Of a stretch of 64,000 bases of DNA, positions 1 through 64,000 are shown one piece after another. Under the pieces are notes generated by a model. It searched no databases, had not been told where the DNA came from, and saw only the letters and a program-made list of their open reading frames with translations. Location: NCBI GenBank assembly GCA_964187785.1, contig OZ076416.1, positions 47,988,001 through 48,052,000 of the forward strand, given 5' to 3'. The position numbers and the translations under genes were made by a program. Source of the stretch: Amphiscolops sp. MND2022. Its lineage: Eukaryota. Positions within the stretch are counted from its first letter, which is position 1. Each line of letters begins with the position of its first letter.

Positions 1-37
1 TTTATCGTTAAAAAAACTTTTGCTTTTCTCAACTTCC

Positions 38-143
38 GAGCAGGCTAGCTTAGTGGTTACTTCATCTGAATCACGTCAAGTGACGATTTACCGAAATCCC
101 ACAGAGTGAGATCATTTCCAACCATGAGCGCCATCCTGCTTTT
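38..143 (+). ncRNA. Vault-RNA-like Pol III gene, representative domain-A copy
   Basis: GAGCAGGC-TAGCTTAGTGGTTACTTC ... TTCCAACCATGAGCGCCATCCTGC-TTTTTT. A box TAGCTTAGTGG; stems AGCAGG/CCTGCT and GCTT-A-GTGG/CCAT-GAGC; T6 terminator. The layout matches human vtRNA1-1 as I recall it (GGCTGGCTTTAGCTCAGCGGTTACTTC ... ACCCGCGGGCGCTCTCCAGTCCTTTT). The B-box position is degenerate (TTTCCAACC). Confidence 0.7.
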
Positions 144-521
144 TTCTTTTTTGCCAACACTCGCCGAAGAGTAACATACAAAATGAGTCACTGCTAATTT
201 TGACATAAAGAGAAGCAGAAGTGCAAACAACGTACAATCAGGCAGGAGAAATTCGGGAACTGGCAGGCCACTGTTTGTTTCTCAGTTCTCATTAGTGCTC
301 TCCTATAGTGATTATTTCGATCAATTAATAAAATAATTTCGACTCCTACAAAAGTTTTATCTTTCATTGAAAATTCGTCTTTCCGTGGGAACCGTTTAAC
401 TTTTTTTTGGAGGCAAAGGAAACAACCGCAACGCAACACGGAAAAGAACTCAATTCCTCCTTCAATTGCTTTGGGAAAGAGAATAGGTTGCAAATTAAAG
501 AAAAAAATCGCTGGAAAAAGC

Positions 522-597
522 CTTGAATGAAATATTTCTCCGGGTCCCGTAATCTTACTTTCGAAAATTAACCTTGCCAAGTGTCTCTTGACAAACT
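522..597 (+). promoter_or_regulatory. Conserved upstream block of each unit (candidate external Pol III promoter element)
   Basis: CTTGAATGAAA..TTTC..CCGGTCCC.TAGT and CTTGCCAAATGTCTCTT.A.AAAC are retained in all three monomer types while neighbouring sequence diverges. The second motif lies about 86-63 bp upstream of the core. Function is inferred only. Confidence 0.35.
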
Positions 598-3500
598 GGC
601 AACAAGTTCAAAATTCAAACTTTTATCGGTAAAAAAACTTTTGCTTTTCTCAACTTCCGAGCAGGCTAGCTTAGTGGTTACTTCATCTGAATGACGTCAA
701 GTGACGATTTACCGAAATCTCTCAGAGTGAGATCATTTCCAACCATGAGCGCCATCCTGCTTTTTTTTCTTTTTTGACTGCACTCGCCGAAGAGTAACAT
801 ACAAAATGAGTCACTGCTAATTTTGACATAAAGAAAAGCAGAAGTGCGAACAACGTATACTCAAGCAGGGAAACTTTCGGGAACTGACAGGCCACTGTTC
901 GTTTCTCAGTTCTCATTAGTGCTCTCCTTTAGTGATTGTTTTGATCAATTTATAAAATAATTTCGGCTCCTACAAAAGTTTTATCTTCCATTGAAACTTC
1001 GTCTTTCCGTGGGAACTGTTTAACTTTTCTCTGGAGGCAAAGGAAACAACCGCAACGCAACACGAAAAAGAACTCAATTCTTCCTTCGATAGCTGTGGGA
1101 AACAGAATTGATTGCAAATTGAAGAAAAAAATCGCTGGAAAAAACCTTGAATGAAATATTTCTCCGGGTACCGTAGTCTTACTTTCGGAAATTAACCTTG
1201 CCAAATGTCTCTTAACAAACTGACAACATGTTCAAATTCAAACTTTTATCGTTAAAAAAACTTTTGCTTTTCTCAACTTCCGAGCAGGCTAGCTTAGTGG
1301 TTACTTCATCTGAATCACGTCAAGTGACGATTTACCGAAATCCCACAGAGTGAGATCATTTCCAACCATGAGCGCCATCCTGCTTTTTTCTTTTTTGCCT
1401 ACACTCGCCGAAGAGTAACATACAAAATGAGTCACTGCTAGTTTTGACATAAAGAAAAGCAGAAGTGCAAACAACGTACACTCAGGCAGGAGAAATTCGG
1501 GAAATGGCAGGCCACTGTTTGTTTCTCAGTTCTCATTAGTGCTCTCCTATAGTGATTATTTCGATCAATTAATAAAATAATTTCGACTCCTACAAAAGTT
1601 TTATCTTTCATTGAAAATTCGTCTTTCCGTGGGAACCGTTTAACTTTTTTTTGGAGGCAAAGGAAACAACCGCAACGCAACACGGAAAAGAACTCAATTC
1701 CTCCTTCAATTGCTTTGGGAAAGAGAATAGATTGCAAATTAAAGAAAAAAATCGCTGGAAAAAGCCTTGAATGAAATATTTCTCCGGGTCCCGTAATCTT
1801 ACTTTCGAAAATTAACCTTGCCAAGTGTCTCTTGACAAACTGGCAACAAGTTCAAAATTCAAACTTTTATCGGTAAAAAAACTTTTGCTTTTCTCAACTT
1901 CCGAGCAGGCTAGCTTAGTGGTTACTTCATCTGAATGACGTCAAGTGACGATTTACCGAAATCTCTCAGAGTGAGATCATTTCTAACCATGAGCACCATC
2001 CTGCTTTTTTTCTTTTTTGACTGCACTCGCCGAAGAGTAACATACAAAATGAGTCACTGCTAATTTTGACATAAAGAAAAGCAGAAGTGCAAACATCGTG
2101 TACTCAGGCAGGGAAACTTTCGGGAACTGACAGGCCACTGTTTGTTTCTCAGTTCTCTTTAGTGCTCTCCTATAGTGATTGTTTCGATCACTTAATAAAA
2201 ATAATTTGGACTCCTACGAAAGTTTTATCTTTCATTGAAAATTCGTCTTTCCGTGGGAACCGTTTAACTTTTTTCTGGAGGCTAAGGAAACAACCGCAAC
2301 GCAACACGAAAAAGAACTCAATTCCTCCTTCAATTGCTTTGGGAAAGAGAATTGATTGCAAATTAAAGAAAAAAATCGCTGAAAAAAGCCTTGAATGAAA
2401 TATTTCTCCGGGTCCCGTAGTCTTACTTCCGAAAATTAACCTTGCCAAGTGTCTCTTGACAAACTGGCAACAAGTTCAAAATTCAAACTTTTATCGGTAA
2501 AAAAACTTTTGCTTTTCTCAACTTCCGAGCAGGCTAGCTTAGTGGTTACTTCATCTGAATGACGTCAAGTGACGATTTACCGAAATCTCTCAGAGTGAGA
2601 TCATTTCCAACCATGAGCGCCATCCTGCTTTTTTTCTTTTTTGACTGCACTCGCCGAAGAGTAACATACAAAATGAGTCACTGCTAATTTTGACATAAAG
2701 AAAAGCAGAAGTGCAAACAACGTATACTCAGGCAGGGAAACTTTCGGGAACTGACAGGCCACTGTTTGTTTCTCAGTTCTCATTAGTGCTCTCCTATAGT
2801 GATTGTTTCGATCAATTAATAAAATAATTTCGACTCCTACAAAAGTTTTATCTTCCATTGAAACTTCGTCTTTCCGTGGGAACTGTTTAACTTTTCTCTG
2901 GAGGCAAAGGAAACAACCGCAACGCAACACGAAAAAGAACTCAATTCTTCCTTCGATAGCTTTGGGAAACAGATTTGATTGCAAATTAAAGAAAAGAATC
3001 GCTGGAAAAAACCTTGAATGAAATAGTTCTCCCGGTCCCGTAGTCTTACTTTCGGAAATTAATCTTGCCAAATGTCTCTTCACAAACTGGCAACATGTTC
3101 AAAAGTCAAACTTTTATTGGTAAAAAACTTTTGCTTTTCTCAACTTCCGAGCAGGCTAGCTTAGTGGTTACTTCATCTGAATCACGTCAAGTGACGATTT
3201 ACCGAAATCCCACAGAGTGAGATCATTTCCAACCATGAGCGCCATCCTGCTTCTTTCTTTTTTGACTACACTCGCCGAAGAGTAACATACAAAATGAATC
3301 ACTGCTAATTTTGACATAAAGAAAAGCAGAAGTGCAAACAACGTATACTCAGGCAGGGAAACTTTCGGGAACTGACAGGCCACTGTTTGTTTCTCAGTTC
3401 TCATTAGTGCTCTCCTATAGTGATTGTTTCGATCAATTAATAAAATAATTTCGACTCCTACAAAAGTTTTATCTTCCATTGAAACTTCGTCTTTCCGTGG

Positions 3501-6500
3501 GAACTGTTTAACTTTTCTCTGGAGGCAAAGGAAACAACCGCAACGCAACACGAAAAAGAACTCAATTCTTCCTTCGATAGCTGTGGGAAACAGAATTGAT
3601 TGCAAATTGAAGAAAAAAATCGCTGGAAAAAACCTTGAATGAAATATTTCTCCGGGTACCGTAGTCTTACTTTCGGAAATTAACCTTGCCAAATGTCTCT
3701 TAACAAACTGACAACATGTTCAAATTCAAACTTCTATCGTTAAAAAAACTTTTGCTTTTCTCAACTTCCGAGCAGGCTAGCTTAGTGGTTACTTCATCTG
3801 AATCACGTCAAGTGACGATTTACCGAAATCCCACAGAGTGAGATCATTTCCAACCATGAGCGCCATCCTGCTTTTTTCTTTTTTGCCTACACTCGCCGAA
3901 GAGTAACATACAAAATGAGTCACTGCTAATTTTGACATAAAGAAAAGCAGAAGTGCAAACAACGTACACTCAGGCAGGAGAATTTCGGGAACTGACAGGC
4001 CACTGTTTGTTTCTCAGTTCTCTTTAGTGCTCTCCTATAGTGATTGTTTCGATCACGTAATAAAAATAATTTGGACTTCTACAAAAATTTTATCTTTCAT
4101 TGAAAATTCGTCTTTCCGTGGGAACCGTTTAACTTTTTTCTGGAGGCAAAGGAAACAACCGCAACGCAACACAAAAAAGAACTCAATTCTTCCTTCGATA
4201 GCTTTGGGAAAGAGATTTGATTGCAAATTAAAGAAAAAAATCGCTGGAAAAAGCCTTAAATGAAATATTTCTCCGGGTCCCGTAGTCTTACTTTCGAAAA
4301 TTAACCTTGCCAAATGTCTCTTGACAAATTGGCAACAAGTTCAATATTCAAACTTTTATCGGTAAAAAAAACTTTTGCTTTTCTCAACTTCCGAGCAGGC
4401 TAGCTTAGTGGTTACTTCATCTGAATGACGTCAAGTGACGATTTACCGAAATCTCTCAGAGTGAGATCATTTCCAACCATGAGCGCCATCCTGCTTTTTT
4501 TCTTTTTTGACTACACTCGCCGAAGAGTAACATACAAAATGAATCACTGCTAATTTTGACATAAAGAAAAGCAGAAGTGCAAACAACGTATACTCAGGCA
4601 GGGAAACTTTTGGGAACTGACAGGCCACTGTTTGTTTCTCAGTTCTCATTAGTGCTCTCCTATAGTGATTGTTTCGATCAAATAATAAAATAATTTCGAC
4701 TCCTACAAAAGTTTTATCTTCCATTGAAACTTCGTCTTTCCGTGGGAACTGTTTAACTTTTCTCTGGAGGCAAAGGAAACAACCGCAACGCAACACGAAA
4801 AAGAACTCAATTCTTCCTTCGATAGCTTTGGGAAACAGATTTGATTGCAAATTAAAGAAAAAAAATCGCTGGAAAAAACCTTGAATGAAATATTTCTCCC
4901 GGTCCCGTAGTCTTACTTTCGGAAATTAATCTTGCCAAATGTCTCTTCACAAACTGGCAACATGTTCAAAAGTCAAACTTTTATCGGTAAAAAATTTTTG
5001 CGTTTCTCAACTTCCGAGCAGGCTAGCATAGTGGTTACTTCATCTGAATGACGTCAAGTGACGATTTACCGAAATCTCACAGAGTGAGATCAATTCCAAC
5101 CATGAGCGCTATCCTGCTTTTTTCTTTTTTTGACTACACTCGCCGAAGGGTAACATACAAAATAAGTCACAGCTAGTTTTGACATTTAAAAAAAAGCAGA
5201 AGTGCAAACAACGCATACTCAGGCAGGGAAACATTCGGGAACTGACAGGCCACTGTTTGTTTCTCAGTTCTCATTAGTGCTCTCCTATAGTGATTGTTTC
5301 GATCATTTAATAAAATAATTTCGACTCCTACAAAAGTTTTAACTTTCATTGAAAATTCGTCTTTCCGTGGGAACCGTTTAACTTTTCTCTGGAGGCAAAG
5401 GAAACAACCGCAACGCAACACGAAAAAGAACTCAATTCTTCCTTCGATAGCTTTGGGAAACAGAACTGATTGCAAATTAAAGAAAAAAATTGCTGGAAAA
5501 AACCTTGAATGAAGTATTTCTCCCGGTCCCGTAGTCTTACTTTCGGAAATTAACCTTGCCAAATGTCTCTTCACAAACTGACAACATGTTCAAATTCAAA
5601 CTTTTATCGGTAAAAAAAACTTTTGCTTTCCTCAACTTCCGAGCAGGCTAGCCTAGTGGATACTTCATCTGAATGACGTCAAGTGACGATTTACCGAAAT
5701 CTCACAGAGTGAGATCATTTCCAACCTTGAGTGCCATCCTGCTTTTTTTCTTTTTTGACTACACTCGCCGAAGAGTAACATACAAATTGAGTCACTGCTA
5801 ATTTTGACATAAAGAAAAGCAAAAGTGCAAACAACGTACACTCAGGCAGGGAAAAATTCGGGAACTGACAGGCCACTGTTTGTTTCTCAGTTCTCATTAG
5901 TGCTCTCCTATAGTGATTGTTTCGATCATTTAATAAAATAATTTCGACTCCTACAAAAGGTTTATCTTTCATTGAAAACTCGTCTTTCCGAGAGAACCGT
6001 TTAACTTTTCTCTGGAGCCAAAGGAAACAACCGCAACGCAACACGAAAAAGAACTCAATTCTTCCTTCGATAGCTTTGGGAAAGAGAATTGATTGCAAAT
6101 TTTAAAAAAATGCTGGAAAAGACCTTGAATGAAAAATTTCTCCCGGTCCCGTAGTCTTACTTTCGGAAATTAATCTTGCCAAATGTCTCTTCACAAACTG
6201 GCAACATGTTCAAAAGTCAAACTTTTATCGATAAAAAACTTTTGCTTTTCTCAACTTCCGAGCAGGCTAGCATAGTGGTTACTTCATCTGTATGACGTCA
6301 AGTGACGATATACCGAAATCTAACAGAGTGAGATCCTTTCCAACCATGAGCGCCATCCTGCTTTTTTCTTTTTTGACTACACTCGCCGAAGAGTAACATA
6401 CAAATTGGGTCACTGCTATTTTGACATAAAGAAAAGCAGTTGTGCAAACAACGTATACTCAGGCAGGGAAACATTCGGGAACTGACAGGCCACTGTTTGT

Positions 6501-9480
6501 TTCTCAGTTCTCATTAGTGCTCTCCTATAGTGATTATTTCGATCAATTAATAAAATAATTTCGACACCTACAAAAGTTTTATCTTTCATTGAAAATTCGT
6601 CTTTCCGTGGGAACCGTTTAACTTTTCTCTGGAGGCAAAGGAAACAACCGCAACGCAACACGAAAAAGAACTCAATTCTTCCTTCGATAGCTTTGGGAAA
6701 GAGAATTGATTGCAAATTTAAAAAATTCGCCGGAAAAAACCTTGAATGAAACATTTCCCCGGGTCCCGTAGTCTTACTTTCGAAAATTATTCTTGCCAAA
6801 TGTCTCTTCACAAACTGACAACATGTTCAAATTCAAACTTTTATCGGTAAAAAAACTTTTGCTTTCCTCAACTTCAGAGCAGGCTAGCTCAGTGGTTACT
6901 TCATCTGAATCACGTCAAGTGACGATTTACCGAAATCTCACAGAGTGAGATCATTTCCAACCATGAGCGCCATCCTGCTTTTTCTTTTTTGACTACACTC
7001 GCCGAAGAGTAACATACAAATTGGGTCACTGCTATTTTGACATAAAGAAAAGCAGAAGTGCAAACAACGTATACTCAGGCAGGGAAACATCCGGGAACTG
7101 ACAGGCCACTGTTTGTTTCTCAGTTCTCATTAGTGCTCTCCTATAGTGATTATTTCGATCAATTAATAAAAAAATTTCGACTCTCACAAAAGTTTTATCT
7201 TTCATTGAAAATTCGTCTTTCCGTGGGAACCGTTTAACTTTTCTCTGGAGGCAAAGGAAACAACCGCAACGCAACACGAAAAAGAACTCAATTCTTCCTT
7301 CGATAGCTTTGGGAAAGAGAATTGAGTGCAAATTTAAAAAAATCGCCGGAAAAAACCTTGAATGAAAAATTTCTCCGGGTCCCGTAGTCTTACTTTCGAA
7401 AATTATTCTTGCCAAATGTCTCTTCACAAACTGACAACATGTTCAAATTCAAACTTTTATCGGTAAAAAAACTTTTGCTTTCCTCAACTTCAGAGCAGGC
7501 TAGCTCAGTGGTTACTTCATCTGAATCACGTCAAGTGACGATTTACCGAAATCTCACAGAGTGAGATCATTTCCAACCATGAGCGCCATCCTGCTTTTTC
7601 TTTTTTGACTACACTCGCCGAAGAGTAACATACAAATTGGGTCACTGCTATTTTGACATAAAGAAAAGCAGTAGTGCAAACAACGTTTACTCAGGCAGGG
7701 AAACATTCGGGAACTGACAGGCCACTGTTTGTTTCTCAGTTCTCATTAGTGCTCTCCTATAGTGATTGTTTCAATCAATTAAGAAAATATTTTCGACTCC
7801 TACAAAAGTTTTATCTTTCATTGAAAATTCGTCTTTCCGTGGGAACCGTTTAACTTTTCTCTGGAGGCAAAGGAAACAACCGCAACTTAACACGAAAAAG
7901 AACTCCATTCTTCCTTCGATAGCTTTGTGGGAAAGAGAATTGATTGCAAATTTAAAAAAATCGCTGGAAAAAACCTTGAATGAAACATTTCTCCGGGTCC
8001 CGTAGTCTTACTTTCGAAAATTAATCCTGCCAAATGTCTCTTCACAAACTGACAACATGTTCAAAATTCAAACTTTTATCGCTAAAAACTTTTGCTTTTC
8101 TCAACTTCCGAGCAGGCTAGCTTAGTGGTTACTTCATCTGGATCACGTCAAGTGATGATTTGCCGAAATCTCACAGAGTGAGATCATTTCCAACCATGAG
8201 CGCCATCCTGCTTTTTTCTTTTTTGACTACACTCGCCGAATAGTAACATACAAAATGAGTCACTGCTAATTTTGACATGAAGAAAAGCAGAAGTGCAAAC
8301 AACGTATTCTCAGGCAGGCAAAAGTTCGGGAACTGACAGGCTACTGTTTGTTTCTCAGTTCTCATTAGTGCTCTCCTATAGTGATTGTTTCGATCATTTA
8401 ATAAATTAATTTCGACTCCTACAAAAAGTTTATCTCTCATTGAAAATTCGTCTTTCCGTGGGAACCGTTTAACTTTTCTCTGGAGGCAAAGGAAACAACC
8501 GCAACGCAACACAAAAAAGAACTCATTTCTTTTTTCGATAGCTTTGGCAAACAGACTTGATTGCAAATTAAAGAAAAAAATCGCTGGAAAAGACCTTGAA
8601 TGAAATTTTTTCTCCCGGTCCCGTAGTCTTACTTTCGGAAATTAATCTTGCCAAATGTCTCTCCACAAACTGGCAACATGTTCAAAATTCAAACTTTTAT
8701 CGCTAAAAACTTTTGCTTTTCTCAACTTTCGAGCAGGCTAGCTTAGTGGTTACTTCATCTGAATGACGTCAAGTAACAATTCACCGAAATCTCTCAGAGT
8801 GAGATCATTTCCAACCATGAGCGCCATCCTGCTTTTTTTACTACATTCGCCGAAGAGTAACATACAAATTGAGTCACTGCTAATTTTGACATAAAGAAAA
8901 GCAGAAGTGCAAACAACGTATACTCAGACAGGGAAAAATTCGGGAACTGGCAGGCCACTGCTTGTCTCTCAATTCTCATTTGTGCTCTCCTATAGTGATT
9001 GTTTCGCTCATTTAATCAAAAAAATTGGACTCCTACAAAAGTTTTATCTTTCATTGAAAATTCGTCTTTCCGTGGGAACCGTTTAACTTTTCTCTGGAGG
9101 CAAAGGAAACAACCGCAACGCAACACGGAAAAGAACTCCATTCTTCCTTCGATAGCTTTGGGAAAGGGAATTGATTGCAAATTAAAGAAAAAATCGCTGG
9201 AAAAAACCTTGAATGAAATTTTCCTCCGGGTCCCGTAGTCTTACTTTCGAAAATTAATCTTGCCAAATGTCTCTTGACAAACTGGCAACAAGTTCAAAAT
9301 TCAAACTTTTATCGGTACAAAAACATTTGCTTTTCTCAACTACCGAGCAGGCTAGCTTAGTGGTTACTTCATCTGTATGAAGTCAAGTGACGATTCACCG
9401 AAATCTCACAGAGTGAGATCATTTCCAACCTTGAGTGCCATCCTGCTTTTTTTCTTTTTTGACTACACTCGCCGAAGAGT

Positions 9481-12400
9481 AACATTTAACAGACAAAATA
9501 GGTTACTCTTCATTTTGGCACAAAGAAAAGCAGAAGTGCAAACAACGTATACTCAGGCAGGAAAAATTACGGGAACTAACAGGGCAGTATTTGGCTTTCA
9601 GTTCTCATTGATGTTCTCATACATTGATTGTTTCGATCATTTAATAAAACAACTTCGACTTCTAAATAGGTTTTATTGTTGATAGAAAATTCGTGTTTAC
9701 GAGGAAAAGGTCTAACTTTTCTCTTCTCTGGAGTCAAGGGAAGCAACCGAACCGCTACACAAAAAACAACTCAATTTTTCCTTCGATAGCTTTGGGAAGC
9801 ATGGTCAATTGAAAAGTAAAGGGAAAAGTCGATGGAAAAAAGCTTAAATGAAACGTTTCTCCCGGTCCCGTAGTCTCACTTTTGGAAATCAATCTTCCCA
9901 AATGTCTCTTCACAAACCGGAAACCTGTTCAGAAACCCACGTTTTTTTGGCGGTAAAAAACTTTTGCATGCCCTAATTTCCGAGCCGGCTAGCTTAGAGT
10001 TTACTTCATCTGATAAACGTCAAGTGACGATTCACCAAAATCGCACAAGGTGAGATCTTTTCCAACCATTAGCGCCAACCTGCTTTTGTCTTTTTGACTA
10101 CATAAGCTGAAGAGTAACATGTAACAGACAAAAAAGGTTACTCATGTTTATGGCACAAAGAAAAGCAGAAGTGCAAACAACGTATACTCAGGCAGGAAAA
10201 ATTACGGGAACTAACAGGCCAGTATTTGGCTTTCGGTTCTCATTGATGTTGTTCTCATTCATTGATTGTTTCGATCATTCAATAAAACAATTTCGACTCC
10301 TAAATAAGTTTTCTTAATGATAGAAAATTCGTGTTTACGAGGAAAAGGTCTAACATTTTTCTTCTCTGGAGTCAAGGAAGCAACCGAACCGCTACACAAA
10401 AAACAACTCAATTTTTCCTTCGATAGCTTTGGGAAGCATAACCAAGTGAAAAGTAAAAGGAAAAATCGATGGAAAAAAGCTTGAATGAAACATTTATCTC
10501 GGTCCCGTAGTCTCACTTTCGGAAATCAATCTTGCCAAATGTCTCTTCACAAACCCGCAACCAGCTCAGAAATCAAAAGTTTTGTCGGTATAAAAAACTT
10601 TTGCTTTCCTCAACTTCCGAGCAGGCGAGCTTAGTGGTTACTTCATCTGAATGACGTCAAGTGACGATTAACCAAACTCTCACAGAGTGAGATCATTCGC
10701 AACCTTTAGCGACATCCTGCTTTTGTCTTTTTGACTACTTATGCCGAAGAATAACATGTAACACACAGAATAAGTTACTACTATTTTGGCACAAAGAAAA
10801 GCAGAAGTGCAAACAAGGTATATTCAGGCAGGAAACAAACTCAGGATCTGACAGCCCACTCTTTGCTTCTAATATTCCATTCGTATTCTCGTATAGCGAT
10901 TGAGTCGGTCATTTAATAAAACATTCGACCCTCAAAGCGGTTTTATCTTTGAAACAGAATCGCGTTACCGAGAGAACCGTTCAACTTTTCCCTTATCTAG
11001 AGGCAAGGGAAGCCACCGGAATGCAACACAAAAATCAACTCAATTCTTCTTTCGATAGCTCTGGAAAATAGAAAGAAATGCAAAATGAAGGAAACAATTG
11101 ATGGAAAAAAGCTTGAATGAACCATTTCACCAGGTCCCGTGGTCTTCATTTCGGATATCAATCATGCCAAATGTCTCTTCACAAACCGGCATCCTGTTCA
11201 GAAATCCAAGTTTTTTTGGCGGTAAAGAACTTTTGCATGCCCTAATTTCCGAGCAGGCTAGCTTAGTGGTTACTTCATCTGAATGACGTCATTTGACGAT
11301 TAACCAAAATCTCAGAGAGTGAGATCATTTCCAACCATAAGCGCCATCGTGTTTTTGTCTTTTTGACTACATACGTCGAAGAGTACCATAGAAATTAGGG
11401 TACTGCAATTTTTGGCACAAAGGAATGCAGAAGTGCAAACAACCTATACTCAGGCAGGAAAAATTACGGAACTAACGCCCACTATTTGGCTCTCAGTTCT
11501 CATTGACGTTTTCGTATATTGATTGATTGTTTCGATCTTTTAATAAAACAATTTCGACTCCTACAGAAGTTTTATCTTTCAAAGAAAAATTCGTGTTTAC
11601 GAGGAAAAGATCTAACTTTTCTCTTCTCTGGAGTCAAGGGAAGCAACCGAACCGCTACACAAAAAACAACTCAATTTTTTCTTCGAGAGCTTTGGGAAGC
11701 ATGATCAATTGAAAAGTAAAGGGAAAAGTCGATGAAAAAAAGCTTGAATGAAACATTTCTCCCGGTCCCTTAGTCTCGCTTTCGGAAATCAATCTTCCTA
11801 AATGTCTCTTCACAAACCGGAAACCTGTTCAGAAACCCAAGTTTTTTTGGCGGTAAAAGACTTTTGCATGCCCTAATTTCCGAGCCGGCTAGCTTAGAGC
11901 TTACTTCATCTGATAAACGTCAAGTGACGATTCACCAAAATCGCACAAGGTGAGATCATTTCCAACCATTAGCGCCAACCTGCTTTTGTCTTTTTGACTA
12001 CATAAGCTGAAGAGTGACAAGTAACAGACAAAATAGGTTACTCATGTTTTTGGCACAAAGAAAAGCAGAAGTGCAAACAACGTATACTCAGGCAGGCAAA
12101 ATTTTGGGAACTAACAAGCCAGTATTTGGCTTTCGGTTCTCATTGATGTTGTTCTCATTTATTGATTTTTTCGATCATTCAATAAAACAATTTCGACTCC
12201 TAAATAAGTTTTCTTAATGATAGAAAATTCGTGTTTACGAGGAAAGGTCTAACTTTTTTTCTCTGGAGTGAAGGAAGCAACCGAACCTCTACACAAAAAA
12301 CAACTCAATTTTTTTTCTTCGATAGCTTTGGGAAGCATAACCAAGTGAAAAGTAAAAGGAAAAATCGATGGAAAAAAGCTTGAATGAAACATTTCTCTCG

Positions 12401-15400
12401 GTCCCGTAGTCTCACTTTCGGAAATCAATCATTCCAAATGTCTCTTCACAAACCCGCAACCAGCTCAGAAATCAAAAGTTTTGTCGGTATAAAAAAAACT
12501 TTTGCTTTCCTCAACTTCCGAGCAGGCGAGCTTAGTGGTTACTTCATCTGAATGACGTCAAGTGACGATTAACCAAACTCTCACAGAGTGAGATCATTCG
12601 CAACCTTTAGCGACAACCTGCTTTTGTCTTTTTGACTACTTATGCCGAAGAGTAACTTGTAACATACAGAATAAGTTACTACTATTTTGGCACAAAGAAA
12701 AGCAGAAGTGCAAACAAGGTATATTCAGGCAGGAAACAAACTCAGGATCTGACAGCCCACTCTTTGCTTCTCAAATTCCATTCGTATTCTCGTATAGCGA
12801 TTGTGTCGGTCATTTAATAAAACATTCGACCCTTAAAACGGTTTTATCTGTAAAACAGAATCGCGTTACCGAGAGAACGGTTCAACTTTTCCCTTATCTA
12901 GAGGCAAGGGAAGCCACCGGAATGCAACACAAAAAACAACTTAATTCTTCTTTCGATAGCTTTGCAAAATAGAATGAAATGCAAAATGAAGGAAACAATT
13001 GATGGAAAAAAGCTTGAATGAACCATTTCACCAGGTCCCGTGGGCTTCTTTTCGGATATCAATCATGCCAAATGTCTCTTCACAAACCGGCATCCTGTTC
13101 AGAAATCCAAGTTTTTTTTGGCGGTAAAGAACTGTTGCATGCCCTATTTTCCGAGCAGGCTAGCTTAGTAGTTACTTCATCAGAATGACGTCATTTGACG
13201 ATTAACCAAAATCTCAGAGAGTGAGATCATTTCCAACCATAAGCGCCATCCTGCTTTTTCTTTTTTGACTACACTCGCCGAAGAGTACCATGCAAATTAA
13301 GGTACTGCAATTTTTGGCACAAAGGAATGCAGAAGTGCAAACAACCTATACTCAGGCAGGAAAAATTACGGGAACTAACACCCACTATTTGGCTCTCAGT
13401 TCTCATTGACGTTTTCGTAAATTGATTGATTGTTTCGATCTTTTAATAAAACAATTTCGACTCCTACAGAAGTTTTATCTTTCAAAGAAAATTCGTGTTT
13501 CCGAGGGAACGGTTTAACTTTTCTCTTCTTTGGAGGCAAGGGAAACAACCGCAACGCATCACAAAAAACAACTCAATTTTTCCTTCGATAGCTTTAGGAA
13601 GCATGATCAATTGAACAGTAAAGGGAAACGTCGATGGAAAAAAGCTTGAATGAAACATTTCTCCCGGTCCCTTAGTCTCACTTTCGGAAATCAATCTTCC
13701 CAAATGTCTCTTCACAAACCGGAAACCTGTTCAGAAACCCAAGTTTTTTTGGCGGTAAAAAACTTTTGCATGCCCTAATTTCCGAGCCGGCTAGCTTAGA
13801 GCTTACTTCATCTGATAAACGTCAAGTGACGATTCACCAAAATCGCACAAGGTGAGATCATTTCCAACCATTAGCGCCAACCTGCTTTTGTCTTTTTGAC
13901 TACATAAGCTGAAGAGTGACATGTAACAGACAAAATAGGTTACTCATGTTTTTGGCACAAAGAAAAGCAGAAGTGCAAACAACGTATACTCAGGCAGGAA
14001 AAATTACGGGAACTAACAGGCCAGTATTTGGCTTTCGGTTCTCATTGATGTTGTTCTCATTTATTGATTTTTTCGATCATTCAATAAAACAATTTCGACT
14101 CCTAAATAAGTTTTCTTAATGATAGAAAATTCGTGTTTACGGGGAAAAGGTCTAACTTTTTTCTTCTCTGGAGTCAAGGAAGCAACCGAACCGCTACACA
14201 AAAAACAACTCAATTTTTCCTTCGATAGCTTTGGGAAGCATAACCAAGTGAAAAGTAAAAGGAAAAATCGATGGAAAAAAGCTTGAATGAAACATTTCTC
14301 TCGGTCCCGTAGTCTCACTTTCGGAAATCAATCTTTCCAAATGTCTCTTCACAAACCCGCAACCAGCTCAGAAATCAAAAGTTTTGTCGGTATAAAAAAC
14401 TTTTGCTTTCCTCAACTTCCGAGCAGGCGAGCTTAGTGGTTACTTCATCTGAATGACGTCAAGTGACGATTAACCAAACTCTCACAGAGTGAGATCATTC
14501 GCAACCTTTAGCGACAACCTGCTTTTGTCTTTTTGACTACTTATGCCGAAGAGTAACATGTAACACACAAAATAAGTTACTACTATTTTGGCACAAAGAA
14601 AAGCAGAAGTGCAAACAAGGTATATTCAGGCAGGAAACAAACTCAGGATCTGACAGCCCACTCTTTGCTTCTCAAATTCCATTCGTATTCTCGTATAGCG
14701 ATTGTGTCGGTCATTTAATAAAACATTCGACCCTTAAAACGGTTTTATCTAAAAACAGAATCGCGTTACCGAGAGAACCGTTCAACTTTTCCCTTATCTA
14801 GAGGCAAGGGAAGTCACCGGAATGCAACACAAAAAACAACTCAATTCTTCTTTCGATAGCTTTGGAAAATAGAATGAAATGCAAAATGAAGGAAACAATT
14901 GATGGAAAAAAGCTTGAATGAACCATTTCACCAGGTCCCGTGGTCTTCATTTCGGAAATCAATCTTCCCAAATGTCTCTTCACAAACCGGAAACCTGTTC
15001 AGAAACCCAAGTTTTTTTGGCGGTAAAAAACTTTTGCATGCCCTAATTTCCGAGCCGGCTAGCTTAGAGCTTACTTCATCTGATAAACGTCAAGTGACGA
15101 TTCATCAAAATCGCACAAGGTGAGATCATTTCCAACCATTAGTGCCAACCTGCTTTTGTCTTCTTGACTACATAAGTTGAAGAGTGACAAGTAACAGACA
15201 AAATAGGTTACTCATGTTTTTGGCACAATGCAAAGCAGAAGTGCAAACAACGTATACTCAGGCAAGAAAAATTCTGGGAACTAACAACCAGTATTCGGTT
15301 TTCAGTTCTCATTGATGTTTTTGTATTTTGATTGTTTCAATCATTTAATAAAAACAACTTCGACTCTCAAAAATGATTTATCGTTCAAAGAAAATTCGTG

Positions 15401-18400
15401 TTTACGAGGAAAAGGTCTAACTTTTCTCTTCTCTGGAGTCAAGGGAAGCAACCGAACCGCTACACAAAAAACAACTCAATTTTTTCTTCGATAGCTTTGG
15501 GAAGCATGATCAATTGAAAAATAAAGGGAAAAGTCGATGGAAAAAAGCTTGAATGAAACATTTCTCCCGGTCCCTTAGTCTCACTTTCGGAAATCAATCT
15601 TCCTAAATGTCTCTTCACAAACCGGAAACCTGTTCAGAAACCCAAGTTTTTTTGGCGGTAAAAGACTTTTGCTTTGCTCAACTTCCGAGCAGGCGAGCTT
15701 AGTGGTTACTTCATCTGAATGACGTCAAGTGACGATTAACCAAACTCTCACAGAGTGAGATCATTCGCAACCTTTAGCGACAACCTGCTTTTGTCTTTTT
15801 GACTACTTATGCCGAAGAGTAACATGTAACACACAGATTATTTTACTACTATTTTGGCACAAAGAAAAGCAGAAGTGCAAACAAGGTATATTCAGGCAGG
15901 AAACAAACTCAGGATCTGACAGCCCACTCTTTGCTTCTCAAATTCCATTCGTATTCTCGTATAGCGATTGTCTTCATTTCGGATATCAATCATGCCAAAT
16001 GTCTCTTCACAAACCGGCATCCTGTTCAGAAATCCAAGTTTTTTTTGGCGGTAAAGAACTTTTGCATGCCCTAATTTCCGAGCAGGCTAGCTTAGTAGTT
16101 ACTTCATCTTAATGACGTCACTTGACGATTAACCAAAATCTCAGAGAGTGAGATCATTTCCAACCATAAGCGCCATCGTGTTTTTGTCTTTTTGACTACA
16201 TACGTCGAAGAGTACCATACAAATTAAGGTACTGCAATTTTTGGCACAAAGGAATGCAGAAGTGCAAACAACCTATACTCAGGCAGGAAAAATTACGGGA
16301 ACTAACACCCACTATTTGGCTCTCAGTTCTCATTGACGTTTTCGTATATTGATTGATTGTTTCGATCTTTTAATAAAACAATTTCGACTCCTACAGAAGT
16401 TTTACCTTTCAAAGAAAATTCGTGTTTCCGAAGGAACGGTTTAACTTTTCTCTTCTTTGGAGGCAAGGGAAACAACCGCAACGCATCACAAAAAACAACT
16501 CAATTTTTCCTTTGATAGCTTTGGGAAGCATGATCAATTGAAAAGTAAAGGGACAAGTCGATGGAAAAAAGCTTGAATGAAACATTTCTCCCGGTCCCTT
16601 AGTCTCACTTTCGGAAATCAATCTTCCCAAATGTCTCTTCACAAACCGGAAACCTGTTCAGAAACCCAAGTTTTTTTGGCGGTAAAAAACTTTTGCATGC
16701 CCTAATTTCCGAGCCGGCTAGCTTAGAGCTTACTTCATCTGATAAACTTCAAGTGACGATTCACCAAAATCGCACAAGGTGAGATCATTTCCAACCATTA
16801 GCGCCAACCTGCTTTTGTCTTTTTGACTACATAAGCTGAAGAGTGACATGTAACAGACAAAATAGTTTACTCATGTTTTTGGCACAAAGAAAAGCAGAAG
16901 TGCAAACAACGTATACTCAGGCAGGAAAAATTACGGGAACTAACAGGCCAGTATTTGGCTTTCGGTTCTCATTGATGTTGTTCTCATTTATTGATTTTTT
17001 CGATCATTCAATAAAACAATTTCGACTCTTAAATAGGTTTTCTTAATGATAGAAAATTCGTGTTTACGAGGAAAAGGTCTAACTTTTTTCTCCTCTGGAG
17101 TCAAGGAAGCAACCGAACCGCTACACAAAAAACAACTCAATTTTTCCTTCGATAGCTTTGAGAAGCATAACCAAGTGAAAAGAAAAAAGGAAAAATCGAT
17201 GGGAAAAAGCTTGAATGAAACATTTCTCTCGGTCCCGTAGTCTCACTTTCGGAAATCAATCTTGCCAAATGTCTCTTCACAAACCCGCAACCAGCTCAGA
17301 AATCAAAAGTTTTGTCGGTATAAAAAACTTTTGCTTTCCTCAACTTCCGAGCAGGCGAGCTTAGTGGTTACTTCATCTGAATGACGTCAAGTGACGATTA
17401 ACCAAACTCTCACAGAGTGAGATCATTCGCAACCTTTAGCGACAACCTGCTTTTGTCTTTTTGACTACTTATGCCGAAGAGTAACATGTAACACACAGAA
17501 TAAGTTACTACTATTTTGGCACAAAGAAAAGCAGAAGTGCAAACAAGGTATATTCAGGCAGGAAAAAACTCAGGATCTGACAGCCCACTCTTTGCTTCTC
17601 AAATTCCATTCGTATTCTCGTATAGCGATTGTCTTCATTTCGGATATCAATCATGCCAAATGTCTCTTCACAAACCGGCATCCTGTTCAGAAATCCAAGT
17701 TTTTTTTGGCGGTAAAGAACTTTTGCATGCCCTAATTTCCGAGCAGGCTAGCTTAGTAGTTACTTCATCTTAATGACGTCACTTGACGATTAACCAAAAT
17801 CTCAGAGAGTGAGATCATTTCCAACCATAAGCGCCATCGTGTTTTTGTCTTTTTGACTACATACGTCGAAGAGTACCATACAAATTAAGGTACTGCAATT
17901 TTTGGCACAAAGGAATGCAGAAGTGCAAACAACCTATACTCAGGCAGGAAAAATTACGGGAACTAACACCCACTATTTGGCTCTCAGTTCTCATTGACGT
18001 TTTCGTATATTGATTGATTGTTTCGATCTTTTAATAAAACAATTTCGACTCCTACAGAAGTTTTACCTTTCAAAGAAAATTCGTGTTTCCGAGGGAACGG
18101 TTTAACTTTTCTCTTCTTTGGAGGCAAGGGAAACAACCGCAACGCATCACAAAAAACAACTCAATTTTTCCTTTGATAGCTTTGGGAAGCATGATCAATT
18201 GAAAAGTAAAGGGACAAGTCGATGGAAAAAAGCTTGAATGAAACATTTCTCCCGGTCCCTTAGTCTCACTTTCGGAAATCAATCTTCCCAAATGTCTCTT
18301 CACAAACCGGAAACCTGTTCAGAAACCCAAGTTTTTTTGGCGGTAAAAAACTTTTGCATGCCCTAATTTCCGAGCCGGCTAGCTTAGAGCTTACTTCATC

Positions 18401-20855
18401 TGATAAACGTCAAGTGACGATTCACCAAAATCGCACAAGGTGAGATCATTTCCAACCATTAGCGCCAACCTGCTTTTGTCTTTTTGACTACATAAGCTGA
18501 AGAGTGACATGTAACAGACAAAATAGTTTACTCATGTTTTTGGCACAAAGAAAAGCAGAAGTGCAAACAACGTATACTCAGGCAGGAAAAATTACGGGAA
18601 CTAACAGGCCAGTATTTGGCTTTCGGTTCTCATTGATGTTGTTCTCATTTATTGATTTTTTCGATCATTCAATAAAACAATTTCGACTCTTAAATAGGTT
18701 TTCTTAATGATAGAAAATTCGTGTTTACGAGGAAAAGGTCTAACTTTTTTCTTCTCTGGAGTCAAGGAAGCAACCGAACCGCTACACAAAAAACAACTCA
18801 ATTTTTCCTTCGATAGCTTTGAGAAGCATAACCAAGTGAAAAGTAAAAGGAAAAATCGATGGGAAAAAGCTTGAATGAAACATTTCTCTCGGTCCCGTAG
18901 TCTCACTTTCGGAAATCAATCTTGCCAAATGTCTCTTCACAATCCCGCAACCAGCTCAGAAATCAAAAGTTTTGTCGGTATAAAAAACTTTTGCTTTCCT
19001 CAACTTCCGAGCAGGCGAGCTTAGTGGTTACTTCATCTGAATGACGTCAAGTGACGATTAACCAAACTCTCACAGAGTGAGATCATTCGCAACCTTTAGC
19101 GACAACCTGCTTTTGTCTTATTGACTACTTATGCCGAAGAGTAACATGTAACACACAGAATAAGTTACTACTATTTTGGCACAAAGAAAAGCAGAAGTGC
19201 AAACAAGGTATATTCAGGCAGGAAACAAACTCAGGATATGACAGCCCACTCTTTGCTTCTCCAATTCCATTCGTATTCTCGTATAGCGATTGTGTCGGGT
19301 ATTTATTTAAACATTCGACCCTTAAAACGGTTTTATCTTTAAAACAGAATCGCGTTACCGAGAGAACCGTTCAACTTTTCCCTTATCTAGAGGCAAGGGA
19401 AGCCACCGGAATGCAACACAAAAAACAACTCAATTCTTCTTTCGATAGCTTTGGAAAATAGAATGAAATGCAAAATGAAGGAAACAATTGATGGAAAAAA
19501 GCTTGAATGAACCCATTCACCAGGTCCCGTGGTCTTCATTTCGGATATCAATCATGCCAAATGTCACAAACCGGCATCCTGTTCAGAAATCCAAGTTTTT
19601 TTTTGGCGGTAAAGAACTTTTGCATGCCCTAATTTCCGAGCAGGCTAGCTTAGTGGTTACTTCATCTGAATGACGTCATTTGACGATTAACCAAAATCTC
19701 AGTGAGTGAGATCATTTCCAACCATAAGCGCCATCGTGTTTTTGTCTTTTTGACTACATACGTCGAAGAGTACCATACAAATTAAAGTACTGCAATTTTT
19801 GGCACAAAGGAATGCAGAAGTGCAAACAACCTATACTCAGGCAGGAAAAATTACGGAACTAACACCCAGTATTTGGCTCTCAGTTCTCATTGACGTTTTC
19901 GTATTTTGATTGATTGTTTCGATCTTTTATTACAACAATTTCGACTCCTACAGAAGTTTTACCTTTCAAAGAAAATTCGTGTTTCCGAGGGAACGGTTTA
20001 ACTTTTTTCTTCTTTGGAGGCAAGGGAAACAACCGCAACGCATCACAAAAAACAACTCACTTTTTCTTTCGATAGCTTTGGGAAGCATGATCAATTGAAA
20101 AGTAAAGGGAAAAGTCGATGGAAAAAAGCTTGAATGAAACATTTCTCCCGGTCCCGTAGTTTCATTTTCGGAAATCAATCTTGCCAAATGTCTCTTCACA
20201 AACCGGAAACCTGTTCAAAAACCCAAGTTTTTTGGCGATAAAAACGTTTGCATGCCCTAATTTCCGAGCTGGCTAGCTTAGAGCTTACTTCACCTGATAA
20301 ACGTCAAGTGACGATTCATCAAAATCGCACAGGATGAGATCATTTCCAACCATTACCGCCAACCTGCTTTTGTCTTTTTGACTACATAAGCTGAAGAGTA
20401 ACATGTAACGTACAAAATAAGTTACTCTCTTTTTTGGCATAATGCAAAGCAGAAGTGCAAACAACGTATACTCAGGCAAGAAAAATTACGGGAACTAACA
20501 GGCCAGTATTTGGCTTTCAGTTCTCATTGATGTTCTTGTATATTGATTGTTTCGATCATTTAATAAAAACAACTTCGACCCTAAAAAAAGATTTATCGTT
20601 CATAGAAATTTCGTGTTTACGAGGAAAAGGTTCAACTTTTCTCTTCTCTGGAGGCAAGGGAAGCAACCGCACCGCAACACAAAAAACCACTCAATTCTTC
20701 CTTCGATAGCTTTGGGAAGCATAAAAAATTGAAAAATAAAGGGAAAAATCGATGGAAAAAAGCTTGAATGAAACATTTATCTCGGTCCCGTAGTCTCACT
20801 TTCGGAAATCAATCTTGCCAAATGCCTCTTCACAAACCCGCAACCAGCTCAGAAA
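9481..20855 (+). repeat. Array domain B: trimeric higher-order repeat (~1.9 kb; monomers B1, B2, B3), ~18 monomers
   Basis: B1 (GAGCCGGCTAGCTTAGAG) at 9978, 11878, 13780; B2 (CAGGCGAGC, TCAGGATCTGACAGCCC) at 10615, 12516, 14417; B3 at 11247, 13149. Period is 1900-1902 bp, with one skipped B3 and two deleted B2 copies. Confidence 0.9.
9982..10087 (+). pseudogene. Degenerate vault-RNA-like core, representative B1 copy
   Basis: A box altered (TAGCTTAGAGC). 5' stem AGCCGG no longer pairs fully with CCTGCT, and CCATTAGC disrupts the inner helix. Confidence 0.55.
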
Positions 20856-23800
20856 GACAGTTTATCTTAAACAGGCTAATTCGTGTTCCCGAGAAGGCCC
20901 TCTAACTTTTCTATTATCTGAAGGCAAGTGAAACTACAAGAACGCAACACAAAATACAACTCAATTCTTCCGTCGATAATTTTGAGAAAGAGAATCTATT
21001 CAAAATGTAGGAAAAAATTGAAACGAAAAAAGCTTGAATGAAACATTTCCCCCGGTCCCCTAGTATCATTTTCGGAAATGAATCTTGCCAAATGTCTCTT
21101 CAAAAACCGCCAACCTGGTCAAAAATCAAACTTCTTTGACAGTAAAAAAATTTTGCTTTCCTTAATTTCCGAGCAGGCTAGCTTAGTGGTTACTTCATCT
21201 GATAAACGTTAAGCGACGACTAACAAAAATCTCACAGCGTGGGATCATTTTCAACCATAAGCGCCATCCTGCTATTGTCTTTTTCGACAACACCCGCCAA
21301 AAAAACATGCGCAAAAAATTACTGCTACTTTTGACACAAAGAAAAGCAGAGGTGCATACAACGTATATTCAGGCAGGGAAAAATACGGGAACTGAAAGGC
21401 CACCGTTTGTCTCTCAGCTGTCATTGGTGAACTCCTAGGATGATTGTTTCAGTCTTTCAACTTTCAATAGAAACTTTCGACTCTTAAAGACGTTCTATCT
21501 TAAATAGCTAATTTGTGTTCCAGAAAGAACCCTTCAACTTTTCTATAATCTGAAGGCAAGGGAGACAACCGAAACGCAACACAAAAAACAACTCATTTCT
21601 TCCGTCGATAGTTTTGGGAAACAGAATCTATTCAAAAATGTAGGAAAAAATCCAAAAGAAAAAAGTTTGAAAAAAACGCTTGAATGAAACATTTCTCCCG
21701 GTCCCCTAGTAATACTTTCGGACCTCATTCTTGCCAGATGTCTTTCCAAAAACCGCCAACCTGGTCAAAAATCAAACTTCTTTGACTGTAAAAAAATTTT
21801 GCTTTCCTTAATTTCCGAGCAGGCTAGCTTAGTGGTTACTTCATCTGATAAACGTTAAGCAACGATTCACAAAAATCTCACAGAGTGGGATCATTTCCAA
21901 CCATGAGCGCCATCCTGCTATTGTCTTTTCGACAACACCCGCCAAAAAAACATGCGCAAAAAAATACTGCTACTTTTGACACAAAGAAAAGCAGAGGTGC
22001 ATACAACCTATACTCAGGCAGGAAAAAATACGGGAACTGAAAGGCCACTGTTTGTTTCTCAGCTCTCATTGGTGCTCTCCTAAGATGATTGTTCCGAACT
22101 TTCAGTTAAAAAACTTCGACTCTCAAAGACAGTTTGTCTTAAACAGGCTAATTCGAGTTCCCGAGAAGGCCCTCTAACTTTTCTATTATCTGAAGGCAAG
22201 GGAAACTACCAGAACGCAACACAAAATACAACTCAATTCTTCCGTCGATAGTGGGAAAGAGAATCTATTCAAAAATGTAGGAAAAAAATTGAAACGAAAA
22301 AAGCTAGAATGAAACATTTCCCCCGGTCCCCTAGTATCATTTTCGGAAATGAATCTTGCCAAATGTCTCTTCAAAAACCGCCAACCTGGTTGAAAATCAA
22401 ACTCTTTTGACATTAAAAACTTTTTGCTTTCCTGAATTTCCGAGCAGGCTAGCTTAGTGGTTACTTCATCTGATAAACGTTAAGTGACGAATCACCAAAA
22501 TCTCACAGAGTGAGATCATTTCCAACCATGAGCGCCATCCTGCTTTTGTTTTTTTACTACACTTACCAAAAAACACAAAAAAAGGACAAGGCAGGGAACA
22601 ATACGGAAACTGACAGGCCTCTGTTTGTTTCTCCGCTCTCATTGGTGCTCTCCTAGGATGATTGTTTCGATCATTCAGTTAAAAAACTTCGACTCTTAAA
22701 GACAGTTTATCTTAAACAGGCTATTTCGTGTTCCCGAGAAGGCCCTCTAACTTTTCTATTATCTGAAGGCAAGGGAAACTACCAGAACGGAACACAAAAT
22801 ACAACTCAATTCTTCCGTCGATAGTTTTGGGAAAGAGAATCTATTCAAAAATGTAGGAAAAAATTGAAACGAAAAAAGCTTGAAAGAAACATTTCCCCCG
22901 GTCCCCTAGTATCATTTTCGGAAATGAATCTTGCCAAATGTCTCTTCAAAAACCGCCAACCTGGATGAAAATCAAACTCTTTTGAAATTAAAAACTTTCT
23001 GCTTTCCTTAATTTCCGAGCAGGCTAGATTAGTGGTTACTTCATCTGATAAACGTTAAGTGACGATTCACCAAAATCTCACAGAGTGAGATCATTTCCAA
23101 CCATGAGCGCCATCCTGCTTTTGTTTTTTTTACTACACTTGCCAAAAAACACAAAAAAGGACAAGGCAGGAAACAATACGGGAACTGACAGGCCTCTGTT
23201 TGTTTCTCCGCTCTCATTGGTGCTCTCCTAGGATGATTGTTTTGATCTTTCAGTTGAAAAACTTCGACTCTTAAAGACAGTTTATCTTAAACAGGCTAAT
23301 TCGTGTTCCCGAGAAGGCCCTCTAACTTTTCTATTATCTGAAGGCAAGGGAAACTACCAGAACGGAAAACAAAATACAACTCAATTCTTCCGTCGATAGT
23401 TTTGGGAAAGAGAATCTATTCAAAATTGTAGGAAAAAATTGAAACGAAAAAAGCTTGAATGAAACATTTCCCCCGGTCCCCTAGTATCATTTTCGGAAAT
23501 GAATCTTGCCAAATGTCTCTTCAAAAACCGCCAACCTGGATGAAAATCAAACTCTTTTGAAATAAAAAACTTTTTGCTTTCCTTAATTTCCAAGCAGGCT
23601 AGCTTAGTGGATACTTCATCTGATAAACGTTAAGTGACGATTCACCAAAATCTCACAGAGTGAGATCATTTCCAACCATGAGCGCCATCCTGCTTTTGTT
23701 TTTTTACTACACTTGCCAAAAAACACAAAAAAAAGGACAAGGCAGGGAACAATACGGGAACTGACAGGCCTCTGTTTGTTTCTACGCTCTCATTGGTGCT

Positions 23801-26800
23801 CTCCTAGGATGATTGTTTCGATCTTTCAGTTAAAAAACTTCGACTCTTAAAGACAGTTTATCTTAAACAGGCTAATTCGTGTTCCCGAGAAGGCCCTCTA
23901 ACTTTTCTATTATCTGAAGGCAAGTGAAACTACCAGAACGCAACTCAAATTACAACTCAATTCTTCCGTCGATAGTTTTGGGAAAGAGAATCTATTCAAA
24001 ATGTAGGAAAAAATTGGAACGAAAAAAGCTTGAATGAAACATTTCCCCCGGTCCCCTAGTATCATTTTCGGAAATGAATCTTGCCAAATGTCTCTTCAAA
24101 AACCGCCAACCTGGTTGAAAATCAAACTCTTTTGACATTAAAAACTTTTTGCTTTCCTTAATTTCTGAGCAGGCTAGCTAAGTGGTTACTTCATCTGATA
24201 AACGTTAAGTGACGATTCACCAAAATCTCACAGAGTGAGATCATTTCCAACCATGAGCGCCATCCTGCTTTTGTTTTTTTACTACACTTGCCAAAAAACA
24301 CAAAAAAAGGACAAGGCAGGAAACAATACGGGAACTGACAGGCCTCTGTTTGTTTCTACGCTCTCATTGGTGCTCTCCTAGGATGATTGTTTCGATCTTT
24401 CAGTTAAAAAACTTCGACTCTTAAAGACAGTTTATCTTAAACAAGCTAATTCATGTTCCCGAGAAGGCCCTCCAACTTTTCTATTATCTGAAGGCAAGGG
24501 AAACTACCAGAACGCAACACAAAATACAACTCAATTCTTCCGTCGATAGTTTTGGGAAAAAGAATCTATTCAAAAATGTAGGAAAAAATTGAAACGAAAA
24601 AAGCCCAAATGAAACATTTCCCCGGTCCCCTAGTATCATTTTCGGAAATGAATCTTGCCAAATGTCTCTTCAAAAACCGCCAACCTGGTTGAAAATCAAA
24701 CTCTTTTGACATTGAAAACTTTTTGCTTTCCTTAATTTCCGAGCAGGCTAGCTTAGTGGTTACTTCAACTGATAAACGTTAAGTGACGATTCACCAAAAT
24801 CTCACAGAGTGAGATCATTTCCAACCATGAGCACCATCCTGCTTTTGTTTTTTTTACTACACTTGCCAAAAAACACAAGAAAAGGACAAGGCAGGGAACA
24901 ATACGGGAACTGACAGGCCTCTGTTTGTTTCTCCGCTCTCATTGGTGCTCTCCTAGGATGATTGTTTCGATCTTTCAATTAAAAAACTTCGACTCTTAAA
25001 GACAGTTTGTCTTAAACAGGCTAATTCGAGTTCCCGAGAAGGTCCTCTAACTTTTCTATTATCTGAAGGCAAGGGAAACTACCAGAACGCAACACAAAAT
25101 ACAACTCAATTCTTCCGTCGATAGTGGGAAAGAGAATCTATTCAAAAATGTAGGAAAAAAATTGAAACGAAAAAAGCTAGAATGAAACATTTCCCCCGGT
25201 CCCCTAGTATCATTTTCGGAAATGAATCTTGCCAAATGTCTCTTCAAAAACCGCCAACCTGGTTGAAAATCAAACTCTTTTGACATTAAAAACTTTTTGC
25301 TTTCCTGAATTTCCGAGAAGGCTAGCTTAGTGGTTACTTCATCTGATAAACGTTAAGTGACGAATCACCAAAATCTCACAGAGTGAGATCATTTCCAACC
25401 ATGAGCGCCATCCTGCTTTTGTTTTTTTACTACACTTACCAAAAAACACAAAAAAAGGACAAGGCAGGGAACAATACGGAAACTGACAGGCCTCTGTTTG
25501 TTTCTCCGCTCTCATTGGTGCTCTCCTAGGATGATTGTTTCGATCTTTCAGTTGAAAAACTTCGACTCTTAAAGACAGTTTATCTTAAACAGGCTAATTC
25601 GTGTTCCCGAGAAGGCCCTCTAACTTTTCTATTATCTGAAGGCAAGTGAAACTACCAGAACGCAACTCAAAATACAACTCAATTCTTCCGTCGATAGTTT
25701 TGGGAAAGAGAATCTATTCAAAATGTAGGAAAAAATTGGAACGAAAAAAGCTTGAATGAAACATTTCCCCCGGTCCCCTAGTATCATTTTCGGAAATGAA
25801 TCTTGCCAAATGTCTCTTCAAAAACCGCCAACCTGGTTGAAAATCAACCTCTTTTGACATTAAAAACTTTTTGCTTTCCTTAATTTCCGAGCAGGCTAGC
25901 TAAATGGTTACTTCATCTGATAAACGTTAAGTGACGATTCACCAAAATCTCACAGAGTGAGATCATTTCCAACCATGAGCGCCATCCTGCTTTTGTTTTT
26001 TTACTACACTTGCCAAAAAACACAAAAAAAAAGGACAAGGCAGGAAACAATACGGGAACTGACAGGCCTCTGTTTGTTTCTACGCTCTCATTGGTGCTCT
26101 CCTAGGATGATTGTTTCGATCTTTCAGTTAAAAAACTTCGACTCTTAAAGACAGTTTATCTTAAACAAGCTAATTCGTGTTCCCGAGAAGGCCCTCCAAC
26201 TTTTCTATTATCTGAAGGCAAGGGAAACTACCAGAACGCAACACAAAATACAACTCAATTCTTCCGTCGATAGTTTTGGGAAAAAGAATCTATTCAAAAA
26301 TGTAGGAAAAAATTGAAACGAAAAAAGCCCAAATGAAACATTTCCCCGGTCCCCTAGTATCATTTTCGGAAATGAATCTTGCCAAATGTCTCTTCAAAAA
26401 CCGCCAACCTGGTTGAAAATCAAACTCTTTTGACATTGAAAACTTTTTGCTTTCCTTAATTTCCGAGCAGGCTAGCTTAGTGGTTACTTCAACTGATAAA
26501 CGTTAAGTGACGATTCACCAACATCTCACAGAGTGAGATCATTTCCAACCATGAGCACCATCCTGCTTCTGTTTTTTTACTACACTTGCCAAAAAACACA
26601 AGAAAAGGACAAGGCAGGGAACAATACGGGAACTGACAGGCCTCTGTTTGTTTCTCCGCTCTCATTGGTGCTCTCCTAGGATGATTGTTTCGATCTTTCA
26701 ATTAAAAAACTTCGACTCTTAAAGACAGTTTATCTTAAACAGGCTAATTCGTGTTCCCGAGAAGGCCCCCTAACTTTTCTATTATCTGAAGGCAAGGGAA

Positions 26801-29800
26801 ACTACCACAACGCAACACAAAATACAACTCAATTCTTCCGTCGATAGTTTTGGGAAAGAGAATCTATTCAAAAATGTAGGAAAAAATTGAAACGAAAAAT
26901 GCTTGAATGAAACATTTCCCCGGTCCCCTAGTATCATTTTCGGAAATGAATCTTGCCAAATGTCTTTTCAAAAACCGCCAACCTGGTTGAAAATCAAACT
27001 CTTTTGACATTAAAAACTTTTTGCTTTCCTTAATTTCCGAGCAGGCTAGCTCAGTGGTTACTTCATCTGACAAACGTTAAGTGACGATTCACCAAAATCT
27101 CACAGAGTGAGATCATTTCCAACCATGAGCGCCATCCTGCTTTTGTTTTTTTACTACACTTGCCAAAAAACACAAAAAAAGGACAAGGCAGGAAACAATA
27201 CGGGAACTGACAGGCCTCTGTTTGTTTCTACGCTCTCATTGGTGCTCTCCTAGGATGATTGTTTCGATCTTTCAGTTAAAAAACTTCGACTCTTAAAGAC
27301 AGTTTATCTTAAACAAGCTAATTCGTGTTCCCGAGAAGGCCCTCTAACTTTTCTATTATCTGAAGGCAAGGGAAACTACCAGAACGCAACACAAAATACA
27401 ATTCAATTCTTCCGTCGATAGTTTTGGGAAAGAGAATCTATTCAAAAATGTAGAAAAAAATTGAAACGAAAAAAGCCCAAATAAAACATTTCCCCGGTCC
27501 CCTAGTATCATTTTCGGAAATGAATCTTGCCAAATGTCTCTTCAAAAACCGCCAACCTGGTTGAAAATCAAACTCTTTTGACATTGAAAACTTTTTGCTT
27601 TCCTTAATTTCCGAGCAGGCTAGCTTAGTGGTTACTTCAACTGATAAACGTTAAGTGACGATTCACCAAAATCTCACAGATTGAGATCATTTCCAACCAT
27701 GAGCACCATCCTGCTTTTGTTTTTTTTACTACACTTGCCAAAAAACACAAGAAAAGGACAAGGCAGGGAACAATACGGGAACTGACAGGCCTCTGTTTGT
27801 TTCTCCGCTCTCATTGGTGCTCTCCTAGGATGATTGTTTCGATCTTTCAACTAAAAAAGCTTCGACTCTTAAAGACAGTTTATCTTAAACAGGCTAATTC
27901 GTGTTCCCGAGAAGGCCCTCTAACTTTTCTATTATCTGAAGGCAAGGGAAACTACCACAACGCAACACAAAATACAACTCAATTCTTCCGTCGATAGTTT
28001 TGGGAAAGAAAATCTATTCAAAAATGTAGGAAAAAATTGAAACGAAAAATGCTTGAATGAAACATTTCCCCGGTCCCCTAGTATCATTTTCGGAAATGAA
28101 TCTTGCCAAATGTCTCTTCAAAAACCGCCAACCTGGTTGAAAATCAAACTCTTTTGACATTAAAAACTTTTTGCTTTCCTTAATTTCCGAGCAGGCTAGC
28201 TTAGTGGTTACTTCATCTGACAAACGTTAAGTGACGATTCATCAAAATCTCACAGAGTGAGATCATTTCCAACCATGAGCGCCATCCTGCTTTTGTTTTT
28301 TTTACTACACTTGCCAAAAAACACAAAAAAGGACAAGGCAGGGAACAATACGGGAACTGACAGGCCTCTGTTTGTTTCTCCGCTCTTCTTGGTGCTCTCC
28401 TAGGATGATTGTTTCGATCTTTCAGTTAAAAAACTTCGACTCTTAAAGACAGTTTATCTTAAACAGGCTAATTCGTGTTCCCGAGAAGGCCCTCTAACTT
28501 TTCTATTATCTGAAGGCAAGGGAAACTACCACAACGCAACACAAAATACAACTCAATTCTTCCGTCGATAGTTTTGGGAAAGAGAATCTATTCAAAAATG
28601 TAGGAAAAAATTGAAACGAAAAATGCTTGAATGAAACATTTCCCCCGGTCCCCTAGTATCATTTTCGGAAATGAATCTTGCCAAATGTCTCTTCAAAAAC
28701 CGCCAACCTGGTTGAAAATCAAACTCTTTTGACATTAAAAACTTTTTGCTTTCCTTAATTTCCGAGCAGGCTAGCTTAGTGGTTACTTCATCTGATAAAC
28801 GTTAAGTGACGATTCATCAAAATCTCACAGAGTGGGATCATTTCCAACCATGAGCGCCATCCTGCTTTTGTTTTTTTTACTACACTTGCCAAAAAACACA
28901 AAAAAGGACAAGGCAGGGAACAATACGGGAACTGACAGGCCTCTGTTTGTTTCTCCGCTCTTCTTGGTGCTCTCCTAGGATGATTGTTTCGATCTTTCAG
29001 TTAAAAAACTTCGACTCTTAAAGACAGTTTATCTTAAACAGGGTAAATCGTGTTCCCGAGAAGGCCCTCTAACTTTTCTATTATCTGAAGGCAAGGGAAA
29101 CTACCAGAACGCAACACAAAATACAACTCAATTCTTCCGTCGATAGTTTTGGGAAAGAGAATCTATTCAAAAATGTAGGAAAAAATTGAAACGAAAAAAG
29201 CTTGAATGAAACATTTCCCCCGGTCCCCTAGTATCATTTTCGGAAATGAATCTTGCCAAATGTCTCTTCAAAAACCGCCAACCTGGTTGAAAATCAAACT
29301 CTTTTGACATTAAAAACTTTTTGCTTTCCTTATTTTCCGAGCAGGCTAGCTTAGTGGTTACTTCATCTGATAAACGTTAAGTGACGATTCACCAAAATCT
29401 CACAGAGTGAGATCATTTCCAACCATGAGCGCCATCCTGCTTTCGTTTTTTTTTTACTACACTTGCGAAAAAACACCAAAAAAGGAAAAGGCAGGGAACA
29501 AAACGGGAACTGAAAAGACTCTGTTTGTTTCTCCGCTCTCATTGGTGTTCTCCTAGGATGATGGTTTCGATCTTTCCGTTAACAAACTTCGACTCTTAGA
29601 GACGTTTTATCTTAAACAGGCTAATTCGTGCTCCCGAGAGAGCCCTCTAACTTTTCTACTACCTGAAGGCAAAGGCAACAACCAGAACGCAATACAAAAT
29701 GCAACTCAATTCTTCCGTCGATAGTTTTGGGAAAGAGAATCTATTCAAAAATGTAGGAAAAAATTGAAACGAAAAAAGCTTGAATGAAACATATCCCCCG

Positions 29801-32800
29801 GTCCCCTAGTATCATTTTCGGAAATGAATCTTGCCAAACGTCTCTTCAAAAACCGCCAACCTGGTTGAAAATCAAACTCTTTTGACGTTAAAAACTTTTC
29901 GCTTTCCTTAATTTCTGAGCAGGCTAGCTTAGTGGTTACTTCATCTGATAAACGTTAAGTGACTATTCACCAAAATCTCACAGAGTGAGATCATTTCCAA
30001 CCATGAGCGCCATCCTGCTTTTGTTTTTTTTACTACACTTGCCAAAAAAACACAAAAAAAGACAAGGCAGGGAACAATACGGGAACTGACAGGCCTCTGT
30101 TTGTTTCTCCGCTCTCATTGGTGCTCTCCTAGGATGATTGTTTTGATCTTTCAGTTAAAAAACTTCGACTCTTAAAGACAGTTTATCTTAAACAGGGTAA
30201 TTCGTGTTCTCGAGAAGGCCCTCTAACTTTTCTATTATCTGAAGGCAAGGGAAACTACCAGAACGCAACACAAAATACAACTCAATTCTTCCGTCGATAG
30301 TTTTGGGAAAGAGAATCTATTCAAAAATGTAGGAAAAAATTGAAACGAAAAAAGCTTGAATGAAACATTTCCCCCGGTCCCCTATTGTCATTTTCGGAAA
30401 TGTATCTTGCCAATGTCTCTTCAGAAACCGCCAACCTGGTTGAAAATCAAACTCTTTTGACATTAAAAACTTTTTTCTTTCCTTAATTTCCGAGCAGGCT
30501 AGCTTAGTGGTTACTTCATCTGATAAACGTCAAGTGACGATTCACCAAAATCGCACAAGGTGAGATCATTTCCAACCATTAGCGCCATCCTGCTTTTGTT
30601 TTTCTTCCTACACTTGCCAAAAAACACAAAAAAAGGACAAGGCAGGGAACAATACGGGAACTGACAGGCCTCTGTTTGTTTCTCCGCTCTCATTGGTGCT
30701 CTCCTAGGATGATTGTTTCGATCTTTCCGTTAACAAACTTCGACTCTTAGAGACGTTTTATCTTAAACAGGCTAATTCGTGCTCCTGAGAGAGCCCTCTA
30801 ACTTTTCTACTATCTGACGGCAAAGGCAACAACCAGAACGCAATACAAAATGCAACTCAATTCTTCCGTCGATAGTTTTGGGAAAGAGAATCTATTCAAA
30901 AATGTAGGGAAAAATTGAAACGAAAAAAGCTTGAATGAAACATATCCCCCGGTCCCCTAGTATCATTTTTGGAAATGAATCTTGCCAAACGTCTCTTCAA
31001 AAACCGCCAACCTGGTTGAAAATCAAACTCTTTTGACATTAAAAACTTTTCGCTTTCCTTAATTTCTGAGCAGGCTAGCTTAGTGGTTACTTCATCTGAT
31101 AAACGTTAAGTGACGATTCACCAAAATCTCACAGAGTGAGATCATTTCCAACCATGAGCGCCATCCTGCTTTTGTTTTTTTTACTACACTTGCCAAAAAA
31201 AACACAAAAAAAGACAAAGCAGGGAACAATACGGGAACTGACAGGCCTCTGTTTGTTTCTCCGCTCTCATTTGTGCTCTCCTAGGATGATTGTTTCGATC
31301 TTTCCGTTAACAAACTTCGACTCTTAGAGACGTTTTATCTTAAACAGGCTAATTCGTGCTCCCGAGAGAGCCCTCTAACTTTTCTACTATCTGCAGGCAA
31401 AGGCAACAACCAGAACGCAACACAAAATGCAACTCAATTCTTCCGTCGATAGTTTTGGGAAAGAGAATCTATTCAAAAATGTAAGAAAAAATTGAAACGA
31501 AAAAAGCTTGAATGAAACATATCCCCCGGTCCCCTATTATCATTTTCGGAAATGAATCTTGCCAAACGTCTCTTCAAAAACCGCCAACCTGGTTGAAAAT
31601 CAAACTCTTTTGACAATAAAAACTCTTCGCTTTCCTTAATTTCCGAGCAGGCTAGCTTAGTGGTTACTTCATCTGAAAAACGTTAAGTGACGATTCACCA
31701 AAATCTCACAGAGTGAGATCATTTGCAACCATGAGCGCCATCCTGCTTTTGTTTTTTTCACTACACTTGCAAAAAGCACAAAAAAAGGACAAGGCAGGGA
31801 ACAAAACGGGAACTGACAGGCCTCTGTTTGTTTCTACGCTCTCATTGGTGCTCTCCTAGGATGATTGTTTCGATCTTTCAGTTAAAAAACTTCGACTCCT
31901 AAAGACAGTTTATCTTAAACAGGCTAATTCGTGTTCTCGAGAAGGCCCTCTAACTATTCTACTATCTGAAGGCAAGGGAAACTACCAGAACGCAACACAA
32001 AATACAACTCAATTCTTCCGTCGATAGTTTTGGGAAAGAGAATCTATTCAAAAATGTAGGAAAAAATTGAAACGAAAAAAGCTTGAATGAAACAGTTCCC
32101 CCGGTCCCCTATTATCATTTTCGGAAATGAATCTTGCCAAACGTCTCTTCAAAAACCGCCAACCTGGTTGAAAATCAAACTCTTTTGACAATAAAAACTT
32201 TTCGCTTTCCTTAATTTCCGAGCAGGCTAGCTTAGTGGTTACTTCATCTGAAAAACGTTAAGTGACGATTCACCAAAATCTCACAGAGTGAGATCATTTG
32301 TAACCATGAGCGCCATCCTGCTTTTGTTTTTTTCACTACACTTGCAAAAAGCACAAAAAAAGGACAAGGCAGGGAACAAAACGGGAACTGACAGGCCTCT
32401 GTTTGTTTCTACGCTCTCATTGGTGCTCTCCTAGGATGATTGTTTCGATCTTTCAGTTAAAAAACTTCGACTCCTAAAGACAGTTTATCTTAAACAGGCT
32501 AATTCGTGTTCTCGAGAAGGCCCTCTAACTATTCTACTATCTGAAGGCAAGGGAAACTACCAGAACGCAACACAAAATACAACTCAATCCTTCCGTCGAT
32601 AGTTTTGGGAAAGAGAATCTATTCAAAAATGTAGGAAAAAATTGAAACGAAAAAAGCTTGAATGAAACAGTTCCCCCGGTCCCCTATTATCATTTTCGGA
32701 AATGTATCTTGCCAATGTCTCTTCAGAAACCGCCAACCTGGTTGAAAATCAAACTCTTTTGACATTAAAAACTTTTTTGCTTTCCTTAACTTCCGAGCAG

Positions 32801-35800
32801 GCTAGCTTAGTGGTTACTTCATCTGATAAACGTTAAGTGACGATTCACCAAAATCTCACAGAGTGAGATCATTTCCAACCATGAGCGCCATCCTGCTTTT
32901 GTTTTTTTCACTACACTTGCAAAAAACACAAAAAAGGACAAGGCAGAGACAAAACGGGAACTGACAGGCCTCTGTTTGTTTCTCCGCTCTCATTGGTGCT
33001 CTCCTAGGATGATTGTTTCGATCTTTCAGTTAAAAAACTTCGACTCTTAAAGAATGTTTATCTCAAACAGGCTAATTCGTGTTCCCGAGAAGGCCCTCTA
33101 ACTGTTCTACTATCTGAAGGCAAGGGAAACTACCAGAACGCAACACAAAATACAACTCAATTCTTCCGTCGATAGTTTTGGGAAAGAGAATCTATTCAAA
33201 AATGTAGGAAAAAATTGAAACGAAAAAAGCTTGAATGAAACAGTTCCCCCGGTCCCCTATTATCATTTTCGGAAATGAATCTTGCCAAACGTCTCTTCAA
33301 AAACCGCCAACCTGGTTGAAAATCAAACTCTTTTGACAATAAAAACTTTTCGCTTTCCTTAATTTCCGAGCAGGCTAGCTTAGTGGTTACTTCATCTGAA
33401 AAACGTTAAGTGACGATTCACCAAAATCTCACAGAGTGAGATCATTTGCAACCATGAGCGCCATCCTGCTTTTGTTTTTTTCACTACACTTGCAAAAAGC
33501 ACAAAAAAAGGACAAGGCAGGGAACAAAACGGGAACTGACAGGCCTCTGTTTGTTTCTACGCTCTCATTGGTGCTCTCCTAGGATGATTGTTTCGATCTT
33601 TCAGTTAAAAAACTTCGACTCCTAAAGACAGTTTATCTTAAACAGGCTAATTCGTGTTCTCGAGAAGGCCCTCTAACTATTCTACTATCTGAAGGCAAGG
33701 GAAACTACCAGAACGCAACACAAAATACAACTCAATTCTTCCGTCGATAGTTTTGGGAAAGAGAATCTATTCAAAAATGTAGGAAAAAATTGAAACGAAA
33801 AAAGCTTGAATGAAACAGTTCCCCCGGTCCCCTATTATCATTTTCGGAAATGTATCTTGCCAATGTCTCTTCAGAAACCGCCAACCTGGTTGAAAATCAA
33901 ACTCTTTTGACATTAAAAACTTTTTTGCTTTCCTTAACTTCCGAGCAGGCTAGCTTAGTGGTTACTTCATCTGATAAACGTTAAGTGACGATTCACCAAA
34001 ATCTCACAGAGTGAGATCATTTCCAACCATGAGCGCCATCCTGCTTTTGTTGTTTTCACTACACTTGCAAAAAACACAAAAAAGGACAAGGCAGAGACAA
34101 AACGGGAACTGACAGGCCTCTGTTTGTTTCTCCGCTCTCATTGGTGCTCTCCTAGGATGATTGTTTCGATCTTTCAGTTAAAAAACTTCGACTCTTAAAG
34201 AATGTTTATCTCAAACAGGCTAATTCGTGTTCCCGAGAAGGCCCTCTAACTGTTCTATTATCTGAAGGCAAGGGAAACTACCAGAACGCAACACAAAATA
34301 CAACTCAATTCTTCCGTCGATAGTTTTGGGAAAGAGAATCTATTCAAAAATGTAGGAAAAAATTGAAACGAAAAAAGCTTGAATGAAACATTTTCCCCGG
34401 TCCCCTAGTATCATTTTCGGAAATGAATCTTGCCAAATGTCTCTTCAGAAACCGCCAACCTGGTTGAAAATCAAACTCTTTTGACATTAAAAACTTTTTG
34501 CTTTCCTTAAATTCCGAGCAGGCTAGCTTAGTGGTTACTTCATCTGATAAACGTTAAGTGACGATTCACCAAAATCTCACAGAGTGAGATCATTTCCAAC
34601 CATGAGCGCCATCCTGCTTTTGTTTTTTTCACTACACTTGCCAAAAAACACAAAAAAGGACAAGGCAGAGACAAAACGGGAACTGACAGTCCTCTTTTTG
34701 TTTCTCCGCTCTCATTGGTGCTCTCCTAGGATGATTGTTTCGATCTTCCAGTTAAAAAACTTCGACTCTTAAAGACAGTTTATCTTAAACAGGCTAATTC
34801 GTGTTCCCGAGAAGGCCCTCTAACTGTTCTATTATCTGAAGGCAAGGGAAACTACCAGAACGCAACACAAAATACAACTCAATTCTTCCGTCGATAGTTT
34901 TGGGAAAGAGAATCTATTCAAAAATGTAGGAAAAAATTGAAACGAAAAAAGCTTGAATGAAACATTTTCCCCGGTCCCCTAGTATCATTTTCGGAAATGA
35001 ATCTTGCCAAATGTCTCTTCAGAAACCGCCAACCTGGTTGAAAATCAAACTCTTTTGACATTAAAAACTTTTTGCTTTCCTTAATTTCCGAGCAGGCTAG
35101 CTTAGTGGTTACTTCATCTGATAAACGTTAAGTGACGATTCACCAAAATCTCACAGAGTGAGATCATTTCCAACCATGAGCGCCATCCTGCTTTTGTTTT
35201 TTTCACTACACTTGCCAAAAAACAGAAAAAAGGACAAGGCAGAGACAAAACGGGAACTGACAGGCCTCTTTTTGTTTCTCCGCTCTCATTGGTGCTCTCC
35301 TAGGATGATTGTTTCGATCTTCCAGTTAAAAAACTTCGACTCTTAAAGACAGTTTATCTTAAACAGGCTAATTCGTGTTCCCGAGAAGGCCCTCTAACTG
35401 TTCTATTATCTGAAGGCAAGGGAAACTACCAGAACGCAACACAAAATACAACTCAATTCTTCCGTCGATAGTTTTGGGAAAGAGAATCTATTCAAAAATG
35501 TAGGAAAAAATTGAAACGAAAAAAGCTTGAATGAAACATTTCCCCCGGTCCCTTAGTATCATTTTCGGAAATGAATCCTGCCAAACGTCTCTTCAAAAAC
35601 CGCCAACCTGATTGAAAATCAAACCCTTTTGACATTAAAAACTTTTGCTTTCCTTAATTTCCGAGCAGGCTAGCTTAGTGGTTACTTCATCTGATAAACG
35701 TTAAGTGACGATTCACCAAAATCTCACAGAGTGAGATCATTTCCAACCATGAGCGCCATCCTGCTTTTGTTTTTTTCACTACACTTGCCAAAAACACAAA

Positions 35801-37705
35801 AAAAGGACAAGGCAGAGACAAAACGGGAACTGACAGGCCTCTGTTTGTTTCTCCGCTCCCATTGGTGCTCTCCTAGGATGATTGTTTTGATCTTCCAGTT
35901 AAAAAACTTCGACTCTTAAAGACAGTTTATCTCAAACAGGCTAATTCGTGTTTCCGAGAAGGCCCTCTAACTGTTCTATTATCTGAAGGCAAGGGAAACT
36001 ACCAGAACGCAACACAAAAAAAAACAACTCAATTCTTCCGTCGATAGTTTTGGGAAAGAGAATCTATTCAAAAATGTAGGAAAAAATTGAAACGAAAAAA
36101 GCTTGAATGAAACATTTCCCCTGGTCCCCTAGTATTATTTTCGGAAATGAATCTTGCCAAATGTCTCTTCAAAAACCGCCAACCTGGTTGAAAATCAAAC
36201 TTTTTTGACATTAAAAACTTTTTGCTTTCCTTAATTTCCGAGCAGGCTAGCTTAGTGGTTACTTCATCTGATAAACGTTAAGTGACGATTCACCAAAATC
36301 TCACAGAGTGAAATCATTTCCAACCAAGAGCGCCATCCTGCTTCTGTTTTTTTTTACTACACTTGCAAAAAAACACCAAAAAAGGACATAGCAGGGAACA
36401 ATACGGGAACTGACAGGCCTCTGTTTGTTTCTCCGCTCTCATTGGTGTTCTCCTAGGATGATTGTTTCGATCTGCCAATAAGAGTTTCGACTCTTGAAGA
36501 CGTTTCGTCTTTCATAGCTAATTCGTGTTTCCGAGAGAACAGTTTAACTTTTTTATTATCTGAAGGCAAGGGAAACAACCGGAACGCAACACAAAAAAAT
36601 TCAATTCACACTTCGATAGTTTTGGGAAGGAGAATCTCTTTCGAAATGTAGGAAAATATCGAAAGGAAAAAAGCTTAAATGAAACATTTCTCCCGGTCCC
36701 CTAGGGTTACTTTCGGAAATCGATCTTGCCAAAAGTCTCTTCAAACACCGCCAACTAGGTCGAAAATCAAACTTTTTTGACATTAAAAAATATTTGCTTT
36801 CCCTAATTTCCGAGCAGGCTATCTTAGTGGTTACTTCATCTGATAAACGTTGAGTGACGATTCACCAAAATATCACAGAGTGAGATCATTTCCAATCATG
36901 AGCGCCATCCTGCTTTTGTCTTTTTTGACAACACTCGCCAAACAACATACAAAAAAAGGACAGCTATTTTTGATACAAAGAATAGCAGAACTGCATACAA
37001 CGTATACTCAGGCAGGGAAAAATTCGGGATTTGACAGACCACTGTTTGTTTCTCTGTACTCATTGGTGTTCTCCTAGGATGATTGTTTCGGTCTGCCAAT
37101 AAGAATTTCGACTCTTAAAGACGTTTTAATTTTCATAGCTGTTTAGTGTTTCCGAGGGAACCGTTTCACTATGAAAATATCTGAAGGCAAGGGAACCAAC
37201 CGAAACGCAACACAAAAAAACAACCCGATTCTTCCTTCGATATGTTTGGAAAACACAGTCAGTTTCAAAATGAGAGAACAAAATTGGTAGAAAAAAACTT
37301 GAACGAAACATTTCACCCGGTCCCGTGGTCTTACTTTTGGAACTCAATCTTGCCGAATGTGTCTTCACAAACCGGCAATCTGTTCAAAAATCTAAGTTTT
37401 TTGGCGGTAAAAAACTTTTGCTTCCCTCAAAGTCGGAGCTGGCTAGCTTAGTGGTTACTTCATCTGATAGACGTTAAGTGACGATTCTTCAAATTCTCAC
37501 AGAGTGAGATCATTTCCAACCATGAGCATCAACCTGCCTTTGTCTTTTTACTACACTCGCCGAAGAGTAAAATACAAAACAAGTTACTTGTATTTTTGAC
37601 ACAAAGAAAAGCAGAAGTGTAAACAACGTATATTCAGGCAGGCAGAAAATCGGGAACTGACAGGCCACTGTTTGTTTCTTAGTTACCATTCGTGTTCTCG
37701 TTCGA
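20856..37705 (+). repeat. Array domain C: ~29 monomers, mostly 573-578 bp and highly homogeneous; longer diverged monomers at both edges
   Basis: Marker spacing is 572-578 bp from 22438 to 36808, and 625-646 bp at 21167-22438 and 36808-37433. Confidence 0.92.
35090..35195 (+). ncRNA. Vault-RNA-like Pol III gene, representative domain-C copy
   Basis: Same A box, panhandle and T-run (CCTGCTTTTG followed by a longer T run). Internal hairpins CGTTA-AG-TGACG and ATCTCAC-AGA-GTGAGAT. Confidence 0.68.
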
Positions 37706-37744
37706 ACTCCGCCGAAGATGGAAGTTCTGTCCCTGTTCGACACG

Positions 37745-38125
37745 ATGACAGAAGTTTTATTTCTTCTGTGGGCTCTCAATAATGAGCTGTTTCATAGATC
37801 AATGGAAGATTGTAAGTTCGAAACTAGTTCCTGTATTGAAAAACTTTTGCAAAGTCGCAGTCCTCTATGATGTCACTTTGCAAAGACCTTTTCGAAACAG
37901 GTCGTCACTGCGAGGAGGAATTATTAACAAAATGTTTGAAACAGTTCGTTGAAACACTTTTCATAGCGCAGTGGAAAGCGCGCTGGACGTCTAATCCAGA
38001 TGTCGCGTGTTCGAAATCCGCCGAGGATGAACGTCTCGAAATTGCATACCAACCACGGAAACAGTAAATTGTTCCTTCTGTTGATTTTCAGTGGAGCGTG
38101 TTTGATCGTTCAAATAAACATTGTC
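37745..38125 (+). repeat. tRNA-Arg-containing repeat unit, copy 1
   Basis: Aligns by eye with 42980-43361 (shared TCGTCACTGCGAGGAGGAATT, TAGCGCAGTGGA, TTTGCAA blocks). Roughly 70% identical by my estimate. Confidence 0.8.
37957..38029 (+). tRNA. tRNA-Arg(TCT) pseudogene
   Basis: A box TAGCGCAGTGG; anticodon arm CTGGA-CGTCTAA-TCCAG (TCT at 37990-37992); B box GTTCGAAATCC. Acceptor and T stems are mismatched and U33 is mutated, hence pseudogene. Confidence 0.7.
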
Positions 38126-39254
38126 AGTTTGAACTAGTGAACTGCTTAAAATTTGTGTGATGCTTCTTTTTAGATCTTTTAGGTCATACATATGAAGTTT
38201 CTAAGTCTTAAGCAAAACCGTTTCTTAGCTACCTTATCTTTATTCTACAAGTGTAGAGTCGATCTGAGATCTCAGAGTTTCTCACTATTTCTTTGTAAGT
38301 GACAAGGTTTCTAGAATCTAAGATTCAAGTTATTCTTCTGATGAGTTAGTTCCAATTACTTCTGAGATTACAATAGATTATATCGTATTCATAGAATTAC
38401 AGATAGATTACTTCTATAATGAAGTCACTATCAAATGGCATGAATTTACTAATGAAGTCTTTACTTCTGAATGAGATGACATCTGTCAAGTTATTAGGTT
38501 AAGAGGTTAAATATATATCAAGATTCTGAAAATACTTGAGGACATGCATCATGGCATCACAATCAACCGGGAATTTAAAAAGAAAAAATTTATCTGCACT
38601 TTTCGGAGTAGTGTGTCTCATAAGGTTCGGTTTCATTTCAAGTTCATATTCTTTGTTCTAAAGAGCATGTATCATACTTAAGGAGTGAGCACAACCTTGG
38701 ACGGTTCAACTTCTCATGTTTTTAGACGGTTCACTTTGATGCACGATTGTTGAGGTCAAAAAGGGTGGACTGACAGTTTCGTTCAAGTTGTTGTTTGACA
38801 ACTTCTAATTTTTCCTGAGTTTTGACGCATGAAAGCATGTAAGTATCCTTTCGTCGGCCTTAAAAAATATAGTGGATTTCTTCAAATGAGCAATCGTGAA
38901 TGAAAACTTTTAGAGCTGAAGAAAATTGAGTCGTCAATGAGTTATGAACCAACATTCGCGAGTAGTGAACAAAAATTGAAGAAGTCAGTCAAAGCCAAAG
39001 TTCAATTTCATTTTCAACGAAAGTGAAGAACAAGAGTGAGCGTTGAAAAAGTGTTTCAAACTTGGAGTGAAAAAATCTTAGGTGGTCCTGTGACAAAGAT
39101 CATTCATCAATGTTTGAAAGTGTTTAGCAAAGCTCAAGTTTTTCAGGTGTACTGAAGTTTTGAAATGCTTTTTGTACCATAAAAAAAGAAAGCAATACAA
39201 TGATGTTTTAGGTCTACTAGAGATAAAATTTTGTAAATGTACCATATGTTGATA

Positions 39255-39311
39255 GTAAAATACACATTTTATAGTAAGATACACATTTTACAGTAAGATA
39301 CACCTTTTATA
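39255..39311. repeat. 19-bp minisatellite x3
   Basis: GTAAAATACACATTTTATA / GTAAGATACACATTTTACA / GTAAGATACACCTTTTATA. Confidence 0.8.
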
Positions 39312-39620
39312 CTAGATTATTATGGTAAGATTACACATTATTACAAATTTATGGGTTAGATAAGAATATACAAGACTATTATGGAAGCACTAAAGAAGAT
39401 TGCAAGAAAAATATTTGATTATAGTACTTTGAATACAATGTTACGATTAGAATAGCGCTAATAAGAACATACGATTATATCGGATTATCAAGTAAAATGG
39501 TACTTTAGTGACCATGTATTATAAATGAGGCATAAATGGAGTATTATTAATGATTAAAAAGGAGTTTGAAACAGTTTTTGAAGAGTGACATGTGGGTTAC
39601 AAAACGAGCAGAGGTGACCC

Positions 39621-39715
39621 GTGGAAAACCAGAAACGATGTTGAAGACCAGAGGTGAGGTTGAAGACCAGAAGTGAAGTTGAAGACCAGAAGCGGTGTTG
39701 AAGACCAGAAGTGAA
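39621..39715. repeat. 19-bp minisatellite x5
   Basis: GTTGAAGACCAGAAGTGAA-type unit, four good copies from 39640 plus one degenerate copy at 39621. Confidence 0.85.
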
Positions 39716-42700
39716 GTAAAGTTGTTGTAAAAACAACGAAAACGAAAATGCCAGCAAAGCAGTAAATATGAGGCTTTTGTGGAGGTTTGAAGGAGTTTAG
39801 TGAAAAGTCATACGACTTGCATCATGAAGACAGACAACGAGGAGGGGCAAGACAAAAAGACATGAGTGAGTGAACTGACAATAATGTTTTTTCATTCATA
39901 GAAAGGATGTTTCTGTGGTACGTGATACTGATGTGTTTCCGGATCATAGGCTTCTAGTTGTTGAGTGTAGCCAAAATCCTTCATCTTGGCATTGAACGCA
40001 TAACATATTTCTGTGAGTGCTTGACGGAAATAGTGGTCCTTTGTTGTGAATGAGATGTTTAGAATGAAAAAAGCCTCAGAAGTGGTTTCGCAGATTGCGA
40101 TCTTGAAGTGAATCAACTTGGAGCGCCCGTCGAAGTGAATGCGTGAAGTTGGATAAGTCGATGAAGACGTTGAAGAAGAGGAATAAGTGGACTGTGAATT
40201 AGACGCAGCGAGTGTGGCAATGGGTGTAAGCCAAGGAGGCAACAAAGAAGGAGAGGAGGTAGAGAACGAAAAGTTTGTGGAAGAAGAGAAGTTTGAATAC
40301 ATCGAATCATTTTGGAGCTATTTATATTGTACTATATGATGCTACAAGTTTTATGTTCCATTGGAAGTGCTATTGTAGTAAAAAGTTTGTGTTATATGAA
40401 AGGGTCCAAAGTTTAAAGGAACTTTATATTTGGTCATAGGTAAAAGAGAACGTTGGACTTACCATAAAGGAACGTTAAAGTGTAAAACTTTTACCTGTAG
40501 AATGGGTACAAACGAGAAAAAGTGCCAGAAAATCCAAGGTGTTACAAAATTGAAAAAGTTTATATTACCTGTATGAAGTTGAGATTAGTTAATCAAGAAA
40601 GAAAACATTGTTCAATGCTTCGAGAATAGATTAAAAAGCTTGTGAAGACTGATTAATTATTAGAGAGTCTAGATTCAAAGTTGGAAGGAGTTTTGAAGTT
40701 CGTTCAGAGATCGACGAGTCTAGTAAGAGTTGTGAGAGGTGTTTCATTGTGTCTTTTGTACGGTTCGAGTTTTTCAGTCATGTCTTTGAGTGACCGAAGA
40801 CTGAACATAAAAGCCATTTTGTCAGTAGTAATTTGCATAGATGAATAGTAGTTCATTATATGAGTATGATTGTTTGAACAGAGCGGTATAATACGATGTA
40901 TCTTTGTCATCGAGAGGTGATGAGACAAGATGTTTAAACACAGTGAGCGGTTTGACTATTGCTGTAGGTATGTTGCAAGGCAACAAAAACTCATTGAAGT
41001 GTATCAAATATTCTTGAGGTATTATCAATGGTCTAGATGTATCATTTAGTGGAAGGAGGCAAATATATTGTTTTATAGGGTCGTAGTTCCTGAGATATCC
41101 CGTTATTTTAGAGTGATCAATCGTATAGAGATTGGTCATAGTGAAAGGAGAAGTATATTTATAGTTGGCGAAAACGTAACTTTGCGGTGTTGAAAAAATT
41201 TCGTGTGTTTGATGATGAGTGATTTTTTGTGCAATTGAGTGAATTGTAGGATCGTGTTCGTCGGAATTCAAGTCAGAGATTGACGGACGAAGAACGTTAA
41301 ATTGCAGAGAAAAGATTTTGACATCATTATCAAGCCAATATAGATATGGTGACATTATTTTAGAAGCAATGGAAGTGAAAAAGTCTTAATTCTTGTCATA
41401 TAGTTTGAAGGTATAGTCAGTAGGATGCATGTACAACGAAGTTAGTAGAGACTTCAAAATGAAGCGATCATGCGAGAGAAGTGGTATGAAGTGATCATCT
41501 CGATTCGTCGAGAGTGAAGATTTAGAAGGTAATATCGGTTGATAGATCGTTGAAGAAAACAATACAGGGTCTTTCCTTATTTCATATCGTTTTTCCGAAG
41601 GTGGAGGTGTTCCATGAGATTAATCAGATTGTTCATAGTTATGTATTTCTGGAGATCTTTAATGTTTTTCTGAAGGAATTTGAGGAGCATTTCGTTCGGT
41701 ATTTGAACTATTATGTTCTGAAGAGGTTTGATCAGAAGTTGCATTGGAAGAACCTTGTTCCATGGCTTCGAGAAATAGATCCGGAGAATTGGTAAATACA
41801 AGTTGAGTTGAGAGATCAGTGTTATTAGTTTGTTGTTCAAATTGATTATGAAGGCTTTGCATATCAAGTTGCGCTTGTGTCATGATAAGGTTTTTGTTGA
41901 AGAAAAATTGTACTAACGAGTAGAATTATCGTGTGTTTTAGGAGGAGGAGCAACTACTCTAACTTTGACTGAAGGAGTATTTGGGCGATTCACTGTGATT
42001 TCTATAACGGGTGTTATTTGGAGCGGCGGAAGGTACTCAATTTTGAAAAAGATGGATGATTATCCTGTTGAAAAAAGATAGATAATTATTTCAATAGAGA
42101 ATCTTTTTTCAAAGCGGGGAGTGTTTGTAGTCAAGAAAATTTCAACTTTACATCAAGGAGTAGAGAGTCAGAATGACCAGTTCTAAAAAGATGGCGGAGT
42201 GAAGGAGTAAATTGTTTCAGAATACATTTTGACAGAACTTTCATTTTCATCAATGACAGATTGTGAATTTAAAGGATAAGCATTGGGATTTGAATTGACA
42301 TTAGAATAAGAAGGCAATATCGAATCTTGTAACGGAAAGGTATTGACAGTTGTGATAACTTTATTAGTAGATTCATGTAAAGAGCTTCTTCATTTGGGAA
42401 ATAATTTATATTTTGTCTTATTGGAAAGTCTCTTTGGACGTTGTGTATAGACAGGTTGTGGTGAAATAATTCTAAAGGGTTTATTAGAGGTTCTTGTTGG
42501 ATCATCTGAGTTGTCAGAAGAGTGGTCTAAAGGGTTTTCAATTATAGTTGACAGTTGATGTGAACTTTTAATGGGTGATAATGGTCGTCGAGTATGAGAA
42601 TCTTTTGGATCATTTATCATGTCGGCAGTAATATTTTTGAAAAAACCATGTGCTACAGAACTAAGGAAAATAATATTTTGTTTAAGATTATATTTTATCG

Positions 42701-42979
42701 AAAGTGTTTTATAGAGTTTGATAAGGAGTGTCAAAAGACTTTGTATGAAAAGGAATGTAGAAAAATATAGTCCACATAGTGTAAGAATACAACAAGGATA
42801 GCTAAATATTGGTAAATAAGCGTCTGAATATCATGTAGGTGTAAGGAACGGAGTTAGATTAGGGAGTTTATCGTGTAGTCCAATACGAAGTGTACTGTAA
42901 GGGTTAGTCCGAGAAATGTGAGAATCTGAAAATTCTGGAATATTAGTAGAAATGAACGAATAAGTAAGGGCTTTTTCAA

Positions 42980-43361
42980 ATTTGTTTCTCTTGTGCACTC
43001 TCAACGATGCAGTGTTTGATCGCTCAAATGGAGATTGTCGGTTTGATAGTAGTTTCCGAGTTGATAGTTTTTTTTGCGAAGTCGAAGACCACTTTGATAT
43101 CAGTTTGCAAGGATCCTTTCAAAACATTTCGTCACTGCGAGGAGGAATTTTCAACGGATTTGTTGATCACAGATTTGCTGGAACAGTTCCCGTAGCGCAG
43201 TGGATAGCGCGTTGGACTTCTAAACCAGAGGCCTGATAATCCCCATTTCAACTATCAAACATCGAACCAATGAGCGTCAACAAATGAAACACGTACACGT
43301 ACCCTCTACAGGATTGTTAAATTTTCAAAAGGATCAACCTCGGCGGGTTTCGAACGTGTGA
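42980..43361 (+). repeat. tRNA-Arg-containing repeat unit, copy 2, with its 3' 130 bp inverted
   Basis: Collinear with copy 1 up to CCAGAGG (43231). The reverse complement of 43232-43361 continues the alignment (TCACACGTTCGAAACCCGCCGAGGTTG vs TCGCGTGTTCGAAATCCGCCGAGGATG). Confidence 0.8.
43186..43231 (+). pseudogene. 5' half of tRNA-Arg(TCT); the 3' half is inverted at about 43333-43361
   Basis: GTTCCCG-TAGCGCAGTGGATAGCGCG-TTGGA-CTTCTAA-ACCAG-AGG; anticodon TCT at 43219-43221. Confidence 0.72.
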
Positions 43362-43993
43362 TCTTGACGATCTTGAAGGCACAGTCCTGCCCATTTCTTA
43401 GCTCATTAACCCGGATTGGAGGGTGAATTTTCGGGATTTAAACCGCAATATCTTCAAACCTATTCGAGCCCGACAAATGATTTGTAGCGCGTTCGAAAGA
43501 AGACTATCAGGGCTTTCATTTTGATTTTTAAAGTGCTGGGCTTTGCGCTGGCTCCAGACGTCGCGCCGAAAATTTGCGAGCATCAGGTCTTTGATTGCAT
43601 TTCAGCATGTTTCAACACATGCTAGGGTCAGTTTGACCCAATCTTGATACCAGCGGGATAAAAGGGCCAGAGACAAAAACTGGAAGAACGGAAAATCTGC
43701 GCTCAATTTTTTTCTGATTTTTGGTCCCATTTTCATGAATTCTGAGAAATCATGTTAATATTCCGTGAAATGGCGTGCAATGTTATGTATAATTGTCAGA
43801 AAATCTTATTCAAGAATTTTCTTCGCCAGCCGGTCAGCTGGACTTTAGAAGTTTAGAATTTAGAAGTTCGCAGAATTTAACAGGTACGAAATCGTACCAT
43901 GGTCCATTTAGGGATAATTTTTCAACAGATATGTTGACCACAGCGCAACAAACATTTAGTCGGCGCCTTTTGTAGAAAAACGCAGACTATAGT

Positions 43994-44188
43994 TGCGATA
44001 GAGCGATATAAATGATGTTACATGTTTGTAAATAAGTACTGGTACAAATTGTCTAAACCTTGAGTTTGCCTTGCTTCATTGCGTGAAGCCTTAGTAAAAC
44101 GAAACAGTTGACTATTCTAAATTCATCATTCATCAATTCACATTCATTCCCTCAATTTTTTTCAACTTCATTGAGTTCATCGTCAACA
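43994..44188 (+). repeat. 5' LTR (195 bp)
   Basis: TGCGATAGAGCG...CGTCAACA; 11 substitutions relative to the 3' LTR by my count (~94% identity). Confidence 0.95.
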
Positions 44189-47100
44189 TGGCGCTGCGAG
44201 CTGAAAATTCAGCACCTTCTTCGCCAACTTCATCGTCACACCTTGTCGGACTGCCGGTGTTCTGGAGTGATGCGGTTGAAAACCCTCCAATGGATTAGGA
44301 TAAGTGGTTTGACCTGTTTCAAGTGGCATTGATGGCCAAATATTCCATTTCAGTCACCGAATTGACGCGAGAAGCGAATCAGCAAAACCCAGGGTTCGTG
44401 CTCTTCTTGGGGATCTTGACGAAAATCATGCAATAGAAAAAGTAATTAGCATTCTATACTTATTACTGAGCGAACAAGCAAGAAAGCAGTTTATGGCACA
44501 CTGTGAGACTTAAAAGCTCAAGAACTTGTGCACTGATTGCTTTTGGAAAAAGAGGAACAGAACGCTGGACAGGCATCGATTTTTTTCAAGACACCAACAG
44601 CAAAGCGAATCATTATTTAAATTCTGGCATGCCCTAATGGATTGGCGGCTTTGTGTTATTTTGGGGAGATAATATCTATTATCCTAGTTCTGGACATGTT
44701 CATACTGCACATGAATACCAAAAAGGTGCAAGGAAAATTGTGCAGAGAGCCCAAGGAACCGGACCAGGCACTAGAATTTGCTATTGCCTTCGAGGAAGGA
44801 GTCAAACGACAAAAAACCTATGGCGCACCAGCCCCTGAGTCAACAACATCAACCATAAGAAGTGAACCGGTTTTCGCCGTGGAAAATGCTAACCTCAGGG
44901 ATTGCTATAGATGTGGGGTAGCGAACTTCACTATGGAACACGTGGATTTCTGCATGGCCACCAATCACCGATGTAAATTTTGTAAAATAGTAGGGCATCA
45001 GGAGAATTGCTGCAAAAAGAAGTTCCCTCAGCGGCAGAAAGATGATGCAGAGGCTGAAGAATCGTGACAACAAAAAAGGGATACGAAGAGTAAATTATAT
45101 TGAGGAATCCGAGGAAGAATCGGAAGAAGACGAAGACGAAGAGCAATTAGTACTGTGTGTAGACGGCGAGGGTTGCAAACCCTTCTACATGGAAGGAATG
45201 ATGTGCGGCAACTAATTTAAAGCGATTATCGATACTGGGTCGCCACATTCCATTTTTACCAAACGAGACTTGCAGAAAATTGTGGGAGATAGAAAAGTGG
45301 CGATCAGAGACATGATTCCGGGCGAACGCTACATTAATTACAACAAAAAACCATTAAATTTGTTTTGTTATCAGTTCGTACGACTTGAAGTTGCAGGAGT
45401 AACAGTATCAAAAGCCAGAGTTTTAGTAGCATCTAACTCAGAAAATCAATCATGGGCCGTGATTGGCTAGTTGTTCTACGCTACAAAATTACGCAGCCAA
45501 TAGAAGGAGGTGAGTGTAAAATAATTAAAAACAAAATGCAGGTTGTAAAGAATCCATTTTTGAAATAAGTCCCGAGGGAAAACAAAACCCCGAGGTACAG
45601 CAACTAGTGAGGGAATTTCCAAAATTGTTTGAACGAAAACGACGTGTGAAGAATTACGGAACTATAAGTAAAATGAAGGACGACGCGAGAATTACGCAGC
45701 AAAAGGGACGCCGCATTCCAATTCAATTACAAAACCAAGTAGACAATGAAATTAAAAAGTTGTTGAAGGAGGGCCATATTGAGAAAGTTGTTAAAGTCAA
45801 GACGATGTGTTTATTCAGCCTACGGTAATAACTGTGAAAAAGATAAGTCTGTGAAAATTGCCTTGGACGCAAGAGCGCTAAATCAATCATTAGCAAAAGA
45901 CAAATACCAAATGCCTAATTTAGATATTTTAATTGACTCGATCGCTAGAAGGGGAGGCGTGGTATTCCTCGGTAGACATGACGTACGCGTACAGGCAAAT
46001 TCCCCTACAAGAGCTAACAAGATGACGCTGCAATTTTCAAATAGTTAGGGGGGGAATCATCAGGTACTTATCGTTTCACAACTAGATTTTATGGCCTTAC
46101 CGTAATGCCAACAGAAATTTAAAAATTAAAGGACCTCACGTTAGCGAATGTAAATAGTGTATTTGTGTATACAGACGACGTGGTAATTGTACCAAAAGGA
46201 ACCAAGCAAGAACATTTGAACAAAGTGAGGGAAGTAATGAAAATTCTGGAAAAAGCGAAGTTGCAGCTGAAGGCCGAAAAATGCGTGATTGCACAAGAAA
46301 GTATTGAATGGCTCGGATATAAAATGACAAGAACGGGCACATCCCCAATTAATACAAAAGCCCAGGGAATAAGCGATAGGTTGAGACCAACCAACTTGAA
46401 ACAATTACGTTCATTCCTTGGAGCGGTTAATCACTTTAATAAATTCATACCGAATTTGGCAAGTATTAGTTTCCCATTTAGAACAAATTCGAAAAAAGAT
46501 AAGGAGTGGATATGGAATGAAGACCATGAAAATGCGCTTGTAAAATAAATGAACTAACACGAGTAGTAGAATTGTCGCATTTTAAAAGAAACCAAGAAAT
46601 ACGAATTATCTGCGACGCGAGCAGACAAGGTCTAGGTGCAGTTTTACAACAAAGTCAACCTAACGGAGAATGGAACCCGATCTGCTTTTTTGCATCTAGA
46701 TGTTTAACAGACTTCGAGGCGAAATATTCCATCAATGAGTTAGAATTATAAGCAATAATCTGGGCAGTAGAACATTTTAGAAATTATAGATATGGTTTAC
46801 AGTTAAATATACTTCCACACCATAAGGCATTTATGTCGGTACTAAAACCTAACAGGGGAAACGAAACTTTTCCAGCATGCTAACACGCTGGGTAGATAGT
46901 TTGCTCCCTTTCGATTTTGAGGTAGTACATGTCCCTGGTAGAACACTAGGAATGGCAGACTATGTATCAAGACATCCCACCGAACTTTGTGGATCATCCA
47001 TTAAAGCAGAAATCCTGTGGAATGAATGGTTGACTGTAAATAGCGTAATTAGCCTGAATGATGTTTTAGATGGCAGTGACGTAAGCAGCGAGAAAGGCAA

Positions 47101-48822
47101 GCCGGCGGAAAATGCCAACGAAGGGATTGGCATCAACCGCATAAATCAAGCAAGCCGACGACAGCCAATCAAATTGCAGAACGAACCTAATTCGCGGGAA
47201 TCAAATAAACGCCATTGTGGCAATATTGTTCAAAAGCGAAAGATGAGTCAATTAAATAATTCAATGAAAAGCTTTTACCGGAAAATTATTGCGCGGACAA
47301 ACTCATTCAACTAGTGTTAAAACTTGTAAAAATATACAATAAGACCGGAGTTACGAGGCTACCGTCCCCGTGGAGGGAAAAATTTCAAACATTCGCGCTC
47401 AACAGTCGCGGGTTTCTTTATATGGATAACCGACTGGTCATCCCGCAGGCCATGAGGCCTATGATAATGTGTTCCCTATATTACGGTCATCTCGGTCGGG
47501 ATGCCATGCTTGCTATGACCGAAGACATCTCGTGGCCTCGCATCCACCGTGAAGTTATTGACCAAGCACGGATGTGCGAACAGTGCCTTCAATCAGGTAA
47601 GAATTCAAAATACGTCCTGAAACAAAAACAAAAAGGGAAATTGCCGGAAATAATAGAACAAAATGAAGAAATTGCGTTAGATTTTGCGGGACCAATTCAA
47701 AATGCGAAAAAAGGTAATAAAGTACTTGTTAGTATCGATAGACCACTTTTCAGGATGGCCGGACGCAAAATTTCTTAATAGCCCGACAACGAAAAAGTCA
47801 TAGAATTTTTAAAACAATATTGTGCGCAGTACGGTGTACCTAAGAAAATACGTACGGACCATGGCACGGTGTTTGTAAGTGAGGCGTTTACACAATTCTG
47901 TAGACAATTTGGAATAGAGCACATAACCTGTCCTAATAGAGATCACAGAGGTAACGGAAAACTAGAGAGCTTGATTAGAACTATTAATGAACGAGTACGG
48001 GCTAATAAGCAGATCATTTTAAGCAATACGGTCTGAGATTTTATATTCGTTAAGGATAAGTAAGAAAAAGGACGGAAAGTCGCCGTTTGAAACCAAATGG
48101 GGAAAGAGCCAAATACGGTGAAATCAAATTTAGTGGGAAAGTATTTGGGTTTTTCAGCCCAAGATAACAGCGTACAGTTCCAGCCTGTAGACTTCCAAGA
48201 TGATTGCGACTCAACAGTTTTGGTACGTGAAAGAACGAAAGGTTCGAAACTCGAGCCAGACTTCGCGAGGAAATCACGAAAAGTAGCTGAGAATCCTTAT
48301 ACGATCACAGTATTACCAGGACCGTCAAAGACCCCAAAAGTCTCCTCAAAAAGGGATGTAGTGCAGGCATCCAAACAACAAAAGGAAAAATTCCAAAGAA
48401 TGGGAAAACGGGCGGTCATCGAAGAGCCGCTAACATCACGCGAAGCTGAGGTACACGCTAAAAAGAGGGGAAAACCAATAAAGTGGGGAAACCTAGCTAA
48501 CCCCGAATTAGCATTCGATCTGGAGATTGAAGCAAAACACCTCCATCATCAAAATCTCATCAAACCTGACAGTCAGTGAGGAAGCCCCGAAAAGCGTGCA
48601 AAGCGAAGAAGCCCCGAAAGGAGAGAAAGTAAAAGAAGAAAACGCCCCGAAAGAAAACAGCTTCCCGGAGAAGCCAGCACCCCTGTAAAGACCACGGTAT
48701 CCTGGCAAATAGAGAAGAAAGGACCAGTCCGTACATCGGAGAGGAAACACATGCCCCCAAAAAGATACGGAATCGACCTCATCACAAAGGAACAAGGAGG
48801 ACAAGAGAACAAAGAGAAGTAA
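44188..48822 (+). pseudogene. gag-pol polyprotein, disrupted by stops and frameshifts
   Basis: Twin zinc knuckles CYRCG..H..C / CKFC..GH..C (~44900-45015); protease IIDTGS (DTG at 45231); RT IALDARALN and YTDD (46168-46179); RNase H CDAS, ELEL, TRW, ADYVSRHP; integrase GHLG..CEQC, LDFAGP, RTDHG, GNGKLE; C-terminal PPKRYG. Confidence 0.92.
44189..44201 (+). promoter_or_regulatory. Primer-binding site, probably tRNA-Ser
   Basis: TGGCGCTGCGAGC directly abuts the LTR. It is complementary to a ...GCTCGCAGCG-CCA 3' end, resembling Ser(TGA/CGA) tRNA ends as I recall them. Confidence 0.7.
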
Positions 48823-48951
48823 CTAGTGGTTAACGCTAGCACTAAAACAGCAGAACAATTTTAGTTGTATATTATTTTTATAAGTTGAACATTATATTGA
48901 GTGACATTCACATTGACCATTAGTCCCTTATTAAACATTGTTGTTGTGTCC

Positions 48952-48964
48952 GGAAAAGGGGGAA
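48952..48964 (+). promoter_or_regulatory. Polypurine tract
   Basis: GGAAAAGGGGGAA immediately before the 3' LTR. Confidence 0.9.
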
Positions 48965-49159
48965 TGTGATAGAGCGATTTAAATGATGTAACATGTTTGT
49001 AAATAAGTACTGGTACAAAGTGTCTAAACCTTGAGTTTGCCTTGCTTCATTGCGTGAAGCCTTAGTAAAAGGAAACAGTTGACTATGCGAAATTCATCAT
49101 TCATCAATTTACATTCATTCCCTCAATTGTTTTCAACTTCATCGAGTTTATCGTCAACA
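48965..49159 (+). repeat. 3' LTR (195 bp)
   Basis: TGTGATAGAGCG...CGTCAACA followed by the TSD ATAGT. Confidence 0.95.
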
Positions 49160-49279
49160 ATAGTAGTGACTTTTGTTTTTTTAAAAACCAATGAAGTGAC
49201 AGATTTTATAAGCTCTATAAGCTGACGTGAACTAACACTAAATGCCACACTACTTCTACTGGCACTTTAGATACAGGTT

Positions 49280-49490
49280 ATTTAGGCTTTTTTGAGGTCC
49301 CCTTTTACATTTTTCGTCACTATGCGACTTACCGGGGACCAAACAAATTTGAAAAAAATTCGATTTTTTCAATTTCTTCCTCATGCGGGTACTGTAGAAG
49401 AGAGTACTTGACACTTTGAAGTCCTTTTGCTATTTTTGAGCCTTAGATATGGCGCCGACTTGGGCCGTTCCCGGCTTGTTCTCTTTTGGA
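49280..49490 (+). repeat. Old dispersed repeat, copy 1
   Basis: Motifs TGCGACTT and CCTTAG..GGCGCCGACTTGGGCCGTTCCCGGCTTG are shared with 51960-52150 (minus) and 57150-57535 (plus). Confidence 0.6.
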
Positions 49491-49514
49491 AAGCTTGAGC
49501 CTTTTCCAGATTAC

Positions 49515-49621
49515 GAGCTGGCTAACTCAGCTGTAACCTCTTTTAAAATGGTCGTTGTAATTATGAACGAAGTTGATCTCACAGAGTGAGATTACTTCCA
49601 ACCGACAGCGCCATCCTGCTT
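49515..49621 (+). pseudogene. Solitary decayed vault-RNA-like copy outside the array
   Basis: GAGCTGGCTAACTCAGCTGTAACCTC ... ATCTCACAGAGTGAGATTACTTCCAACCGACAGCGCCATCCTGCT. A box mutated and terminator lost (TTCT). Weak homology to the array spacer continues to about 49720 (AAGTG..CAAATACTCAG). Confidence 0.65.
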
Positions 49622-50240
49622 CTGAAATTTCGTGAAATCGGAAACAAAGAAACGTTTTAAAAAAGGTTACCCCCAATAATTAAACAAAGCATTGGAAGTG
49701 AACGACAAATACTCAGTCTAGCGTTAGTCTTCGAATTATCTTTACTACCATATTGATGTTTCTGGCGGAAGCAGTGACACAATCTTTATTTTCCGCCCAT
49801 ATTCCATATGGGAAAGGAAAATATATAAACCATACGGTTTTTTTAAAATATTGCTAAGCACCAAATTTATATTCAAATTGAAGGGTGTCACCCACATAAT
49901 TCACCTCACATAAAATAGCTTCGTGCGATATGTATGTGTAAAGATTTTTGGAATTTTTTGGGAATGACGAAAAGGACCCCGAAAACAACAAAATTTTGCA
50001 CAAGTTGTCGGCTGTATATGGAACTCCTGTAGTATCAATACTATAATTTTTGTAAACTTGCCCTCTCTGAGAATGAGCAGGCAACGACATGTGAATTGTT
50101 CTTATCAGACCCATCATCGACACTGAGCGTTACTTGTGATCCCTTCGAGACACCTCAGGCAGTAGTTAGTAATTCGGAGTAAACGGAATCAAGGAAATCA
50201 CCTCCCACTTTTTGCCTCGTTGATCCGACATACCCAAGCC

Positions 50241-50480
50241 TCAAAGAACGCAACGTTTTTTCCAATTGTCACTTTCTACCGCACTGAAAGGCAAGCAGAT
50301 GCCATAACCAAACCTTGCAACATTCCAATCAATGCCTTCCGCTTCTGTCTGGGACGTTTTAATTACGAGCTTGTCAATTCTTTGTTGTTTACAAGGTATA
50401 ATTTCGTCAGCCGTTGCTGTTTCAAGGCTTACTGGATGCTGCTCGAGAGGTGTTTTTTTTTCAATTTTCCCCAATTTCAA
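50241..50480 (-). pseudogene. Possible piggyBac-like transposase remnant
   Basis: TADEIIPCK...KLVIK...W.VA.FGYGI resembles the piggyBac DE.MIPFKG..KQY...K.W...GY segment. Short and degenerate. Confidence 0.35.
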
Positions 50481-50823
50481 CTAACTCAAATCTACAATCT
50501 TTGCATTCAGCTCGTTTATTAGGGAATCCGTCTAAATGATTCCAAATGAAATCTCTTCTGCGTCCATCCGCTTGTTTATGTGACATTATGTGGTCAATAT
50601 TGTAAGTTGAATAAGGGGAAATTTTAACGGAAATGTGATATAAACAATTGCTTTCTTGATTTATGAAGAGTCACCAGAAGGGTCTTAACAAGAAGAAGTT
50701 ATCGTAATGATTCAAGCAATACCAGGGTGACTTTTAATAAAACCTGCAGAGTGAATCAGATGAAAATATTAAGTTATTTTTTAATGAATGGTCATGGTTT
50801 GGCTTGATTAGGGTTTGACTTAC

Positions 50824-50908
50824 CGATAGAGGGAAGAAAAGGAGTGAACAGCTGATGGAACTGCATGTGAACAACTTCAGAGCCAGCACCAAGTCCAGAC
50901 GATCCAGT
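50824..50908 (-). CDS. PKD1-like exon: TM5 region (LVLALKLFTCSSISCSLLFFPLS)
   Basis: ttttttgatacag acceptor and G|GTAAGT donor; 85 nt, phase 2 to 0. Confidence 0.75.
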
Positions 50909-53900
50909 CTGTATCAAAAAATACAGAACAACAACACTCAACACGATACGAATGTAATTAAAAGTTCCCTCATTCGGCTATATGCTGATTACAGTGGAAG
51001 TCGCTTAAATAGGACACGCGTATAAGAGACAATGCTTAACTGGCACGCATATTTTGGTCCCCTGGCCTAACTGGCCCGGTCAACTGTACTACTGATATGA
51101 GACAACGGATATAGTAGACAAGAATATCCGGTCCCGAGGCGTCCCATATAAGCGGCTTCCACTGTATATATTTTTGATGGTAAATATAACCAAAATTGAA
51201 GGACGAAGGGATACTCTTTGGGAGTATCTTATTGCTTACACGAAGAAGGAATTTACGTTGTTTTGAATAGTTTGATTTTACCTTGTTTACTTGATTTTGA
51301 TTGGTTTAGAAATGGTTTAGCGATGGTTCGTTATAGAGAGGTCCCGACTGTATTGCCCGTGCTGACAAAAATTTGACTTCCAGGACTGCCAAGGATTCCC
51401 AAGGACTGGTAAGGACTTGTTAAGTTCTGGACCAGTCCTTACAAGTGCCACTTTTAGTCTTACAAGTCCTGGACCAGTCCGTACCAGTCCTGGGGATTTT
51501 TCCAGGACTGCTAAGGACTGGACCAGGACTGGTAAGAACTTGTGAGTTTTCCGAAAACTGGGGAAATCCTGAGCAGTCCTTGGAATCCTTGACTTATCCT
51601 GGCAAGGACTTGGAATCCTTGAGTGATCCTGGCAAGGACTTGGAATCCTTGAGTTATCCTGGCAAGGACTTAAGTCCACTGGAGTGTCAGTACGGGTGAA
51701 TTAGATTTTCTTGTAGAACGGTTTCAAGACAGAGCCCATCATATTGTGGTTGAAAAAATTATAACACAAAATTTCCTCATGTTTCAAAACGAAGCTGGAA
51801 TCATACATGGCCCATACGAACCGCATGGCCGCGAGTCTGAGATTAGACTGTGTTTAACTTGTATGTGAGATGCACTTCATACAAGAAACCTTTCACATAG
51901 AAAGAGCCGGTAGTTTATTAGGCTAAAAATCGAAGCGGCAATCAAGTACTTGAGCTCAAGTATCAAGAATTCAAGCCGCGAACGGCCCAAGTCCGTGCCC
52001 CGCTTAAGGCTCAAAAAGCACAAAAGAACTATCAAAAAGGTCTTAGTGCTACTAAAGGTTTTTATTCAACTGAAAACAACAAAAAGGACAGATTGGTCTA
52101 ATTGAGGAAAAAATTGAAGAAAAGTCGCACAATGTGAAAAACCTCACAGGATTTGCTCCACGACAATATTAAACTACTAACGAAGTTGAACAATTTGAAC
52201 AAAAACGTAGACACTTGGATGTGAGGCTCAAGGAAAAAACTTCTTGAAAACTAGTCATCGTAATTATTTCCTCTTTTTCTTCCAAAAGCGTCGAATAACA
52301 AAATAACATGCTATTTATTCCATACCACACTAAAGAAGTGTTTTTGGAAGTACGAGACTTCATGAACTCGTTTATTTCCGTAAAAAGAGACCAGTTCGAA
52401 CATTCACCCTTTGCGCCAAATGTGCCTTCAGCGTGGATCGCATTTACAAGAGCTATCACTGCCGTTTAAAAAATGCCTCATCAATATTGGGTAATTAAAT
52501 TGAACCTTTTGTAAAAAATCCTCGTTGAGTTTCCATTGAAGTTTCATTCAGGATATGAAAAACACCACCGTTTCAAGAAATCTCTCCAAACATTATTCCA
52601 ACAAGTTTATTTACATGACAGCGTATAAGCTCAAAATAATGCTGATAATGCTGGAAGTGTATCAGGAATCACCAACAGACTCCCGAAATCCCAAAATCAA
52701 GACGCCCAAAAAAACTGTCAAGAAAAAGGTGAGAAGCGATAGAAATCTCGCATGAGTTTTCACCTGACAGTGATCACTGTCAGGTGAAAACTCATGCGAG
52801 ATTTCTATCGCTTCTCACCTTTTTCTTGACAGTTTTTTTGGGCGTCTTGATTTTGGGATTTCGGGAGTACTACTGATATGAGTACTACTACTCGAGTCAA
52901 TAAAGTTGTAAGAAACAAATGAAGTCTACGTAATCGATAACGAGAAACTATTCGAACACTTTTTCTAATTCCACAAGACTTGAAAACTTATTGAGAAATG
53001 AATAACGACGGTTGTTGTTCACAGGAAATTGGTTTTCGTGGGCTAAAGGTCGACGAGCTGAAAAGCTCTTCTTTTGTCCTTTTCTGAGAGATTGCGATTG
53101 CTATAACGTTTGTTTTATAGTAAAGCTTTCGGTATAAATGGACTATTCTATTCTTCTATATGATCATCGGTTGATTTTTTGCTTCAGCTTGTAGGAATAA
53201 GTAATGCTAACTGTTAGGTGAGCCAATATGTTTCCCAAAAATGTAACTAACTGTAAATTTCGCGCAGCTTTGTTTGCAAACAGCCTATAAGGGGGGTTGG
53301 TCAAAGGGGTGACTCACCTGGTGAGTGTGAGCAGACTGAGTACAGCTGAGAGGAGGGAGAGACAGAGGCAGAGGGAGAAGCCACTTATGAAGAGCAGTGA
53401 GTTTGGGATCTTGTGCAGAGCGGCTCCCCCACACCTGTTGCCGCCACCCACGTTGGTTGTAGTGCCACCTAAGGAGAAAACAAATGGGTGAATAGTTCTC
53501 AGGATATAGTTCATAACATCTGAGAAATAATCGACTTCAAGAATAGAAGCATCTTTTAATTGATGCAAAAGGTTCAGCGCAAAAAAGAAACACAGAAGAA
53601 AGCACCGGATCAGATCAGTTCTGAAAGTTGAAACTTTACTAATACAATATTTTGGCATGGCTTTTCTCGCAGCGGATTCAACATTTCAAGTGTTGTGGCT
53701 TCCAGATAATAATAATAATAATAGTTGACTTCAAACTCAAACAAAACTTAGGAATTCAAAATTTTTCCAACGATGACCACCCATGGACCACCGATGGGAA
53801 ATGTAACAAAAAAGGGCGAATTCATTTTCACCAGTGGTCATTTGAGTCTCATGGGTGGCCATTGAGGGATTTTGTCCTGGAGTATATGTACAAGTAGGAA

Positions 53901-56900
53901 TGAATGTCGCGAACCGTTAATACATGAGAGAAACCCGGAAACCTATTTTGCATAATACGGTATAATACTATAGTACTGGTGTGTAAAAGTGTTATAGAAG
54001 ATAGGTGGTCTCTAGCTACTTTGGTAGGTGGTGGAGTTGAACTGGCTGGCCAGGGTCTCCCGGGAGTGGTAGCGACAGGAGTTGCGTCTGCTGTTCACGG
54101 GTGTCGTTGCCAAAGAGGCCCCCAGCTCACTCAGCCCGCCCTGCTCCTGAAAACGACACACCAATTCTTATGATACGGCCAGTGTGCTTTGTAGGGACTG
54201 TAGGGTTGCATACCCCACGTATGACAGAGGGTGTGAATGTATGCATTATGTAAAAACCTGCATTTCGGGAAAGAATCCAACGGACGGTGAAGCCACGTAA
54301 GCACGTATTTAACTTATTCTAAGTTGTTCGCTGCGACCAATCTTTGAGGAGGTTTTGAAAATACAATTATAGAAATAAATAAATTACAAATCAAAGAGTG
54401 TCGATGAAAAAAATTTAGAAGAGTGACAATGCTTACCCATATTTGGTCGTGACTATCGAACCGAATTTCTAATCTGTGACCGAACGATAAAAGTAAGATG
54501 TTGAAAACTTTAAAATAAACGTTTTTAGAAAACGTTTCAAATGCCTCAAAAATCTAAATTTTCGTGCGATTGAAAAATTGATGGTATTTTGGTAGTAATC
54601 ATGAATACATACCAATTTGGCAAAATGACTTTTGCCAACTAGGACCTCTGATATCTGCTGTGGACGTGAATTTTTACCCATCACTATTCATTATTTCGAT
54701 TTTTTCAACTCACAGCTGGTCTTGCTTCAGCAGCTCTTTGAGCCCAAGTCTGGATGTCGTTCCACCATTTCTGCTGACTCATGTTGTCCCCAGAAGGACT
54801 GCACAGGTCATTGGAAGACACGTGATTGGTCGCAGAGGGTGACCTCACTTTGGTCAGCGAATTCTGATTGGACGCGTGCTCGTAGTACTCTGTGCCCAGG
54901 GCAGGGTTGGGAAAAAATCTGATTTTTTAAAATATTCAATTTAATCCATTTTTTAAATTAAAATCAAGATTTTTGATTTTAATCATGATTTCTTAAACTT
55001 TACTCAAAAAAGGGTTTGAAATCAAATTTCATTTAATTTTTTGTTTTAATGATGAAAAAAGCACAAAAAAGAACAAAAAGATATTCATTACAGTTCTAAA
55101 AATCACATCATGATCTGATTGTAATTCTATAAAAACAAAATATCAATTTTTAAACGTAAAAATTATCAACTAACCTCTTTGGAGTAAAGTTGACATATGA
55201 GTTGATTAAAATAAAAAATCCAAAATTATGATTGATTAAAATCTGATTAAAATCATTATTATAATCAAGTTGATTAAAATCGGCCAACCCTGGCCCGCGG
55301 AGTATGTCTTGGGGGTGTGTATCAAGGGCCAATAGAGCAGGAAAGACACTAGGGTGACGAAGAGGGAGACCCCACAGGAGCAGATCCACGTCATTGAGTG
55401 CACAAGAGACATCCCGTTTGGATACGTCATTAAGACCTAACAACCAAAACGTTATTATGAACTTCTTTGCATAAATATTCAGGCTCAAGAAACATGCTTC
55501 AAAATCTAATGAGCTGACCTGTAGCTAATTTGAATTTGAGCAGTAAAAACTCATAATACACTTTAATATTTTTCGGATTGGCACAAACGCAAAACGGTAA
55601 CGAAATATTACAACTTACTTTAAGCTGAAGCATTTTCCTGGGTTACCAAAACTGGAATAAATTCAAAAACTTTTAAAAACATTACAAAACACTTTTATTC
55701 TAGACTGAAAACAGAGGAGACACGGATAAATTATTCATACATACACGAAAAAAGTGAGAAAAAACGTACAAAGCTGTCTTGAAAGCAAATCATAGACTCA
55801 AAGTAAATGTGAACTAGATGCGCAGTAGCACAGCGATATTTTCGTATATCTGCTACTACTCCTTCAAAAAAGAATTCAGAAAATTACAAGTTCATGCAGA
55901 TATGCATATCCCTAGTTGAAGCTGCAGGAACTTTTTACATGCTGCAGGCATGCATGCAGGGTAATTTTTTATAAAACCTAGAAAATTCAGTGAACTTCAG
56001 TTGGTAAATCATGTACAATTACACTGCATTTTCCACTATTGTAATTAAAATTTGAAATAAATTACACTAGATTACCGACACGATCACTTTGTATTCACAC
56101 TTTGTTTCTCAACTACTCATCTGATGTGACCACCGCTTCTCAAATAGCACGCTAGACATGACGCTAACTTGCAGTTTATTATGAGACTGAAGATATTTTG
56201 CATTGATTTAGCGGTAAAATTGATAGCGCCTTATTTGCTTTCAAAATTACAACTGCTGCTTAATGAAACCTGCAAAACTTCAAGGCTTAAAATTGCCGCC
56301 AAAACTTTGACGAATCTTTCAAGCAGCTTGATAAAAGTTAATTATAACAGGCACAAATTTTCGCATGAAAGTTTCCGTAAGAGTTTTAGAAAATCATAAG
56401 AAAAGTTGCTGGCAACATTAAAGTACATGCAAAAAGTTCAAGCAGTTTCAACAAGGGATAGTACCAAAACAGCAACTCGAGAAGAAGATTCAGTGAACTT
56501 TATTTTTATAAGACATTTACATTTGTTCAACTTCAAAGTATACGAAACTTCGACACTGGTCAGAGTCGAACCCCACACTCTTCCTTGCAAAATCTATCAC
56601 AATTCGGACACAAGAGCTGATAATAATTAGAAATAACGTCAACAGTTCCGATATAGCGCATTTTCAGTCAGCGCTTTTCGAAGGAAAGAACCGACTATTG
56701 CAGTGACTTTTTCAAGACCAGCTAACTGGCACATTTTTAAAGGCACATTTCTATAAGCTGTATCTTAGTAACTTCTAGCTGCCATAGTGGCATAGTGGTA
56801 GAAACTGCCACTTGATATAGAGGTTAACTCGAATTTTCTGAGGTGCGGAGTACGGGTGTTCGAGTCTCGCACTATACCACCAAAAGTTTTTATGCATGCA

Positions 56901-59900
56901 ACAGTAGAGAGGCGAAAGGGTCCACTCCCCGTTGTGATTTTTTTCTGCTTTATGCGACTTTTTTCCGAAGCTTTTCCAATCGAAGTGTCCTCGAGATTTT
57001 TCGGCACGATTATATTTACCGAAGAATTTGAAAAAATTGAAAAAAATGAAAATTTTTTCGACGCAATTTCTTTTTTTGAGGTTTTCTGTGAGGTCCTAAT
57101 GGTGACCTTTTTGATTATTTTTCAGTCCTGTGGAAGTTATAGGAGTATTCCTAGAAAATGTTGCAAAAATGTTACGGTTTTTTCGGCACTGTGCGACTTG
57201 TTATCAGCAAAATATTTGTTTGGTCAAATGGTACCCCTTCACTTTCATAAGTGATTTCAGCCGAAAAACAACGACGTTTGGCGAGCTTAAAGCTCATCAT
57301 TCGGCACTATGAGATTTTTTCCAAAGAAAATACTTGTTATTAAAAATTTCTTTAAAGATCTGTTTTCTGTTTCCAGTTGGAAAAACTGTTCATTATTCTC
57401 ATGGGTCTCCCTTCGGGTTTTCTCTAGCACTGTAGATTTGATAACATTCTCACAATGCTGTCTCTTTGCATGTTTAAAAAACTTGGTTTTTGGGAACCTT
57501 GAGCGGGGCGCTGACTTGGGTCATTCCCGACTTGTTTCATTTTTCATCGAAAAAAGTTTCATAATAGAAAACAATACTATTATAGTTAAATTCGGAAAAA
57601 AGAGGTTAGACTCTGTTTAGATGCCAACTCCCGAAGGGACCAATTGGTGAAGAACACTTTTTAAAAGGAACACTTTGCCAAAACAATCGAACGAGGAAGC
57701 TTTCAGGCTAAAAAGATGTTTTTCAACTAAAAACATCAAACAAGACGAGAACGTCTAAAGTCGACTTTCCACTTCAAAAGGGGTAAAGTTTTAAAAATAT
57801 GATCAATGCGTTTTAAGGAAACTCTTAACAATATAAATACCCAAAGGGAATCTTTTGAACTCGGAAAAGGTTCTTCTCGAACAGAGAATACAAAAACAAT
57901 TGGGTTCAAAAACGGTTTTCGAATTTGTTCTGCAAAAATGACAGAGTCGAAAACAAATTTCCAACATGGACGTTCCGGTGCCAAACAGTTTCGAGGAGAC
58001 GGTAAAACTATGGAATCTACAAAGAGAGTGTCCTTTGACTTCTTGAGTATGCCGTAGACTGCAAGCTTTTATCTTGTAAAAAATTCCATTTCAGTGTGAG
58101 CTCTGTGGCATAGAGAAAAAACAGTTAGTGTTGATTTTATCCAAAGAGGACACTTTAGACTTGAGAATGCAGTTTTCTAACTAAACGAATGAAAAAATCA
58201 AAGAGAGTGGAAAGAAAAAAGTCGTGTGCAAAGAAGACCAAGGGGAACTCTTTGGTGTCCTTCAGTTGATAACACATAGTTTAAAATTTGAAAATCAAAA
58301 GGAACTCTTTGGCCACCCAGGATGCACTGTAGATCTTACGCTGACTCAAAAAGTGCACAAAAACTTTCTCAAAGAAGGTCCACAGTGTCAGAAAGAAAAC
58401 AGAGTGCCTTGGTCGCATCTACTTTTGTCGTCAGCAGGATTCGACCGCAACTATGCTAGTTTTCAAGCACTCGCGGCGGACATTCAGGCAATATTCAACT
58501 TTAGATTTTTTTTTCTTAGAAAAGCGAGAGATAACAAACTAATTGACTACCCGAGTCCCACGCAAAAAAAACTTTAATTCATGGAGCATGGCGCAGTGGT
58601 TAGAGCATTCGACGTGTATTGGAGTTGTACCAGGTTCGAAAGTATCTCAATCCACTATCATTGGGCCTTGAACAAGTCGTTCATCCGTAGGTTAGTGACA
58701 TTGCGATGTAAAAAAAAGACGCATTTGCCGGATAAAATCAAAATGAAAGAGCAAATATACTTCTGTGAACTTGAGCAAGTCAATTTGAAACCACTCTGCT
58801 TTAAGCCGACCATTGCTTGACCTTTTGGTTGCAAACATGGTATCATACCTTACTCGCGGAATTGGAGAAACAAATAATTGTTTTATACTTTTATTTTTAT
58901 TCATTCTGATACTTAAACATGAATGGACTATGACACGATAGGATAGAGACATGAAAACACATGCAGCTAAAAGAAGTTCCAAACATGTGGTAAAAAGCTT
59001 ACGTTATGAACCTGACCATCTTACAGTTAATTTCATGTATGGAAAAACAAGAGAGTTTTTTTTAAAACTGGGAATCAGAGACAGGCGGGACTTGGTGAAA
59101 AAATATATGAAGTATCTAATTCGGAGGTTTTACTCCAGCATATTCAAAACAAAATATTCAAAATATAATTTACTACATTGGTACAAACTTTACCTTTTCG
59201 GAATTGTGACGCAACACGTAGGACGTGAGGAGAGAAATGCTGATGAGCAGGTTGAGAGTGAGTAGAAGGAAGACGTACTTGGCAGAGGTCTTCTGGAAAC
59301 GGGGAAGCACAAACGGGCTGAACGATTCCAGAGAATTCAGAGCCACCGACAGCAGTTCTTTTTTGATACACTGCAATATCAAGCAAGAAACTGAGAATCC
59401 AACAATGCTTTGGAAAAAAAGTAATTCGTTCCTTAATTCTTAGGTCCGTTCCCGATTGCAAACTGCATGGTTTACTGTATAGGTTGGTACTTTGAAAATA
59501 CTTACTGCAAAAAGCTTAAGACAGCTAATGACACAGGTGAAAACATTTTTTTCTTGGGAAATGCATTCGACAAAACTATACTTTTTGTTTTGAATACTGT
59601 CCTGGTATTTCGAGGAACTTTGTAATCTGTATTTCAGAATTTATTACGCCATCTCAAAAACGGCCGAAAAACTTCCCTGGATAATTTCTGTAGCCTTGAC
59701 ACCGTTCTTTACCTTTCGCTTCACATTTTTCTGAAAATGCATTTTCGAAAATGAACAGCCAAAAACAGTTGTAATTCCGCGGAAAAAAATTTTAATCCAT
59801 AAAAATTGAAGAGTTCGCATTCTGTGATCACTTCGCATAGTAAATTTTCGAAGAGGACGTTTTCAGGAAAGTGTTAACGTCAAAATTTATAAATCTGAAT

Positions 59901-62049
59901 CAGAGGTACAAAGTTTGTCACAGGCATGTTTTGTTACGAACGGTGGTTTTCCAGCTATTGCATACTAAATTTCGGAAAATGTCAAAAAGCAAAACTGAGC
60001 GATATCAAATCTTGTAATTTTTGTTCGATTTCAAAACAAAAATACGCCTATAACTCTGATCGAAATCGGAGAAAGTTTCTTTCTTTTCCCGGGGACTTTT
60101 TCTGTCAATCGAGTATATATAAATTTAACTCAGTTTGAACTTTTTCGTCTGTAAAATCGAGTGTCTTTATTTTTTTGGTGCACTAGTGTATATGGAAAGC
60201 AAAGTGCTGTAACACAATTTATCGAAATTAAATGTAAAATAACTCGATGTATTTCACTAAGGTATTTATCATTAGTGGAAACTTGCCTTCTCAAAAGACT
60301 TTGCTTTGCGTCTGAAAACCATCCTGTCAGTTCTACCGTCCCTGTACCCTGGGCCAATCCACTCGAACACTGGAAAGTCATAGAGGTCACAAGTGTGCAT
60401 GTCAACCACAGTGACCCTGTTGACATACCAAGAGGTCAAGGGTTCACTTCTGGCTCTGAATGTGGACATGCATCTGGAATTGCGGTGACTGCCCCCACTG
60501 CCGAAGTAGGGCGGCTTGTCGTGCCAGAGGGACACTCGGGTAAGTTTGCCCAGAGATTCCCAGGTGCTGGAATGGTAAACTGATTCGAACTTGGAGAGTT
60601 ATAACGAGATCAGATAATTTTCTTTTCTGTTGACATCTTCAAGACTATTTTTCAAAACTTTTCTTAGCGTCAAGCTTTCTTTACAATTTGATAAGGGTTC
60701 TTGAATGTTGCTTTGCAGATCTGTTAGAAAACTGAATGACGAAAATGCTCGAAATTGGTTTGTATTTGTATCTTAGGTTATCAGTCTCTTCTTTGTGGAT
60801 ATTTCAAGGCAAATATGTTTTTAGATATTCGAAAAATTGAAGAAAAAAACATCAAAAAGGAACTTCTGATGTTCAGTAACCCCTATCAAACCACAAAAAA
60901 CTCAGTAGTCTTATCGCCCACAATTAACAATGCAAAAAATGAACGAACAATTTTAGAAACAAGCACATCGAAAATTTGAAATAAACAAATCTTAAATATT
61001 GTTCATATTACATGTTATTGCTGAATATATCTATGTACATGGTGGGGTGTTTGTAGAGATACACCTGTGTTACCTGATGATGAAGGTGGTGACGGATCCA
61101 GACTGGAAGCAGCTGACGTCATCGGAGAAGAGCTCCTTGGTCTCGGAAGTGCGGTGCTCCCCGTACAGCACACAAAACACCCTGTTTTTAGTCCCCGTGC
61201 CCCACATGTTGCCTGTCTCCACTGACAGGGAGTAACTAATAGCATCAAAAAACAACTTCACCAAAGTACTTAGCATTTCCCAAACAAGAGGTGGATTCTT
61301 AACTAGAGATGATTGATACGATTGTTCAAATGATCCTCAAGATCTTGACAAAATTGTTCCAAGAATCTTTTGGCAGAAATCCATCAAAGGTCAGTCCGGG
61401 TAACCCTTCCAAAATTTTCCCAGAACCCAAGGGCCCTTAAGCGAACCGGGATACTTTCCGTCTTCAAATATTTAAGCAACAACATATTTCAAGTGTCGAG
61501 CGTACTCTATAAACGTACGCCTACCAAAAGGCTCGAACCTTGCACAAATAGATCAAAAATTCAATAGAAATTGCCATTTTTACGAGTTTGTCGCTTTCAA
61601 TTTTAGACACTTTTCCCTTATAAAAATTTTTTAATTCCTCCATAATTTCGTACGCTACGACGCTATTTTTTTTTCGTTCTTCAAATTCTATAGAAGAAAC
61701 ACAAAAAAGCCGCTGAGAGATAAAAAGAATATTGTGGAATTGCATGCTTCTGACACAGAAGCTTAACTTGAAAAGTCCATTTCTAATGCGACATTTGTGG
61801 CTGACTGACCAATGGTAGTCGCGACAGTTGTTGTCCACGTGGTAGAGTATCTTGTCGATGCAGTCGTCCGGACTGACAGCAAGAACGACAATCTTGAAGC
61901 ATGCCATCACAGTCGCCCCCACAATGAACACCCCCACTGCCACTGCAAGGAGACGACCCACTCTGCACGAAAGTACAACAAAATAGAAACATTACACAAG
62001 AACACATACACCTGATGGATATCTTTTTCAAAGAAAGGTTATCTTCAAT
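50824..62049 (-). CDS. Polycystin-1 family (PKD1L/PKDREJ-like) gene, partial: 10 exons, ~499 aa (TM1, PLAT domain, further TM segments)
   Basis: Exons 62049-62012, 61962-61810, 61235-61074, 60566-60287, 59370-59194, 55436-55289, 54889-54714, 54146-54020, 53468-53318 and 50908-50824 join in frame with compatible phases. Motifs DN..DY, Y.LSVETG..GTGT...LYG, F.SGS..TF, LWHD, SWYV..V.V.D..T...Y.F...EW, DG match the PKD1-type PLAT domain. Confidence 0.85.
50992..51164. mobile_element. Tc1/mariner(pogo)-type MITE, 173 bp
   Basis: TIRs CAGTGGAAGTCGCTTA / TAAGCGGCTTCCACTG (15/16), flanked by TA on both sides (50990-50991, 51165-51166). Confidence 0.88.
51356..51696. mobile_element. CMC/EnSpm-like MITE, 341 bp, with subterminal and 30-bp internal repeats
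   Basis: TIRs CCCGTGCTGACA / TGTCAGTACGGG (11/12) and 2-bp TSD TG. Many AGGACT/AGTCCT motifs in both orientations. About three copies of a 30-bp unit (TCCTGGCAAGGACTTGGAATCCTTGAG..) at 51578-51670. Confidence 0.72.
51960..52150 (-). repeat. Old dispersed repeat, copy 2 (inverted)
   Basis: Reverse complement reads TGTGCGACTT...TTTTTGAGCCTTAAGCGGGGCACGGACTTGGGCCGTTCGCGGCTTG. Confidence 0.6.
52679..52868. repeat. Perfect 190-bp palindrome, no spacer
   Basis: 95-bp arms centred on TGA|TCA (52773/52774); every position I checked pairs, including homopolymer lengths. Confidence 0.95.
53318..53468 (-). CDS. PKD1-like exon: TM4 region (IPNSLLFISGFSLCLCLSLLSAVLSLL)
   Basis: ttttctccttag acceptor and AG|GTGAGT donor. 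Confidence 0.8.
54020..54146 (-). CDS. PKD1-like exon (EQGGLSELG...FNSTTYQ)
   Basis: ttttcag acceptor; weak donor AA|GTAGCT gives the phase required by the next exon; read-through hits TAG at 54012-54014. Confidence 0.62.
54714..54889 (-). CDS. PKD1-like exon: cytoplasmic loop (EYYEHASNQ...WWNDIQTW...RPA)
   Basis: Only one frame is open; cacag acceptor and GCT|GTGAGT donor. Confidence 0.7.
54902..55292. mobile_element. hAT-like MITE, 391 bp, coinciding with an intron
   Basis: TIRs CAGGGTTGG / CCAACCCTG; imperfect 8-bp TSD GCCCAGGG / GCCCGCGG (6/8); very AT-rich interior with ATTAAAAT/ATTTTAAT repeats. Confidence 0.82.
55289..55436 (-). CDS. PKD1-like exon: TM3 region (WICSCGVSLFVTLVSFLLYWPL)
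   Basis: ttag acceptor; the donor is inferred inside the MITE TIR (CAGG|GTTGG). Confidence 0.72.
56780..56880 (+). other. tRNA-like/SINE-head remnant
   Basis: A-box-like TGGCATAGTGG and B-box-like GTTCGAGTCTC; no convincing cloverleaf. Confidence 0.3.
57150..57535 (+). repeat. Old dispersed repeat, copy 3
   Basis: GCACTGTGCGACTT ... CCTTGAGCGGGGCGCTGACTTGGGTCATTCCCGACTTG. Confidence 0.55.
58583..58810 (+). mobile_element. tRNA-derived SINE (decayed)
   Basis: A box TGGCGCAGTGG and B box GGTTCGAAA, followed by a CCTTGAACAAGTC core-like motif; no intact cloverleaf. The 3' end is approximate. Confidence 0.6.
59194..59370 (-). CDS. PKD1-like exon: TM2 region (ELLSVALN...YVFLLLTLNLLISISLL)
   Basis: cag acceptor, AAG|GTAAAG donor, 177 nt. 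Confidence 0.8.
60287..60566 (-). CDS. PKD1-like exon: PLAT C-half (LGKLTRVSLWHD...SWYVNRVTVVD...EWIG...DGRTDR)
   Basis: ccag acceptor. The 3' end is most likely the GC donor AAG|GCAAGT; an in-phase GT alternative lies at 60319. Confidence 0.85.
61074..61235 (-). CDS. PKD1-like exon: PLAT N-half (YSLSVETGNMWGTGT...LYGEH...FQSGSVTTFII)
   Basis: tag acceptor, AG|GTAAC donor, PLAT motifs. Confidence 0.9.
61810..61962 (-). CDS. PKD1-like exon: TM1 and linker (VGRLLAVAVGVFIV...DNNCRDYH)
   Basis: Pyrimidine-rich cag acceptor and GTCAGT donor; hydrophobic helix followed by the DN motif that precedes PLAT. Confidence 0.8.
62012..62049 (-). CDS. PKD1-like exon (IEDNLSLKKISIR)
   Basis: cag acceptor, AG|GTGTAT donor, 38 nt; followed by a 49-nt intron; phase fits the next exon. 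Confidence 0.5.
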
Positions 62050-62589
62050 CTGCTACTAAAAGACATTTTACAGATCCTTCTATATTAGTTGAGAATAGCT
62101 TCAGGTATCATCTGAAAAAAGGGACTTTCACAGAAGGAAATTGCCTAGATCCAACGCAACTTGAAATTCGATGCAATTCCATCAGTAGAACCAAATGTTT
62201 AATGCAAAATTCAAGTCGAAGCCGTCTATCAAATTTTACGGATCTATGTGGTTCGAACTATGGAATTGCATCGAAACGCCATAAGCTCGGATCTGGGGAT
62301 TGCTTCATGTCAAAGAATCAACTTTTCACAATAGCCAAATGCTTTCTATGGGACTAAACTTCATTAATTGATAAGATGTATTCTCAAAATGCATTTTTTG
62401 TCTATTTCTTTTCCAAACACACAGCTAAATTTTAATAGGTTGTTAAAATATATTCGTGAAAGATGAGCAATGAGTTGAAAGTAACTTAGCTGTAGAATAA
62501 TTGCTTGAAAATAATCGACTAACTGTAGCTCGTCAGAAGATTGTCCAATATGATGATGTATTTCGATACTCATGGGTTGGTATGTCAAC

Positions 62590-62680
62590 ACACTATTGTA
62601 GAACCAGCCAAACAGCGAAGTGCATCTTGAACAGCAAACGATGATGAAACAATTTGACGATGGTCTTGCTGGTGACATGA
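62590..62680 (-). CDS. Possible upstream exon with a divergent GPS-like motif
   Basis: IVCCSRCTSLFGWF resembles C.C.HLT.F in the expected position before TM1; splice sites not resolved. Confidence 0.3.
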
Positions 62681-63561
62681 CGTTTTAATCACTTCTTCAG
62701 CTTTTCAAGACATCATAATGTCCTAATACAGGACTCTTGGATGAAAGACAAAAAAAAACATTCATTTAGCATTGACTTAGTGTATTGCAGAATCTCTTGA
62801 AAACTATTTTGTCGAAACGAAATTCAGCACCTCTTCGATTATTTTTGTCGAACTCGGTTTTAAATTGAAACGAAATGAAAAAAAATAGAAATTGTCTGCT
62901 GGGTAAGTATTTTGTAAAACCTCACAAAACGACATTTACGCTAAACATTCATTTCATTATCATAGTAATGTCGGACATGACAACCACCTGTAAACAAAGT
63001 TCACAGAAATTGATCGTCCAAGTCCTTATTCTGTATTTTTAGGGAGGCACTTAGCTTGTGAGATACATCGTATCACACTTGGCAAGACCCACGGCGAGAA
63101 CGTGGCCTCCTTCGGGTCTCAAAAGTATTTCAAATGATGGGATATGGTGTCTCGGTAGGATTTTTTGCTTTAACAGAGTTTAATCCTTGATTTTTATCAA
63201 TTTATATTCCCGAGCAAGGCTTTGTTATTGCTTAACTACGGCCTATATGTTCTAGAAGCGCCATATTCATTCCAACAATGGCATTTGATGATTTGAAATC
63301 AATTTTTTCCACTGATTGTTGGCGTTGATATGATGTTGCTTCAATCAGTTCAAAGCGCACCGGTCATATCTATTCCATTTGGATATAGAGTTCGAAAAAA
63401 AACACAGCAAAGAAAATACTTCGATCATTTGATATGCGCTCTTGTTGATGGAACGGATCAGAGGCTGAACAAATATGCCCAGTCTATGGTCAATCTTTAA
63501 CTACACTAGTTTTCTCAATAATAAATTTCTTTCAGAGATCTGCGAAGGTCTCAACATATAG

Positions 63562-63610
63562 CATCCCTAATCGAATTTGAACATCCCTAATCGAACTTGA
63601 ACATCCCTAA
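63562..63610. repeat. 20-bp tandem repeat x2.5
   Basis: CATCCCTAATCGAATTTGAA / CATCCCTAATCGAACTTGAA / CATCCCTAA. Confidence 0.85.
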
Positions 63611-64000
63611 AGAATCTTGCAGAAATCAGACATATCAGACAATTTCTGGAAGAATTTTCAAGTGACTCATTTCAAATAAAACCTGTCACTTCCAGACATT
63701 TTTTTGCAAAAATCAAAGGTTTCCTGTAACATCCGTTCAAAATACCTTCAAGCTAACAAATATTCTATTACCTGGAGGTGCTTCAAAGTGTACATATTCT
63801 CTCGAAAATCATTGACGGTACAGATATTTCTTCGAAGCAATTCTCTTGGAAAATATTTCTCCTGATAATAACTTATTTACTTACTCCTGGTAGAAACATT
63901 TTCACTAGGATACCAAAATGCGAGACCGTTAATTTTGGCTACAAAAAAAATTGAATCACGAAAACTTAGACATATTCAATTCACAAAAAACAAGAGTTGC

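What the first reader, a model, noticed from the sequence alone, without database searches (positions are those of the whole stretch)
38..36350. Within-array variation preserves RNA base-pairing
Seen: the U-G pair of the inner helix becomes C-G in units with GCTCAGTGG (about 6885, 7500, 27050) and U-A in B3 units (AACCATAAGC, e.g. 11333). Hairpin CGTCA-AG-TGACG (A, B) becomes CGTTA-AG-TGACG in domain C, giving a U-G wobble. Hairpin ATCTCAC-AGA-GTGAGAT varies to GTGGGAT (21240, 21885, 28833), again a wobble. The core is far more conserved between A, B and C than the spacer. Inference: selection acted at RNA level, so at least ancestral units were functional. CpG decay could explain some of the changes.
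Basis: partly seen in the sequence, partly recalled or inferred. Interest (0 to 1): 0.7.

Follow-up and report, generated by a model that had tools for sequence, protein, structure and literature searches.

The report
Vault RNA gene array drifting neutrally
The repeats are about 63 head-to-tail copies of a vault RNA gene, and the differences among copies break the RNA's base pairs as often as chance predicts, so they do not show structure-preserving selection; two of the three blocks do keep the RNA's end regions unchanged.

Summary
The array (38-37543, + strand) is 63 tandem 108-nt genes matching Rfam Vault RNA (RF00006) over the full model. 45 copies score above the gathering threshold. This scan had already noted the same stretch as a vault-RNA-like array (s1-151493).

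They are a selected subset. Among within-family derived alleles at paired sites, 13 keep a pair and 26 break one. The spacer mutation spectrum predicts 29% keepers; 33% were observed (p=0.33). Paired sites change as often as unpaired ones.

The column-shuffle test shows no covariation: 93.7% of cells paired against 93.9% shuffled, and one double change against 1.7 expected. The RNAalifold covariation term is about zero. Only 19 of 63 copies keep all 27 pairs.

"Core more conserved than spacer" holds for A against C only, and it lies in the terminal domains: 0/75 differences against 22% in both the central domain and the spacer (p=8e-8). The C-to-U wobble lies in the part that drifts like the spacer, and the U-A variant belongs to block B, a decayed three-unit higher-order repeat.

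Verdict: a vault RNA gene cluster under concerted evolution with weak array-level purifying selection. The covariation inference is not supported. No expression data were available.

The parts
38..9452 (+). Block A: 16 vault RNA gene units, period about 621 bp. Box A is perfect and the terminator is a run of 5-9 T (broken by a C in unit 3149). Only 3 of 16 copies keep all 27 pairs.
   Evidence: Rfam RF00006, 34.0-48.8 bits; unit list; intact count
9982..20373 (+). Block B: 18 units forming a three-unit higher-order repeat (B1, B2, B3; about 1.9 kb). The cores are decayed, with 2-7 broken pairs in each. Box A is lost in B1. Rfam gives no hit for B1 and 25.8-41.2 bits for B2 and B3; three B3 units (11251, 13153, 19638) are at or above the gathering score of 34.
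   Evidence: nhmmer; sequences; B cores diverge about like the spacer
21171..36919 (+). Block C: 28 units, period about 575 bp, the most homogeneous block. 16 of 28 copies keep all pairs and 8 cores are identical over columns 1-104.
   Evidence: RNAalifold on C alone recovers P1, P2, H3 and H4
35090..35197 (+). Representative intact gene (block C consensus). Outer stem at columns 1-7/98-104, inner helix at 11-20/84-92, hairpins at 37-40/45-48 and 59-65/69-75, then TTTT-G-T7.
   Evidence: fold -28.3 kcal/mol, z -3.0; Rfam 44.5 bits
35006..35068 (+). Upstream region of that gene: a conserved block at -84..-64 and an A-rich TATA-like run at -31..-22. Both recur before every unit.
   Evidence: conservation profile; upstream sequences. 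A promoter role is inferred, not tested.
37436..37543 (+). Last, degenerate unit (3 broken pairs). Spacer homology stops near 37700.
49515..49625 (+). Dispersed, diverged vault-like copy. The 17-nt hairpin ATCTCAC-AGA-GTGAGAT is identical to the array's. Box A is degenerate. It has no T-run, none of the array's upstream blocks and no Rfam hit.
   Evidence: nhmmer E=3e-13

Best explanation
The stretch is a tandem cluster of RNA polymerase III genes for vault RNA. Each unit has a 108-nt gene with a perfect internal box A, a T-run terminator and conserved upstream blocks that include an A-rich TATA-like run. The cluster evolves like other multicopy small-RNA arrays. Point mutations hit single copies almost neutrally, because about 60 copies are redundant. 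Unequal crossing-over and gene conversion spread or erase the variants. Selection acts only weakly and at the level of the array: it has kept the two terminal domains of the RNA identical in blocks A and C, while the central domain and the spacer drift at the same rate. They are not compensatory evolution. Shown here: family match, fold, motifs, mutation counts and tests. Inferred: transcription, vault association, and the roles of selection and of conversion.
For: Identity: RF00006 hits over model positions 1-99 on the + strand, 45 above the gathering score, and no other family at E<=1. 63 array copies plus one solo copy were found by nhmmer. The panhandle fold appears in A and C representatives with z -2.2 to -3.0. 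Box A matches TRGCNNAGTGG exactly. No covariation: 93.7% of cells paired against 93.9% shuffled (444/500 shuffles as high); 1 double change against 1.7 expected. The result is the same for A+C, A, C, P1+P2 only, H3+H4 only and an alternative register. RNAalifold covariation terms range from -0.57 (better) to +0.69 (worse) kcal/mol, and over all copies the panhandle is not even recovered. Events: 13 keep, 26 break, 38 unpaired. The expected keep share of 0.29 comes from 527 spacer events, and the binomial p is 0.33. The paired share of core events is 43/81 against 0.53 expected. Mean ddG of observed variants equals the expectation in A (1.06 vs 1.06 kcal/mol). Array-level constraint: A against C differ at 0/75 terminal columns, 6/27 central columns and 101/462 spacer columns (p=8e-8). 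Core polymorphism is about 0.68 of the spacer's (odds ratio 0.63, p=2e-4). Decay of B: 0/18 copies intact, and B-B terminal-domain divergence of 16% is close to the spacer's. Conversion: unit 30492 is C-like at both ends and B1-like at columns 40-89.
Against: There are no RNA data: no RNA run holds the stretch, so transcription of any block is unproven. In block C the observed variants destabilise the consensus structure less than random ones (0.57 vs 1.03 kcal/mol, one-sided P=0.022, uncorrected). This is not seen with MFE or ensemble energies, but a weak structural filter there cannot be excluded. One real double change exists: pair 40-45 goes from C-G through U-G to U-A in unit 21817, and the solo copy at 49515 may have the same U-A by my hand alignment (the MAFFT alignment does not place it so). 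There is no canonical box B; the best match has 4 of 11 mismatches. Event counts rest on family consensuses, and conversion tracts can carry several changes as one event.
Confidence: 0.85

Rival explanations
1. One reading: variation within the array has been filtered by selection for RNA secondary structure, so that changes at paired sites tend to keep the pairs through wobble intermediates and compensatory changes.
For: The listed wobble variants are real. There is one double change at pair 40-45 in unit 21817. In block C the ddG on the consensus structure is 0.57 against 1.03 expected, P=0.022. None of the 6 fixed A-C differences breaks a pair; the chance of that is 0.06.
Against: There are 26 pair-breaking events against 13 pair-keeping ones, equal to the neutral expectation. 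The shuffle tests are null for every subset and every structure tried. The covariation energy is about zero. High-frequency A variants break hairpin H4 (columns 62 and 64). 44 of 63 copies have at least one broken pair. The P=0.022 does not survive six tests and is absent with MFE and ensemble energies.
Confidence: 0.1
2. Core conservation reflects DNA-level promoter constraint only (internal box A and a B-like element for TFIIIC), not any property of the RNA.
For: Box A is perfect in A and C. The stretch after box A (columns 21-27) is invariant in all 63 copies, the decayed ones included. Upstream blocks are as conserved as the core.
Against: The 3' strands of both helices (columns 83-102) have no known promoter role, yet they show 0 differences between A and C against 22% in the spacer. 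The sequence fits the family's structure with no non-standard pair in the three Rfam alignments printed, and with double changes relative to the model consensus. No canonical box B is present.
Confidence: 0.1
3. The identity of the A and C terminal domains is due to recent gene conversion between blocks rather than to selection.
For: Conversion does occur in the array: unit 30492 is a chimera. Concerted evolution is evident from the near-identical repeats.
Against: Conversion would have had to homogenise columns 1-29 and 57-102 separately, while sparing the 27 central columns between them (22% diverged) and the flanking spacers.
Confidence: 0.05

Closest known systems
Vault RNA (Rfam RF00006), the Pol III transcript of vault particles. 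[quoted passage not shown] 2009 and Mosig et al. 2009).
   Same: Length of about 100 nt. The 5' and 3' ends pair into a panhandle. Box A is followed by GGTTACTTC. The ends are conserved and the centre is variable. The gene ends in a T-run. The full-length covariance-model match scores up to 48.8 bits.
   Different: About 63 copies lie in one head-to-tail array. By comparison, human has four genes at two loci (PMC7904556). No canonical box B is present. Many copies are decayed. Association with vault proteins was not tested. I found no paper describing a vault RNA tandem array. The Hydractinia genome paper lists vault RNA and describes tandem arrays for other small RNAs (PMC11067881).
Tandem arrays of other small-RNA genes (5S rRNA, tRNA, U1, U2, U5, U6 and U3), as described in Hydractinia and Nematostella (PMC11067881).
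   Same: Evenly spaced units of a few hundred bases with near-identical genes and spacers, homogenised within blocks.
   Different: The gene here is vault RNA. Three diverged blocks lie side by side, and one of them is a decayed higher-order repeat.

Membership tests
Vault RNA (RF00006) | Covariance-model score at or above the curated gathering score over the whole model | tested here: met
   45 copies score 34.0-48.8 bits against a gathering score of 34, over model positions 1-99. 10 more score 25.8-34. The 7 B1 copies, the end unit 37436 and the solo copy give no hit.
Vault RNA (RF00006) | 5' and 3' ends pair into a panhandle with an inner helix | tested here: met
   RNAfold on A and C representatives and RNAalifold on A or C alone give P1 (7 bp) and P2 (9-10 bp). 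There is no non-standard pair in the three Rfam alignments printed. B copies do not fold this way.
Vault RNA (RF00006) | Internal Pol III box A | tested here: met
   TRGCNNAGTGG is matched with 0 mismatches at column 9 in A, C and some B3 units, with 2 mismatches in B1 and 1 in B2.
Vault RNA (RF00006) | Internal Pol III box B (GGTTCGANNCC) | tested here: not met
   The best match has 4 of 11 mismatches. Only the looser GWTCRANNC fits, with 1 mismatch at column 73. This feature comes from vertebrate genes (PMC7904556). Upstream elements may compensate, but that is untested.
Vault RNA (RF00006) | Pol III terminator (T-run) directly after the 3' stem | tested here: met
   Runs of 5-9 T in A (broken by a C in unit 3149), and mostly TTTT-G-T(5-9) in B and C.
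Vault RNA (RF00006) | Transcribed, and bound in vault particles (MVP, TEP1) | not testable with these tools
   No RNA run holds the stretch. The scan's notes on this genome do not mention a major vault protein gene.
   no excess in any test.

The most novel reading that the evidence does not exclude
The array is an actively transcribed, greatly amplified vault RNA locus. Blocks A and C would encode two RNA isoforms with identical terminal domains and distinct central domains, analogous to the human vault RNA paralogues but produced from dozens of genes each. This would be a vault RNA tandem array that I found in no paper of the held library, with dosage and isoform control by array structure.
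Probability: 0.25. Interest if true: 0.5.

Novelty: new member of a known kind. Interest (0 to 1): 0.25.

Why it matters
The claim under test was that paralogue variation inside one array already demonstrates RNA-level selection. That would have been a cheap route to validating a structure from a single genome. It does not work here. Single-sided transitions to wobble pairs are expected in about 29% of mutations at paired sites, and pair-breaking changes are just as common as chance predicts. The array does show where constraint really lies, in the terminal domains. It also shows a dead higher-order repeat being amplified regardless of function, which is a clean example of concerted evolution in a Pol III gene cluster. 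The large copy number of vault RNA genes is unusual, but that belongs to a separate finding of this scan.

Tried and rejected
- **Parsimony on a FastTree of whole units.** The first script failed on gap columns. The second gave artefactual back-and-forth changes around units 21171 and 21817. I replaced it by counting derived alleles against family consensuses.
- **RNA evidence.** The look-up of sequencing runs returned only four runs of one sample and no RNA run. Laying them gave short collapsed contigs that fit several places. These confirm the repeat exists in the reads but say nothing on expression or on single copies.
- **Relatives for cross-species covariation.** Two metagenome pattern scans found nothing. 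No animal genome collection is on hand.
- **Stadler et al. 2009.** The paper is not held in the library.
- **Organism.** Not identified. An atlas look-up of a retroelement integrase gave no useful taxa.
- **The solo copy at 49515 as an outgroup.** It keeps H4. By hand alignment it may have U-A at pair 40-45, but the MAFFT alignment does not support that placement. Its inner helix is broken or shifted, so it is too decayed for a count.
- **CpG decay as the driver.** Rejected as a major factor, because CpG observed/expected is 0.9.
Full report
**What is there.** A scan of the window against Rfam gives 45 matches above the gathering score, all to Vault RNA (RF00006). All lie on the + strand and cover model positions 1-99, between 38 and 36347. 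With a permissive threshold ten more appear, and no other family reaches E<=1. A profile built from these cores finds eight further copies. Seven of them form a subtype with a damaged box A. It also finds one diverged copy at 49515. In all, 63 ungapped 108-nt cores stand head to tail from 38 to 37543. The first bases of the window are already the upstream part of a unit, so the array probably continues to the left. Spacer homology ends near 37700.

The units fall into three blocks:
- Block A: 16 units of about 621 bp.
- Block B: 18 units forming a three-unit higher-order repeat, B1-B2-B3.
- Block C: 28 units of about 575 bp.

Each gene has a perfect box A, a T-run after the 3' stem, an A-rich TATA-like run at about -31 to -22 and a conserved block at about -84 to -64. 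Representatives of A and C fold into the vault panhandle. This comprises an outer stem (columns 1-7/98-104), an inner helix (11-20/84-92) and two central hairpins (37-40/45-48 and 59-65/69-75), with z-scores of -2.2 to -3.0. The scan had already noted this stretch as an array of about 63 vault-RNA-like genes (s1-151493). My Rfam result agrees with that note.

**The observation.** They are U14>C in 6877, 7493 and 27039; G89>A in the B3 units; C40>U in 27 of the 28 block C units and in the end unit 37436; and A72>G in 21171, 21817 and 28764. One detail needs correcting: the first hairpin is a 4-bp stem with a tetraloop, because a 2-nt loop is not possible.

**Is it more than chance?** No. I tested the 27 pairs on the 63-sequence alignment. 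93.7% of cells form a standard pair, against 93.9% after shuffling the 3' partners (444 of 500 shuffles are at least as high). One pair has a change on both sides, against 1.7 expected. The covariation score is 0.047 against 0.048. Repeating the shuffle for A+C, A alone, C alone, the two Rfam-supported helices alone, the two central hairpins alone and an alternative register of the inner helix gives the same null result each time. RNAalifold on all copies does not even recover the panhandle, and its covariation term is -0.57 kcal/mol. On A or C alone it recovers the structure, with covariation terms of only -0.43 and -0.35.

**Counting events.** I counted each derived allele once per family against the family consensus. 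Paired sites carry 13 changes that keep a pair and 26 that break one, plus four at pairs already broken. Unpaired sites carry 38. The neutral spectrum was taken from 527 within-family spacer events (272 transitions, 255 transversions). It predicts that 29% of mutations at paired sites keep a pair. The observed share is 33% (p=0.33). Paired sites take 43 of 81 core events, against 53% expected. Pair-breaking variants are not confined to singletons. Only 19 of the 63 copies keep all 27 pairs: A 3/16, B 0/18, C 16/28 and the end unit 0/1.

A thermodynamic version of the test gives observed equal to expected in A (1.06 kcal/mol). In C there is a hint: 0.57 against 1.03, one-sided P=0.022. This is uncorrected for six tests and is absent with MFE or ensemble energies. 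CpG observed/expected is 0.90 in the array and 0.89 outside it, so CpG decay is not a strong force here.

**Where constraint really is.** Between the A and C consensuses the core differs at 5.9% and the spacer at 21.9% (p=7e-5). Among the B families, core and spacer diverge alike. The six A-C differences all lie at columns 33, 34, 35, 40, 52 and 56. The central domain (6/27, 22%) has therefore drifted exactly like the spacer (101/462, 22%). The terminal domains show 0/75 differences (p=8e-8). This is the pattern the Rfam Vault model shows, conserved ends and a variable centre. It includes the 3' strands of both helices, which have no known promoter role.

B terminal domains are 7-11% diverged from A and C. 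That is about half the spacer value, and the difference is significant in four of the six comparisons. Among themselves they are 16% diverged, which is like the spacer. That fits genes that were once constrained and then decayed. The B copies of one subtype are nearly identical (one core event among six B2 units). The dead repeat was therefore amplified recently, independent of function. Unit 30492 is C-like at both ends and B1-like at columns 40-89, which is a conversion tract. Within families, the core carries about 0.68 of the spacer's polymorphism (p=2e-4). This is modest, and part of it may come from alignment noise in the spacer.

**Other evidence.** In the three Rfam alignments printed no pair is non-standard, and several pairs differ from the model consensus on both sides. 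This supports the helices over deep time better than the array can. The solo copy at 49515 keeps the 17-nt H4 hairpin exactly. By my hand alignment it may carry U-A at pair 40-45, but the MAFFT alignment does not place it that way. It has a degenerate box A, no terminator, none of the array's upstream blocks and no Rfam hit.

No RNA run holds the stretch. The four runs found are from one sample, and they yield short collapsed contigs. Two metagenome scans for relatives found nothing.

**Comparison with what is known.** Vault RNAs are Pol III transcripts with box A and box B, and human has four genes at two loci (PMC7904556). [quoted passage not shown] I found no paper describing a tandem array of vault RNA genes. 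The Hydractinia genome paper describes tandem arrays for many other small RNAs and lists vault RNA among the families found (PMC11067881). Membership in RF00006 is met on score, fold, box A and terminator. A canonical box B is not present. Particle association cannot be tested here.

**Verdict.** The variants are real, but the inference drawn from them is not supported. The array is a vault RNA gene cluster under concerted evolution. Single copies mutate almost neutrally, array-level purifying selection holds the terminal domains in A and C, and block B is decayed. As a test of within-array covariation the finding is ordinary. The unusual copy number belongs to the sibling finding.

Noticed in passing
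35006-35026 and 35059-35068 (recurring before every unit): Spacer blocks are as conserved among the A, B and C consensuses as the gene itself: a block at -84..-64 and an A-rich TATA-like run at -31..-22. They are likely upstream Pol III promoter elements. Two further conserved blocks lie further upstream in the spacer.
   Followed up: partly
30492-30599: This block C unit carries B1-type letters at columns 40-89 and C-type letters at both ends. It is a gene-conversion chimera between blocks.
   Followed up: partly
15687-16079 and 17349-17740: Two B2 units have a spacer shortened to give a 393-bp unit. They were duplicated together with their neighbours, which shows recent segmental amplification inside the decayed block.
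   Followed up: no
49515-49625: A dispersed, diverged vault-like copy 12 kb beyond the array. Its H4 hairpin is identical to the array's, but it has no promoter blocks, no terminator and no Rfam hit. It is probably a pseudogene.
   Followed up: partly
37961-38035 and 37695-37725: A tRNA-like piece with box A-like and box B-like motifs and an Arg-UCU-like anticodon loop lies just beyond the array end. A similar 3' fragment lies exactly at the array end. ARAGORN calls no tRNA. These are probably SINE fragments.
   Followed up: no
44642-48579: Broken Gypsy-type retroelement reading frames (reverse transcriptase and integrase zinc-binding domain) lie between the array and the solo copy.
   Followed up: no
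58-64 of each unit (columns 21-27): The unpaired stretch TACTTCA after box A is invariant in all 63 copies, the decayed ones included. It is the most conserved part of the gene, and it is not a paired region.
   Followed up: no

What the first reader, a model, noticed from the sequence alone, without database searches (positions are those of the whole stretch)
54890..55292. Introner-like event: a hAT-type MITE that splices out with exact frame restoration
Seen: removing the 391-bp element plus one 8-bp TSD gives a continuous ORF, ...YSAG-T-EYYEH. With the element present, a donor inside the TIR (CAGG|GT, 55288) and an acceptor in flanking exon sequence (CACAG|, 54890) define a 399-nt intron, exactly element plus TSD. 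The spliced product is ...YSAG-Q-EYYEH, one substitution and no length change. The two TSD mismatches fall in the copy that would now be intronic or its exonic partner, consistent with relaxed constraint. Known: introners are non-autonomous DNA transposons that create introns by carrying one splice site and co-opting the other. Inference: recent intron gain in this gene.
Basis: partly seen in the sequence, partly recalled or inferred. Interest (0 to 1): 0.75.

Follow-up and report, generated by a model that had tools for sequence, protein, structure and literature searches.

The report
Transposon-split exon, possible new intron
A 391-base jumping-gene remnant sits inside a coding exon that a related organism has in one piece; it could be spliced out as a new intron without breaking the protein, but no RNA data exist to show that it is.

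Summary
A 391-bp, 22% GC element (54902-55292) has perfect 9-bp inverted ends (CAGGGTTGG), clustered subterminal repeats and a 6/8 target duplication. It interrupts a minus-strand coding exon (55436-54714) of a PLAT-domain, polycystin-1-like membrane protein gene.

New here: a 1249-bp contig from a related organism (L001) carries the same four exons. The homologue of this exon is one uninterrupted 267-nt exon with the same borders, and the two halves abut at its residues 46|47. So the insertion is lineage-specific and hit coding sequence.

Contigs of the only public runs (DNA, one sample) show no empty site, and the alternative haplotype carries its own SNP inside the element. The insertion is therefore not brand new.

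Splicing is untested because no RNA run exists. The donor AGG|GTTGGC is weak and lies in the hairpin stem, and a better donor lies inside the element.

"Introner" is not shown: there is no second copy in the window, and reads show only a few partial look-alikes. The scan has flagged similar transposon-as-intron candidates elsewhere in this genome.

Verdict: a real insertion into an exon; intron status plausible (about 45%) but unproven.

The parts
54902..55292 (.). 391-bp non-coding DNA-transposon-like element (MITE), 21.7% GC
   Evidence: Stops in all three minus-strand frames. Subterminal arms pair at 72% over about 90 nt.
54902..54910 (+). left terminal inverted repeat CAGGGTTGG (terminus CAGGG fits YARNG)
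   Evidence: (I20). YARNG motif as given in PMC3014272.
55284..55292 (+). right terminal inverted repeat CCAACCCTG; on the minus strand it reads CAGG|GTTGG and holds the proposed donor GT (55288-55287)
54894..54901 (+). target-site duplication, left copy GCCCAGGG (on the minus strand it lies in the pyrimidine tract before the proposed acceptor)
55293..55300 (+). target-site duplication, right copy GCCCGCGG (coding: ...TCC GCG GGC on the minus strand)
55204..55281 (+). cluster of subterminal GATTAAAATC repeats (55204, 55234, 55245, 55272); inverted partners at 54956-54984
   Evidence: (D7, I13, I21-I23).
54890..55288 (-). proposed 399-nt GT..AG intron (AGG|GTTGGC ... CCCTGGGCACAG|AG); not verified
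   Evidence: Sequence reading. Donor score, fold.
55289..55436 (-). 5' part of the interrupted exon (acceptor ttgttag|GTC; membrane-helix-like stretch; ...KTYSAG)
   Evidence: GC3 0.75. 41% identical to L001 exon residues 3-46.
54714..54889 (-). 3' part of the interrupted exon (...EYYEHASNQNSLTK...KWWNDIQTWAQRAAEARPA, donor GCT|GTGAGT)
   Evidence: GC3 0.58. 45% identical to L001 exon residues 47-87.
59194..59370 (-). preceding exon (CIKKELLSVALN..., hydrophobic helix), 177 nt as in the relative
60287..60566 (-). PLAT-domain exon B, followed by a GC donor (AAG|GCAAGT)
61074..61235 (-). PLAT-domain exon A
   Evidence: PF01477, E 4e-05, 24.8 bits against a cut-off of 23.
54020..54146 (-). following exon (EQGGLSELGASLATTPVNSRRNSCRYHSRETLA...), open and conserved; its 3' end is not fixed

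Best explanation
A hAT-like miniature transposon (391 bp, 9-bp inverted ends, 8-bp target duplication) inserted into a coding exon. The exon encodes a membrane helix and the loop after it, in a PLAT-domain, polycystin-1-like gene on the minus strand. This part is shown.

The insertion happened in this lineage, after the split from the organism behind contig L001. It is older than the two haplotypes of the sequenced individual.

Inferred: the allele is tolerated because the element is removed from the pre-mRNA as a 399-nt GT-AG intron.
- The transposon end supplies the donor (CAGG|GUUGGC).
- The reverse complement of the same end at the other side supplies the pyrimidine tract (UUUUUUCCCAACCCUG).
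- The first AG of the host exon, 4 nt beyond the duplication, supplies the acceptor.
- The 4 nt of transposon end left in the exon replace the 4 nt of exon lost to the intron. Length and frame are kept, and one codon changes (ACA Thr to CAG Gln).
- The element's hairpin would bring the two sites together.
For: Insertion (shown):
- Inverted ends, duplication, subterminal repeats and AT-richness.
- The two exon halves are in one frame.
- Both halves carry the third-position GC excess of the PLAT exons in the proposed frame.
- The relative's contig L001 holds the homologous exon uninterrupted, with the same acceptor and donor positions. The two halves tile it end to end at residues 46|47.

The gene otherwise looks alive:
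- Five consecutive exons are open and phase-compatible, with usable splice signals. The four that L001 covers are conserved with it.
- The one heterozygous exonic SNP (55305) is synonymous (plus codon reading).

Not a private new mutation:
- Contigs of all four runs cross the left junction without a branch.
- No empty-site joint is listed.
- The alternative haplotype has its own SNP inside the element, at 55231.

Splice model:
- The GT is the only one near the 5' end, and the AG is the first after a strong pyrimidine tract.
- 399 = 3n.
- The resulting exon pieces of 148 and 176 nt are of ordinary size.
- Donors off consensus at +3 seem to be used in the homologous gene of the relative (AAG|GTTACA and AAA|GTCTGG, inferred by homology).

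Precedent: maize Ds1, a roughly 400-bp hAT element, is spliced from exons using sites within 35 bp of its ends (PMC5432752, PMC3260210).
Against: - There is no RNA evidence at all. The only runs that hold the locus are four DNA-like runs of one sample.
- The donor AGG|GTTGGC matches the usual consensus only at -3, -1, +1, +2 and +5. It scores about zero on a rough home-made matrix, whereas GAG|GTTAGT inside the element (55174) scores better; use of that site would include an in-frame stop.
- In the predicted fold (z = -4.8) the donor and the pyrimidine tract are paired with each other in a GC-rich stem, which could hide both.
- Frame preservation for one chosen site pair has a 1 in 3 chance.
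- No other copy of the element could be examined, so nothing shows that this family is spliced elsewhere.
Confidence: 0.45

Rival explanations
1. Disabling insertion. The element is not removed correctly: it is read through to the stop 18 codons in, or spliced from the stronger internal donor. This copy of a polycystin-1-like gene is then a null or strongly reduced allele, common or fixed because the gene is one of several paralogues and dispensable. That would make it a pseudogene at an early stage.
For: - The proposed donor is weak and a better one lies inside the element.
- Donor and pyrimidine tract are buried in the hairpin stem.
- Read-through meets 8 stops.
- With so little time elapsed, intact neighbouring exons do not exclude a young pseudogene.
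Against: - The insertion is on both haplotypes, with a SNP of its own.
- The target duplication has already drifted at two places, yet all five exons seen are open and keep their splice signals.
- The only exonic SNP is synonymous.
- An in-frame GT..AG solution exists.
Confidence: 0.33
2. The frame is rescued, but not at the reader's sites. Either the whole 723-nt exon is skipped, or another cryptic pair is used. Without the element the exon is 324 nt and phase 0-0, so skipping keeps the frame but drops the membrane helix. One alternative pair is donor CCT|GTGGGG at 55375 with the same acceptor: 486 nt, also 3n.
For: - The exon is symmetric and a multiple of three (coordinates 55436-54714 less 399).
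- A 723-nt exon with an AT-rich hairpin core is a poor unit for exon definition.
- The alternative donor scores no worse than the proposed one.
Against: - Skipping or the 486-nt deletion would remove a hydrophobic helix that is conserved with the relative and would invert the topology of all that follows.
- The proposed pair is the only one that restores the full length.
Confidence: 0.15
3. No transposon at all: an ordinary old intron whose ends happen to look like inverted repeats with a duplication, or an assembly artefact.
For: - The inverted ends are only 9 bp and the duplication is imperfect.
- Shuffles give 0.57 comparable structures per 26 kb if base composition of the ends is ignored.
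- No full second copy was seen.
Against: - The homologue has continuous coding sequence exactly there, while all other intron positions are shared.
- No shuffle gave a GC-rich-ended hit.
- Subterminal repeats are clustered.
- Parts of the element recur in other contigs of the genome, and the locus is held unchanged by contigs of four runs.
Confidence: 0.04

Closest known systems
Maize Ds1 (Ac/Ds, hAT superfamily) spliced from exon sequences (Wessler 1991, as cited in PMC5432752; family described in PMC3260210)
   Same: Both are roughly 400-bp AT-rich non-autonomous elements with an 8-bp duplication and ends beginning C/TAGGG. Both sit in an exon, with donor and acceptor sites within a few tens of bases of the element ends that allow removal from the pre-mRNA.
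   Different: Ds1 splicing is shown by cDNA, is usually imprecise or alternative, and belongs to unstable mutant alleles in a plant. Here the host is an animal-type genome, nothing is shown at the RNA level, the allele is on both haplotypes, and the predicted product keeps the exact length.
Introners / introner elements (Micromonas, Aureococcus, dinoflagellates, fungi; surveys PMC9860276 and PMC12130899, review PMC11282704)
   Same: Both are MITE-like DNA elements with inverted ends and a duplication. The element gives one splice site and the other comes from host or duplicated sequence, so the intron is about element plus duplication. The intron is absent in relatives.
   Different: Introners are defined as families with many near-identical intron copies in unrelated genes (at least four in PMC9860276), checked with RNA-seq. 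Here there is one copy, low copy number by the reads, and no RNA. The acceptor AG lies 4 nt beyond the duplication, not in it. PMC9860276 found introners in only two animal groups.
MITE-derived non-canonical introns of the tunicate Fritillaria borealis (summarised in PMC11282704)
   Same: An animal in which inverted-repeat elements inserted in genes are removed as introns, with ends that pair in the RNA.
   Different: Those introns have non-canonical borders and need an altered spliceosome. The present candidate has canonical GT..AG.
Ordinary transposon knock-out allele (for example the MITE-split polycystin-like gene noted in this genome, s1-172873)
   Same: A small transposon in a coding exon of a gene of the same family, in the same genome.
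   Different: That case was reported as heterozygous with an intact second allele. This one shows no empty allele in the sample and has an in-frame splice solution.

Membership tests
Introner (intron-generating transposon family) | Transposon hallmarks at the intron borders (inverted ends and/or target duplication) | tested here: met
   9/9 inverted ends, 6/8 duplication of 8 bp, subterminal repeats.
Introner (intron-generating transposon family) | Several (at least 4 in PMC9860276) similar copies that are introns of unrelated genes | tested here: inconclusive
   No second copy in the 64-kb window. In the DNA runs only a few other contigs match parts of the element at 90% or more. The rest of the genome could not be searched.
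Introner (intron-generating transposon family) | Shown to be spliced from mRNA | not testable with these tools
   No RNA run holds the locus; the four holders are DNA-like runs of one sample. No translated transcript was found in the protein collections.
Introner (intron-generating transposon family) | Element carries one splice site, the other is made by the duplication or flank | tested here: inconclusive
   The sequence allows it: GT at bases 5-6 of the end, and the first host AG 4 nt beyond the duplication. The donor is weak and use is unproven.
Introner (intron-generating transposon family) | Intron absent at the homologous position in relatives | tested here: met
   L001:829-1095 is one uninterrupted exon; the two halves abut at residues 46|47. 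Only one relative was available, and orthology versus paralogy is not settled.
hAT-superfamily non-autonomous element | 8-bp target-site duplication | tested here: met
   GCCCAGGG / GCCCGCGG, 6/8. Feature as in PMC3014272 and PMC3260210.
hAT-superfamily non-autonomous element | Terminal motif YARNG | tested here: met
   CAGGG at both ends. Ac/Ds ends are C/TAGGGATGAAA.
hAT-superfamily non-autonomous element | An autonomous partner with a hAT transposase and the same ends | not testable with these tools
   None in the window; the genome is not searchable here.
MITE (miniature inverted-repeat element) | Small, AT-rich, no coding capacity, hairpin-forming | tested here: met
   391 bp, 21.7% GC, 8-19 stops per minus-strand frame. 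Fold -94 kcal/mol, z -4.8.
MITE (miniature inverted-repeat element) | High copy number | tested here: not met
   Summed contig depth over the element is only about 2-7 times the single-copy flanks at 90% likeness or more. The neighbouring MITE at 55910-56457 reaches more than a thousand times. Older, more diverged copies would be missed.
Polycystin-1-like (PLAT-domain multi-pass membrane protein) gene | PLAT domain | tested here: met
   PF01477, E 4e-05 (24.8 bits, cut-off 23) for exon A and E 1e-3 for exon B.
Polycystin-1-like (PLAT-domain multi-pass membrane protein) gene | Membrane helix before PLAT and several after it; REJ/GPS and channel-like domains | tested here: inconclusive
   Hydrophobic stretches were read in the ORF at 61524-61961 and in the exons at 59194-59370 and 55289-55436. 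No topology tool was run, and no REJ, GPS or PKD_channel match was sought beyond these exons.

The most novel reading that the evidence does not exclude
This MITE-laden animal-type genome is gaining introns now, through several unrelated small DNA transposons. In this case a hAT-type end (CAGG|GTTGG) acts as donor on one side, and its reverse complement acts as pyrimidine tract on the other, whichever way the element lands. Insertions into exons can then survive as exact-length introns. Together with the other candidates flagged in this genome, that would make it one of very few animals with ongoing transposon-driven intron gain.
Probability: 0.25. Interest if true: 0.7.

Novelty: new member of a known kind. 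Interest (0 to 1): 0.45.

Why it matters
How new spliceosomal introns arise is an old question. The best-supported route is insertion of small transposons that can be spliced out, and it has been documented mostly in algae, fungi and protists. PMC9860276 found it in only two animal groups.

This is a young case in an animal-type genome. The pre-insertion state is preserved in a relative, the element's ends are still intact, and a precise in-frame splice prediction exists. It would be a clean test object: one RT-PCR decides between intron birth and gene death.

If the several candidates flagged in this genome all splice, the genome would be a natural system for studying what makes an exonic insertion survivable. 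If they do not, the finding is an ordinary transposon knock-out in a member of a multigene family.

Tried and rejected
- **RNA evidence.** The look-up of sequencing runs returned only four DNA-like runs of one sample. Read laying therefore showed genomic contigs only.
- **Homologues of the exon pieces, searched apart.** The word search with the 73-aa ORF holding the 3' half found nothing. The word search with the 66-aa ORF holding the 5' half found nothing. The exhaustive HMMER search with the 60-aa 3' half gave three hits, all to repeat or TPR proteins and all spurious. The homologue was reached only indirectly, through PLAT exon B.
- **Exact look-up** of the 64-aa read-through ORF: not on record.
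- **Metagenome scans.** A 32-nt exon word found nothing. The relative's exon returned only the same contig.
- **Solved structures** for the PLAT exons gave only weak generic PLAT hits.
- **Papers** naming the relative's assembly: none.
- **Earlier findings by sequence:** blank.
- **Rejected readings.**
  - A longer 12-bp inverted end (I20) leaves no duplication.
  - A pre-existing intron into which the element jumped is excluded, because coding sequence abuts the element on both sides and the relative has none there.
  - The AG at 54919 as acceptor gives 370 nt and is out of frame.
- **Caveat.** The donor matrix is a rough one from general knowledge, not trained on this genome.

Full report
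**What is there**

- A 391-bp block (54902-55292) of 21.7% GC lies between two stretches of 52-54% GC.
- It begins with CAGGGTTGG and ends with the exact reverse complement.
- It is flanked by GCCCAGGG and GCCCGCGG, an 8-bp direct repeat with two adjacent mismatches.
- On the minus strand the upstream flank translates to ...LYWPLIHTPKTYSAG and the downstream flank to TEYYEHASNQNSLTK...KWWNDIQTWAQRAAEARP.
- The two flanks are in the same frame, because 391 + 8 = 399 = 3 x 133.
- Read-through hits eight stops, the first after 18 codons.

**Is it more than chance**

- In the 26 kb of the window that is not satellite, this is the only perfect 9-bp inverted repeat, 100-800 bp apart, with a >=6/8 flanking direct repeat.
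- Locally shuffled sequence gives 0.57 such structures on average, but none in 60 shuffles with GC-rich ends.
- All four exact occurrences of GATTAAAATC in the whole window lie in the element. Three plus a near copy lie within 90 bp of one end, and the inverted partner lies near the other. This is the pattern of subterminal transposase-binding repeats.
- The two arms pair (72% over about 90 nt). As RNA, the unit folds to -94 kcal/mol, with z = -4.8 against shuffles.
- The 8-bp duplication and the CAGGG terminus are the structural marks given for hAT elements (PMC3014272; Ac/Ds ends C/TAGGGATGAAA, PMC3260210). No transposase partner could be sought.

**The host gene**

Pfam finds the two halves of a PLAT domain in minus-strand exons at 61235-61074 and 60566-60287. 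Reading onward gives three more exons:
- 59370-59194 (CIKKELLSVALN... with a hydrophobic helix);
- the interrupted exon 55436-54714 (acceptor ttgttag|GTC, donor GCT|GTGAGT);
- an exon from 54146.

Exon A ends two bases into a codon that exon B completes. The later four exons join in phase 0. A hydrophobic stretch precedes the PLAT domain. A membrane helix, then PLAT, then further helices is the layout of polycystin-1-like proteins; that layout comes from general knowledge and only the PLAT domain is demonstrated here. In the proposed frame both halves of the interrupted exon show the third-position GC excess of the PLAT exons (0.75 and 0.58, against 0.79 and 0.63).

**The key new evidence**

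Searches with the exon pieces themselves found nothing usable. The word search with PLAT exon B found one 94-aa product, 66% identical. It comes from a 1249-bp contig of assembly GCA_013332895.1, fetched as L001. The same contig also sits in the metagenome collection.

That short contig holds the homologues of four of the exons, separated by introns of only 60, 57 and 61 nt. The homologue of the interrupted exon is L001:829-1095, a single open 267-nt exon with acceptor and donor at the corresponding places.
- The 5' half of the window's exon aligns to its residues 3-46.
- The 3' half aligns to residues 47-87.
- The two halves therefore abut, with two extra residues (Ala-Gly) on the window's side.

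So a relative has continuous coding sequence where the element sits, while the three other intron positions that the contig covers are shared. Two caveats apply: there is only one relative, and it is not known whether it is an orthologue or a paralogue, or what organism it is.

**Age and zygosity**

The only public runs with this sequence are four DNA-like runs of one sample, probably the assembled individual. Their contigs show two haplotypes around the locus: seven SNPs and a 3-bp deletion in the downstream intron, plus further SNPs upstream.
- In all four runs one contig runs from 53500 across the left junction to 55287 without a branch.
- No joint skipping the element is listed.
- One run's contig carries an A>G at 55231 inside the element at single-copy depth.

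The element is thus on both haplotypes and has had time to acquire its own polymorphism. Together with the two mismatches in the duplication, this argues against a very recent event. The one heterozygous site inside the exon (55305) is a synonymous ACA/ACC change.

Summed contig depth over the element is only about 2-7 times that of the flanks, and one other contig matches about 100 nt of it. This is a low-copy family at 90% likeness or more, unlike the element at 55910-56457, whose depth is thousands of times higher.

**Would it splice**

In favour:
- The proposed donor is the only GT near the 5' end.
- The acceptor is the first AG after a good pyrimidine tract that the transposon end itself supplies (UUUUUUCCCAACCCUGCCCUGGGCACAG|).
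- The interval is 3n.
- The product keeps its length, with ACA (Thr, matching Thr in the relative) replaced by CAG (Gln).
- The two resulting exons (148 and 176 nt) are of ordinary size.
- The homologous gene of the relative appears to use off-consensus donors (AAG|GTTACA and AAA|GTCTGG, inferred from equal exon lengths and phases).

Against:
- AGG|GTTGGC matches the consensus at few positions and scores near zero on a rough matrix.
- A better donor lies inside the element (GAG|GTTAGT at 55174). Its use would keep an in-frame stop.
- In the predicted fold the donor and the pyrimidine tract pair with each other.
- Frame preservation for a chosen pair is a 1 in 3 event.
- The exon without the element is 324 nt and phase 0-0, so exon skipping would also keep the frame.
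- No RNA evidence can be had with the tools.

**Comparison with what is known**

The closest precedent is maize Ds1, a roughly 400-bp hAT element that is spliced from exons through sites within 35 bp of its ends (PMC5432752; PMC3260210).

Introners, however, are families with many intron copies verified by RNA-seq (at least four per family in PMC9860276; manual RNA-seq checks in PMC12130899). Neither criterion could be met here, so this is at most an introner-like single event.

The scan has flagged comparable candidates elsewhere in this genome (s1-151654, s1-151731, s1-175791). It has also flagged a MITE-split polycystin-like gene read as a heterozygous null (s1-172873). I did not check any of these.

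**Verdict**

My estimates are about 45% for splicing as proposed, about 33% for a disabling insertion and about 15% for rescue by other sites or exon skipping.

Noticed in passing
window:1-36500: Two long tandem arrays. One runs from 1 to about 20 kb with a 621-624-bp unit and higher-order periods of 1244, 1900 and 2488. The other runs from about 20 to 36.5 kb with a roughly 575-bp unit. GC and negative GC skew are very even across both.
   Followed up: partly
window:44600-48600 (+): Decayed LTR-type retroelement. A reverse-transcriptase fragment (46165-46545, RVT_1) and an integrase zinc-binding domain (47314-47775) sit in broken ORFs.
   Followed up: partly
window:55910-56457: A 548-bp element with imperfect inverted ends of about 22 bp (CCCTAGTTGAAGCTGCAGGAAC...). 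Its summed contig depth in the DNA runs is 1e5-8e5 against 24-72 for single-copy flanks. This is the hyper-abundant small transposon of this genome, and it sits in the intron just upstream of the studied exon.
   Followed up: partly
window:60281-60290 (-) and L001:530-540: The intron after PLAT exon B starts with GC (AAG|GCAAGT) where the relative has GT (AAG|GTTACA). This is a GT-to-GC donor change at a conserved intron position.
   Followed up: no
L001:535-1156 versus window:54147-60286: The same three introns are 60, 57 and 61 nt in the relative, but about 0.9, 3.8 and 0.57 kb here. The introns have swollen 10- to 60-fold. A repeat was seen only in the 3.8-kb one (the element at 55910-56457); the content of the other two was not examined.
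   Followed up: partly
window:60440-60520 (-) and L001:310-390: The PLAT domain carries an insertion of about 25 residues between WHDK and SWYVNR. It is shared with the relative, so it is a family feature and not damage.
   Followed up: no
window:51311-51707: A short tandem repeat that reads as repeated peptide units (SPCQDxSRIP on the minus strand, LESLSxPGKD on the plus strand) within a GC-richer island. Its nature is unknown.
   Followed up: no
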